Origin: Carcharhinus amblyrhynchos
Taxonomy: Eukaryota
DNA: 64,000 bases
Assembly (NCBI GenBank): GCA_965287045.1
Contig: OZ336876.1
Location: 3,348,001-3,412,000, forward strand
Direction of reading: 5' to 3'
Shown here: in pieces, positions 1 to 64,000 of the stretch
How positions within the stretch are numbered: the stretch's first letter is position 1
Layout: each line of letters starts with the position of its first letter
Notes under the pieces: model-generated
Database searches by the model: none
What the model saw: the letters and a program-made list of their open reading frames with translations, nothing else
What the model was told of the DNA's origin: nothing
Position numbers and translations under genes: made by a program

Positions 1-220
1 TATTAACTCAGATGATAAGAGCCCATAGTTTTGGAGGTAGTATATTGGCATTGATAGAAAATTAGCAGGAAACAGCCAGTAGAGTTAGAATATTATTTCT
101 CAGGTTGGTGACCAGTAATCAGTGGGGTTCCACAGGGATTAGTAGTGGAACGACAAATATTTATTATTAATGATTGGAGGGAAGAAGCCAATGTCGAGCA
201 GTCAGATTTGCCACACATTG
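1..220 (+). mobile_element. CR1-type LINE RT fragment, degraded
   Basis: GGSILALIE and W.PVISGVPQG-like coding remnants. Confidence 0.7.
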
Positions 221-259
221 GTGGTCATGAATTATCTTATCGAATGCTTAACAACACTT

Positions 260-745
260 GTTGTCTTTCGTGCTAATCTATCCACCCGGTTCACTTCATC
301 TTTCACTAGCCTCGTTTCTTTTAATTGCCTTTATTTAATTGAAACACGGTTGTTTCCTATCCAAGTTTCTAACTTTCAAATTGAATATAAAATTATATAA
401 TGTCATGGTCAATATTTCTAGGGGATCCTTCACTCTAATGCCTTCCGTTAAACCTACGTTATTTCCTATTAAACGAGTTAGGATAGTCTGCTCCCGAGTT
501 GGCTCCATGTATTATTGCTGTAGCAAAGTGCGACTAATGTATTTTATGAATTTGTGGTCAAAATTAATATTGCCAACTTGATTAATTCGATTGACATGAA
601 GATCATTGTAACCCATATTATCGCCCTATCCCTTTTGTATGCTGTTATATGTTACATCCTTTCTTATGGCATGCTATTGGTTGGAGGTCTATACGCTGGT
701 CCAACCAAGGTCTTATTTTCCCTGCTGTTCTTTTACCTCCACCCA
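260..745 (-). mobile_element. Old CR1 LINE endonuclease-region fragment
   Basis: Reverse complement contains gtatagacctcc (VYRPP) and other CR1 EN remnants; appears to resume at about 1760-2000. Confidence 0.6.
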
Positions 746-759
746 ATAACCTATATCAA

Positions 760-1740
760 CCTCAGGGATCAATGATGGGTCCACTGTTATTTGTCACTTA
801 TATTAATGATTTGGATGAGAATATAAGAGGTATGGTTAGTAAGTTTACGGATGACACTAAGGTTGGTAGTATAGTGGATAGTGAATAAACTTATCTCCAA
901 CTGCAACGGGATCTTGATCAATTGGGCCACTGTGCTGCAGATGGAGTTTAATTTAGACAAATGCGAGGTGATGCACTTTGGTAGAGTGAACCAGGACAGT
1001 ACTTACTCAGTCATTGGTAGGGTGTTGGGGACAGTAACAGAGCAAGGAGATCTATGGGTCCATGTTCATAGCTCCTTGAAAGTGGACAGAGTGGTGAAGA
1101 AGGCATTTGACATGCTTGGTTTTGTCGGTTAGAACATCGAATACAAGAATTAAAATGTCTTGTTGAAGTGGTACAAGATATTGGTAGAGCCACACTTAGA
1201 ATACCGTGTGAAATTCTGGACACCTTATTATAGAAAAGAAATTATTAAACTAGAAAGAGTGCAGAAAAATTTACTAGGATATTACCGGGACTTGATGGAT
1301 TGTGTTATAAGGAGAGACTGGACAAACTGAATCTTTCTCTGGACGGTAGGAGACTGAGGGGTGATCTTCGAGAGGTGTATTAACTAATGAGGAGCACAGG
1401 TCAGCTAGATAGTCAATATTTTTCCCTCAAAGGTAGGGGAGCCTGAACCTAAAGAGCATAGGTTTCAGGTGAGAGAAGAGAGATACAGAAGTGTCCAGAG
1501 GGGCAATTGTTTCACGCAGAGGGTGGTGAATGTCTGGAACAAGCTGCCAGAGGTATTAGTAGAGGCAGGTACAATTTTGTCTTTTAACAAGCATTTGGAT
1601 AGTTGCATGGGTACGATGAATATAGAGGGATATGGGCTAAATGCGGGCAATTGGGATTAGCTTTTGGGTTTTAAAAAAGGGTGGCATGGACAATTTGGGC
1701 CGAAAGGCTGGTTTTCATGCTGTAAACCTCTATGACTTGA
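760..1740 (+). mobile_element. CR1/HER1-type LINE 3' part (RT C-terminus + tail)
   Basis: PQGS..GPLLFVTYINDLD, SKFTDDTK, QMEFNLDKCEVMHFG, FTQRVVNVWNKLP, with frameshifts. Confidence 0.93.
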
Positions 1741-2889
1741 TGACTGTACATCATCCGAATATATTTCGACTTCCACAAGTGACATAATTGCTTCTCTTGT
1801 TAAGTGTGCTAACACACCATCTGTTCCTTCCTTCCAACTTTCCAAAATGGCTAATATACCTGGATATAACGTTTCCTGTTCTGAACTCCTTTAAAGCATG
1901 TGAGTGATGTCATATCCATTTATGTTGAGTTATGCTGTCAATTTGTCAACATTATTCTGAATGTTTCGTCCATTAAGGTACATAATCCTTTGGACAACCT
2001 TTGTTCCATCTATAATCACGCTATTTTTTTTCTTTGTGCTATGTCCCTATTTGTCTCTTCATTATGTTGCCTTCGCATTTTAGTGTTCTTACTTCTGTTG
2101 TCCTTCTGTTCTCTCTTTTCCTTGTCAGCCTGCTTATTTTACTTCCCATCTGCAATTCTGGGTTATTTGTGCATGAGACATGAAAGCGAATCATTGGACG
2201 CATTCACCACAAATAGCTTTGGGAACAGAGCCTGATTGTACGTGTAAGGCAAAGATAGATAGATGTTTTCTTTTTTCGTCAAGGAATCATGGCTTGCGGG
2301 GAAAACGCTGTACAGTGACACGTGAGGAACGTTGAATCAGCAATGATCATTTGGAAAGGCGGAACAGAGTTCGACAGGCCAAACAGCCTTCTCCGTTTTC
2401 TTATTCTGATGGGTTTATGGTCCAAGTATGACTAAGACGCCACTGTCGATTATTTAAAAAACTCATCAGCGTCATAAGTTTTCTTTAAGGAAGGAAATCT
2501 GACTTTCTCACTTTGTCTGGTAATCTAGCATTAGATAAGTGCAATGAGAAAGGATTCGTTGACAATTTATACATTAGGGAACCTTTTGGGAGTGCGAACA
2601 TAATATGATGATTTTTTTTGTATCAAATTGGATTAGGGTAATTGATTCTGTGTCTTGAATGTGAATAACGGTAACTATGATGAAATGAGGCATTAGTTTG
2701 TTATAATAGACGAGGGAACGTTCCTGAAAGGAATGACAGTGGGCAGGTAACGGCCACCATTCAAAGAATGAAAAGATAAACTCCAAACCTTCATTATTCC
2801 TATTTGGCGCAAAACAGAATGGGAAATGTGGCCATAACATGGCGTGGAGGAGAAATCCGAGATAGTATTAGCTTAAAAGGAAAAACACT

Positions 2890-3065
2890 GATGTGCAGAA
2901 TAGGTGGATTGGTCATGCTAAGTTGTCCCTTCATGTCAGGGGGATTAGCTCGGATAAATGCATAGTGTGATGGGGTTAGGGCCTGGTTGGTATGTCGGTG
3001 ACTGCAACCCCGGTGGGCCGAATAGCCTTCTTCTGCATTGTTCGATTCTATGATAGTATGATTCA
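2890..3065 (+). mobile_element. HE1-type SINE, 3' part
   Basis: gatgtgcag..taggtggattggtcatgctaa core and gggccgaatagcctt..gattctatgat tail. Confidence 0.75.
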
Positions 3066-3179
3066 CACAAGTTGGCAAGAAATAACAATTAACCTGTCGA
3101 TTGGCAGTAGTTCAAAATTTAACAAACATGGAACAAGTGATTGATTAAACAGGGAAATAAAACAATAACTGGAAATATT

Positions 3180-3545
3180 CAATGTGCATGTAAGTAGATA
3201 AAAGATTGACAAAAATGAATGTAGGTTATTCCCCCTGAATGTAGGTTATTTAACCTTCATTCAGGGGGAATTCCTAATGAGCAACAAAGAAATAGCTGAG
3301 AAATTAAATCCGTACGTTGCTTCTGTCTTCACAAAGGGAGACAAGAATGACGTAATGGAAGTCCTGAGAAATACAAGTTTTGACGTGAGCATAACGGCAC
3401 CAGTAGGGACGGTGCTGGAGTTCATGTTCACTCATTTCGTAGCACAGGATTTGGAAAGCATTGCCATAATCAAACAAAATCACCAGGGATTTCGATAGGG
3501 AAGTCCTGCTTCTGAAATTTACTGGATCTTTTGAACATGTAGAAG
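3180..3545 (+). mobile_element. CR1 ORF2 fragment
   Basis: NKEIAEKLNPYVASVFTK, QNHQGFR.GKSC. Confidence 0.75.
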
Positions 3546-3804
3546 GAGAAACCTTACATTCAGTTTAACAAGAACATCAATCTGCATTTTAAGTGCTATA
3601 AGCTGCAGGGCAAAGGGTCGAGGGCAAAATGGTGGGCGTACAAGGGGCCCCTGGTTTCCCTCGGGCTAACATGGAGAAGATGACTGGAAGGATGCCCCCC
3701 TTTGCTATGGCTTTCCGATGCTCCTATGCTTCTATATAATTAATAGTTGTTGCCACTAAGAACGGTGGATGTCTTTTGATTTGATTTTCAGACAGCTTTT
3801 GGCA

Positions 3805-4115
3805 AGAGTGAACCAGGTAGATTGAGCTAGTGCAGGACTTACTCAGGTCATGGCAAGGCGGTGGCTAGATTTACAGATCAAAGAGGTGTAGGCGTGCATG
3901 TTCGTAGCTCCTTGAAAGTGGAGTCAGAGGTGGACTGAGTGTTGAAGAATGCATTCAACTTTCTTGGCTTCATTGATCAGAACGTTGAATACAGGAGTTG
4001 GGATGTCCTGTTGAAGTTGTATAAGACACTTAAGGCCACACTTAGAATGTTGTGTACAATTCTGGTCACCCTGCTATAGAAAGGATATTAATAAACTAGA
4101 AATAGTGCAGAAAAT
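3805..4115 (+). mobile_element. CR1 RT fragment
   Basis: Homologous to 980-1265 (RPHLE.CVQFWSP.YRKDI.KLE). Confidence 0.85.
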
Positions 4116-4414
4116 GAACACGCAATCACACAGCTAACTGGATTTGCTATTGCGAAATTGAGAATATTATATTAATATCTGTCTGAATGAGCTGCTTTAT
4201 TAAGCTGTAATATATCAACATGGGTTGCTATTACGCAAGGAGATGGTAACATTTTCCCCCGATCATCCGTCGATGCTCTTTGGTTTCTGAAGGAAATTTA
4301 CTAAGATGACTGATAGGTGAACATCTGTGATGGCGTTTCCCTTGTTCTCAACATTACTCAGGTTTCCATATTGATATTTTCCTTCAACTGTTTTCCTCTC
4401 TCATTATTTGAAAG

Positions 4415-4729
4415 ATGATGCCCAAGAGTTACCATCACCAACAATATCGATAGATCCAAGGAGTGGATCATTTGGGGAAGGAAGTTCGGCTCGCATTGAA
4501 TGCAGGACCCCGAGCAACCATGTAGGCAGCACCTTCTATTTGATACAAGTCGGGAAGGACACGCCAATTGCGGAGGAAACTGTTCCAGATGGAGAGGAGA
4601 CGGCTACATTTAAACTCCACAACCTCACCGCCCAACATGAAGGGGAATACCGTTGCTTCTACCGAAATAACAAATCAGGCCAATGGAAGAATTCAAGTTT
4701 CAGCGATCCAGTTCACTTAACCATGCAAG
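4415..4729 (+). CDS. Ig domain exon (LRC/IGSF1/HIDE1-type C2-like)
   Basis: Polypyrimidine tract, then aaag|AT ... CAAG|gtaaga; 315 bp, phase 1-1; LPSPTISI..C..P....STFYL....G ... ATF.L..LT..HEGEYRCFY ... SSFSDPVHL pattern typical of LRC-family domains. Confidence 0.92.
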
Positions 4730-6857
4730 GTAAGACTTTTTTTTCAAACACAAAAAAATGCATATGAAATCTCATTCTTCAACCCGAAAATGCACTTGCT
4801 CCCTCGGGTTGGGACTGAAGACAGGATAAAACACATGGGTAAATTCAACGCTATTGATTGTTGAACTTTTTTACTTCTTAGTCTGATAGACGTGCATGCG
4901 GTATTTTGTTTGAATTTCAACTTTTTTTTTCTGAAGTGGGAAAATATATCCAAATAGGATGGTGCTAATTATAAATTAGTTCATAAACTTCAGTGACTCT
5001 GGTGAAATTTCACCGTATTTAAAAATCCAACATGCGAATATAATTGTCAAAGGACAATTGTATTCCCGCTTCTGGCAGTCGTCAGAAAACTGATTTAACT
5101 ATTTCTGGTGAGGGGTTCAAGAACAATGTTAATGGTATACGCTCAGATCAGGTGCTGTAAACTATTGCTTGAAAACTTGAAGACTCCTGTGCATTTCTGA
5201 AACAAATTTAATGACATAGATGGACTGAACCGCCGCAAGATGTTACTTCATCAACAGGCATTGACAATATATTTTAGAATTCGAAGGGGAAATACAAACT
5301 TATACATCTGCGCAAATGATTAATCTTGTGTGCGCAAATGATTAATATATTAAATTGTAAGATCTCTGCCAATATAGTGGGAAACATTACTGCAGGAGAA
5401 ACAGCTCACGATTATCATTTGAACGAAACATAACGCATTGATATTCAGTTCTAAAGCAGGTTGCCTTTGAAACTTAACATAAACCGGATGCTGCCCCGAT
5501 TTTGACTGACATCCCCTTGAATGATATGATATATATCTTTTATATGAAGAGGAACTCACTGATAAATAACTTTCTTTTTCTGATGACTATTTGGAGCCAC
5601 ATGCGTCAGAAACACATGTAAAGGGAGGACTCTACATAAATGATGGATGATGTAATGGGATTGCATTTTTTTTCCTGTCATATTTGCGGGCTCCAAGGAT
5701 GTCTGGTGCCCCAGCATTCCATTATATCTCGTCTCAAAATGCTGACGTGGTGAAGGGTGTTTGCTGGCGGGTGGGGGCAAGGTGGGAAGGGGTGACTAAT
5801 CTCATTCGAAATTTGCATGAATGCAAGTAACAGGAAATAAATCAGTTCCTTGTATTGTTCACCATTTCAGCATTCACCATTGTAAAATATGATACAGAAC
5901 TTTAAAGTGCCTCGTAATTTAAAGAGCTGAAAGGCCCGCGGCGAGAACACTTGGATAACAATTAATGAATAGTTACTTCAAAGCACACTTTGGCCTTGTT
6001 CTCGCAAGGTCATTCGTCTCAGTCCAAGAATTATAGGATGCATTTAATGCTGGCATTGGAATCAAGAGAAGTCTATTTTATGTAGATAATCATTTGCGCT
6101 TTGATGACAAACTTTGCACCAATGAAACGGAGGTGAAATTGGTTATGGAGTGTTTAAAGAACTGGGTGTGCATATTATCAGGGTGAGATGAATACATCAA
6201 ATGTAAGTACAATGCTGCGGTTGCCAGTAATAAACATTATTGACATTAATTGCACTGATCACTTCAAAAGCGAGGCAGCATCCGTTCAGGGAGAGCACGG
6301 TTGGCTTTTCATATATTGTGAGTTCAAAAGTTCTTGCATCTACAAGTATTGAACTGCCATCAGACTCAGTGCTAACTAAGTTTCCTTTTGCACAGATGTT
6401 GGTTACACCGCTGCATATTGATACATTTGTCGTTTTAATTGAATCTGTTGGATATTGGTGTAATCGTGTGTCTTAGAGGAAGATTTATTATTTAAGCATC
6501 GTTTCTGACATCTGGATCATATGGAACCAACCTTGAAGTATTAACCAGAGACAGACTTTCATTATTGTGACATTTTGAGATGATTAACCATTGGTGCTGA
6601 AAAGTTAAAAAGTCCATGCACGTCTGTCTCAATGGCTTTGGGGCTGCCAATATTACAAAGTCAGTCGTGTTGTTCCTATAGAGATGCCAACAGTTAACAT
6701 TTAAACAATGATTTTCTGTCGGTAATCGTCTTCACATTGTAGCCAAAAGAATGATGTTTAATTCAAGGCCTTGTTAAAGAAGTAATGTTGTTTGACTTCT
6801 GGAATGAAGCATGTCGAATTGTTTTACTAGTTATGCGTTGTCAACTTCATACTTTAG

Positions 6858-6956
6858 GAATGAAAAATAATTGGATGTGGATCGCAATTGGGGCAGGTGC
6901 AGTCGCGTTTATTGTCGTTGTCATAGTGACTGTGTGGTGCATCTGCAAAAAGAAAG
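6858..6956 (+). CDS. Transmembrane exon of HIDE1-like receptor
   Basis: tttag|GA ... AAAG|gtgagt; 99 bp, phase 1-1; WMWIAIGAGAVAFIVVVIVTVWCIC followed by KKK stop-transfer. Confidence 0.9.
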
Positions 6957-7724
6957 GTGAGTACGATCGTTTTAATCGAGTCCATTTTCAGCACGTCCTC
7001 TCTGTTCAATCAAGTTTTCTCGAAATTAATGTTTCAGCATCGACACTAAGGGATAACTCAGGTGGTTGTTCATGACAAATTCTGATCATCCTCTCTGCAC
7101 TGTGTTAATCTGAGGCATGGACTACCTTGTCCAGTAGCATTAGTTTTATGGATGTTGATGTTTATCCAAGTTGATTACATTCCAATTTGTTCATCCAAGA
7201 TTCAGATTTAAAGTAACGTGTTTGTACAATATTTTAAAACCGGTCTTGTGTGCAATTTGTATTATATGTGCTGGACTATAAGCGAAAGAAGAACACCTTT
7301 GCAGAAATTGAATCTCTGCCAGAGACTATAAACCGGGAGTAAATATACATTGACTGATTCCTTACGGTGATATTCCACTGACTTCAAATTCTGAATTTCA
7401 GAATAATCTGCATCAATTTAGCCTTACGTGATCTTCCTACTATTAACCCACTCTTTGGGTTATTGTCGCTTGTCTTGTCCGTTTGATTCACAAAAGAGGA
7501 TGTTGGATGGGACGTGCTCAAGTCGAAAAGGTCTATTTTACTTTCAGCCCAAATATATTATTGTCCCGAATTTAAGAATACTTAGTAACAGTAGCACGTA
7601 GTGGGCAATTTCGTCCATGATCTATCCATGTCTTGTTTTTGTTTTCTATCTGCTAACACACATCATTTTATTAGATTTCAATGTCGATCGACAGTTAAAC
7701 CGTTCGTGCTTTTCTGTCTTACAG

Positions 7725-7752
7725 CCGAAGCCAGGAAAAGGAAAAATGATGG
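7725..7752 (+). CDS. Cytoplasmic exon 1 (AEARKRKNDG)
   Basis: tttctgtcttacag|CC ... GG|gtgaga; 28 bp, phase 1-2; basic juxtamembrane stretch. Confidence 0.8.
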
Positions 7753-9647
7753 GTGAGAAATGTTTAGCTTTCAATTAAATTTCAATGTCGCGGAATCACC
7801 TTCAGCAACATCGTCTCAGGAAATTTATGGAAATGTATATGTTTCTGCTCCCTGATAAATAAACCCAGGGTTATTTATTCATTTAAGTTTACCTGACTTT
7901 TGGAACTTGCACTACGTTATCATCTGAATGCAGAGCTGATTTTATTTTATTATTTCATTCGTTTGCATATCGAAACAATACCGCCTGCTGGTGAAATTCT
8001 GTATAGTTAGAAACGATTGCAAATTTGGTTTGAAAATTCAGGAGCAAAAAAAAAGCACATGTTAATTAAAATAGTTGGAAAACTGAACCAACATCTTATT
8101 TACGAATGTGGATGCTGGATATCACATCGGGTTCCCAATACAGGTAACCTTTTTTTTATTAAGACAAAGACATACGAGAACGCAGAGTTAAAGTGCCCAT
8201 GTGATAGGTAGGATTAGTGAACATCCAACTAAATGACAAAATAGGCTTCGAATATCTAACTTCCATCTTCCCATGTGCCTTCCATTTCCTACAGCATTCT
8301 GAAATGAACTAATTGATGCTACTGTCAGTATCACGGCGTTTGATACGTTGCAACAGTTTTCTGCAGTGACTTTTGCACAGTCACTGTCCTCAAATGTTAT
8401 TCTTATGGAGAAATGTATGTACAGAACGTTAAGAACCTCAGCGCATTTCGGCAATTCGAATGGATGATTGCCGAGTTATATTTTCAGCCCATTTGCCTTC
8501 CTAGTTTCATGGCCTTTCATCATATTCATAGACTCTATCAATGTATGTCTTCAAAGGTACAACTAAACTAGTACATGCACATTTTTGTGTGAAATTTTTC
8601 TGGATTACTATATCGAGTATTGCTCTTCTCTCTAACAATGCATCTAACATTAAGAGCATGTACCCTGCTTGTAGACTTTGCAAGAGCCGTTTTCTTCATT
8701 CTCGAAATGTTTCATCAAAACATTAGACAACGTTTTCAAAATTTTAATTAGAAAGCAGTTCGCTACTCCATAGGATAGCCCATAAAACATAGATTATACG
8801 CAATATTATAAGGACATTAATATTTTAGCAGCCCCCAAACTAAATGTAATATCCCGTTTGATATACTCACAACAACGAAGGCAAAGAATTCGGTTGCGCT
8901 GCTTTATTGCTCAATGGGATGTAATTATTGTTGGTATGACTAAATTCGTTTGACTATTCTGAATTAATCTTGAGAATGTGTTGATTTGCCACTTGAAAGT
9001 ACTTGAATTTATGCCTTGTTTTACACGTATATCGCAGTGTGGAGGAAATGTTATTGGGCATTTGGTAGATGCTTGTTTATCGAGGGAACAATGTTGCACG
9101 TTGTGACAGTCAAGAGAGCTAGTTAGAAAGGTATGGCGTCAAGCACATATCAGGTGAAGTGGTGAGTGCTCCATGATGATCCTGAAGAGTACTTCTCATT
9201 TAAAGTGTGTAGCACCGGTAAGAAGCAAATTTGCAGGTCTGCCGAGTTAAGTGGTTGTCCGAAAATGTTGACATGGAGATATATGACGTGGATAATGAAA
9301 ATGTGATGCGGTTTCGTTATGAATGTTGACTCTTACAGGTTCGAAGGCCATTATGCAGATTATACATTGAGACTTGTGGGACTCAACACATAAAATATTA
9401 ATAAAGCCACATGGATAATTCATGCCCTTTCATAGCCAATGTGAGACCACATAGGATAGTCGCAGTTATTGGAGGAACTTTGCAGACCTCTTGTCCTTAC
9501 CAAGAGAGGTTGGGAAATTCATGACTATATGAGTAATGAAAAAGAAATATACTCAATACAGGGTTTTGAGCTCGTCGATAAACTGAAATAATCACTACAC
9601 ATTTGAGGACCTTTGGCAGTAAAATTACCATCTGCTTTATTTTTTAG

Positions 9648-9691
9648 CTCCAATTTGTGGACGACATTTGACAGCAACATTGACAGTCTAC
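9648..9691 (+). CDS. Cytoplasmic exon 2 (SNLWTTFDSNIDSL)
   Basis: tctgctttattttttag|C ... C|gtaagt; 44 bp, phase 2-1, open in the required frame. Confidence 0.75.
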
Positions 9692-10296
9692 GTAAGTGTA
9701 AACGTTTATATCCAACACAATTTTCCCGAATATTACTTTTATTCGTGAAATAACTGAAACAACATCACAAAACATTTCAACATGACCATCACCGAAAATA
9801 CAAAGACACTTACGTTTTCTACGTAATACATGTTTCACTGTGACGTACTTCAAAACAATTGAAGGGACGTGACATTTCAAATGTTCGGTAGAGAAAAAGG
9901 CAATGAAATTTAAGTAGTTAGCCAATTTTCCACTCGATACTTCTGATAAATTTAACAGCGGTAAAGCATTAAAGGAATACATTAAGATAGACTTCTATGT
10001 AAAATTCTACACTATTCATTTCTGCGTCTGACTTGTTGCAAGGTTTGTCGCTGATAATTCAACAGAAGTGACAAAGACCGTCGTTCAGTATGTAAACTCT
10101 GCATTAAGTTAGATTATGGATTGACATCTTGGTTACAATTATAAAACAAATGTGCTTGTTCGGACGAATATGTGATGCATAGATAGGTTTGCAGCACAGA
10201 ATGCAGAGAAATCCAGCAAGTCAGACACCATGCTGTATTTGGCTGGAAATACAAATATTCTGCTGAGAATCGGCACTACTGGCAGCACCGGATATA

Positions 10297-11305
10297 AAGT
10301 CATAGATTCAGACAGGTTTACAGCATGGAAACAGGCCCTTCAGCCCAAATTAAACACACGGGCCTTTCTTTTTAAGTGAGTCCCAATTGTCCGCATTTGG
10401 CTCATATCCTTCTATGCCTATCTTACCAATATAACTGTCTAAATGTTTTTTAAAAGAGAGAAGTGTACCCACTTCTACTACAACTTCTGGCAGCTTGTTC
10501 CAGACACTTACCACCTTCTGTGTGAAAACAAAATGCCCCTCTGGACACTTTTGAGTCTCTCCCCTCTCGCCTTAGACCTATGGCCTCTAGTTTTAGGCTC
10601 GCCTACCTTTGGGAAAAAGTATTGACTATCTACCTGATCTATGACCCTCATCATTTTATAGACCTCTATAAGATCAACCTCCATCCTTGTATGTTCCAGT
10701 GAAAAGTCCTAATCTATTCAGCCTCTCCTTATAACTGAAAATGTCAAGTCTCAGAGCATCCAAGTAAATATTTTCTCAACTCTTACCAGTTTAATAATAC
10801 TCTTCCTATAATAAAGTGAGTAGAACTGTACACAGTATTCCAAGTGTTTGTTGAAGTTGTACAAATGCCTTGTACAACTTCAACAAGCCGTCCCAAATAC
10901 TATATTCAATGTTCTGACCAATGACACCAAGCAGAATGCCCTCTTCACCATTCTGTCCAGCTATGACTACACTTTCAAGAAGCTATGAAACTGTACCCCT
11001 CGACCTCTTTGCTCTGTAACCCTCCCTAACTCCTTATTATTAACTCAGTAAGTCCTGCCCTGGTTAATCTATCAAACTTCATCACCTCGCATTTATTTAA
11101 ATTTACCTCCATCTGCCTTTTTTATTCAGCCCACTGGTCCAATTGATCAAGATCCCGTTGCAATCCGAGCTAACCTTCTTCACTGTTCACAACGCCATCA
11201 ATCTAGTTGTCAGTTGCAAACTTAATAACCATGCCTTCTATATTCTCATCCACAACATTCATATAAATGACAAAAAAAAGTGGACCCAGCACTGATCCTT
11301 GAATT
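10297..11305 (-). mobile_element. CR1 LINE 3' part, same subfamily as 760-1740
   Basis: Reverse complement matches the tail and RT of the 760-1740 copy. Confidence 0.9.
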
Positions 11306-11489
11306 TGATGTAGAATGTTTCAGAAAATATGTATAATGTACGTGGATAATGGCCCCTGGTTGTCTTCGTGCAAAAGTCACTGAAGGTAACCACACAGTGG
11401 CAGTACAAAGGCCGAATTGTATTTTGGCTTCCAAACAAATTGGATTTGAATACGGGAACATGGATATTCTAATCCATTTAAGCTGCACA

Positions 11490-12060
11490 TTTGTGAGACA
11501 ACACATGGAATCGTCTGTGTCGTTCTGGACGTTTTATCGGAGGATGTTCCTACTGTAGCGGCAGTGCCGAGAAAGTTTTCCAGACTTATTTCTGGGATGG
11601 CTGGACTGACCTTCAACGACTGATTAAGTCAGTTAGCACTATATTCGCTAGAGTACAGAAGAATGAGGGTGAATGCCATAGAAATCTATACAATTCCAAG
11701 AGGATTAGACAGGGCCGATGCAAGGAGGATGCTCCTGATGGTTGGGGGGCACAGAACAAGGGATCACAGTCTGAGTGTACAGTGTAGATAGCTTAGGACA
11801 GAGATGAGAGAAATATCTGCACTGAGAGACTGGTTAGCCTATGGAATCCTAGAGGAAAGTGTTAGGGCCAAAAAAACATTTTATACTTTCAATTGGCTGT
11901 TAGAAATAACACTTGAGGTGAAGGAGCTGAAAGGATATTGTGGGAAGGGGGGATCAGGCTGTTGGACTGGATGGTCAGCAATTATCAGAATGTATGACAG
12001 AGCTGGATGAAGGGCCGAGGGGCTCATATCCACTAAGTTTCCATGAGGTTCACGATATTG
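11490..12060 (+). mobile_element. CR1 LINE 3' fragment
   Basis: LYSLEYRRMR-like segment and CR1 3' tail. Confidence 0.8.
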
Positions 12061-12699
12061 AATAGAATACATGACAAGCTCAAGTTAAGGGATCGGTTCA
12101 TGCACGTCTCCTATAAAGTAGACGAGGAAGATATGCATTCAAAAATTAGAGCAAGGGAACGATTAAGAGGTTTAAAATGGTGTAAATAAAAATCACTGAT
12201 CCGTGGTATTGTATTGCATTGACATAACTTCTCTATTTAGGCAAGAAGGTATGATTTCATAAACCAAGTCAGGACTTGCTAGTCACGAAGGTGTGTTTAT
12301 AACGCGGCCAAACGGCTGATGATCAGCCTGTAGATGTTCCCTGTACACCTGACAACAAGCTGTATTAATGCAAGTGTCTCTTAATCAGCCACAACCTTAA
12401 AAAGCAGGGCCAGTTACTGCAGGCATTTGCCATCCTTACAATATGATTGTCCATATTCAGCAATGTCCTCGTCAAGGTATGGTAGTGGAAAAAAAGAAGC
12501 GGAGATATGACTAATGACGAAACTGCAATAAAATAAATGAATTGACGAAAATACATTTTGACACCAACTTGTGATGACAGCATTGTAGTTTCAGCGGAAA
12601 TCAACCAACATAATTTTACCTGAGCTGTAAATGTTTACTACTAGCAAGATATTGGTGCATTTGAACTTTGAGCAATTATATTCCGTATAAGAAGATAAC

Positions 12700-13860
12700 G
12701 ACATAAGAACCAGGAGCAGCAGTAGGCCATCTGGGGCCCGAGTCTGCTCCACAATTCAATAAGATCATTATTGATTTTTTTTGTGGACTCAGCTTCACTT
12801 ACCCACCCGTTTACCACAACCCTTAATTTCTTCACTGCTCAAAAAATTATGTATCCTTGCCTTAAAAAGCATTCAACGAGGTAGCCTCAACTATTTTACT
12901 GGGCAGGGAATTCTACAGATTCACAACCCTTTGTGTGAAGAAGTTCCTCCTCAAGTCAGTTCTAAATCTGCTTCCCATTATTTTGCGGTTATGCCCCCTA
13001 GTTCTAGTTTCACCCGTCAATGGAAACAATTTCCCTGCGTATACCTTTTCTATTCCCTGCATAATCTTATATGTTTCTATAAGGTCTCCCCTCATCCTTC
13101 TGAATTTCAATGAATATAGCCCTAGTCTACTGAGTCTTTCCTCATAAGCCAACACTCTCAACTCCGGAATCAATGTAGGGAATTTCTTCTGCAGCCCCTC
13201 CAGTTCCCGTATATACTTTCTCAAGTAAGGAGATTAAAACTGTACACAACGCTCCAGGTTTGGCCTCTCCAGCACCTAATACAACTGCAACATAAATTCG
13301 CTGTTTTCAACGCCAGCCCTCTAGCAATGAAGGACAAAATTTCATGTGCCTTCTTAATTGCATGCCGTATCAGCAAACGAACTCCTTGAAATTCCTTCAC
13401 CAGGACACTTAGGTCCCTCTTCACAGCAGCATGCTGCAATTTGTTTACCATTTAAATAATTATCCATTTTGCTGATATTCCTACCAAAATGGATGACCTC
13501 ACAAATGCCAACATTGTACTCCATCTGCAAGACACTCGCCCACTTATAGGCCATCTATATCCCTTTGGAGACTTTCAGCATCCACTGCAAGCTTTGCTCT
13601 TCCACCCATCTTAGAGCCGTCTGCAAATTTTGACACACTACACTTGGTCGCCAGCTCCAAATCATCTATGTACATCGTAAACAATTGCAGTCCCAACACT
13701 GATCCCTGAGGCACACCACTAGTCACTGATTGCCAACCAGAAAAAAAACACCTATTTACCCCCACTCTTTGTTTGCTGTTAGTTAACCAATCGTCTATTC
13801 ATACTAACATATTGTCCGTAACACCGTACACTTTTATCTTAAGTGGCAGCCTTTGGTGTG
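12700..13860 (-). mobile_element. CR1 LINE 3' part
   Basis: ORFs SGVPQGSVLG, SKFADG, QMEYNVG.CEVIHFG, YEERLSRLGLYSL, RRNFFTQRVVNL. Confidence 0.95.
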
Positions 13861-14294
13861 ACTTATGCCGCACATTTGAAGGTTTCCTCTGGGCGGAATA
13901 AAAAAGATCAAGACAAAAATGGCATTATCGAGTACTTCCAAAACATATGAAATTAATTGCAGTTATTTAAGAAAGATAAAATAAAATGAGCAGGTGGCAA
14001 AATGGGCACGCGATTTAAAAGAGCATCGTTGAGCTCTGCGTAAGTGACCCAATTGGTTACTTTTTTTTATCTGCGTCATTACTTTCAATAACTACTTAGC
14101 TATTAACATCTCTTTGCATGACGAGTGATTCCTATTGCTCTATTAGCAAAGCAACGTTACCTTTTTGTTGCGTATCCATTTGGACTGCAGCATTGAGTCT
14201 CAGGAGGCTAAAAAAAATACCAATTTATAGTTGTTTCATCCTGGAAAATGTGTTCCTTCTTACCCAAGCTAAATAATATTCTCTTCTTCCACAG

Positions 14295-14332
14295 GCACAG
14301 TGAGCAACCGCCAGACCTTCAGGTTTTCACGA
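14295..14332 (+). CDS. Cytoplasmic exon 3 (RTVSNRQTFRFSR)
   Basis: ctcttcttccacag|GC ... CGA|gtaagt; 38 bp, phase 1-0. Confidence 0.72.
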
Positions 14333-15679
14333 GTAAGTTTGCAGTTTTTATTCATTTCTTCACTTTTCTTGATTCCAATCTTTTGTCTGTGTTGAATGTC
14401 TATACTTTCTATGGGAAACGTTTTCCTTTATATATTTTTTTTAATTTCATCATGACGAATATATCAAACCTTTTTTTTAAAAAACGACGACTGTTCGCAG
14501 GAGAGAGTTTCAAAGAAATCACTCAACATTTAGAGTTGGTCCTCCCATCAAACGGTTTATATTCGCTGGCGGGGAGATGGCTTCTGTTAAAACCAATGCC
14601 TCTCTCCGACGAACGAAGGAGAAACACCCATTCTTATACATTTTTCAAACATCTACACAGCCAATGTCGGTTGGACCGTGTCCAATAATATTGATTTCAG
14701 ATTACATACAGCAGTCACATATCCAATTAAAAAAGGCTTGTGCATGATCAGCTCGTGATCTCATGGACGCGACTCATGGTATCTCATCAATATTGTCTTT
14801 CTTTCTCCCATCTGGAGTACTTGACTGTACAATACTTTTTGTCCAGTGGGCCTCCTTATCATCTTCCATGACTGTCCTCCCTAATCCTCATTGGCTGATT
14901 TTCATCAGAGACGTCAGATCATGAACTAGTACCATTCACCAGTATCTATGACCTTGTACAGAAGCTTATGCTCAAGCCAACTAATGGTGTTCAGGAATGT
15001 GGCTAACCCAACTAGTATCAATTTTGTGTCGTTTTAAAATTCTGAACTCCTGTTAACAGGGTGAAACTTACATGCATGCCTTCTGTCATCGCATAACAAT
15101 AAATTCATGCACATCTATGATATACTATTTATCCCTGCCGACACATATTGCTATACAGGTAACTACGAATATAAATTATTATCCCGGTGCATATTATTCC
15201 ATCTAAACCTATTCTCTATTTTTTTCTTCAACCACGACCAACAAAGAAACTAATGGCATTGTAGACTGCTTCAAAGCAGGGATCTTCAAGATTTTATAGG
15301 ATATCCTCGAATAAATTGTAAAAAAAACCAGAATTACTTAGAGGATCAATAGTCGTTTTGCTTTAAACACAGTACGACAAAGAGAGGATCTAGAGTTGTA
15401 AGTTGAGGTATTGCATCCCAACAAGTCACTGATTACGAGTGCAAAGATTCCTCCGCACACTCTGAGAACATTCCTTCTGTTATCATTATCTGTTCCAATT
15501 GTCACAGTATCAGTATATAGAAGAAAATGTGTTTACAGCGTAACAACATGCAGAGGGATGTTTCGACCGTGAGGCTTCTAAACTGAGCTGCATCTCTGCG
15601 GCTATCAAGTGTTTAGATCAATATTTGTTTTCCAGTTTTGGCCAATGCGTACCATATACAGCATACACACATGCTCACA

Positions 15680-15989
15680 AACACAGAGATGGACACAAGA
15701 GTGGAATTAATAGTAACACAGAGTGACACATACACGCACACAAACACACACACATGGAGGCACAGAGTTACACAAGCACACATTGATATGCAAACGCCTA
15801 TGCATACATGACCCAAGTTCACAGAGGGAGAGACAGATCCACACAAACACACACAGAGGAAAACAACGGCACTGACTCAGGCTTGAGTGCATGCACACAG
15901 ATGAACACACAGGCATAGCTTGACGCAGGAACACGCAAAAGTACAAATTCAGAGACAAGCAGACTTGTGCATGCAAATACAGACGCGCA

Positions 15990-16035
<46 letters not shown>

Positions 16036-16060
16036 CAGCTTCATACACACCTGTGCACAT
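15680..16060 (+). repeat. CA-rich low-complexity tract with pure (AC)20 at 15993-16032
   Basis: Direct reading. Confidence 0.95.
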
Positions 16061-16142
16061 ACACAGGAGCGACCATGCTTTGAAACAGAAAATTGATGTT
16101 TGGAAATTATGTATAAATCTTATATGTTGCAATTACATTAAG

Positions 16143-16280
16143 GGTCTGGAGCCCCAGGCGCAAGAGGACGGAGGGACCGCCTATTTCGCCAACCACAGTA
16201 CCGAATTTCTGAATGACACAGAGCTCACGTCAAGAAGATCGCAAAAGAAATCTTATTTTATCACATTCATGGAACAATAA
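16143..16280 (+). CDS. Terminal coding exon (GLEPQAQEDGG...KKSYFITFMEQ*)
   Basis: acattaag|GGT, phase 0, GC-richer than its flanks, open to TAA; the acceptor has only a modest pyrimidine tract. Confidence 0.62.
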   Translation, partial: GLEPQAQEDGGTAYFANHSTEFLNDTELTSRRSQKKSYFITFMEQ

Positions 16281-16384
16281 GTTGGATCATCAGGACGGAA
16301 ACTGGTTGTGTATATGAATGACAGAGCAGAATGCGACAAAGAGCTGATCTTATGGCATCCTGCATGTTACTTCAAAGTTAAAGT

Positions 16385-16690
16385 TATGGAACGTGCTGCT
16401 GCCTCGTAACAGCAGGGACCGGGGAACAATTCAGGCCTTGGGTGACGATCTGGGGTTGGAAAGTTCTCTCTGTGTCTATGTCGGGTGCACCAGTTTCCTC
16501 CCACAGTCCATAGGCATGCACATTAGGCGCATTGGCCATGTTAAGTCCTCACTTGTTTTTCGAAGATATGAATATAGGGAGGTAATCGGGATAAAGGCGT
16601 GGGGTTTCGAGGATGGGGTTTGGGAAACATGCTGTTGAAGAGTCACTGCAGACCCGATGGGCCGAATGGCTTCATTTTGGACTGACCATT
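16385..16690 (+). mobile_element. HE1-type tRNA SINE
   Basis: gctgctgcctc..agggaccggg head, ggccatgttaa core, gatgggccgaatggc tail. Confidence 0.75.
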
Positions 16691-16871
16691 TTACAATTAA
16701 TTTTGAAATGATAATGCGCAAATCGCCACTGCTAACATCATAATTCAAATAATGGCCTTCATTCATGACTGCTGTTAACAATTATGTTGATTGGTCATCC
16801 TGGAACATGCATGATACCATCCTTCTTCTGCCAAATATTGACAAGTCTGAATAGAAAGCGATACACGTGTA

Positions 16872-16877
16872 AATAAA
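16872..16877 (+). promoter_or_regulatory. Candidate polyadenylation signal of the HIDE1-like gene
   Basis: AATAAA about 590 nt downstream of the predicted stop. Confidence 0.3.
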
Positions 16878-19289
16878 ATATTGCATATGCTGGACAGCCT
16901 AAACAAGTTATAAAGTATGTTTGATAAACTCGAGAGACTTTGCAGTGGAGAAACAAAGTTAACGATTGGGATCTAAATGATCCTTCTACAGTGCTGTAAA
17001 ACTTTTGTAAAGGAATTTCAGTTGCCATCTTCCATTATTCATTACAACACAGAAAAAAATCAGTTAGCCATTTAGATTCACAACAATAACTCGGCTTCTC
17101 TGCACAGATGCTGACTGGATTATTCAGGGCTCGGTATATTTGTTCTCTTCCATCGCCAAGACCATATAAAACACTTCCATATTGAGGCCAGTTTCTGAAC
17201 TCCTGTGAGACCATATGTTGTCCATGTTTCCCGTAGTTTTGTTTGATCCGGACCCACTATTCCACCTGCCACACTATTCCTGAGCTGTAGCACCCCATTT
17301 ACAAACTCACACAAATTGTCATTCCTCGTGAAATCCCGGCTGTTTCCCTGCCATCATCTCAATTTTGAAGCTGTGACTCTTCTTTCAACTCCTGATTATC
17401 ACTCCATAACTCTGCGTTCTTCCACATCTCATTTCTCATACAACCCACTCGCCACTCCATGAGTTCTATCATTGATGAAAGTGCATACAGACGTCTAGGA
17501 CATTATCTCTGACATCCGAAGTCTAAATCAGACCACCTAAATTTCCTCCTAAACAGCACAGCTTCAAACCGACCTCTTTCTTCGACATTAGGTTCCAAAT
17601 GTTCACCTTTCCTGCTTCAGAAGGAAATTAAACATAAACATCATGGTCTGCGGATAAAAGAGAGGGCTGTGAAATATTACTGTTGTTTCTTCCATTGTTC
17701 GCTGCTGAGGAAAATAAGGAATAAACTCTCAATGGCAAACGAAGTTGTGTCTCTTGCCAATAATTCAATACAAATGTACGCTAAGTCGTTATTAATCAGT
17801 TAAAAGGCACAGATGAACTGCAGATTTGCCATGAGGATGCAAAAGATGGTGCATATCACACACTTCTAGATAATCAAGAAGCTAAACTTCCCCTGAGAGT
17901 TGAAATAACTTATTATGTTGTTTAATGGTGGTGTGCAGCTTCACCAGGTTTTAGAGTGACACCACATAAGTTAACATTCTTCTGTATTACGTGTGGAGTG
18001 TATGAGAGAGACAACGATTGGCAGATGAAGAATTAGACAGGAAGAGGGACAGAGGGACAGCTTAGGAATTCTGTAGAAACGGAAACATAATCAGCCGACC
18101 GCAGATCGGCTACCGACCATAATTTTGCATGAAAAGGAGAATATTAGTTGATTGCTTGAGGCGTTAGAATTTATATTCATTTTATATTTTGGGAGTGTTA
18201 CCGATATCTGAAACATGACCTGCTAAATGCACCTGTTATTGTCACCGACATCATCGTTGGGGAGAGAGATGTAAACAAAAAGAGTACAAATTACAATATG
18301 TTTTGCTTTTGTCTAAAATAGATACTTCCCAATGTTGATTTAGCAATCTATGCCTACGCCAGGTCAGGTTCGAAAATGTTTATATGCCAACCCTGTTTAT
18401 TTATTTTAAGTGTAAGAATATCATTATGACCAAAATCCAACCGTGAGAAAGCAATTTCAGAATATTAAAAAACAATTTCAGTGCAGTCCAAAATAATATT
18501 TGCTTGGTACTTCACTATTCATTTTTGTCCAGATCTTGAGAAGATTATAAATTAGCTACCCAGGAATGAACGGATATAAAAATAGGCAGCCATAAAAAAA
18601 CACTTTAAAATTGGTCAAGAAGCAGGCAAAGCCAGAAAGCTGTCAAGGGGTCTATTTATAGCTGGAGTGTCCAATTATACAGCTGGTCCTGGGGCATTTC
18701 ACTGAAGACAATAAATTTAATTTGGCATTTTCATGTATGGCCTCGAGATTTGGATCCATGCGTTATTCTGATGAGTTTAAGGCAGAACCGGTTTAGATTT
18801 GTTTCATTTTACTGAGATGGGCTTGAGAAGAAAGGGAATGAGTTAAATCTCCGATCCACAAAGTGTTCTTCACTCCTTGTCTTTCCAAAATGTCACATGT
18901 TCACACCCAAGAGGTGGAACATGGGACCTATTTCTGGAAGCAGCATCGAGATGGTGACTTGATTAAGCAGATTGTGTCTCTCAGTAATGTAACACAGCAT
19001 CTGCTGTCACCTAGCATCGTTTTTTTGCAGATCTTTAAAGAAGCCCATGCCAATATATATCTTGAATTCTGACATCTACCCTAAATTGGGGCGGTGGTGC
19101 AGATTGTGACCTGACTTTCTCTGAATTCACTGTTGTTTTCAATGTGGGAGAATTATTTCTGGAGTGGAACCTATTCTGTTTTGAATACCTTCAAACATTT
19201 TTTGCACTCATTTATACATATATAGATATAAATGTATAGTATGCAGGATATATTTTATCAACTTTGATAACAAGAACGGAAATGCAGAA

Positions 19290-20290
19290 TATTATGTCAA
19301 TAGCCATTAATTTGTAGAGGGGAGTGCACAACACGACCTGGGTGTAGATGAAAAGTGAGGATTGTTGCAATTATGCAGGACCTTGGTGAGATCACACCTG
19401 GAATATTGTGAAACGTGTTGGTCTCCTTGTCCGAAGAAGAATATTCTCGCTCTGGAGGGAGTGCAGAGAAGGTTCACCAAACTGTTATCTGGGATGACAG
19501 GACTGACGTAGGTGGAGATATTAAGTCGGTTTGGATTCTATTCACTAGAATTCAGAAAAATGAGAATGAACTCACAGAATCCTGTAAAGTTCTAATAGCA
19601 CTTGACAAGTTCGATTCAATTAGGTTGTCCGCAAGGGTTGTGATGCCAGCACGTGGGGTCTCACTCTGAGGATGCAGGGTGGATAGTTTAGGACGGTGAT
19701 GAAGGAAAAAAAAAACGTGAATAGTCAGCTTGAACCAAAGACAATAGTTGTGTCGATGGCCTTTTGGTGTTATCGTTATACTATTAATTTGGAAATTCAG
19801 CTAATGTTCTGAGGGAACGGGTTTCGAATCCCACAGCAAGTGGTGGAATATGAATTCAATGAATAACATCTGGAATTACGAATCTAATAATGAACATGAA
19901 AACATTGTTGATTGGAAATCTTCTGTCCTTACACGGTCTGGCCTGCATGAGACTCAACAGCGACAGCAACGTGATTGATTCTGAACTGACCTCTGAAATA
20001 GCCTAATAAGCCATTCAGTTCAAGGGCGATTTTGATGAGCAACAATGCTGGCCAGCCAGCGATGCCTATGTTTCACGAATGAAGAAAAAATAAGTCTAAA
20101 GCATTAAATGTTTTCGAGAGGTACCTATAGATAGCACTTTCAGGCGAAGGGGATCAAAGGAAATGAGGGTTGGCAGGGTTAGGCTATTGAGTTGGATGAT
20201 CTGCCATGATAAATGAGAATGATGAAACAGGCTCCAGGGGCCGAATTACGTCACCTGCTCCTATTTTCTATTAATTTATGCTACTATGTT
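19290..20290 (+). mobile_element. CR1 3' fragment interrupted by a SINE
   Basis: LVRSHLEYC, LEGVQRRFT remnants to about 19750; CR1 tail resumes about 20095. Confidence 0.8.
19751..20090 (+). mobile_element. Deu-domain (SacSINE1-like) SINE
   Basis: tRNA-like head (ggtttcgaatccc), ggtggaa..tgaattcaat..tctggaatta, ggtctggcct, gctggccagccagcgatgcc..gaatgaa + A tail. Confidence 0.75.
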
Positions 20291-20529
20291 CCAATATTTT
20301 GATGTTCGTTGTTTTTATGTGATCCAATTTCCCTGTCATCATTAATAACATTATGTTATTTATCGGGGAACAGTGCACAGTACTGATTTAGCACTACTAT
20401 CATGTCTCGTGCTTGCACAATAAGCTTTCCATTTTGATCACTTCAACATCGTTCTATCTGCAAAAAAAAGTCCAGTGTGAATCTAATTACCTATCATTTC
20501 TCTTTGATCTATCGTTTGCGATCTATTTT

Positions 20530-21570
20530 ATATAAGAACATAACATAAAAACCGACCACTTGAGCCTACTCTGCCATTCAAGAAAGTCATAGCTGATCAT
20601 TTCGTGGACTCAGCACCATTTACCTGCCTACTCAACATAACCTTTAATTGCTTTTCTGTTCAAATATGTATCCAACTTTGCTTTTAAAACGTTCAATAAA
20701 TTAGCCTGAACTGCTTCACTGCGCGGGAATTTCACAAAAGCACAATCCTTTGGATGAAGAAGTTACTCCACAACTCAGTCCTAAATCTGCCTCCACCACC
20801 CCCACCCCCACCCACCCTCCCGCCCCCCACCCCCCATCTTGAAGCCTTGCCCCCTAGTTTTTGTTTTACCTGCCGGTGGAAGCAAGCTTCATACTTCTAT
20901 CTTATCTGTTCCCTTCACAATCTTATTTTGCTCCATAAGATCTCCCCTTATTCTTCTGAAGCCCAATCAGTCTGTCCTCATAAACTAGCCCTCGCAACCC
21001 CAGAATCAACTTAGTGAATCTATGTTGCATCCCATCAGTGCCAGTATATCTTCCCTCAGGTAAGAAACCCAAAACTATACACAGTGTTCCAGTGGTGACG
21101 TCACCAGCACCTTCTACATCTGCAACATGACCTCCTCGTTTTAAAATTCATCTCATTCAATGAAGGATAAAGTTCAGTTGTCTTCTTAATTACCTGTTGC
21201 AACTGCAAACCAACTTTTTTTGTGATTAATCCACAGGCACACAGCACCCTCTGCACATTTTTACAAATTAAATGATATTCCATTTTGCTTCTTTTCCTAC
21301 AAAAATCGATGACCTCACATTTACCATCATTGTACTCCATCTGCCCACTCACTTAGAACATCTATATCTCTTTGCAGATTTACAATGTCCTTTGTACACT
21401 TTGCTGTACCACTCATCTTAGTATCATCTCTGAATTTTGAGACACTGCATTTGGTCCCCAAGTCCCAACTCCAATGTGAATTTTAAAAATTCGCTGTCTC
21501 AGCATTATTCCCTGAGGAAAATCATTAGTCACTGATCGCCAACTGGAAAAAAAACACCAACTTACCCCCA
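20530..21570 (-). mobile_element. CR1 LINE 3' part
   Basis: QMEYNDGKCEVIDF; tail ataagaacata; related to 12700-13860. Confidence 0.9.
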
Positions 21571-22559
21571 TTATTTTCTTTATTTTAGCTTATTTTGTTT
21601 GTTAGTTATTTTCAAATAATGTTCTGGCACTTCCTATCATGCCGAACAGTCTACCATTCTCATTACATTTTTGTTCCTTCATTTTTCTTCGTTCAGTTCC
21701 TTCTGCACCCTATTTTAATTAGCGTGGTGTGTCAACTGCTGGATAGACATTTGCACCTTTATTTATTTAATAATTGGACTGTGTGAATTAAAAAACGATC
21801 TGTATTGCAATTAAAACGAGTTCAGGTCATGGTTAGAGTGGCATTGAACATATTATTCCGTTCCCGGGGTATTATGTGTACCAACGGGAAACATGAAACT
21901 CCTCGCGGTGATCACAGCTAAGCTGCAAACATGACCTTTTTTTTAAGGAAGTTACTCCTTTATTTTATCACAAGAGAAACGAAGCAGCAGTATGCCCTAT
22001 AGGACTACTTGAACGTGCTCTGCAATTCGTTAAGATAAATTGGATATGATGTTGTCAGCAATTAACTCTCCTGCTGGCCCCCATAACCTTTGACTGCTCT
22101 ACATTCAAAACTGATGTCCATCTCATCCCTGAATGGATCAAAATTCTAAGGCATCACAACTCTTGGGAAGGAGATTTCAATGACTAACGAACATCTGAGA
22201 GAAAACTTTCTTCTGTGCGACTATCTTTATTGAGTGAGAGCTTAATCTGTGAATAACATCAATTACCTTTTTTCTAACAGGATACCACAGTGGTTGGCTA
22301 GTCAATGATTTATTATTCATCACTGGTGGGCCTTGGGAAGCCCTACGCCGTCACCTCAAAACTCGCTGTACGGTTGGAGTTCGACTTTCCTCTGATTATA
22401 ATTCACAGTCCTTGCTGTAATGGTCAATAACCAAATTGGCATCTACATTAATATTGGCATTGTATGTCAATTCTGGAACTTCAAACATCAGGGTAACCGG
22501 ACCTACATTTAAGCTACTTTCTACAGACTCGACAAAAGAGCATTCTACCCAGATCTACT

Positions 22560-22780
22560 CCCGTCCCCTCCCCCCGCCTTCAATTCGTATTTCCATGCAT
22601 AGTTTCCATGACCAGTCCACCTAAACTACACGCCTGCAGACTGTGAGAGCAAACCCAGACAGAGACAGACAAAAAAAAAGCCCACGTAGTCACCCAACGC
22701 CAGGATCGATCCCGGATTTCGGGAAGGATCTCTGGTGAGTCAACAGTTTAAACCATTCTGGTACCATGCCGCCCAGCGAA
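22560..22780 (-). mobile_element. HE1-type SINE, degraded
   Basis: catgaccagtccacctaaactacacg core in reverse; ggatcgatcccgg B-box remnant. Confidence 0.55.
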
Positions 22781-23089
22781 CAAAAATATATATGTTAATG
22801 TTTATTGTATTTTTGTGTAGTGCTTTAGTCCGTTCCTACTTAATTCAGGATTACAGGAAATAACAGAAAATGGTCCAAATAATGCATAAAATAGTTTTTT
22901 TTTACAGTGACAATTAATAGGACGTCTGTTTTTAGTCGAAATGACTTGTTTGTGCCAAAGTTCTACTGGCAATTTCATCTCATGTAATGCAATGAATGAT
23001 GTTACACTGTGATATTCCATGGTTTTGCCCTTATATGCTTCACCTTCGTAAGTTTCATTCTTCCAAGATCAGAGCCAGCTTATGTTTTA

Positions 23090-23470
23090 ATTATGTCATG
23101 GGATGTGGGCGTTACTGCTGAGCATATCATTCGTTGCTCAACCATAGTTGCCCATGATCTCAATGGGTTGCTCAGCCATTGCAGAAGGCACTGAAGGTTC
23201 AAACGCAATGCTGCGGGCCTGGACTTACATGCTGGCTCAAATGAAATGGATGACAGTTTGGTGTATTGGAAGACCAATAGTGAACTAAATAGATTCTGAC
23301 AACAGGAATCAACGATAGTTTAGTTTTCACTATGGCTGAGATTTGATGTAGACTCCAGAGTTCACTGGTTGAATTCAGATTCCATCAGCTGTAGCATTTT
23401 TAATTTGAACACATTCACCCAAAGCATTATCATGGACCTTTGGAATACGTATTCCGTAACACTATCAATT
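23090..23470 (-). mobile_element. Deu-domain SINE, degraded
   Basis: Reverse match to the 19751-20090 type (tgaattcagattccatcagctg). Confidence 0.6.
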
Positions 23471-24672
23471 TCGCAGACTTAGAATTATATTGTTAAAATC
23501 CAGCCCCAGTCATTCACGCAGGAGACACATACAAAATGTTGCGGTACTACCAAAATAGTTATAGAAGAACACAATGTGAGCAGAATTGTTTAGATATTAA
23601 TAATAAATTAAAAAAAATAAGTGTGTGCCAATGTGACAGTTGTAGGCCCCAGCTCAGACTTCTTGGTTGTAAAAAAAGGCACCTAATTCAATGTAGACGC
23701 TATTTGCTAAACATGCATATGGAGAGATCATAGCCATTGCACTGTGGAAAAAAAATAATACTTGATGAGTATAACATCGGCGGTAGTTGCCAGAGGCCGT
23801 CCATCAAGAACGCTGATGGACATGCCGCAACAAGTTAGTTCAGATGGCGTGTCGTCATCTGGCTGTAATTCGCTGATAGATGAAAAGACAATCCATTTGA
23901 GGCAGACTCTGCCTCATATAATGCACATGCAGCCTACTGGTGTCATTTGTGCGTGGATGTTTACGGCTTCGGCCTCCATTTGCAAGTTGCTGCAACCACG
24001 GTTCATCGTCCTGGCCCATGCAAGGCAAACTGATATGTTTTCATTTCCTCCTGCTCGTGATTCTCAGATGCGATAATGATTGTTAGGGCCTTCATGTCAT
24101 GTGTGCTGTCATCCCAGAACCGAGATCTGGCAGGTTCACTTTTATTTAGCAAACTCATAAAAGTGATAATATTTGGCCTCTAAAAGTCTCACTCCTGCCG
24201 ATGTCTCTGAGCAAGGGAATCTGTTTTGTAAATGATAGAAAAAACATGTTCCATCTGCCTTCCGTCAGACTGCTAGTCGTGATTTTAATGTTCCACGATA
24301 TATCCATAACATGCGACAAACAGCAAAACTGACTACCCTTCAACCACGTGTCAGATCCACACTAGGTGCCAGCTTGGTATTATTCCATGACCATGTCGTG
24401 AGGCCGCCAATAATAGGGAATGTTTTAGTTTTGAGTCTATCATTTTCCGCACGAAAGAACTATTGTCGGAAAACGTGGAACCCAGGTGGGAAAATGCGCT
24501 CAGCATTTCCACGGAGATGTTATTTACTGTGATTTGCTGGAGTAGCCTTGCAATTGATTGCACGTTGAATAATCTTTACTTTGACTTGAATTTTATGTGA
24601 CTAATCATAAAGGCGGATATAGGCCCAGCACTGATAATGTGGCTGATTTGACTGAAACCCAGGCGAATACTC

Positions 24673-25150
24673 TGGAAGAGATGTTCGACCCCTCGTGGCA
24701 GCTGGTGGAACTTCAATTGGAATAATCACTCAGGAATTAACAGCAAGATATTTTAAGTGTGACCGCCTTGCAATAGTCATTGATTGGTGTGGCAGGGAAA
24801 AGGACAACATAACATGACCCCTTGAGGAAGTTAAGTTGCCGTCTATGTTTTTTAATGGTCCACATGGGCATCCATGTCCACAGCTTAAAAATGACATTGA
24901 GATGTTTCTCTTAAAGTTTAAAGATGGAAGAAACGTTCGACCCCTCGTGGCATCTGGTGGAACTTCAAGTAGAAGAATCACTCAGGAATGAACAGCAAGT
25001 CCTTCTTAAACGTGACCGCCTTGCAGTAGTCATTGATTGGTGTGGCAGGGAAAGGAAAGGATATCATGACCCCTTGGGACAAGTTCCCATTTTTGCCTTT
25101 TAATGGTCCACACGGGCATCGACGTCCACAGATTAAAGATGGCATTGAGA
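24673..25150 (+). repeat. Diverged tandem duplication, period about 252 bp (24673-24902 / 24925-25150)
   Basis: Shared gttcgacccctcgtggca.ctggtggaacttcaa, gtgaccgccttgca.tagtcattgattggtgtggcagggaaa, ttttaatggtccaca.gggcatc. Confidence 0.92.
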
Positions 25151-27329
25151 AAGAAAAATTGCAACAGACTTCTGTTTGGACTGAATCAGTAAACATTTTT
25201 TTGAAATCCTTCATTTGCTATGCATTATTCTTTCTGAGAAAAAAAGCATGAGATATGATCATACATCAGCCCAAACGTTTGGATTAGATTAGACACCTCA
25301 AGGAGGTGTTCCAGTTACAGACTGGTGGCAAAATAATTTGCTTCAGTCCCTCGCCAAGGCGCGGACTCAATTTCGATTCCAGCCTTGGGTGACTTTGCAA
25401 GAATTTGCAAGTTCGACTCGTGTCAGCGTGAGCTCTTCTCGGTGCGTTGGTTTCGCCCCATTGGTTAGATGGAGAAGTCTTCGTAAATACACAGGGTACA
25501 GATGTAGGCTGGAAGTGGAAGTCTCGGCCGCATGCGGTTTTGGAGAGTGGGTGTAGACTTGATGACACTACACTGGAGGGATGTCACAGTTTGTCTCAGA
25601 AATCATTCATTTTTCGACCGTGGTTTAGCTTTCATGATATAAATTGATCACTCTTGCAAAGTGAATCGTGTTAGTTGTAAAACAAGGGACTTAGGACTTT
25701 GGAACACAGAAGGCCAGTCTGCCCTGCACTTCTGCACCATGTAGGCCCTTCGTTATTTTCATGGCAAATCTGCTGTTGTCCAGCCCCCCGAATTCAGTAT
25801 CACTGTCTCTTTGCTCCTTTCAATAAAGCAGCGCCCCGATCTCCCCCACCCCCGCCGCCACCACCAATTAACCCTTAAACTCTTGTCTGTCAAAAAATAT
25901 TTAACTGAACCTTGACTACATTCGCTGGTCCAACTGACGTTGCGGGTTGAGGGAAAAAAATCGCATGCAAAAGAGAACTTCGCAGCATCAACAAAAATCC
26001 TCATTCCACCCAGAAATTCTGATTTCTTATTCACAAACGTTGTTCCATTTTTCTAGTCTATTATACATGTGGCAACATCCATTACTTTTTTGTGTTTTCA
26101 AAGCTAACAGTTTCTAAATTTCGATTAGATAAGCACCATTATTCTAAATTCTAAATGGGCCCTTAAGTAATATAAGGATTATTTGTTCCATGAATCTAAG
26201 CATAATTGATTGCACAAGTACGAGGACACTCAAAAAGTAGAAACAGTCGTAGAACATCGCACCCCACAAACTTGCCACGGCATTAAATACGATCATGGGT
26301 GATCTATGTCGACCACAACTCTTTTAGCATGCCATTTTCCCATAGCCCTCTCTTCCTTAACCTGTGGAATATATATCCACATCCACTTTAAATTCTTCCA
26401 ATGACCCAGCCCCCACTATACTTAACGACCGATAAAGCACTGGATGCCATCAAAATTAGTCTTTCATCTAGCACGTTGATTAATTACAAATCTGCCCGTC
26501 CAGAGTGATATTAACCCTTAAAAATAATGAAACACAATTTATAAATAGATTGACGTTAAATATGCAGCACAAGCCTATCCTACCTCTCTTCATAACACGA
26601 AATGTTTCCCCTCAAAACTGCGAGCAGATGTATTGTGTATTGTTCGTATTTCTCTGCTTCCCAATATTTCATAACATCTGCATACGTCTGTTTCTGTCTA
26701 AATGTCGCTATCATTCTGTAGTGTTCAATGAACATGATATCGTATGTAATGCTGAACCATACGTTGGTCAAACTGAATGCATTCATATTGGGTTAGAAGT
26801 TTATCTGCCTATCTGCAGAATGCCGAGTTCACCATCATCCTATGTCCTTCGATCAGTTTGTCAACGGGAATTATCTTAAAGTAAATTGTTGCTTGGAAGG
26901 TGGCCCGGAAATTATGACAGATTTCCCGACGGTGAAGGTGTATGCTGGCTGTCTAGTCTCAATAATAGGCCAGGAAGACTTTTTTTCAGCATAAATTTTA
27001 TTGATATCCTCCAACTGTTCAAATTGTAATTGGATATTATAAGCATCATTCGCAGAGTCGCATTTTCTGCATTTGGACCATCCTATTCTATTCTGAACCC
27101 GCAATTAATCTAAAAGCAATCTCAGCATCGAAAATAATCTTTAAAAATTGCCATCTTCAGTCAGGCGTTGCAATGCTATATCCTAAAGCAACAGTTGTGT
27201 TATAATAAATGATGATTGTGTTCCGAAATGTCAAAGTCATGTTAGCTTACGTACCTTTCAACGTGACTATCAGTATTTATTGTAACCTCACTGCAGGTCC
27301 ATCCAATTCCACTGTAATTGACGAATTCT

Positions 27330-27680
27330 GTTGACCATTCTGCTCTCTCAGTTACACCAAACTCTTAAGCTGACGTGACTGTATTTTAATGCTACCTCTA
27401 AAATTGCACCCCGTGTCGCTCACTCCTTGCGCGCAGCTACAACGTACATCTCTCTCGCAAGTGTAAGTCATTGACTGCATTACAGATGCTATTTGGAGAG
27501 CCCTCATATCCTCGCGTATAAAGCCTCCCTGCTCTGGACGTAATATACAAGTTGAGCGCGAACGATTAGCTTAAATAGTTCAACATAACGTCATTGTTCG
27601 TTAATCTATGTAGCTGATAATAAGTCCCGGGATACGGGGAGCTTTATATGCCGATACTTATACCTGTCTTGACATGTTTA
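27330..27680 (-). mobile_element. Highly diverged CR1 fragment
   Basis: Reverse complement gives VMLNYLS..RAQL.Y-like RT C-terminal remnants. Confidence 0.5.
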
Positions 27681-27692
27681 ATTACTTATGTT

Positions 27693-28680
27693 GATATTTA
27701 TATAGATGATCTGGAGGAGGGAACCGAGTGTATGGTGTCGAAATTTGCTGATGACACCAAGATTGGTGGAACGGCAAATTGTGCGGAGGGTGTGGAGAGT
27801 CTGCAGAAGGATCTAGATAGGCTGGGCGAATGGGCCAGGAAATGGCAAACGGAATTTAATGTTGGCAAATGTGAGGTTGTCCACTTTGGTAGGAATAATG
27901 GTAGGAAGGACTATTACTTACATGGCGAAAAACTGCAGCAGGCGACGGTGCAGAGGGACCTCGGGGTCCTTGTGCATGAGTCGCAAAGACCCAGCCTGCA
28001 GGTGCAGCAGGTGGTCAGGAAGGCTAATGGGATGCTGGCCTTCATAGCGAGGGGGATTGAATATAAAAGTAGGGAGGTCTTGCTGCAGCTGTATAGGGCA
28101 TTGGTGAGGCCGCAGCTGGATTACTGTGTGCATTTTTGGTCGCCGCACTTACGCAAGGATATTTTGGCCTTGGAGGGAGTGCAGAGGAGGTTTACTAGGC
28201 TGATACCGGAGTTGAGGGGGTTGAGCTATGAGGAGAGGCTGAATAAACTAGGCTTGTACTCGTTAGAGTTTAGAAGAATGAGGGGAGATCTCATTGAGAC
28301 GTATAAGATGATGAATGGGATGGATAGGATAGAGGTGGAGAGACTCTTCCCGCTCAGAAAGGACAGTAGCACTAGGGGGCACAGCCTCAAGATAAAGGGG
28401 GGGAGGGGCGGTTTAGAACGGAGTTGAGGAGGAACTTCTTCACTCAAAGGGTGGTGAACCTCTGGAATTCTCTGCCCGTTGAAGTGGTGGAGGCTGCCTC
28501 GCTAAATATTTTTAAGACGCGGATTGATGGGTTTTTGATAGGCAACGGGATTAAGGGTTATGGGAAGAGGGCGGGAATGTGGATCTGAGCCACGACAGAT
28601 CAGCCATGATCTTATTGAATGGCGGGGCAGGCTCGAAGGGCTAGATGGCCTACTCCTGCTCCTAGTTCTTATGTTCTTAT
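27693..28680 (+). mobile_element. Young 5'-truncated CR1 LINE (RT C-terminus open for about 240 codons)
   Basis: ORF 27648-28427: IYIDDLEEG..SKFADDTKIGG..WQTEFNVGKC..RPQLDYCVHFWSP..YEERLNKLGLYSLE; frameshift in G-run near 28400; tail ttcttatgttcttat. Confidence 0.97.
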
Positions 28681-31600
28681 AGCCGCTGTTTTCTCTGTTC
28701 CTGCATACATATTTGATTGTTCACATTTAACTTACGTGGTGCCTACTTGCTGTAGCTATAAAAATGATGTATTTCATTTTTCTCTACATTCAAACGTACC
28801 TGTCCAGTCGTTCAAGCAAATTGCCTATGTCCTTCGGAAATTATTTATACCCTTTGCACAATCCAAAACATGTGCACAGCATGTCAGGTGATGTCCTGCA
28901 CACCGAGTTTTAGCTTGTGAAAATATATCTAAAAGATCATGGACCCCAACATTGGCCCTTTGGAAATGTAACTACAAACCTTCTTCCAGCCCGAAAATAA
29001 GAATAATTTTACATTGTGTTTTTGTGAAACATGTACAAATTGTTGAATACTGCTCTGGATTTACTACAAGTCAATTACGATATAGGTAATTTCTGAGGAA
29101 ACGCGATCATGGTCTGTGTTATCAAATCTAGAAGAATCCAGTCTCATCATTTTAATTGGTCCACTGACATATGGCAAGTGTCAAATTTCCTGCAAAGTGC
29201 ACCAAATTCGGGACACTTATTCCTCGCAAAAAAAACATTTTTTTTTTAACCTTTGCAATTCTTCACAGTTTCAGGCTGCTTCACTGTTTTAGAAACTAAT
29301 GATTCGCCTTTCTGCAGCTTATCAAGTGTATACACGCTATGTTTTTTGTAAGAAAAGGTTTGAACGTTACATTAGTTACTTATTAAGAATCTTGAGCGCA
29401 CAAAGATTTAGTTCTTGTATCAAAGAGGACACCTTCCTTCAACGATGTTGTCTCCAAGTGACACCGTGAATCAGGGGTCTCTTATTTCCCTGTGCATTCT
29501 TAACCAAGAACATTCTTGAGGCAATTTAGTGATGCCTGATTCATGTTCAAGTTCACAATAGTAATGCTGCAGATGTCGATCACATATGTGGTTGTAATCA
29601 GCTAAGCATTGCTGCTAATGACCACATATGAATTTCAAACAATCAGAATGAGGTTTCTCGGCAGGGATATATTGTGTTTGAATGGTACAGTCTTCACCCA
29701 GAAAACTGTATCCCATTAAATCCAGCCCTATTACGTGAAATGAGCGACGTGCCAGTCAATCAATCTCACGCAATGTCATCATTTGGAAGTAACAAGTTGG
29801 CAGACGGCCAAGTTCAAATTCGGTACCCACAGAACTTGGTATTGAAATAAAGAGACAAATCGCGGATTTTCTTGATGAAAGATATTCAGTCAGCTTCTGA
29901 ATGTCCATTAAAGAGATCATTTAGTTTAACGTGTAAATATTCGGACATTCAAACAGATGCATTGCAACTTCAATATCACGTTTTAATTTTCCTTTTCAAC
30001 CAGTATTTCTCCTATTTTCGTGGACCGTTTTCATAAGCATTTGAATCAGAGCCGATTCCTTCCTCCACTTCGACTCTTTCCAGATTCTCTGCATCGTTTC
30101 TGTGATTAAGAGTGGCATACGTGATGAAATTATCGTTGGTTTCATCTGAGGTTACCTGTAATTGAATTATATGTGGATGAAGTTAATGATGAGTCTAACG
30201 AAGACCAGAGCAATGGACATTTCAAGAAAAGCAAGTAGTTCGAGATTGAATAACTTAATTCCTAATCATTTCTCTTATTTTGCCCTGGATTTGCGCTACA
30301 CTGGCAAGTCAGAAATTGTTGCCAGGAACTATTTTAAAGGTGTAGCGCGCTAGACTATCACATTGCATAGCTAAAAATCAAACATATTTCTCAGGGCCTT
30401 CAGTGCTTTGTAAATCAAAACATTTGAGGAGTACCGAATTCCCTCTCTAAGATGCATCAGTAAACCCAGATGTAGCTTTGTTTTACAAGTCGCGCAATTG
30501 TTTTACGTGCGTGGAAATCAAGTCGGTCTTGTGAAGTGACAGCACACTCCATTTCTACGCAAGTTGTGCTTTATGCCCATTAGATCGTACAAGTCTCCTG
30601 CCGAAGGTAGTCTTGTAAATCGAGAAATGACCTTACTTTGATGAACCAGTACTTTACTCCAATTCGATTTCCAGGATCATTTGGTTGTAACTTGCAACAT
30701 GAAAGAGGCACGTTTTCATCCCATCAATAAAAACAATATACATTATCGAGGATGCCCTCCTTGATTCTGTGCCCTGGAGCCACGCAAACGCACCTTCTAG
30801 GCTCTTACACTTTTTAGTGGCTAACGGCTGCTTCTGACATTGATTTGATCAAAGGGTAATTTAATTTTAAAGCATTATATGAACTGGATGTGAATGTATG
30901 TCATTAAAATGCTTTAAATTATAATGTCCTAGCATTTTTTATTAGAGTAGCAATTAAGTATCAACTCTGCTTTGCGAGTCAGTCCTAGTTGAAATCTTAA
31001 ATTGCTGTGTAAATTTATCACCTTGTTTATATGAAAACATGATATGTTAAGAAAACTCATTGCATGACTCAGCTGCTCATAATGAAAAGGATGTACACAA
31101 ACACATTAGGTCAGTGTGGATCATTACACATCAACTTTAATCGTAGCTTCCAGAAAAAAAAAACTAAACATGTTTCATAGCTATTCACTGAGACCTCTAG
31201 AAACAACATCTGTTCCACCATTCATTTTTGACCATGGTTGATCATTGAATCCTTTTCAACAAATAATGCCGGCTTATTTTGTTCTTTCTTTCCAGTTTTC
31301 AGCGGGGGCATTAAAGGCCAGTATGCGCTGCCAGAGGAGGTGGCGGAAGCATGCACATCCGCAACATTTAAGAGGCATCAGAATGAGTGCATTAATAGCG
31401 AATGAATCGTGGGATAAGTGTCGGTATAAAGTGATCGGGCACAATGATCAGCACAGGCTTGGAGGGCTGTTCCTGTGCTGAACGTTTCTTTGTTCTTTGA
31501 TGCAAACTGAATATTTGCTGGCAAGCGTTAAGCGTGGAAGATTGTCGACGCTCTATTCAGGTGCGTGAAGTAACCGGCACACGCACCCTCAACATTAAAG

Positions 31601-32619
31601 GATGCTATACGGCGCCATTGCATAACGGCAACCTAATGGCTGGTCGGGTATTCGCTTCTGCTCCTTTCACCTATCCAATCTCTAGAACTGACGGGTGGAT
31701 CTTTATTTATTGGGCAAAACCTTGAATTTATGGCTGATGGCTTACATTGCGGCAACAACCGCTAACTCGATCAGAACGAGCTGTGTGAGTGCAGCCTGGA
31801 GATGTGTGTGTTGGCGCGGGGTGGGGGGGCGGGTACGTTGTGGGGAGGCGGGGCTACTATGGTAAACAACGATGTTTTCTCTTGGATGTTGCTCAGCCTT
31901 TCGACGAATATATCCCAGTGCTCAGTGGTGTTCTGAGTGATAATTCATAGAATACATGTTAGAATGGGTTAGGCAGATTAATGAGACACAACAAAGCTGA
32001 GTTGTGGGGTGGGAGCAGATTGTGGGATGAAGTAGGCTCATAATAAGATAACCCATTAATGATATGAATAACAGAACTGTCTATCAGGGAAATTAGCCGA
32101 CTCCGGATTCTAGTTCTACCACGGGTTTCCATAGATAGCCCCTTACTACATAAAAAAAACAGGGGTTAAGGGTGTTTTTTCACTGAACGAAACAATTCCA
32201 AATTATAATTGAATTATTGTTTCTAAATGGCTTAGTCTGAAAGACACATGTCAGAAGTGTCATTCAGACCTGCATACTTGTCCTTTAAAGAACATTTAGA
32301 AGTCTATTTGACTCAAATAGATAAGCAAGCAATGGATACATTCTTCAAACTTTGATAAACGAAACGAGTGTCTCAGAAAACAAAACAAGCGTGTTTGTTC
32401 CCTTCCAATCTAATCTTATTCAGTTTGTTTCAGGAAAAAAAATGAAAGCTAAGCACACACTTCTGAATGGCAATTTAAAAGTCAATATGGCAATGAACAC
32501 GAAAGTCAAGTTCAAGCACTTCTCCAATAATAAATTCCACTCTTCAGTACTAACCCATCAGGTTTACAATCAAACACATGTTCATTAATGTACGGCAGTG
32601 AAGTAACAAAGGCATTACT

Positions 32620-32980
32620 CCATCAGCTGTGAGCATCCGGGCATCAGGCGCAAACACAGTTATAATTTGAGGTTACTTTCAGGTGCATTGTGCATTTATA
32701 GTTAATCTGCAAACCACAGCCTGATTACTGTGTACAAACATGGCTTAGTACTTTATTTTCCCATTTCGATATTACGTGCACTTTCACTTCCTCACTGTAT
32801 CTCTCCGATCATTGGTTGACCTTCAATAAACTTGACTTGGTCAACGTTTATTTTTTCCCACGAAGTGCATTAATAAAACAATATTGTCAATTATTCCGCT
32901 TGCAAAGCTCTAGAGGATATACGCTGACGGGAACATCTCGTGGAAAGTTAATGCATGCAAATTAGCTCTGCAGCTGCTTT
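32620..32980. promoter_or_regulatory. Candidate leukocyte enhancer (EICE + RUNX + E-boxes + octamer)
   Basis: CAGCTG 32624, CAGGTG 32680, AACCACA 32712, GAGGAAGTGAAAG on - at 32781-32793, ATGCAAAT 32955, CAGCTG 32971, in repeat-poor DNA. Confidence 0.4.
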
Positions 32981-33639
32981 GTCGTTGGCAAGATCCTCCA
33001 TTTATTAGTCGAAAAACTAGACAATAGCGATCGTCTTCATATTATGCTGTTGAGCAGAAATGAGAACTGTAAAATGGTGATGGGATGAATTCTTTGTGGG
33101 ACATTCCTCGATTCCTCCATGCTGTACATCAAACGGCCCAATCTACTTTTAGTAAAGTATTACCCCTGATAATTCGAAAGAATGAAATATCATCATTGAT
33201 GATAGCTCTCAGTTTCACCTTTACTCAAAATATCATTCAATTTCATGATTTACATTTTTTAAATTGAAACGCCGCCATTTCTCATTGGAGCACTTGTCCA
33301 CGGAATATTAGCTGGAGCTGAGGAGGATTCCTGAAGTCAATGAATGTCTCTCCAACTTTTGTGGATCAAACAACATCACAGAATCATTTTGCTGTTGTTT
33401 TATTAGTTCATACTGCAACAGGTAAATCACAGATCCTTATTATGGGGACTCAGATTACTTTCATTGGGAAGTCACCGATTTGCTGCAGGTTTTTCACGCC
33501 CATTTTGCCTGTAATCCACTCAATGGATCAGCTTGATTTTATAATTTTAAGAAGTGAGCAATAACTGAGCCTCTGCGAATGAGAACCCTTTTCTATGTTA
33601 ATAGTATGTCACTAATTGAGACATTGTAAAATAACGGAT

Positions 33640-34510
33640 CCAAATTTGATGACAACCGTATCTCAGCTGAAATAAGAGTAAAGTGTAAGGACACTGTAAG
33701 GAGCTACAGGCAGATTAAATCATTATATATCACTCTGACCGATGGTGAACAATGTTGGAATGTTGCTATCTCGTGTCGGGAGAAGGAAACAAAACGATTT
33801 TTGTAAGGTGTAAAATGTGTAAAAGTTAATGGTCAGGGGACTGCAGGGTCCTCTTAGAGGTGGCATAGAAATTTGCTAACAAACAATTAGGAAGGTTAGT
33901 GGTATGTTAGCATTTGTTGATAGGGCTCTATAATAAAAGAAAAAAAAAACAAATCTTGCTACAATTTCAGAGATATTTGATAAGACCATACCTGGACTAC
34001 TGTTTGTGGTTCTATGTTTCCCATTTTAAGAGGGGTACACTTACATTGAGATACGTACAGTGAAGGTGAACGTGTTTTGTTCATGAACTGAAAGATTTAA
34101 TTTCTGGTGAGTCGTTGATTGAATGAGGTATGGATTCTCCGGAATTAAAAATAAGAAGATTTGACCTCGTTGACACGTGCAACATTCTGAAAGGGTTGTC
34201 AAGGTTCACACAATTAGCTTCTTTTCACTGTTCGGGAAACCAAGAAAATGCAGATGGTAATTTGGGACTGGAAAGTAGATAGCATTATTCACTCAGTGGT
34301 GTGTAAGTCATTAAATCTTTCCACGCCAACGTGTTATGGATATTTAAATCCATGTATTGTTGCAAGAAGGCATAGCTTTGCATATATACAGTTTAAAATA
34401 CTATTGTTCAACACCTTAACACCCAATCGCTCAACTTTCTTTAACGTGGAGAGAATGAGTGGAGATCCAGATTGGAACGTTCAGTTTAACTGGAGAGAGC
34501 TTGTAGGGGC
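33640..34510 (+). mobile_element. Old CR1 LINE 3' part
   Basis: Degraded KFDD, RPYLDYC and tail motifs. Confidence 0.7.
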
Positions 34511-34959
34511 ACCGACAGTGGGTTGATCACAAGAAAACCACTTATGGAGGTAAAACATCGAGACTCCAAACTTGAAGCGTCAACTTGCCTGGAGCAAATC
34601 AGCACAGTGAGAGGCAGTGCGCTGATCCACATGGGAGCTACCTGGGGAGAGAATAGATTGGCAACCTGGTGCTGAAGAGAATAAAATCAAAATTTGAAAC
34701 TGGAACATTGTGAGTTGATTGTTTGTTCTGACTTTTTTTTTGGGGGGGGGTACTAAGTCCATTCAACTGTCTGAACAAAAGGCTTACTAATATTAAGACA
34801 AATAACAACAACTTCATGAATTGCTAGTGAGCGTTATATGTTGTATTATGTAACAGTGTTACAGTTGGTAAGGCAAGTATTCGTTGTAACATGTATGATT
34901 CTTTGTAGGTTTGTATGCGTTGGGAATATTTATTAGTAGCAGTGAAATATACTGCAATC

Positions 34960-35830
34960 ATAAAGTTGTACTTTACAGAAGAGACCATTCTGCCCACAGA
35001 GTCCGCACTGACAAAGCTACAGTGAAACTGCACCAATACCGTATGCCGGCACTTAACAGCGTCTTGAATGCTATAACATTTCACATACACATTCTGAAGG
35101 TTATGAGGTGTCTCACCTCTACTATCCGCCCAGACGCTGCATTCCAGACTTCCACCATCCCCTTCATATATCTTCCCTGTAAACCTCCTAAACCTCACAC
35201 TAAAGTTCGATCCCGTCTCCATTGAGCCTTCAGCTAAATGGAACAGATATTTCTCATCCACCGTGTCCATACCTCTAATGCATAGATCAACCAGGCACCC
35301 TCTCTTCCTTTCCTGCTGCAAAGAAAACAGTCCGATATTTCAGCTTGTCTTCTTTGCTCAAATGATCCATACCAGGCAACATCCTGGAGAATGTCCTCTT
35401 CACCCTCTCCGGTGTGATCATCTCATTCCTGTAGTGAGACAATCAGAACTGCAAACAATTACCCAACTGTAGCTTAATTGAAATTCTGTATGGCTCCAAC
35501 TTAACCCATTATAAAAGCAAAATGTTGCGAATGTTGCAATTTGAAACAAAAGTGGAAAATGCAGGACAATTTCAGCAGCCCTTACATCATATTTGGAGAG
35601 AGAATACTGTCAACGTTTCGAGATGTGTTGAACTTCAACTGACAACTGCTGACATCATCTTTCGCCTCGCATAATCTATGTTACAACTGATAAAGGCGAG
35701 TGTCTCGTATGCATTACAAATTACCTGACTACATTTCTCTCTGCCTTAGGAAATCTGTGGACTAGCATTCACATATATGTCTGTTCTTCTGAGCATCCTA
35801 ATGACTGCGATCCATTGAATACTCCCTAGT
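34960..35830 (-). mobile_element. Old CR1 LINE 3' part, interrupted at about 35515-35640 by another short repeat
   Basis: RGMDTVDEKYLFHLAEGS; CR1 tail in reverse. Confidence 0.7.
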
Positions 35831-35989
35831 CTTGTGACTCGTTCTCATATACTATTATACAAAATGTATTAATTATAGCGATATCGATGTTAGCAGGTGT
35901 ATGTTTTACGAGCAGAATAATATTTGTTACTGCAACAAGGTTTATAGCAAGTAGCTACAGACATTTCAGGTCTTTTCCGCTTTCTTGGG

Positions 35990-36760
35990 TGCATGTACTG
36001 GGCGACCTTCAAACTCCAGGATGCTTCAGTGCCCTGGATACGCACTTAAGCAGGAAGAGTGGGCAATTGCAGAAGCTGGAGCTCCAGGAATTCAGCTCAT
36101 GCCGGAACTGGCATCACTGCGGTGTTTGTTCTAATGTCGAATGTTTATGGGCATGGTCACCCTGCAGCATATGAATCTTCCGAGAGCCAGAGGGACACGG
36201 GACGATCACCAAACAGTCAAACAAAATCCGGAAGCTAGTGCAAGAATCCCCTGAAGCCGTCCCACACACCAATGTTATCCAGATCTGATTATTGACGAGA
36301 GGGGTGCTCGATTGAGAAATGGGGTTGGAGCTTAGGCCATGGCCCCATCGCTGGGTCATCTGTAGTGAGGGAAGGCGAAAAGAAGAGCAGAAAACAACAA
36401 TAGCGACAAGGGTTTAATAACTGGGGGAATAAACAAGAATTAAAGTGACCGCCGACGTGAATAGAGAATGATGCATAGAACCATTGATTTCAATGAACGG
36501 GTACAGAGCACCCTGAGGGGGGTGGAAGAGATGGTGATGGGGAATATAATGCTACGTAACCAGCTGAAACCCAATTTAAATATATAGCGTCCATATAAAG
36601 AGAAGAAAGGGGAAACATGAAAAGGAACTGGTAGGTAGCATTAAACGGAATCCCTGTGTGTTTTATAGACATCTCAAATGTTAGGACTTTGGCTCAAGGA
36701 ACTTCGGGCGGTTTGGGGATTGATACATGATTTTCTCAGTAAGACAGTGGGTATAATTTG
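35990..36760 (+). mobile_element. Degraded CR1 5' region (ORF1 remnant / EN start)
   Basis: QKLELQ..LASLR and VQESPEAVP..N.Y-like remnants resembling CR1 ORF1. Confidence 0.45.
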
Positions 36761-36917
36761 AAGAAAAATAAAACTATTTTTAGCAGCAAAAAAAATCAAT
36801 CTAAGTTCTAGCGAATTAACAGGTATTAAGTACACATAAGGGGTCAATTAAACCTTTTATACTTTCAAGTTTCTCAGATCTGTCGTCTTTCAAACACTGA
36901 TATATCATTTCACCAAT

Positions 36918-36923
36918 TTTATT
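36918..36923 (-). promoter_or_regulatory. Candidate polyadenylation signal of the FCRL-like gene
   Basis: TTTATT on + (AATAAA on -) about 1.3 kb past the stop. Confidence 0.25.
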
Positions 36924-37369
36924 CCACAGAAATAAGCTCTACATAATTATGTTCAGCTATTTATAAGCGATAATCAGCATCCACGTAATTTGTTCATACC
37001 CATGCAATTCATTTCACATCCGACTCGCAATATCCCTATTTATGGCTCTCAATTTAAACTTTGTCTGTGATGCAATCTGCGCTTGCCGTTGCATTGCATG
37101 TTGTGCGCTAAGGAGAAACGTCAGACAGCTGAGTTATATTTTTCTGATGTCATTTGTTACAATGGTAAGGCCAGTTGTTTTTCAAATGCATGGACACCCC
37201 AAATGCATTCAAAATCAGCTAGTCGGTATTTTAGAATTTCAGTTGGACATATGGAATACAGTGACAGGTGATATCTATCATAAAATGCCTTTGCTTCAGA
37301 TTATGCAGGTTTCTACGCACAAAAAGAAGAGCGAGGATGCAGGTACGTTGAACTTATAAGCAGTTAAAC

Positions 37370-37660
37370 TGGGGAGAGGTGTAGTAGCGTTGTGACTTGA
37401 CTAAAAACATGTAGACCCTTCGCAATGTTCTGGGGATCATGCCCAAATCCCAATATGAGCGATGGTAAAAAATGAATTCAATGCAAATCTGGAATTAAAA
37501 GCCGAACGACGACCATTAACGCATTGTCAGTAGTTGAAGAGAAGTATGGTTTAGTAAGGTGGTTTGAGGAAGTAAATCTGCCGTCCTTAAGTGGCCTGGC
37601 CACCAGCGCCACAGCAATATTGTTGACTCTTAATTATTTTTGGGCATGCACGTTGAATGT
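37370..37660 (+). mobile_element. Deu-domain SINE
   Basis: aatgttctgggga, tgaattcaat..tctggaatta, aaatctgccgtcctta. Confidence 0.7.
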
Positions 37661-38251
37661 TTCCCCAGACAACGACGTCTGCATACCATGCAAGATTTTT
37701 TTTTGAATGGGAATATACAGACATTAGACAACGGAGTATATTCTGAATTTATCATAATCTTGCCTTGGAGCTGTATGACCAGGCCTTCATTGTCACTGGT
37801 TAAATTCCTGAAATATTCCTCCCCATCGCCCCCCCCCCTCTCCCCGCCCCCACACCTCTCCGCCGAAACAACACTGCGGGAGTATCCAATTCATTGCAGC
37901 TGATCAAGAAGCCTGCTCACCGATACCTTTCTCAAGGACAATTATTTATGGGCGATAAACGCTGCAGTAGCTCGTAATGCCCACAGTCCACGAAGGAAAA
38001 ACAAACCTAATGATGCAGGTTAAACATAGAAAGGCTGTGCCCTGCAATGTGGAAAGCCAATATTCACACGACACCACATTGAAATCGACTGTGCAATGTG
38101 CAGTTTTCCGAATAATTGTAGGTATTCAGCCTGGTTCCGAAATGAGTGTGTCCTTGTTAACTCCGTTTTTAGCATCTTAGAACTGCAAAAGCCCCTGCCA
38201 CATTCATCAGTAGCTGAAATGGTGCATTCATTTTTACGTCCTCTTTTGCTA

Positions 38252-38380
38252 TTAGCTCCGTGGGAGGTTTTCATAATCACCACCTTCCTCCATTTCAAGT
38301 GTTTCCAAATGATTGTCCTTCATGCCATGATGAAGCGCTGCATACGTAACAAAATGTTCGTTGTGGCTTTCCATGTTATT
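38252..38380 (-). CDS. FCRL terminal exon with ITIM VTYAAL and C-terminal DYENL
   Basis: tttctctttaaatttcag|AAT, phase 0; NNMESHNEHFVTYAALHHGMKDNHLETLEMEEGGDYENLPRS*; too short for the ORF track. Confidence 0.88.
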   Translation of the reverse strand, partial: NNMESHNEHFVTYAALHHGMKDNHLETLEMEEGGDYENLPRS

Positions 38381-38619
38381 CTGAAATTTAAAGAGAAACA
38401 TCCGACAAGATAAACATACTTGCAGCATCATGGTAATCTTGATTTATAATAACCCAACTGTCAGGGCTAATAACTCAGGGTATGAGTTCAAACGCCAACA
38501 CAGCAGTTTCAGAACATAAATTCAATTAATTTGTAAACTGGGGGTTAAATGGGAAGGAAAAATGTATTCTTGCAATTGACAGGGTGGCAGTGGGGTGGGA
38601 TGGTGGAGGAGTGGGGGCG

Positions 38620-38940
38620 ACATGGCGCTGGAGTAATGTTACAGAATTGTTACATAACATTCCAGATAACCACACCAATTCTCTGGTGACATGGGTTCAA
38701 TTTCCAAGAAAGTGGATGGTGGAATTGATATTCAACATATATCACTGAAATTCAAAAGCAATCTCCTAATGTTGAATTGCCATGGACTGTTGTAAAGTAT
38801 CCCTTTTCAAACTTCAGTGAGGAAATATTCTGCTCTTGCCTAGTCTGGCACACTTATTGATCCAATACCACAGCATCGTGGTTTACCTTTACATAGTTGA
38901 GTCGGATTAATCCATGGGCAACTATAATTAAGATTGGCAT
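38620..38940 (+). mobile_element. Deu-domain SINE
   Basis: gacatgggttcaatttc, gatggtggaattga, gcctagtctggc. Confidence 0.6.
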
Positions 38941-39359
38941 GGAGACTTATTTTTATTCTAGATGCGGAATGATTGGAAAGTAAAGCACAGTTGAAAGACA
39001 AAATGAACCATAGTCATCCTGAATAGGGCAGAAGACTCGATAGGCAAAATGATCAGCTCCTCCTCTTAGTTCTACTAAGAATTGGTGGGCCATATGCATA
39101 AGGTAAATGTGTAGACAATTCTATTCTTTACAATTCACAATTAGCTACATTTAAGCATAATTGGCAGGATTTGTCGTTCCCCTACCCTTTTTCATTTCGT
39201 GGGCTATGAAAATTGCAGGCCAAGCCTGGATTTATTAGCAATCTGTAGATTTCTCGACCAGTGATATTATGGCTATGACAACCTTTTCACCAATCTTTAT
39301 GCCATTTTACTTCTGTTTCATTTTGGCATTGTTCTTGCAATAAAAAAAAACGAATAAAA

Positions 39360-40045
39360 GAACACATAAGAACATAAGAAATAGGAGCAGGAGTAGGCCA
39401 TCTAGCCCTTCGAGCCTGCCCCGCCATTCAATAAGAGCATGGCTGATCTGAAGTAGTCCCGCTCTCTCCCCATAACCCTTAATTCCCTTGTCTGTCAAAA
39501 ACTTATCTACCCATGACTTAAATATATTTAGCGAGGTAGCCTCCACCACTTCAACGGGCAGAGAATTCCAGAGATTCACCACCCTTTGAGTGAAGAAGTT
39601 CCTCCTCAACTCCGGTCTAAACTGCCCGCCCCCCTCTATCTTGAGGCTGTGCCCTATAGTCCTGCTATCCTTTCTAAGCGGGAAGAATCTCTCTACCTCT
39701 ACCCTATCCACCCCTTTCATTATCTTATACATCTCTATAAGATCCCCCTTCATCCTTCTAAACTCCAACGAGTACAGTCCCAGTCGATTTAGTCTCTCTT
39801 CATAGTCCAACACCCTCATCTCCGGTATCAGCCTAGTGAACCTCCTCCACACTCCCTCCAAGGCCAGAATATCCTTGCTCAAGTGTGGCGACCAAAACTG
39901 CACACAGTACTCCAGCTGCGGCCTCACCAGTGCCCTGCAAGTTGCAGCAAGACCTCCCTGTTTTTATATTCTATCGCCCTTGCTATAAAGGCCAGCATAC
40001 CAGTCGCCTTCTTGATCACCTGCTGCACCTGCAGACTGGGTTCTT
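39360..40045 (-). mobile_element. Young CR1 LINE 3' end, same subfamily as 27693-28680
   Basis: ORF 39307-39927 RPQLEYCVQFWSP...RRNFFTQRVVNLWNSLP; near-identical 3' tail. Confidence 0.96.
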
Positions 40046-40249
40046 GCGACAAAACATTTCAAAAAGATTCCAGGTTGCAATGTTGGCGTCTTAGAATTTA
40101 ATAAGACGTGTTGCGACAGCAGTTGTAAACCCGAGACCTCTTCTATGCAGTAGGACAAGTGCAGGAGCTACGTAAAATCACAGGCCTCATCAAAATTCCC
40201 TCGAATTGACAGACAACCCTGGCTAGAAAAATATCTCGTTTTCTTCACA

Positions 40250-40560
40250 TTCCTATAGAATCACTATAGTGACGTAATTTGGTCCATCAAAGCTGCACTG
40301 GATCTCCAACAGAGAACTCCATCCAAGCCCTATTCCCAAAACGTCAAGTATTACGTTGCTAATCCCCTAATGCACACATCCTGTGACACTAATTATGGCC
40401 AAACAACCTGCACATCTGTGGACAGTGGGAGGCAACCAAAGTACCCCGAAGAAGCCTATGCAGACGCGGGAGGACGTGCACATTCCACACAGACCCAAGG
40501 CATGAATTAAATATGGGTCGCTGGTCCTGGGAGGCAGACGTGCTAACAACTGCCGGCCGC
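40250..40560 (-). mobile_element. HE1-type SINE
   Basis: ggacagtgggaggcaaccaaagtacccg..cattccacacagac..gggtcgctgg. Confidence 0.75.
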
Positions 40561-41296
40561 TTGGCTCTGCTTCTGGAACTTCTTGCTAATACCGATATGG
40601 ATATGGCTCTAGTAAATGGACTGAAGAGTTGGAAGTGGGCAGTCTACCATTGCCTTCCCAAGGTCAGTTATGAATGTGATTGATTTTAAAAAAAACTCCT
40701 CTCCCTTGTAGCATCTGCGTCCCATGAAGGGACAACTATAATCCTAAAAAAGTTGAAAAAAAAACACTCCTTCCAAATGTTAAATAAGATCTTGTTGCAA
40801 AATCATCACAAGTGCATCTGAAACTTCCACCCATCATGATCGCCCTGGAAGCAAGTGGGAATGAAATCTCTATTGTAATGAACATGATATAAGTTATTCT
40901 CTGCTGCCGCTTTAATTTTTTTTTGTCCCGAACCGACATTTGCTGTTTCTCAACGAGGTTGCAAGAAAAAAATTGAAAAGATTCATCAGTTTGATTTTGG
41001 GACTTAAAACTGCCACTGAATCTGATAGATGAAAATTGGCCATTTTATGTTATATAGTAAAGGTCCTAATTAATGTCCCAGAAGCAAGATGAACGTTCAC
41101 TGCAGGGCGACGTTTAAAATTATTGACACTGAGGCATGAAGTCTTTTTTTCAACACATGCATACCTTTTCTAAAGTGTGTATACACCAATTCGACCATTG
41201 TTATGCTAATGTTAGGTTTTAATGTTTAAGCTGGAAATACACCGGAATTTAATATGATATTTATTATTATGTTTTTTTTCCGTAAATAAAACGTAC

Positions 41297-41328
41297 CTGA
41301 TTACATCTTGCCTTGCCTCCATGGATAT
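41297..41328 (-). CDS. FCRL cytoplasmic exon 4 (DIHGGKARCNQ)
   Basis: cttaattttcag|AT ... CAG|gtacgt; 32 bp, phase 1-0. Confidence 0.8.
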
Positions 41329-41729
41329 CTGAAAATTAAGCGACAGTTTTTAATTGGACTTTAACGACTCGACAGTGTTTCATCAGTCATGTGCAATGAC
41401 GATTTTAGTGTAATCACTAAATTTGCACCCATGGATTTTAATCCCTCTTTGACCCAAAGTAGACTAAAATAAATTGAAATTGACGACAAACGAACGTTCA
41501 GCGACTTCTATACTTTTCAGTGATGCCAAATGTGCCCAATCGCATGCGTTATAGACACAAACCAATATTTCGAATGCCCAAGGTGGAAGGCATTTGCATG
41601 AACTCCCGTAACCCTGGAAAACAATTTCAAATCTCTATTTAACCAACATTATGCACTCAAAGAGACCTGGTAGCGTTGTCGCAGGCACTGAACTTGGGTG
41701 GCTGTCTGAAGTTTTCACTTGGGCGGCAA

Positions 41730-42060
41730 GCTGACACATTGGGTGAGCATTGCTGCAGCACATCGCCAGAGACGCAGGTTCGATCGGATGCCTGTCTGTG
41801 TGGAGTTTTCAAGTTCCCTTCAGTATGCGTGAGTTCCCTCCGTGTGTTCCCGGACCTTCCCGCAGTACAAAGATGTGCCGAATAGGTCCATGGACCAGGC
41901 GAAATTGCTCCGGAGTGTCTAAAAGTGTGAAGGATGGGTGGAATGGCCATGATCCATGAGCGCGGTTGTGGGGTTAGGGCGGCAATGCGCTCCTAGATAC
42001 AGGGTTGGCGCAAGCTCGATGGAGCAAAAGCGTTCTTCTGCACTGTAGGAATCTTATGCG
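41730..42060 (+). mobile_element. HE1-type SINE
   Basis: gcattgctgc..gcaggttcgatc..tgtctgtgtggagttt..ctgcactgtagga. Confidence 0.75.
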
Positions 42061-42069
42061 TCTACTAAT

Positions 42070-43260
42070 CTACCCATCTAAGGTAGTTAAGCAGCATCAG
42101 CATGGTTTTGGAAACGAAATTCATTATTCAGCTAATTTACCTGTGCACTTTAAAGAAGTAACTGGTGTTGCGGATAAAATCATACCAGGAGTTCAAAAAA
42201 AAACTATTGCAATGTCAATGTTTTGGCGTCAAATATAATCGCACGGTTTGAGGGTAATATAAGGAAGAGTCGAAACATTATCAGTCAAGAGAAAACAGAG
42301 GAGAGGCAAATGTTTTGTTTGAAAGGGTGTGATGAGTGGTGTGTAAATGGCGGCGGCTGGGTGTGGGGGGGGGGGGCAGTGGGGCGGAGGGTCTGCCCTT
42401 TGCATTCATCTTAAATGAATTCAACTAGGGGACTTCGCTTTCTATTTGCGAAATTTCTAGTTGTACAAATAAAGATAGGAAAATAAATTTCGAGGAGGAT
42501 ATAAGGATTCTAGATGAGAATGTGTATAGGTTAAGTGGACAACGAATGGCAAATGGAACATAAAATGCTAAAATGTGAAATTACACATTTTGGCAGGGTA
42601 ATTAAAAACGCAAAGTTTCATCTGAAGGCTGAGATATTTCACAGCTCTGCCTTTTAGAGTGATTTGGGTGACTCGGAACATGAATCGTAATATGTCAGCA
42701 TGCAGGCGCCGCCAATAATGATCAAATCTAAGATAATTCTATTGTCTATTGAGAGGGGAATTGAATACACACTGTTCTCTAATACACTGAATTTCTGCGA
42801 TCACATCTATCATGATTAGTCATCACATCTAAGGAAACATGTGAATATATTGGACACAGATTAGAGGAAATTTAGCAGTGTGAAACTTGGAACATAGTTT
42901 GCCTTATGAGGAAAAAATGAAGTCTAAACTTAGATTGACTGGACTTACGAATAGTAAGAGACAAATTGTAACGTGTAAGGTCCTTAGGTGGCTTAACAAC
43001 ATGTATTTGATAAGGATGTGCCCCCTTACGGCAGAATCTAGAACGTAAAATCTGTTCAACCCGTTCCCTTAAGACAGCCTGCCGACTCCGTATATTAGCC
43101 TAGTAAACCTTCTGTGAACTTCTTCCAAACCATTTGCATCCTTGATTAAATAAGGTGACCTATCACGTAGCCGATATTCCAAATACGGTCTCAACAGTGA
43201 TCAGTGCAACTGAAGAAGAATCTCTCCACATTGTTGATGCAATTGTACAAAAAATAACAT
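42070..43260. mobile_element. Old CR1 fragments (+ to about 43070, - at 43080-43260)
   Basis: QQHGF, WQME..CEITHFGR and YEEK remnants. Confidence 0.65.
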
Positions 43261-43334
43261 TTAACAAAAATTAATAAGCAGTAACTGGAGTTGTCATCTA
43301 ATTAACAAAGAATCCAAAAAGTAACAGAGCTTAC

Positions 43335-43400
43335 CAAGGTCTTGTGCTGTTGCTATTGAGACAAGTGAATAAACCAGATTGGCATCGCTTTTCGTAGCAT
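43335..43400 (-). CDS. FCRL cytoplasmic exon 3 with ITIM LVYSLV
   Basis: ttttcccatttaatttag|AT ... G|gtaagc; 66 bp, phase 1-1; DATKSDANLVYSLVSIATAQDL. Confidence 0.88.
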
Positions 43401-43476
43401 CTAAATTAAATGGGAAAACTGTTAAACTAGCAATAAGAGAGCAGAATTGCTCAGAAATAATGCAACACTGATGTTG

Positions 43477-43478
<2 letters not shown>

Positions 43479-43506
<28 letters not shown>
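43479..43506 (+). repeat. (GT)14 microsatellite
   Basis: Direct reading. Confidence 0.95.
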
Positions 43507-43509
<3 letters not shown>

Positions 43510-43599
43510 ATTTAAGTGTGAATGAAAAAAGAGAGGATGTGACAGAGAAACAGAAAGATGGACACATAGAAAAATATATAAATAGGTGCATAAGCGACA

Positions 43600-43830
43600 G
43601 ACAAATGGACGGACGGATGGGTCAACGATTGTTGGACGGACGAATGCAGAGAGGGAGGGATATGGGTGGGAGGAAGACAGGGAGGGAGGAAGAGAGGGAG
43701 GGATGCGAGGGAGGGAGGCAGAGAGCAATGCAGGGAGGAAGGGGGAGAGGGACGAACGGGTAGATGGATGGACGTGTGGAAAGAAGGTGAACAGACCAAT
43801 GGATGGGTGAGGATGGAAGGGTGGAGCATG
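43600..43830 (+). repeat. GGAG/GGAT purine-rich low-complexity tract
   Basis: Direct reading. Confidence 0.85.
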
Positions 43831-43959
43831 TTCAAAATAAGGAATGTCAAATATAAAGGAGTTTTATGCTGTCCACTGGCGTGTTTCAACATAGAACTCC
43901 GGGAAACGAATACTGTACATTTCTGTTTTCAACCGTTCCACTTCAAGTGAAACCCAAAT

Positions 43960-44780
43960 TCCTTGGTTCCATGGCGACACCTCCATCACAATTATCCTCA
44001 GCACCGTTGAACCACAAGGCTGTGTCCTCATTCCCTTACGATCTTCCTTACACATATCTTCATGTGGCCAAACTCCGCCCCAAATCCATTTTAACATTCG
44101 ATGGTGACAGCAGTGCAGTGGATCCCAACTGAGACATTGATGAGATGAGGTGGTGTACGGGAAACCGATACAGAGTATCTGATTAAATGTTGCGACAACA
44201 ATAATCCTTCCCTCAATGCCAGTCAAACAAATGAGATGCTAATCGATTTCAGGAAGCGTAGTGGAGTACATGCTCCTGTTGGCATCAACGTGGATGGCAT
44301 GGAAATTGACGAGAGTTTCAAGTGTCCAGCTCTCCAGATCATCAATAACTTGTCCTAGTCCTCCACGCTGACGCTATAATTTAGAAACCCCAGCAAGGTC
44401 TTTACATTCTCAGGAGGCGAAGGAAATTCAGCATGTCTGATATGATTCTCATTTTTTTTTTACAGATGCAACACAATAAACATCACTATTGGATGCATCA
44501 CACATTGGTATGGCTCCTACTGTGGCCAAGACCGAAAAAAAATTACAAAGTGAACGTAACTCAGTGGAACACACAAATCGACCTCCCATCTATTGACTTT
44601 GACTACACTCCGCGCTGCCTGAAAAAGCAACTGAGATAATTGAAGACCCCACGCACGCCAGATATTTTCTCTTCCACCTTCTTTGATCAAGGAAAGGATA
44701 GAAAATTCTGCGATCACGAATCAAAAATCAAGGACAGCGTCTTGACTGTTGCAATCACGCCTTTGCATGGACCTATCAAC
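43960..44780 (+). mobile_element. Rex1/Babar-clade LINE RT 3' fragment, degraded
   Basis: STVEPQGCVLIPL, NNNPSLNASQTNEMLIDFRK, QQGLYILRRRRKF remnants, versus Rex1-type TGAPQGCVLSPL..NNLSLNVSKTKELIIDFRK. Confidence 0.75.
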
Positions 44781-45239
44781 GCCTACTTCAGCCAAGGTTG
44801 TACCTCATATAGAAAAAAAACTACTAGGAGCAATTGTGGCAGAAATATTCCTATACCAGGCTAAATTACCCATAAGCAGCCACGGGAAAAGAACAGTTGA
44901 GGAACATGTTTGTGTTGCTGAAACTAAAGAGGTTCGGTTGAATTTCTACCATAGTTCATTTTTCATCTCCTGATATCTACTGGTAAAAGATTCAGGTTGG
45001 ATCACATATCAGATAACAAAGCTTCAATTGGCAGAGGACTTCAAGATATGCAGTTGCCTGAAAAGCCATGATGTCTACTGAAAAGCCATGATGTCTGCGA
45101 TGCAAACTGCACACATTAAAACATAAACAACCTCAACTTCAGTCGAGGTACCGTCAGTGTAACTGAAAAGAACAACAGATTTAACTTGTAAAATGATCTG
45201 AGAGGTGAATTTCCCACTATCAACTTTCCACAGAAAGCA

Positions 45240-45750
45240 AATGTAGAACTATGGGATCCCTAGAGTGCATACTATGGGACCCAGTCGAGGTAGCTAAATG
45301 TGTACAACATTGGCTTGATGATGGAAGACAACGGGTGGTTATAATGGGTTGTTTTTGAAATTGGAGACCTGTAACCAGCAGTGTGCCTGAGGCATCGGTT
45401 CTGGGTGGACTGTTAATTGTCATTATACGAAAGATTTGAATGAGAATATAGGAGGCATGATTAGTATGTTTGCAGATGGCATTGTGGACAGGGAAGAAGA
45501 TTATCTCGGATTGCCAGATTTCGGGACAAATGGCAGATGAAGTTTAATTTAGATAAATGTGAGATGATGCATTTTGGTAAATTGAACCAGAACAGGAGTG
45601 CTCTGTTAACAGTAGGGCGTTGGAGAAAGTTGCAGAACAAAGAGATGCAGGGGTACAGGTTCATAGCTCATTGAAAGTGATGTCACAGCTGGACAGAGTG
45701 GTGAAAAGGCATTCAGCATGCTTGGTTTCACTGGTCACAACATTGAATAC
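45240..45750 (+). mobile_element. CR1 RT fragment
   Basis: QRVVIMG..WRPVTSSVP, WQMKFNLDKCEMMHFG. Confidence 0.85.
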
Positions 45751-45751
45751 A

Positions 45752-46512
45752 AAGAAATAAGAACAAAGAACATTACAGCACAGGAACAGACCATTCGGGC
45801 TTCCAAGCCTGCGCCGACCATGCGGCCCGAATTAACTAAAACCCTCTACCCTTCTGAGGACCATATCCCTCTATTCCCATCCTATTTATATACTTGTTAA
45901 GACGCCCCTTAAAAGTCACTACCGTATTCGCTTTCATTATCTCCCCTGACAGGATGTTCCAGGCACCCACTAGTCTCTGTGTAAAACACAATCTGCCTCG
46001 TACATCTCCTTTAAACCTTGTGCGCCTTAAACCAATGCCCGCCTCCCACCACCCCCCCCCCCCCCCACCCCGTTCCGTGTATATCAACGAGGACCATCAG
46101 AGGATACAGGATGATACAGATCAGTTGGAGACTTGGGAAGAGAGACGGCATCCTGGTAAATCTTTTCTGTACTCTCTCCAAAGGCTCCACATCCTTCTGG
46201 TAGTGTGGCGACCAGAATTGAATACTATATTCCAACTGCGGCCTAACTAAGGTTCTGTAAAGCTGCAACATGACTTGCCATCTTTTTTTAAACACAATAC
46301 CCCGGCCGATGAAGGCAAGCATGCCATATGCCTTCTTCGCTACCTTGTCCATCTGCATTCCAACTTTCAGTGATCTATGTACCTGTACACCCAGATCCCT
46401 TTGCCTATCAATACTCTTAAATGTTCTGTCATTTACTGTACATTTCCTATCTGTATTAGACCTTCCAAAATGCATTACGTCACATTTGTCCGGATTAAAT
46501 TCCATCTGCCTT
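45752..46512 (-). mobile_element. CR1 3' part with internal deletion and inverted segment
   Basis: QMEFNPDKCDVMHFG..RPQLEYSIQFWSP..RFTRM (46145-46512), inverted piece 46075-46143, tail 45752-46045. Confidence 0.92.
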
Positions 46513-47257
46513 CTAGGGTGAGCTTGGGTTGGGATGCTGGTTAGGGGGATCAGTGTGATCAATTCACGGGGATACTTGGATAGTGTCTGGGTGGGATACT
46601 CTTTTGGAAATTGGTGCAGCATGGATGGGCCAAAAGACCTGCTTTTGTGCTGTAGAGTTTTATGACTTAAAATGCATAAACTGACTTCCTGCTTAAAATT
46701 TTAAGGCCCAGCAATGTATATTTTATTAGAAATGGGGTTATGCTGACCAGCGGAATTAACTTCTTCTCCCTTAGGTTAACCATCCAGATACTAGGTATTT
46801 CCTTCTTCGAAGACCAACAATCGTTTCCCGGAATGTTTAGTTATGATATTGATGAGAAGTCAGAGCCAAAGATTCATTAAGTACTCAAGGTGTGGTTTAA
46901 TGTTTTCGACTGTCAGGTTCCGATAATAGCTGTTTGATGATCTTCTACAAGCCACTGCCTTTAACATCCCTGCCCAAACTGGAAGATAAACCTTCAGCAA
47001 AACAACAAAATGAAAAAAAGAATAGTGTTCCAACAAAAGGTGATGTTTCTTCTGGACGAGTCAATTCTCAAGGTGGGATCCAGCTTGATAGTCCCTGCTG
47101 TGTAATGTTTAGAAACATAGATCAAGGCTATAAACTGATCATATAAATTCCTAATGCATCTCTAACAACACAATGAAACAATATTACACGGCGAATTGTT
47201 TCACACTGCTCCTTCACCTGAAATATTAACTTACAGAAATACACAGATTCGTTTGAC

Positions 47258-47530
47258 AATGGTGGAATTTGAATTCAATAAAAACAATCTGGAATTAAGA
47301 ATTTACCAACGACCGTTAAACCATTGCTGATTGTCAGAAAAAAAAACCCACGTGGTTCGACAATTTCCTTTAGGGAAGGAAATCTGCCGTCCTTACCTGA
47401 TATGGCCTACATGTGACTCCGGGGCCACAACAGTGCGGTTGACTCTGAACTACATTCGGGTAACTGAGGATTGGTAATAAGTGCTTGCCAGCCAGTGACG
47501 CGCGTACTCAACGAATGAATACCAAAAAAA
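47258..47530 (+). mobile_element. Deu-domain SINE (5' truncated)
   Basis: atggtggaatttgaattcaata..tttagggaaggaaatctgccgtccttacc..gccagccagtgacgc..gaatgaat. Confidence 0.85.
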
Positions 47531-48569
47531 CACGCCACTCTTTGAAACAAACTGACAAACACCACCCCGAGCCAATTAAACGGATTTCTCATTAATGAAG
47601 CTCTGCCTTTCACAAGATGGATTCCAAACTCTGCTCTGGAATAACACGGCTTGGAATGTTTCCCAAATTGTATCTTACTCCTGGTGTCTTCACAAAGAAA
47701 CCACCAGACGGGTCTCAAGCTTTCCTTTCAATGTTCCTCTCTCTGGAGGACTACGTGCATTTAAACATCCACTACCCACACTGCCTCAGATAGTCAGCTG
47801 TACAAACACGATCACACTTCTTCAGCGTCCTGGAGTAATGCGTCACCAATCTTTGAGTCTCCTTGAATCCTGGCTTCTCGCAAATTTATGTCATTTCAGG
47901 CCTGCCGCTTGCAGCCGTATCATTTTAATTAGTGTCTATGATCCTTGTCCGTAATTTAACCTTAAAAGGAATAGTTTTCCAGACTGTTATTTCCGATGAA
48001 AAAGGATTTTCTTCGTTCTCAATTCTATCTCTAGCCCAAGTGTTTCGACTTCGAGGTTCTTCAGTTGGCGGCCCGCTATCATCTGACTCCATCATGGCCT
48101 ATTCTAGCAGATTATGCGAAAGGCTCCTTAATTCTAGTTCAAATTCTTCCAACTGAAATAAAACTGTATTTTATTCCCTTATGGTCTTACCGTTGCTAAC
48201 ACAGAACTATAGAAATATAAATTAACCTTAAACTTAAAATGTACCATAAACCCAAAACACATGAATGCAAACGTAACTCATTTAACTATTTTTATTTCCT
48301 GCTAATTTAAACGTAATAAAACTTTCAAAACGGCACGATTTTATTTTGCCATGCCAAACGTGAAGGCAAATTGCAAGAAGGAACATGCACAGAACAGAGC
48401 CAAATAGAATCATAGATTTTGATGATACAGGCTTCAACAAATACATTTCCTCTCTAGGTCAACCTAAATAATGCTTGATATCTGGACCGCAATGACATGG
48501 AACAACTGTTTAGATCTTTCTCATACCAGCAAATAAAGAAATCAGGTATCTGAGGAATATTTTCCCCAC

Positions 48570-48875
48570 AGGGGCGGCACAGTGCTTAACACTGTTGCCT
48601 CACAGCACCAGGGACCTTGTCGATTCGCGGCTTGGGTCACTATCTGTGAACAATTTGCACATTCTCCCCGTGTGCGTGTGGGTTTCAACTGAGTGCTCCG
48701 GTTTCCTCTAACTGTCTAATGATGTGCGGGTTTGGTGGATTGGCCACGTTAAATTCCCCGAATGTCAGTGGGACTAGCTAGGGTTATGGAGATAAGGCCT
48801 GGGTGAGGTTGTGGTTGGTGCAGATTCGATGGACCGAATGCGCTCCTTCCGCACTGTATGATTCTATGATTCCAT
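48570..48875 (+). mobile_element. HE1-type tRNA SINE, near full length
   Basis: ggggcggcacagtg..gcctcacagcaccagggacc..tttgcacattctcccc..gattctatgattc. Confidence 0.88.
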
Positions 48876-49003
48876 GATTGGGCAAGGGGGAGGCAGTATG
48901 GTCCTGGGTTACAGCGCAAGATCAGGGGACATTTTATCAAATCCCACAACATGCAATATAAATCTGAATTAAAAATCGAACTATGACAAAGCATGTGACT
49001 TAC

Positions 49004-49089
49004 CATTATTTTCAGTGGCTTGAAATTGTCCGAAATTGATTGCAGATGCCTCCTCATTCAAGGGTTGAGATCGATTTGCACTTGCCTCA
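49004..49089 (-). CDS. FCRL cytoplasmic exon 2 (EASANRSQ...ATENN)
   Basis: ttttattgtacag|T ... G|gtaagt; 86 bp, phase 2-1, open frame. Confidence 0.8.
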
Positions 49090-49829
49090 CTGTACAATAA
49101 AACATGTGTTCAATTATTAATGAATAATAAAGAACAAAGAACAACACAGCACAGGAAACAGACCCTTTGGCCCAACAAGCCCGCACCGCCATTCTAACAT
49201 TGTGAGTGCCCACTTCTACCTAAGACCTTTGTCTACGCCTATTGGACTTCACAATAAAGGAATTATAACCAGATTGAGGGTCGCCTACTTTAGGGACAAT
49301 TTGTTAACACCAATCGGCCTAAGAGCCCGTTTTTGGGGTGTGGGAAGAAACCGGAGCAGTCGGAGCATAATGTCTCAACAACTGAAATCTCACGATGGGT
49401 GATGGACATACAAATTTGCAAAAGTAATCAGGCATATATTAGAAATGCTCTTTTTTTATTATTTTGGAACGTATTACTACAGTGCAAATGCATATAAACC
49501 ACCAAGTTCAACAATATCATGTACTCGGATGAACAACTTTAAAAATAATTATTTCACAAACTTCTGTCAAATATGAATCTAAAGCATGAAAGCAAAATAT
49601 TGTGGATGCTGAAAGCCTGAAGTCAAAACAGAAACTATTAGAAAAAAATCAGGAACTGTTGAGATGAATTGAATAAGTCTTTCCTATCTGTAGAACGTTA
49701 ATATAGATCCGAATCTTTCACTTCATTCTTCTACAATGATACTGTCAGACATGTCTGTCCAGCATTTTCTGTTAAAGAGTTTATATGCTGAAAACGGCCC
49801 CAGTGAGAAATATTTGTGTTCATATAATT

Positions 49830-51405
49830 TGGCAAGGGTACTAAAAGAAATGGCAGAAGTAATAGCAGGTGCATTAGTTGTAATTTATCAAAATTCACTG
49901 GACTCTGCGGAGGTGTCAGCTGATTGGAAAACAGTTAATGTGACGCCACTGTTTAAAAAGAGGAGGCAGACAAAAGGTGGGTAACTACAGGCCGGTGAGC
50001 TTAACGTCCGTAGTTGGGAAAATGCTGGAATCCATCATTAAAGAAGGACTAGCAGGACACCTAGGAAAGAATGATTCAATCAAGCAGACGCTGCATGGAT
50101 TCGTAAGAGAAAGTCATGTTTGACAAAGTTACTGGATTTTTTATGAACATATAGTGAGTACGGTTGACAGAGGGGAACCAGTGGATGTGGTGTTTTTAGA
50201 TTTCCAGAAGGTGTTCCATAAGGTGCCTCACAAAAGGTTGCTGCAAAAGATTAAGTTACACGGAGTTGGGGGTAAAGTGTTAGCGTGGACTGAGGATTGG
50301 CTATCTAACAGGAAGCAGAGTTGGAATAAATGGGTGTTTTTCCCATTGGCAGTTGGTGACTAGTGGTGTGCTGCAGGGATCGTTGCTGGGGCCTCACATG
50401 TTTACCATATACATGGACGATCTGGAAGAGGGGACCGAGTGTGGGGTAACAAAGTTTGCTGATGACGCAACGATGAATAGGATAGCAAATTGCATGGAGG
50501 AATGGTAGAAAGTCTGCAGAGATATTTGAAAAGAGTAAGTGAGTGGGCGAGGAGCTGGCAGATGGAGTATAACATTGACAAGCGTGAGGTTATCCACTTT
50601 GGAAGGAATATTATTTAAATGGTGAAAAATTACAACATGCTACCGTGCAGAGGGACCTGGGGTCCTCGTGCATGAATCACAAAAACTCAGTTTGCAGGTG
50701 CAGCAGATGTTCAAGAAGGCAAATGGAATGTTGGTCTTTATCGCGAGAGGGATGGAACCTAAAAGCAGGGAGGTCTTGCTACAATTGTACAAGGTACTGT
50801 CAGGCCGCAACTAGAGTACTGTGTGCAATTTTGGTCCCTTTATTTGCGAAAGGGTATTTTGGCCTTGGATGGAGTGCAGAGAAGGTTCACCAGGTTCATA
50901 CCGAAGATGAGGGGGTTAGCTGATGAGGAGAGATTGAGTAGATTGGGCCTGTACTCGTTGGAGTTTAGAAGGCTGGGGGGGTGCGGGGGGGGGGGGGGTG
51001 CGGTGCGATCTTGTAGAGAAATATAAGATAATGAAGGGGCTAGACAGGGTAGAGGCAGAGAGATTCTTTCCACTTAGAAAAGAAACAAGAAATGGAGGGC
51101 AGAGCCTCAAAACAAGGGGGAGTCAATTTAGAACAGAGTTGAGGAGGAGCTTCTTCTCTCAGAGGGTAGTGAATCTTTGGAATTCTCTGCCCATTGAAGC
51201 AGTGGAGGCTACCTCGTTCAATGTGTTTAAGTCACAGGTAGATAGATTTCTGATCAATAAGGAAATTAAGGGCTATGGGGAGCAGGCGGATAAGTGGAGC
51301 TGAACTACTGCCAGATCAGCTATGATCTTATTAAATGGCGGGGCAGACTCGAGGGGCTAGATGGCCTACTCCTGCTCCTATTTCATACGTTCTTATGTTC
51401 TTATT
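49830..51405 (+). mobile_element. CR1 LINE, about 1.6 kb 3' part with most of the RT
   Basis: DWKTVNVTPLFKK, VDVVFLDFQK..KVPHKRLL, KFADD, RRSFFSQRVVNLWNSLP, with frameshifts. Confidence 0.96.
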
Positions 51406-52224
51406 ATGTTCAACAGTTAAGTCCAATAACCTTAATCCAATAACTCCAAGAATTAGCACAAATGTTAGAAACGCCACCTATTTTCGTCTCTATTCACCTG
51501 TCCACATACATCATTATTTTCATAGATATATCTGGAGACAGATTAATTGAGAACTCAAACATGTTGTAATGCTCCAAATCATCAAATCCTAATTTTTCCA
51601 ACCTCTCTTGATAGCTAAATGTTTGTACATGTGGTGCGTACTGAATTAGCTCTTTTCCATCATTATATGAATGTTTGTATTTCTCATGGAGTACGGTCTA
51701 TCAAATTGTCGCCAATACTTCAGATGATTCCTAACCAATGCGGTGCAAACGTTTACAATTCTTTACTGTTATTTCATCCTTGTTGTTTTCAGTTTCATGT
51801 CGTGGGAGCAAGAAATCACAAAATCGATTCACTTACTTTTGCAACTTCAAGATATGGATATCGTAGAGCGAAGAACATCCACTCTAGCTGAGTTGTCATT
51901 TACTTGTACGATAATGCAAACAGTAGCTAAATTTGTTAACGGAATAAGAAGAAGTGTTGATGGGAAAATGTAATTTCCCAACAGATTTGCTCAATTTAAA
52001 GCTATTGTTGTGTTTATTTTTCTCATACTTAAGCTAGACAATATCTCCAGTAGGCAGCTAAAATCGTAGTTGGAGCTGGAAGCTGAGCAAAACATGACCT
52101 TAACTGTCAGTGCCATCTAAACAGGACAATTATAACTTGTCATGAAACAACAATTAAGAATTAAGACCTGGGAAATGGCTGCACCCTGTTCTGCTGATTG
52201 GCATCCACAAAGCATAATAAGAGA

Positions 52225-52366
52225 GGGGATTAAGGGTTATGGGGAGAGGGCGGGAAAGTGGAACTGAGCCACAACAGATCAGCCATGATCTTATTGAATG
52301 GCGGGGCAGGCTCGAAGGGCTAGATGGCCTACTCCTGCTCCTATTTCTTATGTTCTTATGTTCTTA
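52225..52366 (+). mobile_element. Very short young CR1 3' end
   Basis: Almost identical to the tails at about 28545-28680 and 39360-39490. Confidence 0.92.
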
Positions 52367-52764
52367 TAACATGCTCTGTACTTCAGACAACGACCAGGTT
52401 TTTTTTTCATTCAGCTCAAAAAGGAGGGCGCACTTGGGAATACTGACAGGCTGTAATAAATGCTGAGCTGACTATTCTTCACTGATGATCGACATGTCTT
52501 CTTATGGCTCTATATTTCCATGCCTTCCATCACTTCACTGATGAATTATTTACCACACGACGTTTAGAACATGTGATAAGAAATGTAATAGTTAACTGTT
52601 GTTAACTGGTTATTTTTAAAAATCTGTTCTAATTGTTTTTTTTCCAATTTGAAGGTCAGAAATCCAAACATCTACTTGTATTAAGCAACGTCACCTGATC
52701 TGAGCGCAAGATGAATTCAATGCACTCAGTACGAGTGATCCTATAAATATGTGAATTGGCTTAC

Positions 52765-52795
52765 CCTTCTGGCAGGGAAACACCGGAAGAAGTAC
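52765..52795 (-). CDS. FCRL cytoplasmic exon 1 (STSSGVSLPEG)
   Basis: tttttatattttaaccag|GT ... GG|gtaagc; 31 bp, phase 1-2. Confidence 0.82.
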
Positions 52796-54009
52796 CTGGT
52801 TAAAATATAAAAAGACAAGCTTCAACAAGATGTTGCATTCTGACGCTTAAATAATTTGAAAACACCAAAAAAAATCAATGTATCATAATCATAAACTTTT
52901 GAGAAGCATGTTGTGAAGTAAATTAGATATCATGTGGCATGTCCAGAAACCATGTATTAAAATTTCGAAATCTAATTTGACAATCTTTTGGAAACTTCAA
53001 TTATTGCTGTGAAGTTGGGGAAGAGAGGAGGCAAACTGTAGCAACATTTTCTGTTTGACATACCAATACACATCCAGGAAATGCTACATTCCAAGGGACT
53101 TGTGCATTTTACTGCATCACAAAACGGCCGTTTGCAAGTGAACTCTGGTTGGCCGATGATATCATAGGCAATACTCGGAGAACAGTTATTTCACAACTAT
53201 TTGTCAAAAAATGTCAATAAAGAACAGTCGTGCAGACCAGCTCAGGCATTCCCATTAGGAAAAGATGCCCCCAATACAAATGCTTACTCGAAAAATTCAC
53301 TATGTCTGAACTCATTGTTTCTGTTTGCAGAGAATAGGTCCTTGCATTTCACAAAAATCGCAGCTAACATGCCTAAGGGAGCCGCATTGCTAATTGTTAG
53401 CATAATTCGTGGCACACTTGAAATTGGACAGTTAGTGCTGTCATATCATGCCCAACTGTGTGGTGGTAAAATATTCCCTAATGCACGTTCATTGGCACCA
53501 TCTCATCCAGAATTGAATATATTTTTTTTACAATATCGTTGGGGATATTTTTGTTTAACTGTTTTTCCGTGTGTTCTACACGGCAACACCTCGAACAAAC
53601 AGATCCCACCTCCCAACCAATCAGCACATTTTTCCCATATGGTATAATTTGCCGATCCATTTAAAATCAATACATTTGCACTTATTCTGAAAGGCGAAGA
53701 CAAGACCATTGAGGAAAATATCCAAATTTTCATCAATATCATGCCTCTGCACAAAAACGGGAAGATGCATAGTTAGTTATTGGTTCTCACTGCTCACGCC
53801 CTTGCCTTTACAAAATGAAGAAGGTATATTTCGTTAAGCCTGCATCTCAGTTGACGAATATTTCACATGTATCACGGTAAATATCGCTTATTTTCCATTC
53901 CCCAATGATCAGCCTCTCCAGAAGTAAAATGATGCGTTTGCAATGCTGCAGCTACAAACAAAGAAATTGGAGTGCCTATCAATCCACTCGACTGTCAAAC
54001 AATACTCAC

Positions 54010-54114
54010 TTTGGCTCTTCTTCCGAATCCTGATGCAAACCAATGCAATCATTGAAGAGCTAAGAAGAAGAATTGAAGTAATGGCTGGTGTGATAACCGC
54101 TGCATAGCCATGAT
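54010..54114 (-). CDS. Transmembrane exon of FCRL-like receptor
   Basis: tttccttcattctag|AT ... CAAA|gtgagt; 105 bp, phase 1-1; YAAVITPAITSILLLSSSMIALVCI + RIRKK. Confidence 0.88.
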
Positions 54115-54329
54115 CTAGAATGAAGGAAACATGCAATGATTACAATTACGTTGTAAAATACGCAGCTGATACAAACAAAATTTCCAGTGTTCCAACCCTG
54201 CATACTTAGCAGTCTGTCATGCAGGTAGTAAGGCCTGGACAATGCATGCCAGCAAAGAAAAACACCAAAACATATTCCATTTTTTTCCTGCCTAACATAA
54301 ATCCTTGTCATCACATTTGCACATCAGAC

Positions 54330-54620
54330 GGCCTCAAGGTAGCCACTTGCCCCAGCATATAGTGTCAGGCTCGCTTGAGATAGATTGGGCATGTAAGCCT
54401 CTTTCAGGAAAGGAGATCCTCAAGAACAATGTGTTTGCGACTCACACCAGACCCACTTGGCGCTCATCCCTTCACTTCAAAGATGTCTGCAAAGATGACC
54501 TGATGTCCTTTGGCATTGACCACAAGCATCAGAAGCAATTTGCCAGTGTTCGCTAGCTTTGGACGACAGGGGTGGAAATAAAAGTAGAATGACGAGAAGA
54601 GAAGAGACGCAACAGCTGGG
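54330..54620 (+). mobile_element. RTE-clade LINE 3' fragment
   Basis: LR.IGHV, RPTWRSSLHFKDVCKDDLMSFGID..FASVR..W, versus RTE-type RP.GRP.LR.KDVCKRDLK..GI. Confidence 0.65.
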
Positions 54621-55249
54621 AAAGCATGAGACAGCAAAGAGAGAGTCTGAAGTAACCAAACTAATCATTGACTCGCTGTCACCTAGCCATTGTCTGTCGA
54701 CGCAGGAAGGTAAAGAAAAACATTCAACATGGCAACATGTTTAACAAAAACATGATCTCTTGTTACAATACCTTCTATTGCGGTCCCCAAACCGCACGGT
54801 TGGCAACGTAAAAACAATGGCTATTGGTCCTATTTAATACGAAGTGCTATTTGCCACTGTGCCTACTCATTTTTTAAACCGTTATTTTTTTCAGAGATTT
54901 ACCATTAATTTGACAATCTTCCTCTCAAAGTTTACTTTTGATTAGAACTGTAATTCAATTAATAAAATATTGGCCATATCTACATGTTACATTCAACGCT
55001 GATTTCAGTTAGATTTTTTTTTCTTTGACTGCTTTACTAATCACTTCAATTCCGACCCGTGCTCTATCAACATTCCCATTGTTCCAATTTTCTGCCTTTC
55101 CAAGTCTGCCGCTCTTTTTCTTGCAGCTTTTGGGGCGAATGAGCAGGCCATTTCAAGTCCAATTGCCCCTTCTTGTTTCTGAGGTGTTTTCCTGAGGTAC
55201 AGACAGGCAACATTTGTTTTTGTTTTACCACAACATATTTTTCACATGT

Positions 55250-55560
55250 GGGGACTAAAATAGCAAGGCAGGCAATTGTTGTCCATCACTAGTTGTCAAT
55301 TAACTGACTAGCTTCCTCATTCATCTCGAAGAACACGGAAGAATAAACTAAAACAATCTGCTTCTGCAGTCAACATCGGCCAGGGCAGGTAAAGATGGAA
55401 AATCTCCTTCCCAAAAGGCCATTGATGAATCTCATCGGCTGTCACAATAACTAATAATTGTTTCATGGCATCCAACATTGATTCTAAATTCCAATATCAA
55501 TATTATTCTTTATATTCCAAGAGCATTCATTAAGGGAATTAAACGCATAACCGCAAAGGT
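55250..55560 (-). mobile_element. Deu-domain SINE, degraded
   Basis: ggccagggcaggtaaagatgg..tccttccc in reverse orientation. Confidence 0.6.
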
Positions 55561-56040
55561 TAATCCAGTCAATTGATATTACCCAGTGGCACAGTTTTTA
55601 GCACATTTTCTACACTCTGCCAGACAGGCGATTTCGATTGGCGCTTTGTTTGCATGTTTATGTGGTGTTTGCCTGTTTCCCCCATGCCTGCTTAATTCAT
55701 GATCGTCAAACAATCCAAACTTGTGCAGAGGAGGTAGATTCGCCATGAAAAGGTGCCCCTTAATATCCAAAGATATGCATTTATGTGGACGGGCCATGAT
55801 CAATGTGCATGTTTATACGGGATAGGTCAGGATGTGTGCCTAGGTAGAATATTCTTTCGGAGGTTCGTTGAAGACATATTGAGCTTAATGAATTATTTTT
55901 GCACTGCTGAGGCCTTATGTATTCTAAAGATTCATTCCTCCATGAACTGAACCTGATAAAATCATTGAAAAAAAAACACCTGTTTGCATGTTGATACAAA
56001 ATGATACAAAACATCAGAACAGGTATGATCAATATGTTAC

Positions 56041-56343
56041 CTTTCAACGTGACATCGATATACTTGCTGCTTATATTAAATACCGCTCCATCGATGCCAC
56101 TGTTTGTCGCTACACAGTGATATCGTCCTCCCTGGTCTTTCTTGAATGAATTAATAATGAGTTTGCTCCCATCGATGTTTAAGTGATAAGAGTCGCTGAA
56201 GTTTTCTACTTTTTGACTGTTTAAGTACCAGTGAAATTGTGGTGCAGTGCCTGTCCTCACCAGACATTGGAGAACGAGACGGTCCCCGGTGGAAATCTCA
56301 CTCGTGTTCATACTTGACATTAGAAAAGCATCCGACACAGGAA
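56041..56343 (-). CDS. Membrane-proximal C2-type Ig exon
   Basis: ggctctag|TT ... AAAG|gtaaca; 303 bp; VPVSDAFL..GDRLVLQC..GTAPQFHWYLN..LIINSF..DQGGRYHCVATN. Confidence 0.92.
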
Positions 56344-56719
56344 CTAGAGCCATAGAAAGAATTAAAAAAAAAATGCATTTTATAATATATGCATAGTTCA
56401 AGATTTTATTAGTTAAATATCGAACTAAATAAATAAATATTTGCAAAGTTGTGCAAATATCATTGGCATTATAATTGGAGAATGGTGATGGATTCCAAAT
56501 CAGTTAAGATTGTAAGGAATCTGGAAAGACTGTACGAGATTTCCAACGATGGCTGGATTATTAAGCCCGCGGCCCAAATTTCAGCTGTTTGCCAAATAAA
56601 CAAAGGAGTCATGAGAAACGTTTTATTTTTGCCACGAGAACGCTGTTCGGATGGCAACGTACTTCCAAAAATGTGTCAGACGTTGCACTAACTACGGTTG
56701 AGGAAAAGAGGGTCAGATG

Positions 56720-57310
56720 ATTATCTATTTAGGGGCTTAGGGGCTTGGTAAAACTATACAAGGTGAGAACTGGAATACTGGGAACAGCTTTGGTCCGCTT
56801 CTACGTGGAATGATATATTGTCATTGGAGGCAGTCCGAAGAAGGTTGACCAGTTGTTCCTAGTTGTTCCCAGATATGGAATCATGTTCATATGAAAAGAG
56901 ATTAAATTAGTTTGGGTCTGAACTCATTGCAGTTTAGAGAATGAGAGGCCTTACTCAGAGTAAGGCCAGACGAGATAGATAGAGGAAGTTTACTTCTGCG
57001 GGAAAGTCTAGGACCAGGTGACACAATCTCATTATAAGGAGTCGTCCAATTAAGACACTAATGGGGGAGGTCGGGGGTATTTTTCTCTCTGCGAGTAGTG
57101 AATCTGGGAAATTCTTTACAGTAGAAGGCTATAAACGTTGGGTTATGGGATGTTCAATGCTAACAGTGACAGATTTATTATCTGAAAGGCAATCAACAGT
57201 TTTTTTTTGGATGCATCAGGAAAGCGTATTTTAAGATTATACCAGCTGGAGAACCACAGATGGCCTGAACGGTCAACTTCTGCCCCAATATCTTATGCTC
57301 CTATGGTCCA
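56720..57310 (+). mobile_element. CR1 3' fragment
   Basis: LEYWEQLWS, LEAVRRRL, SYEKRLN remnants and tail. Confidence 0.75.
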
Positions 57311-57739
57311 GCTTTGAGGAAAAAGCAGGGATGTAGGGGAAAAAAGGTCAGTCATACTTTGGGAGAACTCTCAGTATGCCGGTTGAATGTATTTTCTATA
57401 TGCTGAATGCGTTCTATGCTGTTATGGGCTGAAAGCTAATTGGCAGTTGCATCGATTTCAATCGGATCCTCGAGTTGCACACTCACTGCGTGGCATATTA
57501 GTTCTAAATAATTATTCCTCTAACTGCAAGAAAATAAACTGCCACGCATTGGTCAAAAACAATCAAATTTTCCCTTTATCGCCCGGGGTGCATTGGTTGC
57601 AGGAAATGTAATTCAGCTATTTTTGCGCCAAGTGTCAGTGAGATGATTTGATGTGAAATTACCGATGCTTAACATGCGTAAACACGAGCTGTCATAAAAA
57701 GAAACGCACAGCAGATCAACAGGAGCTTCAGCTCTCTAC

Positions 57740-58240
57740 GTTGACAACAATCAGGATGCCGTAACTAAACAGAAAGTCATTTTGCCTTTCTTAGGTCCGT
57801 ATGCCTCTATTCGTGCCTTATTATTTAAACCATTCGGATGCCTATTAAATGTTGCTAATGTGCCTTTTTCTACCGCCTTCCCTGGCAGAACTTTCCCAGC
57901 ACCCACCACTCTCTGCTTGAAAAACTTCCCTTCACATCTTCCACAATTCCCCCCTTTCATCTTGAACCTGTGACCCCTTGGAATTGAAACTTCCACCTGG
58001 CAAAAACCTTGGAATATCCACCCTGTCTATCCCTCTCATAATTTTGCCAGGTCTCCCCTCAGCGTCCTTCCTTCCAGTGAAAAGATTCCTAGTTTATTCA
58101 TATTCAACCCCTCCTCAGAGCCAAAGCCGTCGAGAACATGAAAGGATCTGGTGAATGTTTTTCGTTCGTTCTCCAAAGCTTCCACGTCCTCCTGGTAGCT
58201 TGGTGACCAGAGGAACACGCAACTCTCCAAATGGCAAATT
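57740..58240 (-). mobile_element. CR1 3' fragment
   Basis: PRGHRFKMKG, KFFKQRVVGA, LWSPSYQEDVEALE. Confidence 0.8.
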
Positions 58241-58439
58241 AGAATTTTAATGACGGAGACGGTCATGCACTTTCTTTTTGAGATGCAGATGCACGCCTCT
58301 GTGCAGAGCTGGCATGTAAATAAAAAGGCCCCTCTCGACAGAGAGAATGAAGGCAATGTTATATGATGCCTGACCATCAAAGTTCAATCATATGGAGAGA
58401 CCTGTTCATTTGAAGGAAAGAGAGAACGCTTTTGACAGG

Positions 58440-58800
58440 CACCGGCGCACTGTGGTAAGCACATTTGCTTCACACTGCTAGGCATTGGGTTCGATGTCGT
58501 CTTTGGCAACGTCTGTGTGGAGTTTGCATGTTTTCCCCATATATATGTTCTCCCGGCGCTCCAGTTTCGTCCCACGTTTAACTGTACGTAGTTTAGATCG
58601 TTTGACCATGATTATTGCCCCCTAGCGTCTCAAGATGTGTAGGTTAGAGAGATTAGCAGAGTAAATATGTAATGTTACAACGATCACGTGTAGTGTAGAA
58701 TGAAAGTTGTGAATAATACTCTGTCGTACAGTTGGTGTGGATCAATGTGCTGAATGGTCTCTATCAGCACTATAGAGATTCTATTATTCTATGGTACTAT
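58440..58800 (+). mobile_element. HE1-type SINE
   Basis: ggcgcactgtggtaagcac..gggttcgat..gtctgtgtggagtttgcatg. Confidence 0.75.
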
Positions 58801-58889
58801 GAATTAAAGCTGCCATTGCAGTAGAAGCGCACACACTTCAGTCAAACCGAGCGTAGCGAGAGTGAACGTGATAGACATGCAATCTGGGA

Positions 58890-59190
58890 TTGGCGGGGCG
58901 GCACTGTGGAACAGTGGTTAGCAATGCTGCCTCACACCGCTAGGGCACGGTCTCAATTCCCGGCGTGGTCACTGTCTGTGTGGAGTTTCTCCATTCTCCC
59001 TGTGTCTGCGTGAGTTTCCTGCCACTGTACTCCAGTCTCCTCTCACAATCAAAAGATGTGCGGGTTAGGTGGATTGGCTATGCCAAATTCTCCCTCAGTG
59101 TACCCGAACAGGTGCCAGAATGTAGATTTTCACAGTAACTTCATTGGAGTGGTAATGTAAGACTATTTGTAATTAATGAGTAAGGTTTAC
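58890..59190 (+). mobile_element. tRNA-derived SINE (HE1-like head, different 3' tail)
   Basis: ggcggcactgtggaacagtggttagcaatgctgcctcac..ttaggtggattggctatgc..cacagtaacttcattg tail. Confidence 0.8.
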
Positions 59191-60380
59191 TTTAGGAAGA
59201 GCCATTTTGGGGCCAAATACTTTGGCTTAGCCATTGGAGCATTGAGGATCTAATCGATTGTGTGTTGCCAGCAGTGGATTAAAGATCCATGCTTTCTCGA
59301 CATCCTGCAGCACTTTTTAAATTCAAATGAATGTCCCAGAAAGGCCCAGTCAAATAAACGCTACAACTTCAGTGGGAACTGCTGAATTTGGAAATATGAC
59401 ACATAAACTGGAGTGAATTTGAGCATTAGACCTATTCTCCATGGACATGTTTTTTTTTCCCTGATGATTGCTTCTGTTGCCATATTTCTTAATGATCGGA
59501 GATATGGAACATGATAAGAAAATTTACATTTAGCATGTCTTTGTGCATATAGAAGCTAGGAAACAGGACAATTGATTCAAACAAGTTTAATGTATAATGG
59601 ATGAGGGACAAATGTATCTGTGTTTCGTTCCCATGATGAAGGGGAGAAGGGATAATATTTTTCCTTTTTTAAAATTATTTTTAGTTCAGATTTTTAAGCC
59701 GCACAGATATCTCGTTCTCTCCATGTAACTTCCTCATTCCCCAGAAACTAGGAGGCTTTGTGAGGGATGAAGTAGCTGCGCCAGTGTGTGTTGCTCCAGT
59801 GTACAACTGGTATGTGTGAGAGAAGACATAATAGAAAGAGTAGTACCATGCTGGATGTTGAGGGACAGAAAGAGAACTAATAGTGAAAATGGGAAACGCA
59901 GTGGACTGTGGCGTCAGAGAAAACACATCTGCTGTGACTTCTTGTAAAATGTACCCACTGAAACTTATTAGTGGTCGAGGTTGAATGTGAAGGTCGAGCA
60001 AAAGGGAAGCATCACATAGGAAGAGATCATTTTCCCTTAAATGTCAGTCTGCACAGCAATACCGATTGCACTCTGCAGTGAAATGGCCAGATCTCTCACA
60101 GTATCACAAATGATTATTGATTTTTCAAATATAAACTGTGTATGGAGGGTGGAGTAATGCTGAGATGAGTCTGCATCCTGCACAGTTCAGTGAATAAAGA
60201 ACAAAAGGAACGTGAGTGGTGATAATTGGGCAAATGCATACCTTGGTCTGAGTGTCACCTGTAATAACTGAGGCAGCTAGTTGCTTATTGCAAATATGCT
60301 TCAGCAGAATTATTATATACACACTTATCTTAAATCGATTCACGGCATTTATCTCACATCATTTATTAACATTGACTCAC

Positions 60381-60668
60381 CTATCACTGCCATCCACACG
60401 AAATTGCTCTGCAGGGAATCCTTTGTCCATTCATTTGCAACACAACAACTGTAATTTCCTTCCGAGGTTTTGTTGACTTCAATGATTCCATATGTAACCA
60501 TAGTCAAGTTAGTCGTCTCCCAATAGAGTTCCTTATTGAGGTTTTTGTAGAACGTATAAGTAATAGGAGTGGAGCCTTTGGACACTGAGCACGTGAAGGA
60601 CGCTACATCTCCCTCTATCAATTTGTTTCCGGGTTGTATTGTCAATCGAGGTTTTGACAATGGAATTC
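60381..60668 (-). CDS. FCRL D4/D5-type Ig exon
   Basis: attgatag|GA ... ATAG|gtgagt; 288 bp; RIPLSKPRLTI..EGD...FTCSVSKGSTPITYTFYK..SEGNYSCCVAN. Confidence 0.93.
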
Positions 60669-61129
60669 CTATCAATATAAGAATCGATTAGTTTGCAATT
60701 TGACTTGTAGGAATTTTGACTGTTTGCAGTCGGCTGAAATCTCGTTGTAATTTGTCGTCACTATTGGAAATATCTATCAAAGACAGGACTCTGCAATAAT
60801 GCAGTGCGATAGGGCTACATTGTCTAAATCAGTGGTGCAACTGTGCATTCCACTTGTTTATGTATTCATTGCGAGAAATTGTTTATACGTGGAGGAGGTT
60901 TACGTCATCATTTTCAGGTTTGTAGTGATTGCTACACATTGATGACTCCTCTTACTTATCTGCAACATGAGAGATAATAGTTTATTATCAGCATTCAATG
61001 TAATATGTAAGATAACAATGATAAACCGGGTGCCACTTTGATGCATCCCGTGAAAAATGTGATTTTGTACATTCACTTTTCTGCGATTGTTGTGTGAAAT
61101 TTATTTCATTGGACGCTTTCTGTTGTTGA

Positions 61130-61370
61130 CAACAGCCGTCCAGTCACAGCCCATCTTGATTCTACTTAGTGATTGACGTTATAGTTAATTTTAAGGGGAG
61201 GTTCAGCCGCAAACAGATTGTTATGGGTCAGTACATATGTAGGTCAGCTCAGAAAAGAACGGCATATTTCTCTCTCTAAAAGACATTAGCGAACCAGATG
61301 TTTTTTTTTATTTAGTATAAAAATTCAATATTATGGCCACTGTTACTGAGAAAAACCTTATCATACAGGG
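61130..61370 (-). mobile_element. Deu-domain SINE fragment
   Basis: cacatatgtagg-like, ggcatatttctctctctaaaagacattagcgaaccagatg in reverse orientation. Confidence 0.55.
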
Positions 61371-61549
61371 CCATGGTGGCATTTGGGCTAATGTGCTTCA
61401 AACTTCCAAGCACAGCATCAATACCAACATATGACAATCTCACATTATTCCAACAACATACCCACCAATATATGCAATTCCACCATAGAGCACTTATTAT
61501 GGATGTTGTATCAAAAATAAATAAATACATTCCTACAAATTACACTTAC

Positions 61550-61828
61550 TTCTGACAGAAACCACAACCTGATTACTCAGTTTCTTCACTCCACCATTGA
61601 GATTAGTTGCTTCACAGGTGTACATCCCTGAATCGTCCATCCCCACTCTCTCCCGTGTATAATAGTCGTATTCTGCAGTGTTAATGAGAGTTTGTCTGTC
61701 TTTCGAAAATGTGTACCTCAGAAGAAAATTGGAACGAAATATTTCAACCAAGCAGGTGAGATTTAGCTGTTGACCCTCAAACAACTGGGCGCCCGACTCA
61801 ACCTTCAGTACGGGTTTGGAGAAGACCT
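61550..61828 (-). CDS. FCRL D3-type Ig exon (second copy)
   Basis: cttattag|AG ... AGAA|gtaagt; 279 bp; EVFSKPVLKV..EGQQLNLTC..LRYTFSKD..DSGMYTCEA..VKKLS. Confidence 0.93.
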
Positions 61829-62959
61829 CTAATAAGAAGCAAATGCACAAGAACAACGCACGCATTAACCATCTGTCACAATGAATCTTACCACCACATA
61901 TATTTGGATAAAACCGAACATTGATCAGAGCAATGTTATTTCTACTGCAACTCTCAGAATGAGTTGGTCAAATATCTGTGTGTGTGTTTAAGAGTGACAG
62001 GAAACTGGCATAGCAGCAACTTTTGCAACTGAAATCGAAACTAATTCTTGCATATTATGTGGACACAATTTGAATCATCGTTTAAAATAGATGTAAACAA
62101 CTTTTAGGCTTGTAAGTATAGCCAGAGGCTGAAGTTGAATTAGGAACTGAGAAGCGCTGATTCATGCTCAAGTTGAAATCCACTCTCTGCAGAGATCGTA
62201 TTTTACATCTAGGTCCTGAACATTTAAGGATATTTTGTGACCACGTTTTAAATGAGATCAGTTCTGCTGCCACGACCATTATTTGTGAATCAACTGCTAT
62301 CCAATTTTCTGAATAAAAACCTCCTCACTGTCACACTCCCTGTTTCACTGAAAATTACAATCTGTCAGTGGCATCAGATTTTCTTTTATTTCACTTCTCT
62401 CCCGCTGCAGATCATGGAAAGAGTGTCAGATATGACGTTGGTAGTAGTGGACGCGTTCGCCCTTTATGAATGCAGGAGACTGCATTTCATTTGGCACTGA
62501 AATATTTTTGCCTCAGATATTTTAACTTTGAACACTTGAGTTCTCAAACCTTCTGTCCACACTTTACAAAGAGTTGGCAGCCTTAAAGCATCGGCTGACA
62601 TAATGCTACCATTTCGACTACCTTTAGCTTCTATTGAGTCAAGTGGGAACAAACAGAAGAAATGATTTCAACTTTTGTCCATGGTGTAATGTATGAGTTG
62701 TGTCAAAATATCAGACCAATGTTCACCAGATAACTTTTTCTTTCACTTGCCGATAACGATTTTTTTGGAGAGGACATTAAAATGGAGACCAACTAATGTT
62801 TTGCCTATTTCACACTTTTCATGATAATTTGTCTCTTGTAATTGTGTATGGTACACCTTTGTCAACAAGTCTGAAAAACTGTGGCTTATGAAATATGGAG
62901 TGTGAATGAACAACATGGTCCGGTGATTATGTTACATTATTTTATTTAGTATATCATTG

Positions 62960-63310
62960 GATTGAGGCACCGCTATCAAGAGCAGCATGTATTGCCCACC
63001 CGAATTGCTCTGGAAACGAAAACGTTTCAGAGAGCTTTTTTTAATGATACATATTATTGTGGCTCTTCAGTCACGATTACGCCAGGCCAAGTGAGGACAG
63101 GAATTTTTCGATTACTGGACCAAATATTTATTTTTCATGCAATAATGGGTGGGTTTAAATAATCACCATTACTGAGAATATATTTCAGTGTCTATGGCAT
63201 GGATGGGAATTATAGAGTCTGTCATGGGTGGTTTTGAACTGCTATCCCCAGAATTTAAACTTGGGTTTCTTGAAGACGATTCTCTGTCAGTACCGTGAAC
63301 GTCCATCTAT
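62960..63310 (-). mobile_element. Deu-domain SINE, degraded
   Basis: attgcccaccc, aggccaagtgaggacagg, ttttgaactgctatccccaga. Confidence 0.55.
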
Positions 63311-63442
63311 CCAGAAATGCTCTATTATCATCACCATACAATGGTGTAACAGTCAGTCATCGACTGTATGAAACTCCCACATCATGCTTGTTTAAATATA
63401 ATTTGTGCAATACTTCTTAATATATAGTGTTGCTGCACGTAC

Positions 63443-63721
63443 CCTTGACGGAAATTGATACCTCATCACTCTTCTTTTTCAATGTATAACGCCGAGAATT
63501 TGCTTCACAGTGATAGATCCCAGAGTCACTCAAGGAAGCCACAACTTCGTATTTATAGCTGGGAACGGAATTATAATTTAATTGTCTGCTGTCCTTGTAA
63601 AATGAGTATTGAAGCCGCTCATACTTCTGCCTTGTTTGCACAGCACAAATAAGTTTTAATGGCTGTCCCTCCAATATTTCATTTATTGGATCAATCTTCA
63701 GTGTTGGCTTGGAGAAGAGTT
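63443..63721 (-). CDS. FCRL D3-type Ig exon
   Basis: cattgcag|AA ... AAGG|gtacgt; 279 bp, phase 1-1; ELFSKPTLKI..EGQPLKLIC..LQYSFYKD..DSGIYHCEA..KKKS motif of FcR/FCRL D3 domains. Confidence 0.93.
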
Positions 63722-64000
63722 CTGCAATGACATGAATGGAATTTACACTTGGCTATTGCCATCTCTTAGTTAAATGCTTACTTGGCGCTGAGATTAAGTG
63801 CAGGGTAAAGCAAATGAATCCCAGAATATTTATTACAACATTAAGACGATTCTGATCAACCTGCTTTTCAGGCATTGCAATCTTTCTGTTCTTGAATTCA
63901 CGTACAGTGAGTTGTGCTGCCGAATGTCCATGGATAGATCAAGATTATTCTAATATTTGGCATACCATCCTTTTCATCATAGATGCAGAGATACTGCAGC

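Follow-up and report, generated by a model that had tools for sequence, protein, structure and literature searches.

Do the FcR-like and LRC-type receptor families, which mammals hold on different chromosomes (the LRC being human 19q13), lie together in a shark and, if so, is this the inheritance of an ancestral cluster or a later meeting? The question is raised by the window, i.e. the whole stretch of 64,000 nucleotides that was analysed (Carcharhinus amblyrhynchos, GCA_965287045.1, OZ336876.1, forward strand, 3,348,001-3,412,000), which forms the seam between two receptor arrays on the chromosome-scale contig C7. According to the accessible text of a 2014 study (PMC4016189), no FcRL, FcR-gamma or C2-only LRC genes were found in sharks and their origin was put at the base of bony fish, a common origin of FcR and LRC being termed 'an interesting possibility'; the time of LRC origin is given as still unclear in the accessible part of PMC6557307. 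In our judgement, the window is probably a seam of LRC-type and FcR-like genes in a region of LRC markers, whose linkage likely goes back at least to the split between horn shark and smooth-hound and is likely a relic of an ancestral cluster.

Two convergent receptor genes

The first-pass annotation of this DNA had described two genes converging with about 22 kb between their stops and no further coding gene in the gap, and both statements hold. Namely, the plus-strand and minus-strand genes are intact and convergent, 21,972 bp separate their stops, and the additional minus-strand last exon in the gap is an exon, not a gene. None of the 444 gap ORFs of at least 30 amino acids matches Ig or SRCR profiles, and 0 of the 29 longer ones score above the Pfam cut-off. 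The exons of the plus-strand gene join at AG/GT as a single open frame, its leader exon lying immediately upstream of the window start, and its product is identical to Mustelus LOC144494207 at 184 of 218 aligned residues. The exons of the minus-strand gene likewise form a single open frame (445/529 identical to Mustelus 'Fc receptor-like protein 3'), with a fifth Ig exon about 2 kb past the window end. The features are as follows, with the evidence in brackets.

4415..4729, +: plus-strand gene, lone C2-type Ig exon of LRC/HIDE1 type (PDB matches, fold, tree)
6858..6956, +: transmembrane exon, hydrophobic stretch uncharged (tblastn with Mustelus orthologue; splice fit)
7725..7752, +: tail exon 1, basic (tblastn with Mustelus orthologue; splice fit)
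9648..9691, +: tail exon 2, conserved Trp (tblastn with Mustelus orthologue; splice fit)
14295..14332, +: tail exon 3 (tblastn with Mustelus orthologue; splice fit)
16143..16280, +: final coding exon with stop, ending in a conserved Y-F-x-T-F (tblastn with Mustelus orthologue)
27624..28427, +: LINE reverse-transcriptase fragment, intergenic, outside both genes (Pfam RVT_1 below cut-off, E 7.6e-5)
30012..30155, -: extra isolated last-exon copy, ITIM-type motif (match to the tail of horn shark FCRL, tblastn E 8e-8)
38252..38380, -: minus-strand gene, last coding exon with ITIM (VTYAAL), another Tyr motif and stop (splice fit)
41297..41328, -: tail exon (splice fit)
43335..43400, -: tail exon with ITIM (LVYSLV) (splice fit)
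49004..49089, -: tail exon (splice fit)
52765..52795, -: tail exon (splice fit)
54010..54114, -: transmembrane exon, uncharged (splice fit)
56041..56343, -: membrane-proximal Ig exon, I-set-like (PDB best matches contactin/MDGA)
60381..60668, -: Ig exon like the repeated membrane-proximal FCRL5 domains (FCRL5, E 4.5e-25)
61550..61828, -: Ig exon, FcR D3 type (PDB: FCRL5, FCRL4, Fc-gamma-RI D3; tree)
63443..63721, -: Ig exon, FcR D3 type (profile, trees)

The last-exon copy at 30155-30012, overlooked in the first-pass annotation, is intact, includes a stop and has an AG acceptor in the phase of the normal last exon; from its sequence, it is likely either an alternative end of the minus-strand gene or a remnant. 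Two runs presumed to be RNA held no splice joint of either gene and left 30.0-30.2 kb uncovered, and, their RNA nature being guessed, they are uninformative.

Classes of the two receptors

The Ig domain of the plus-strand gene is of LRC/HIDE1 type by sequence, tree and predicted fold. In particular, PIR-B/LILR are the best 6 of 55 matches among PDB sequences, LRC family members make up 50 of the 50 best matches of the predicted fold (best Z 15.6, rmsd 1.4 over 96), and in a tree of 74 domains the gene falls inside one clade formed by the shark array, HIDE1 and the amniote LRC (support 98/92), where the first-pass annotation had allowed that it might fall outside. Its placement with FcR domains is rejected (p-AU 0.003, 33 domains). 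Neither a canonical ITIM in the tail nor an NxxR or other charged residue in the transmembrane segment was found.

The gene appears most like HIDE1, of which it is a candidate one-to-one orthologue. With 33 domains, neither its grouping with HIDE1 (p-AU 0.48) nor that with the amniote LRC (0.39) is rejected, and a quick 177-domain tree groups it with HIDE1 and the shark array (support 95). On Pfam Ig_C19orf38 it reaches 18 bits, under the 23.2 cut-off, which 41 other exons pass. With HIDE1 (frog and sturgeon proteins so named by NCBI) it shares a type I membrane build, an LRC-type Ig domain and an uncharged transmembrane segment, as well as a tail that starts basic with a Trp and ends in F-x-T-F. 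The tails resemble each other weakly (HHalign P 0.039): among 13 shark tails, 2 outscore all 300 shuffles, and the frog HIDE1 tail is equalled by 4 of 300. CARM1 and TIMM29, the neighbours of HIDE1 in human, are not neighbours of the plus-strand gene; both are on C33, where the 140 kb beside CARM1 hold no Ig exon.

The minus-strand gene encodes a receptor of FcR-like type whose tail has two ITIM-consensus motifs, both recurring in the Mustelus orthologue. FCRL5, FCRL4 and Fc-gamma-RI are the best PDB matches for two of the three Ig exons searched, and the domain at 61550..61828 clusters with the third domains of mammalian FCRL (93/79). Support in the 74-domain tree is moderate (FcR D2 group 95/78, D3 group 93/79), and the AU test does not reject a position of the D3-type domains beside the LRC group (p-AU 0.40). 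The Ig exon at 56041..56343 had no FcR among its best 60 PDB matches, and its position is unstable between trees. Assigned from sequence, the FcR-like class does not imply antibody Fc binding. The trees used 177/267 domains (larger quick tree), 74 (support tree, its bootstrap not settled) and 33 (AU tests), near-copies and extra repeats being omitted. The domain types first proposed for both genes are supported.

Functionally, the minus-strand gene would be an inhibitory leukocyte receptor, whose two ITIMs, once phosphorylated, would recruit SHP/SHIP-type phosphatases, while the plus-strand gene may be present in one copy and encode a receptor with one Ig domain and a conserved tail that is not of ITIM type.

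The arrays and their markers

The mixed FcR-type and LRC-type cluster that had been proposed proves larger than described, with further paralogs on both sides of the window. LRC-type Ig exons occupy at least 98 positions (a floor, being the union of several profile scans, with C7 0.70-3.15 Mb read in part) at C7 0.54-3.35 Mb, intermixed with SRCR exons; of the 150 SRCR matches listed, 26 fall inside this array. On the other side, 35 FcR-type Ig exons lie at C7 3.40-3.74 Mb, and there are six FcR-like genes and, besides the extra copy in the gap, five ITIM-tailed last exons. Other members of the LRC-type family include an ITIM-tailed white-shark protein and a three-Ig horn shark neighbour whose transmembrane segment has an Arg and is of LRC type (E 4e-6). 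The counterpart of this transmembrane exon in the window went unranked in the transmembrane-profile scan. The wider array may be imagined as one of paired receptors, ITIM-tailed members standing alongside Arg-transmembrane ones that would signal via an FcR-gamma-like chain, and would be growing as genes duplicate in tandem and Ig and SRCR exons are shuffled.

On one side of the block stand ERCC1 and an SBK-type kinase, while the opposite side has JOSD2, TSEN34, LENG8 and TTYH1; a TMEM143-type DUF3754 gene was found, like ERCC1, among the flanking markers. The LENG8 match is identical at 41 of 43 positions, and TTYH1 lies on C7, the remaining two Tweety genes being on C18 and C21. JOSD2 is preferred over JOSD1 by 79 vs 73 bits to the sole PDB entry, a call that is not firm. 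TSEN34 is about 0.7 Mb from the plus-strand gene, there being no assembly gap at 3.148-4.098 Mb (window through TSEN34), and LENG8 and TTYH1 are just beyond one 100-base gap; such gaps divide the arrays from both LENG8/TTYH1 and SBK/ERCC1. The names SBK, GRWD1 and RBFOX are assumed from motif likeness, searches giving only kinase, WD40 and Fox-1_C/RRM, and RFX1 is presumed in the same way from exon translations only. The accessible part of PMC6557307 places Ttyh1, Leng8 and Tsen34 between LRC clusters.

The expectation that neighbours would map to human 1q23 or 19p13 failed, and LRC/19q13 markers were found instead. The 1q23-type markers UFC1, NDUFS2 and an FcR-gamma-like (FCER1G-like) exon map to unplaced scaffolds and are absent from C7, and therefore another FCRL locus might lie concealed there. 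On C189, the FcR-gamma-like exon has no Ig exon in the 50 kb around it, nor do 10 kb of C92 contain one, stretches too short to exclude such a locus. Further LRC markers are off C7 (CNOT3 on C35, NDUFA3 on C13/C804), SDHC gave a single weak match on C13, and searches for PRPF31 gave no match, for ETS nothing on C7 and for porins no useful placing of TOMM40/TOMM40L. PECAM1-like exons are separate, on C21. An Ig array on C22 and an exon on C17, both raised by a whale FCRL3 query, did not group with FCRL domains in the tree.

Age and origin of the linkage

The first-pass annotation had reckoned with a linkage found only in this species. In Mustelus (smooth-hound) and horn shark, both genes are on one record; what is more, the horn shark FCRL gene, three-Ig neighbour and plus-strand gene bear near-consecutive accessions (XP_067878186-199), and in trees the window's minus-strand gene and three-Ig neighbour are orthologues of these. 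The synteny comparison that it had suggested, carried out among sharks only, thus indicates the linkage in these two, but not in three carpet sharks and one catshark: in Stegostoma, two Chiloscyllium and Scyliorhinus torazame (4 of the 7 species having both genes), the plus-strand gene and the FCRL matches are on separate records, Carcharodon being uninformative.

In this shark, then, both families, an FcR-gamma-like exon and LRC markers are present, and the families are physically joined, which would therefore date the LRC to the jawed-vertebrate ancestor; it is plausible that the ancestor of all jawed vertebrates already had such a cluster. It is conceivable, and we propose it tentatively, that FcR, KIR/LILR and SRCR genes stood side by side before or soon after the jawed-vertebrate genome duplications, that tetrapods split them into 1q23-type and 19q13-type loci, and that sharks keep both at the LRC. 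If this is true, the presence of both families at the shark LRC would mean that sharks have a complete LRC, several megabases long and equipped with paired receptors. The idea of a common origin becomes a question of gene order, answerable from the publicly available genomes of rays, chimaera, gar and coelacanth. NCBI automatic names already mark such shark proteins as FCRL- or LILR-like; a shark LRC with FCRL genes was not described in the literature searched (few subscription journals, without supplements).

Rather unlikely, in our view, is a secondary union, in which an FCRL block moved once from a 1q23-type locus to beside the LRC in an early shark, leaving a linkage that is real and old and says nothing on the origin of the two families. 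It would fit the repeat-rich, mosaic tip of C7 with its flanking RPP21 and histone array, the location of CNOT3 and NDUFA3 elsewhere, and the relocation of the block or of the plus-strand gene in other sharks. It would also fit Xenopus and mammals, where, in the accessible part of PMC2413239, FCRL genes are held with SLAM/IGSF9 (adjoining SLAMF8/IGSF9/DUSP23 in Xenopus, as in mammals). Against this, the 0.67 Mb read distally contain no 1q23-type marker with the FCRL block, its distal neighbours being an RBFOX-type gene, JOSD2 and TMEM143, and no second FCRL-type cluster surfaced in genome searches, which give floors only. We find a recent or repeated chance adjacency improbable, in which subtelomeric immune clusters were joined once in the line of smooth-hound and requiem sharks and independently in horn shark: the separate records of catshark and carpet sharks would suit such chance adjacency, but the same three genes, near-consecutive in horn shark, would have to meet twice, and two breaks would be simpler than two identical joins. 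That the assembly has united two unlinked clusters, as the satellite tract at about 3.85-3.87 Mb and the duplication in both arrays might suggest, is hardly credible given the gapless 3.148-4.098 Mb and the single record in two other species.

Returning to the ancestral cluster, the shark locus resembles the mammalian LRC (LILR, KIR, LAIR, OSCAR, GPVI, NKp46 and FcaR in the accessible part of PMC6557307) in its C2 Ig fold class and clade, its tandem array, the nearness of TTYH1, LENG8 and TSEN34, and its ITIM-tailed and Arg-transmembrane members. Unlike the mammalian LRC, it is interleaved with SRCR exons, adjoins FcR-like genes, has CNOT3 and NDUFA3 away from it, and in the larger tree its domains stand with HIDE1-type ones, outside the subgroup of amniote LRC domains. 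With mammalian FCRL1-6 and Xenopus XFL, as presented in the accessible text of PMC2413239, it has in common ITIM tails and tandem architectures in which D2-, D3- and D5-like domains are shuffled; however, those genes lie with SLAM/IGSF9/DUSP23, whereas the shark FCRL genes lie among LRC markers, the membrane-proximal domain of the minus-strand gene is I-set-like, and this gene has no one-to-one mammalian FCRL orthologue. Finally, teleost LITRs, in the accessible parts of PMC4810170 and PMC2413239, likewise associate FcR-like with LRC-like domains and have paired signalling. They do so within one protein, whereas at C7 3.15-3.81 Mb no gene combines the two domain types in the exon maps, and the mixing in the shark is between neighbouring genes.

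The two converging receptor genes

Two receptor genes converge near the tip of the 128-Mb contig C7 (at 3,348,001-3,412,000), and their spliced protein models are 84% identical to the Mustelus asterias (smooth-hound) orthologues. The features are as follows.

4415-16280, + strand: LRC/HIDE1-type receptor gene, 6 exons within the window in a single open frame, stop at 16280
63721-38252, - strand: FCRL-type receptor gene, 10 exons within the window in a single open frame, stop at 38252
30155-30012, - strand: second intact ITIM-coding last exon, in phase with the minus-strand gene and 8 kb beyond its normal stop

The plus-strand product, with its single Ig domain, uncharged TM and conserved tail, in which no canonical ITIM was found, is identical to Mustelus LOC144494207 at 184/218 positions and to the horn shark orthologue at 121/214; it is conserved in sharks and rays, all 20 of its 20 matches being elasmobranch. 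In a PDB sequence search, the top 6 of 55 matches to its Ig domain were PIR-B/LILR, with FCRL5 seventh, while a fold search with the predicted structure (pLDDT 92.5) returned, among the best 50 matches listed, exclusively LILR, LAIR1, NKp46, OSCAR, CHIR, KIR, GPVI and FcaR (50/50). In a 74-domain tree, it forms one group (98/92) with the shark array domains, frog and sturgeon HIDE1, a coelacanth protein and the amniote LRC domains. A topology test rejected its placement among FcR domains (p-AU 0.003). Since the same test does not distinguish a position with HIDE1 (p-AU 0.48) from one with amniote LRC (0.39), the tail only weakly resembles that of HIDE1, and 41 other exons score better on the HIDE1 Pfam model, the gene is LRC/HIDE1-type and not proven HIDE1. 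CARM1 and TIMM29 are both on C33, and a 140-kb stretch next to CARM1 contains no Ig exon.

The minus-strand product carries two ITIM-consensus motifs and matches Mustelus 'FCRL3' at 445/529 positions. Two of the three Ig exons searched against the PDB best match FCRL5/FCRL4/Fc-gamma-RI, and the membrane-proximal one is I-set-like. In the same tree, D2- and D3-type groups join shark FcR-type and mammalian FCRL domains with moderate support (95/78 and 93/79). PECAM1-like exons lie apart from the FCRL block, on C21.

The stops, which the first-pass annotation had put about 22 kb apart, are indeed separated by 21,972 bp. Its claim that no other coding gene lies between them holds in that no Ig or SRCR exon was found among 444 ORFs, and no Pfam match above cut-off among 29, but it missed the exon at 30155-30012. 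Judging from its sequence, this is likely an alternative end of the minus-strand gene, which would permit two tail forms; the horn shark FCRL tail is nearer to it (48%, E 8e-8) than to the normal last exon (43%, E 2e-4).

Two tandem blocks

Upstream (0.54-3.35 Mb), LRC-type Ig exons occupy at least 98 positions on C7, interleaved with SRCR exons. At 3.15-3.28 and 1.10-1.47 Mb, genes alternate SRCR and LRC-type Ig exons, and NCBI names their relatives DMBT1-like. In mammals, SRCR genes adjoin both FCRL (CD5L) and the LRC (SSC5D). The gene immediately upstream of the plus-strand gene combines three Ig exons with a TM that contains an Arg. Its horn shark orthologue matches a profile built from nine LRC-type NxxR transmembrane segments (E 4e-6), though the TM exon of the C. 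amblyrhynchos gene did not rank in that scan. Outlying LRC-type Ig exons related to the array occur at C29 35.4 Mb, C31 23.9 Mb, and on C108 and C40.

The downstream block, which reaches 3.74 Mb, contains 35 Ig exons of FcR type, one of them partial; it comprises five genes with ITIM-type last exons and one plus-strand copy, for which no tail was found. At 3.65-3.67 Mb (+) and 3.72-3.74 Mb (-), a recent duplication has left two FCRL-type genes that are nearly identical and inverted relative to each other. Another large tandem Ig-exon array (C22 9.87-10.63 Mb) does not group with FCRL.

Inhibition via ITIM-bound phosphatases is established for FCRL and LILR, and by analogy the minus-strand gene would encode an inhibitory leukocyte receptor signaling in this way. 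Array members with an Arg-bearing TM may be activating partners, pairing with an FcR-gamma-like chain, and the plus-strand gene, itself conserved, is probably a framework-like member bordering a fast-changing array. The tail-to-tail orientation requires no function, as it marks the border between two tandem blocks.

Marker genes around the locus

C7 is free of assembly gaps from 3.148 to 4.098 Mb, with 100-base gaps at 4,098,398 and 515,266. Beyond the FCRL block lie an RBFOX-type gene, a Josephin gene most similar to JOSD2, a gene with a DUF3754 domain (TMEM143), a WD40 gene that we take to be GRWD1, TSEN34, LENG8 and TTYH1, plus an array of histone genes. The other end carries a kinase, presumably SBK-type, RPP21 and ERCC1. 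In human, ERCC1, JOSD2, TMEM143 and GRWD1 are at 19q13.3. RPP21 (0.481 Mb) and the histone array (4.19-4.38 Mb, with an LTR/retrovirus-like element at ~4.25-4.26 Mb), extended-MHC neighbours in human, bound the block at opposite ends. At 0.33-0.41 Mb, exons for small Cys-rich membrane proteins recur, which weakly match TEX29/TMEM190. Ttyh1, Leng8 and Tsen34 are described as non-LRC genes between LRC clusters in the accessible part of PMC6557307. Two LRC markers map away from C7, CNOT3 to C35 and NDUFA3 to C13/C804, which leaves the set here incomplete. FcR-like genes inside a shark LRC are a real feature, and the identification of this locus as such is well supported, to the point of high confidence.

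Age of the linkage and earlier accounts

Linkage in other sharks was judged from record lengths and accession numbers, by a search reaching only close relatives. The plus-strand gene and FCRL share a record in two of the seven species having both, Mustelus (148,774,877) and horn shark (27,249,576), and lie on different records in four (Stegostoma, Chiloscyllium plagiosum, C. punctatum and Scyliorhinus torazame), three of which belong to a single order; Carcharodon is uninformative. The near-consecutive horn shark accessions (FCRL gene XP_067878186/189, three-Ig neighbour 191, plus-strand gene 192-199) point to close neighbours, though they are not a gene map. We infer that an old linkage broken twice is simpler than an identical join occurring twice. 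The linkage probably dates to early galeomorph sharks; that it is ancestral to all jawed vertebrates is conceivable, at best an even call.

In the accessible parts of these sources, a common FcR/KIR origin is argued from TM likeness and Xenopus FCRL is shown with SLAMF8/IGSF9 (PMC2413239), LITRs are described as related to both families (PMC4810170), and the LRC is assigned to a proto-gnathostome microchromosome (PMC8302630). In the open literature searched, no description of a shark LRC with FCRL genes was found. UFC1, NDUFS2 and an FcR-gamma-like TM exon (C189:322,662-322,745) are on unplaced scaffolds, and a CD247-like TM exon lies at C15 15.41 Mb; we assume the names of these two exons from motif likeness. 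An earlier study reported finding none of FcRL, FcR-gamma and C2-only LRC genes in sharks (PMC4016189), whereas this shark has the FcR-gamma-like exon.

Follow-up and report, generated by a model that had tools for sequence, protein, structure and literature searches.

A candidate FCRL-type inhibitory receptor gene in a six-gene cluster among LRC markers of the shark Carcharhinus amblyrhynchos

Introduction

FCRL genes have been stated to be absent from cartilaginous fish (PMC4016189, 2014; PMC5742104, 2017; PMC13337447, a 2026 review), and the same was stated for C2-only LRC genes (PMC4016189) and for the FcR-gamma chain (PMC4016189, PMC5742104). It has been suggested, though not on firm evidence, that the FcR and KIR/LILR families share a common ancestry (PMC2413239), and the time of origin of the LRC was termed unclear in 2019 (PMC6557307). 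Genes such as TSEN34, LENG8 and TTYH serve as LRC (19q13.4) markers and flank the mammalian LRC (PMC6557307). A second leader exon of 21 nt has been called a hallmark of FcR/FCRL genes (PMC7940838, PMC10003336), a rule with which only a fraction of the Xenopus XFL genes comply (PMC2413239). Functionally, FCRL5 damps BCR calcium flux, likely via ITIM-SHP-1 (PMC13524021).

The nearest described sequences are RefSeq proteins labelled 'Fc receptor-like' in 11 sharks and rays, among them 'Fc receptor-like protein 2/3/4/5' (XP_078069756.1, XP_041038320.1, XP_067878183.1, XP_051864813.1), which belong to the same family as the gene described here. Their names are automatic, carry no attached analysis and are inconsistent, including 'hemicentin-1-like', 'perlecan-like' and, for one catshark relative, 'PECAM-like'. 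Here, we describe a gene of this family in a window of 64,000 nt of the Carcharhinus amblyrhynchos genome (GCA_965287045.1, OZ336876.1, positions 3,348,001 to 3,412,000) together with its genomic surroundings.

Results

All ten exons of the original prediction were found on the minus strand with AG/GT ends and with the sizes and phases first given (Table 1), and the four Ig exons among them (4/4 within the window) passed the Pfam Ig cut-offs. The gene had been described as complete-tailed, and its five-exon tail does run to the stop codon, but the gene is incomplete in the window, with three more predicted exons (Ig0, S2 and S1) sited 2-13 kb beyond its right edge; S2 corresponds to leader sequence of the white-shark ortholog P0013. 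The full model comprises 13 exons and 638 aa with zero internal stops and encodes a receptor with a split leader, five Ig domains (D2-D3-D3-D4-'last'), an uncharged transmembrane (TM) segment, two ITIMs and a terminal YENL. When every in-frame AG..GT candidate in its intron was scored in an unbiased scan, the 86-nt tail exon came out on top. The leader occupies 43 nt of S1 and 30 nt of S2 (31 + 30, predicted, in the paralogs), and the second leader exon measures 30 nt in five of the six cluster genes versus 21 nt in FcR/FCRL genes; none was found in the sixth.

Table 1. Features of the locus (window positions unless prefixed with a contig; sizes and phases as modelled)
Feature	Position	Strand	Basis or remark
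Ig exon of separate LRC-type (LILR/PIR-like) gene	4408..4731	+	convergent with the gene; TM exon 6858-6956
Orphan last-exon copy	30012..30155	-	open frame, phase 0, ITYATL and YEN motifs
Probable 3' UTR	36918..38251	-	contig cover to 37918, first AATAAA 36923; end inferred
Last coding exon, 129 nt, entry phase 0	38380-38252	-	ITIM VTYAAL 38333-38350, YENL 38264-38275, stop
Tail exon 4, 32 nt, phase 1 to 0	41328-41297	-	same-size exon in paralogs B, C, D, E
Tail exon 3, 66 nt, entry phase 1	43400-43335	-	ITIM LVYSLV at 43360-43377
Tail exon 2, 86 nt, phase 2 to 1	49089-49004	-	top-ranked candidate; ortholog P0001
Tail exon 1, 31 nt, phase 1 to 2	52795-52765	-	same-size exon in paralogs B, C, D
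TM exon, 105 nt	54114-54010	-	sequence and ortholog P0001; membrane span without charged residue
Ig4 exon, membrane-proximal type of gar/frog/bird FCRLs, 303 nt	56343-56041	-	profile, tree, contig X1
Ig3 exon, D4 position, 288 nt	60668-60381	-	class profile closer to PECAM1 D6 than FCRL D4
Ig2 exon, D3 type, 279 nt	61828-61550	-	class profile
Ig1 exon, D3 type, 279 nt	63721-63443	-	PDB matches and class profile
Intron	63722..64000	-	continues past right end of window, toward three further exons
Ig0 exon, D2-like, 246 nt	G000:C7:3414015-3414260		beyond window; predicted, without reads
Leader mini-exon S2, 30 nt	C7:3423080-3423109		beyond window; predicted, without reads
Leader exon S1 with ATG, 43 nt coding	C7:3424900-3424942		beyond window; predicted, without reads

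The sole expression evidence is one 1,868-nt contig of the public run X1, a run taken as RNA by the tool's guess only, which is 97-98% identical and spans Ig4 to the last exon. Positions 780-1085 of the contig record match 56041-56346 with 5 differences and positions 1406-1868 match 37918-38380 with 13 differences, the latter match stopping exactly at 38380. The gap between the two matches is 320 nt, i.e. the sum of the predicted TM and tail exons (105+31+86+66+32), so that this probable transcript joins Ig4 to the last exon at the predicted length; junctions upstream of Ig4 rest on collinearity with database orthologs, not on reads. The spliced model is 81% identical over 614 aa, all tail exons included, to XP_078069756.1 of Mustelus asterias. 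Given the contig spacing and this match across every tail exon, the exon model is not a product of chance. The orphan copy of the last exon shares 70% DNA identity over 84 nt with it and may be either an alternative last exon or what is left of a lost paralog; the tail exons tested had no copies in 29001-38200.

Relatives occur in 11 shark and ray species, and those compared with the full model show 38-81% identity to it. Ig4 is 90% identical to its Mustelus counterpart, in agreement with the cartilaginous fish origin read from the DNA alone. The orthologs with 81% and 50% identity share the architecture of the gene, and the N-terminus of the RefSeq Mustelus model is unrelated to it.

Class profiles, built without shark sequences from 3-15 sequences each of our own choice, placed FCRL first for four of the five domains (Ig0, tied between D2 and D3, Ig1, Ig2 and Ig4). 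In controls, they correctly sorted 8/9 held-out bony-vertebrate FCRL-named proteins (a turtle protein failed) and 6/6 domains of a held-out PECAM1. Ig0 reached 39 bits with both FCRL D2 and D3 (CD22: 35), Ig1 56 bits with FCRL D3 vs 45 with PECAM D4, and Ig2 52 vs 46 bits for the same pair, becoming a 52:52 tie with a wider cut. Ig3 preferred PECAM D6 (53 bits) over FCRL D4 (37 bits), while the gar/frog/bird membrane-proximal type came first for Ig4 (56 vs 41 bits). All 14 PDB matches of Ig1 belong to the Fc-receptor family, the best being FcgammaRI D3 (31.2 bits). PECAM D1, D2, D3 and D5 were called for none of the five domains, PECAM being first for Ig3 only, and the profiles did not yield the six-domain D1-D6 order of PECAM1 with its N-terminal D1. 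Likewise, the LRC profile, which came first for neighbouring genes, never did so for these five domains (at most 30 bits where listed). The gene follows the FcR/FCRL subtype order from distal to proximal, Ig3 being the domain that leans to PECAM D6.

Domain-wise phylogeny gave a divided answer. A single-domain tree grouped Ig1/Ig2 with tetrapod D3 (support 89/96), a group into which one fish PECAM D4 also fell, and Ig4 with the gar/frog/bird last domain (97/80), but a concatenated three-domain tree rejected neither placement in the AU test (p-AU 0.297 with FCRL, 0.353 with PECAM1). ESM Atlas features of the white-shark ortholog had FCRL-named clusters in the top four places, with PECAM clusters at 0.97 vs 0.98.

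The tail carries two ITIM-consensus motifs (LVYSLV, VTYAAL) 35 residues apart and a YENL end, and reached 15.9 bits with a profile built from the FCRL tails of 11 bony-vertebrate proteins vs 3.2 (PECAM1) and 2.8 (CD22), the maximum of 200 shuffles being 5.8 bits. All eight database shark/ray tails also preferred the FCRL profile, and both ITIM tyrosines were present in 7/7 shark/ray tails examined for them. The same triad (ITIM, second ITIM +29-35 aa, YEN +23-29 aa) is common to gar, swan, duck and camel FCRL3, with a similar manakin tail of shorter spacing, and was absent from the five fish PECAM1 tails examined, which lack a YEN end. These motifs and the tail profile support the predicted inhibitory FCRL-type receptor with ITIMs and a YEN end.

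The gene belongs to a cluster of six FCRL-type genes located between LILR/IGSF1-type Ig exons and TSEN34, LENG8 and TTYH. The Ig exons number at least 66, as 66 of the 80 matches listed to the LILR-like exon of the window lie at C7 0.70-3.35 Mb; TSEN34, LENG8, Tweety, Josephin, DUF3754 and WD40 genes follow at 3.93-4.18 Mb, and the sequence from 2.75 to 4.09 Mb contains zero N. The locus shares with LRC receptors the location among TSEN34, LENG8 and TTYH1. The Ig exon at the opposite end of the window (Table 1) has PIR-B/LILRs as its top six PDB matches and clusters in the tree with IGSF1 domains (88/92), PECAM D2 being part of that set as well. Twelve SRCR motifs lie in the C7 cluster among the LRC-type Ig exons. 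In the cluster, paralog E has the order D1-D2-D3-(D4/PECAM D6)-D5-D5, which corresponds to the D1-D2-D3-D4-D5-D5 order of mammalian FCRLs and favours the FCRL-type reading. The flanks show no linkage to 1q23 genes (ETV3, KIRREL1, CD5L, SLAM group, NCSTN): 1q23 markers (nicastrin, two ETS genes, COPA-like) lie on another chromosome, C13, where no Ig exon was found in the 200 kb sampled around them, and 0/39 ETS matches fell on C7. Four genome-wide searches gave no FCRL-type match on C13, at a low sensitivity with which one search missed paralogs E and F. Elsewhere in the genome we found CNOT3, another LRC marker, on C35, a separate PECAM1-like locus on C21, whose gene has an odd domain order with FCRL-D5-like domains, and an FcR-gamma-like TM exon on C189 (top five PDB matches FcR-gamma).

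Discussion

Much of the gene is shared with mammalian FCRL3/FCRL5 (camel P0033, horse P0061, pig P0076), such as D2, D3 and D4-position domains, split leader, uncharged TM, two ITIMs, tandem clustering and, as in FCRL3, the YEN end. It differs in lacking D1, in its doubled D3, in a last domain of the gar/bird/frog type instead of D5, in the 30-nt rather than 21-nt mini-exon and in its LRC instead of 1q23 neighbours, at about 25-29% identity. The gar 'Fc receptor-like protein 3' (XP_069038942.1) and bird FCRLs (P0011, P0079, P0082) have the same membrane-proximal domain type and three-tyrosine tail pattern to YEN, although the gar protein reads D1-D2-D3-D4-D5-last and is 24% identical over 79% of P0001. 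Xenopus XFL genes resemble the shark genes in repeated D3 domains, an expanded paired-receptor cluster and a two-exon leader that meets the 30/21 rule only sometimes, and have one to five tail exons (five here), but are linked to the 1q23 group SLAMF8, IGSF9, DUSP23 and TAGLN2 (PMC2413239). In PECAM1 (fish P0031 and others; C21 locus), D4 resembles Ig1/Ig2, D6 resembles Ig3 and the tail bears ITIMs, whereas FcR-type D1/D2 domains and the YEN end are missing, the locus is separate, and bony-fish PECAM1 inserts a D5-like domain between the D3-like and D4-like ones. With the LRC (LILR, KIR, OSCAR, IGSF1; human 19q13.4) the locus shares the flanking TSEN34, LENG8 and TTYH and the adjacent LILR/IGSF1-type exon array, but the gene's own domains are not of LRC type. 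To our knowledge, the mammalian LRC contains no FCRL-type gene.

From the directly observed exon model, domain order, motifs, cluster and neighbours, and from tail splicing in one contig, we consider the gene to be probably an FCRL-type inhibitory receptor in the shark LRC. Domain order, last domain and tail motifs fit gar, frog, bird and mammalian FCRLs rather than PECAM1, but the earlier view of a true FCRL lineage is not supported in the strict sense: the trees do not separate FCRL from PECAM1, and the 30-nt leader mini-exon and LRC (19q13.4) instead of 1q23 neighbours depart from it. The distal D2-D3 domains would engage a surface or immune-complex ligand; once brought together with an activating receptor (the B-cell receptor or an FcR-gamma-coupled one), its two ITIMs would be phosphorylated by a Src-family kinase and could then serve as docking sites for the tandem SH2 domains of SHP-1/SHP-2, so damping signalling, while the pY-E-N end might bind Grb2-family adaptors. 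By analogy with mammalian FCRLs and gene names in bamboo-shark single-cell data, B cells or myeloid cells would most likely express it. Since relatives already carry the name 'Fc receptor-like' in RefSeq, the gene is less novel than originally implied, but the LRC location, which was invisible from the window, adds to its novelty. What is new here is a six-gene FCRL-type cluster sited among LRC markers.

This adjacency means that both receptor families may once have shared one locus. Tentatively, and somewhat short of an even chance, we propose that sharks retain an ancestral single complex of FCRL-type and LILR/KIR-type genes on a 19q13-type chromosome, which bony vertebrates split: either a translocation would have separated the two groups or, following whole-genome duplication, FCRLs would have been kept on the 1q23 copy and LRC genes on the 19q13 copy. 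It is less likely that ordinary 1q23 FCRL orthologs moved beside the LRC in one shark lineage, or that the assembly is mis-joined, with function unchanged and the linkage uninformative on ancestry. In favour of this, subtelomeric immune clusters are readily relocated, the present chromosome tip has undergone rearrangement (CNOT3 on C35), the C7 contig measures 128 Mb vs contigs of 5-27 Mb for several relatives, and the linkage was seen in one genome; however, the FCRL-type genes sit gap-free between LRC-type exons and TSEN34 rather than at the outer edge, and the low-sensitivity searches left C13 without an FCRL-type match.

The original candidate role as an Fc receptor for shark IgM, IgW or IgNAR appears doubtful on sequence grounds. 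Human FCRL3, 4 and 5 bind IgA or IgG (PMC10003336, PMC13524021), Ig1 is closest to FcgammaRI D3 in the PDB, a 1988 title cited in PMC6795676 reads 'Fc receptor for shark IgM', and the genes expressed by bamboo-shark B cells include some named fcrl3, fcrl5 and fcgr1a-like (PMC11372145). On the other hand, human FCRL5 uses D1-D3 for IgG (PMC13524021) and the present gene has no D1, FCRL ligands vary (IgA, IgG, and MHC II, bound by FCRL6; PMC10003336), a case has been made that Ig binding arose as a derived trait within the family (PMC2413239), and paralog E (D1-D2-D3) would be the better candidate. For the present gene, which lacks D1, we rate a non-antibody ligand (MHC, another self or a pathogen surface protein) as more likely than antibody Fc.

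Slightly less probable still is an ITIM adhesion or self-recognition receptor that branched off the PECAM1/allergin-1 line in sharks alone, or represents the stem of a shared FCRL and PECAM1 domain family, and converged on FCRL-like names: Ig3, the near ties of Ig2 and the ESM Atlas, the unrejected shark+PECAM1 tree, the 30-nt S2 and the odd C21 gene speak for it, but D1/D2-type domains, D3 followed by a D4-type domain, the gar/bird/frog-type last domain and the YEN-ended triad are absent from the fish PECAM1 proteins examined, and a PECAM1-like locus is present on C21.

This genome holds candidates for all three elements thought missing from cartilaginous fish, i.e. FCRL, C2-only LRC genes and an FcR-gamma chain, and linkage of both families among LRC markers supplies evidence of a sort so far lacking on their common origin. 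If sharks do retain the ancestral single complex, the origin of FCRL, LRC receptors and FcR-gamma alike would go back to the earliest jawed vertebrates, and the six-gene cluster would provide a short list of candidate receptors for shark IgM, IgW and IgNAR.

Exon structure and splicing

The ten exons claimed in the original prediction of an Fc-receptor-like (FCRL) gene are found on the minus strand, all with AG/GT ends, and both the claimed sizes (279, 279, 288, 303, 105, 31, 86, 66, 32 and 129 nt) and the tail entry phases of 1, 2, 1, 1 and 0 hold in a check of the sequence. The gene's four Ig exons in the window pass Pfam cut-offs, and the 86-nt tail exon has the top rank among the in-frame candidates of its intron; a first candidate for it, near 48,000, was dropped for an in-frame stop. 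An Ig exon of 246 nt, a leader mini-exon of 30 nt and a first coding exon of 43 nt are predicted past the right end of the window, giving a whole gene model of 13 exons and 638 aa, predicted upstream of the fifth Ig exon (Ig4) and without internal stop. It shares 81% identity over 614 aa with Mustelus asterias XP_078069756.1, which has all tail exons in the same order, and 50% over 634 aa with white-shark XP_041038320.1, alike in architecture from the leader onward. Among four public sequencing runs compared, run X1, which is RNA by the tool's guess only, contains a 1,868-nt contig that matches the Ig4 exon and the last exon with 3' flank, ending at the exon edges (5 and 13 differences from the genome, respectively). 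The 320 nt between the two pieces are the exact sum of the transmembrane (TM) exon and the four short tail exons, and the contig supports splicing from Ig4 down to the last exon.

The TM is uncharged, and the ITIMs and YEN end noted in the original prediction are present, with three tail tyrosines in LVYSLV, VTYAAL and YENL. The first two motifs, 35 residues apart, both match the ITIM consensus (PMC10003336), and YENL at the tail end fits pY-x-N.

The last exon has an orphan copy 8 kb further downstream (see table), which is open and fits the phase of tail exon 4; it may serve as an alternative end or be what is left of a deleted paralog. Degenerate LINE reverse-transcriptase fragments, presumably CR1-like, fill the introns and account for most long ORFs of the window.

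Coordinates of features in the window and the surrounding genome (C numbers, contigs of the genome G000; L numbers, stretches of it)
Feature	Location	Strand	Remark
Window	G000:C7:3348001-3412000		
Single-Ig LILR/PIR-like gene	window 4408-4731 and 6858-6956	+	separate gene; uncharged TM; proximal end of LRC-type array
Orphan last exon	window 30012-30155	-	
LINE fragments	window 27624-28600, 39310-40100, 45500-46700, 49800-51400		
LILR/IGSF1-type Ig exons	G000:C7:698279-3352731		
SRCR/Ig genes	G000:C7:3145000-3285000 (L047-L060, L040)		
Genes B, C, D	C7 3.43-3.58 Mb		upstream of the gene
Paralog D, N-terminal Ig exon copies	G000:C7:3553461-3560325 (L015)		
Genes F and E	C7 3.63-3.77 Mb; G000:C7:3634881-3766463 (L063-L070, L028-L033)		convergent pair
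TSEN34	C7 4.066 Mb		
LENG8	C7 4.116 Mb		
Tweety gene	C7 4.16-4.18 Mb		
TM exons of two-Ig LRC-type genes	L128:5581-5685, L130:8971-9051	-	
Histone-like exons	L174:6361-6489, L179:484-639, L196:5639-5794		H2A by Pfam; presumably H3 on the opposite strand
Small Maf-like exon	L154:8988-9089		between TSEN34 and LENG8
NLR gene	C13:71135000-71173000 (L082-L086, G000)		HD2 and LRR exons
Match to D1 exon of gene E	G000:C16:67447294-67447557		weak (E 0.003)
PECAM1-like copies	C21:8071019-8117111 and 8184996-8194314 (G000)		
FcR-gamma-like TM exon	G000:C189:322662-322745 (L140:2668-2757)	-	small contig

Probable FCRL-type identity and the PECAM1 alternative

Affinity to PECAM1 is the real rival to an FCRL-type identity, because domains D4-D6 of bony-fish PECAM1 resemble D3-D5 of FCRLs. 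Class profiles built from non-shark sequences, which sorted 8/9 FCRL-named proteins and 6/6 domains of one PECAM1 correctly in a held-out set, scored Ig0 equally as D2 and D3 (39 bits each) and placed Ig1 and Ig2 with D3 ahead of PECAM D4 (56 vs 45 and 52 vs 46 bits) and Ig4 with the membrane-proximal last domain of gar, bird and frog FCRLs (56 vs 41 bits), but Ig3 with PECAM D6 ahead of FCRL D4 (53 vs 37 bits). All 14 PDB matches of Ig1 belong to the Fc-receptor family, paralog E has the FCRL3-like domain order D1-D2-D3-x-D5-D5, and a distinct PECAM1-like locus is present on C21. The tail likewise points to FCRL: its three-tyrosine pattern ending in YEN is common to the gene and gar, bird and camel FCRL3, the YEN end is missing from the five PECAM1 tails compared, and the tail profile gives 15.9 bits for FCRL vs 3.2 for PECAM1 and 2.8 for CD22 (maximum of 200 shuffles, 5.8), a preference for FCRL also found in 8/8 database shark and ray tails.

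The trees (LG+G4) leave more room for PECAM1. In the 81-domain tree, from which 21 of 102 rows were left out, the D3 group has support of only 89/96 with one fish PECAM D4 inside, and the last-domain group (97/80) draws in two mammalian D1s too. In a concatenated tree (31 rows, 258 columns, without the turtle and Hemitrygon rows), the sharks, the FCRLs and PECAM1 part from one open fork, neither grouping is rejected by AU tests (p 0.297 with FCRL, 0.353 with PECAM1), and ESM Atlas scores are 0.98 for FCRL vs 0.97 for PECAM. Moreover, the leader mini-exon measures 30 nt in 5/6 cluster genes, against 21 nt in mammals (PMC7940838, PMC10003336), a rule met by only a fraction of Xenopus genes (PMC2413239). 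With evidence on both sides, we therefore use the name FCRL-type and refrain from classing the gene as an ortholog of FCRL1-6; in the strict sense the "true FCRL lineage" originally proposed is not supported, given AU tests compatible with both groupings, the 30-nt mini-exon and neighbours of the 19q13.4 rather than the 1q23 group. An identity with CD22 or CEACAM, which the original prediction had set, along with PECAM1, against its own, is rejected, as neither came first for any of the five Ig domains on the class profiles.

Structural comparisons were less telling. Best PDB matches to FCRL5 for Ig0, Ig2 and Ig3 were rejected as FCRL evidence because the nine-domain FCRL5 chain also tops a PECAM1-like control by summed score; the PECAM1 chains among the matches span only ~212 residues, and the Ig4 matches are generic (contactins). 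For the white-shark ortholog, an AlphaFold prediction (pLDDT 76.8, pTM 0.48) has five Ig domains, and Foldseek with this model, which does not discriminate the families, returned PIR-B first by E-value and FcgammaRI with top identity (26-27%). Of the two PECAM1-like copies on C21, the complete one carries seven Ig exons, whose order differs from that of bony-fish PECAM1 and closes with FCRL-D5-like domains.

Relatives of the gene occur in seven sharks and four rays, with no chimaera protein among those found in the database search. RefSeq names are mostly "Fc receptor-like protein 1-5", with some "PECAM-like", "hemicentin-1-like" and "perlecan-like". A reciprocal search with gar FCRL, limited by shared words, returned 42 proteins headed by FCRL5 of mammals and frogs; none was from sharks and two were PECAM1-like. 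In bamboo shark, B cells express genes with the names fcgr1a-like, fcrl3 and fcrl5 (PMC11372145), which a bamboo-shark member of the gene's family matches in name.

An FCRL-type cluster beside LRC-type genes

Five further FCRL-type genes lie upstream on C7, and in genes B-E the short tail exons of 31 (28) and 32 nt are conserved, as are the motifs of the last exon. Genes F and E have similar ectodomains, their leaders and Ig exons are nearly identical (79% identity in D1), and the putative TM exon of F carries an arginine near its start; judging by sequence, the two may form an activating/inhibitory pair. In paralog D, a shark-specific N-terminal Ig exon stands in five tandem copies, three of them nearly identical, apparently a recent intragenic expansion. 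The C16 sequence that weakly matches the D1 exon of gene E has an RGS-like exon (ARHGEF) 0.5 Mb away.

On the other side of the gene starts an array of LILR/IGSF1-type exons, as in the leukocyte receptor complex (LRC, human 19q13.4). The six best PDB matches of the Ig exon in its proximal gene are PIR-B and LILRs, and at least 66 of the exon's 80 genome matches fall in the array, with the best 150 of 204 candidates scored; further matches are on C108 (9), C31 (3) and C29 (2). In two-Ig genes of LRC type, the TM exons carry an arginine and, C-terminally, a glutamate, and resemble LRC membrane segments that pair with FcR-gamma. Genes in which SRCR exons alternate with LRC-type Ig exons (12 SRCR motifs; 3/3 tested pass Pfam) bring to mind mouse FCRLS and CD5L, a neighbour of FCRL genes, but their Ig domains are of LRC type. 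Histone-like exons flank the receptor cluster on both sides, assigned to H2A by a Pfam match and, on the opposite strand, presumably to H3.

Beyond gene E follow exons of RBFOX and of Josephin, DUF3754 and WD40 genes, the last three of which we take to be JOSD2, TMEM143 and GRWD1 of human 19q13.3. On C7 the sequence between 2.75 and 4.09 Mb is free of N, and one 100-N gap separates TSEN34 from LENG8. TSEN34, LENG8 and TTYH1 are conserved neighbours of the mammalian LRC (PMC6557307). The C7 array contradicts the 2014 view that sharks are without C2-only LRC genes (PMC4016189).

In contrast, C13 holds nicastrin, a pair of ETS genes and COPA-like exons. This group is presumably the 1q23 block, and no Ig exon was found within the 200 kb sampled near it. 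An NLR gene stands there next to nicastrin and the two ETS genes, in a place that in mammals has FCRL genes close by. A search of the whole 2.92-Gb genome did not find PRCC, and unassigned RGS-like matches are on C29 and C16. CNOT3 is located on C35, with no Ig exon within 100 kb; the 19q13 block is therefore split in this genome, and the FCRL-LRC linkage thus wants confirmation in other genomes. The FcR-gamma-like TM exon on C189 fits FcR-gamma better than CD3-zeta (43.9 vs 37.4 bits), and a second zeta-family exon is on C15; FcR-gamma has been reported absent from cartilaginous fish (PMC4016189, PMC5742104).

Proposed function and evolutionary meaning

The pY-x-N sequence is a Grb2 motif, and the YEN end of the tail would bind Grb2. 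Ligand binding together with co-clustering with an activating receptor would lead to phosphorylation of both ITIMs, which would recruit SHP-1/2 and damp signalling. Structure, motifs, splicing in one contig and the cluster are what the sequence data show; the proposed inhibitory mechanism is modelled on human FCRL5, which damps the B-cell receptor, likely through its ITIMs (PMC13524021). Antibody binding, suggested originally for IgM, IgW or IgNAR, is possible but not favoured, because the gene has no D1, while FCRL5 uses D1-D3, FCRL6 binds MHC II and Ig binding has been argued to be derived (PMC2413239). A 1988 paper titled "Fc receptor for shark IgM" is cited in PMC6795676.

According to three papers, cartilaginous fish lack FCRL genes (PMC4016189, 2014; PMC5742104, 2017; PMC13337447, 2026). 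Our literature search, mostly without subscription papers, found none analysing shark FCRLs or their LRC linkage. Part of the result may be anticipated by a 2021 Immunogenetics paper on fish LRC- and FcR-like regions or by 2017 work on innate receptors of gar. The gene was observed correctly in the original prediction and is already named by databases, ordinary in that sense; what makes it interesting is the contradiction with published statements of absence, together with the position of FCRL-type genes within the shark LRC. The best explanation, and a probable one, is an FCRL-type inhibitory receptor in the shark LRC. Teleost LITRs resemble both LRC and FcR families (PMC4810170). More tentatively, and with the balance slightly against it, FCRL-type and LILR/KIR-type genes may have formed an ancestral single complex that sharks have kept.
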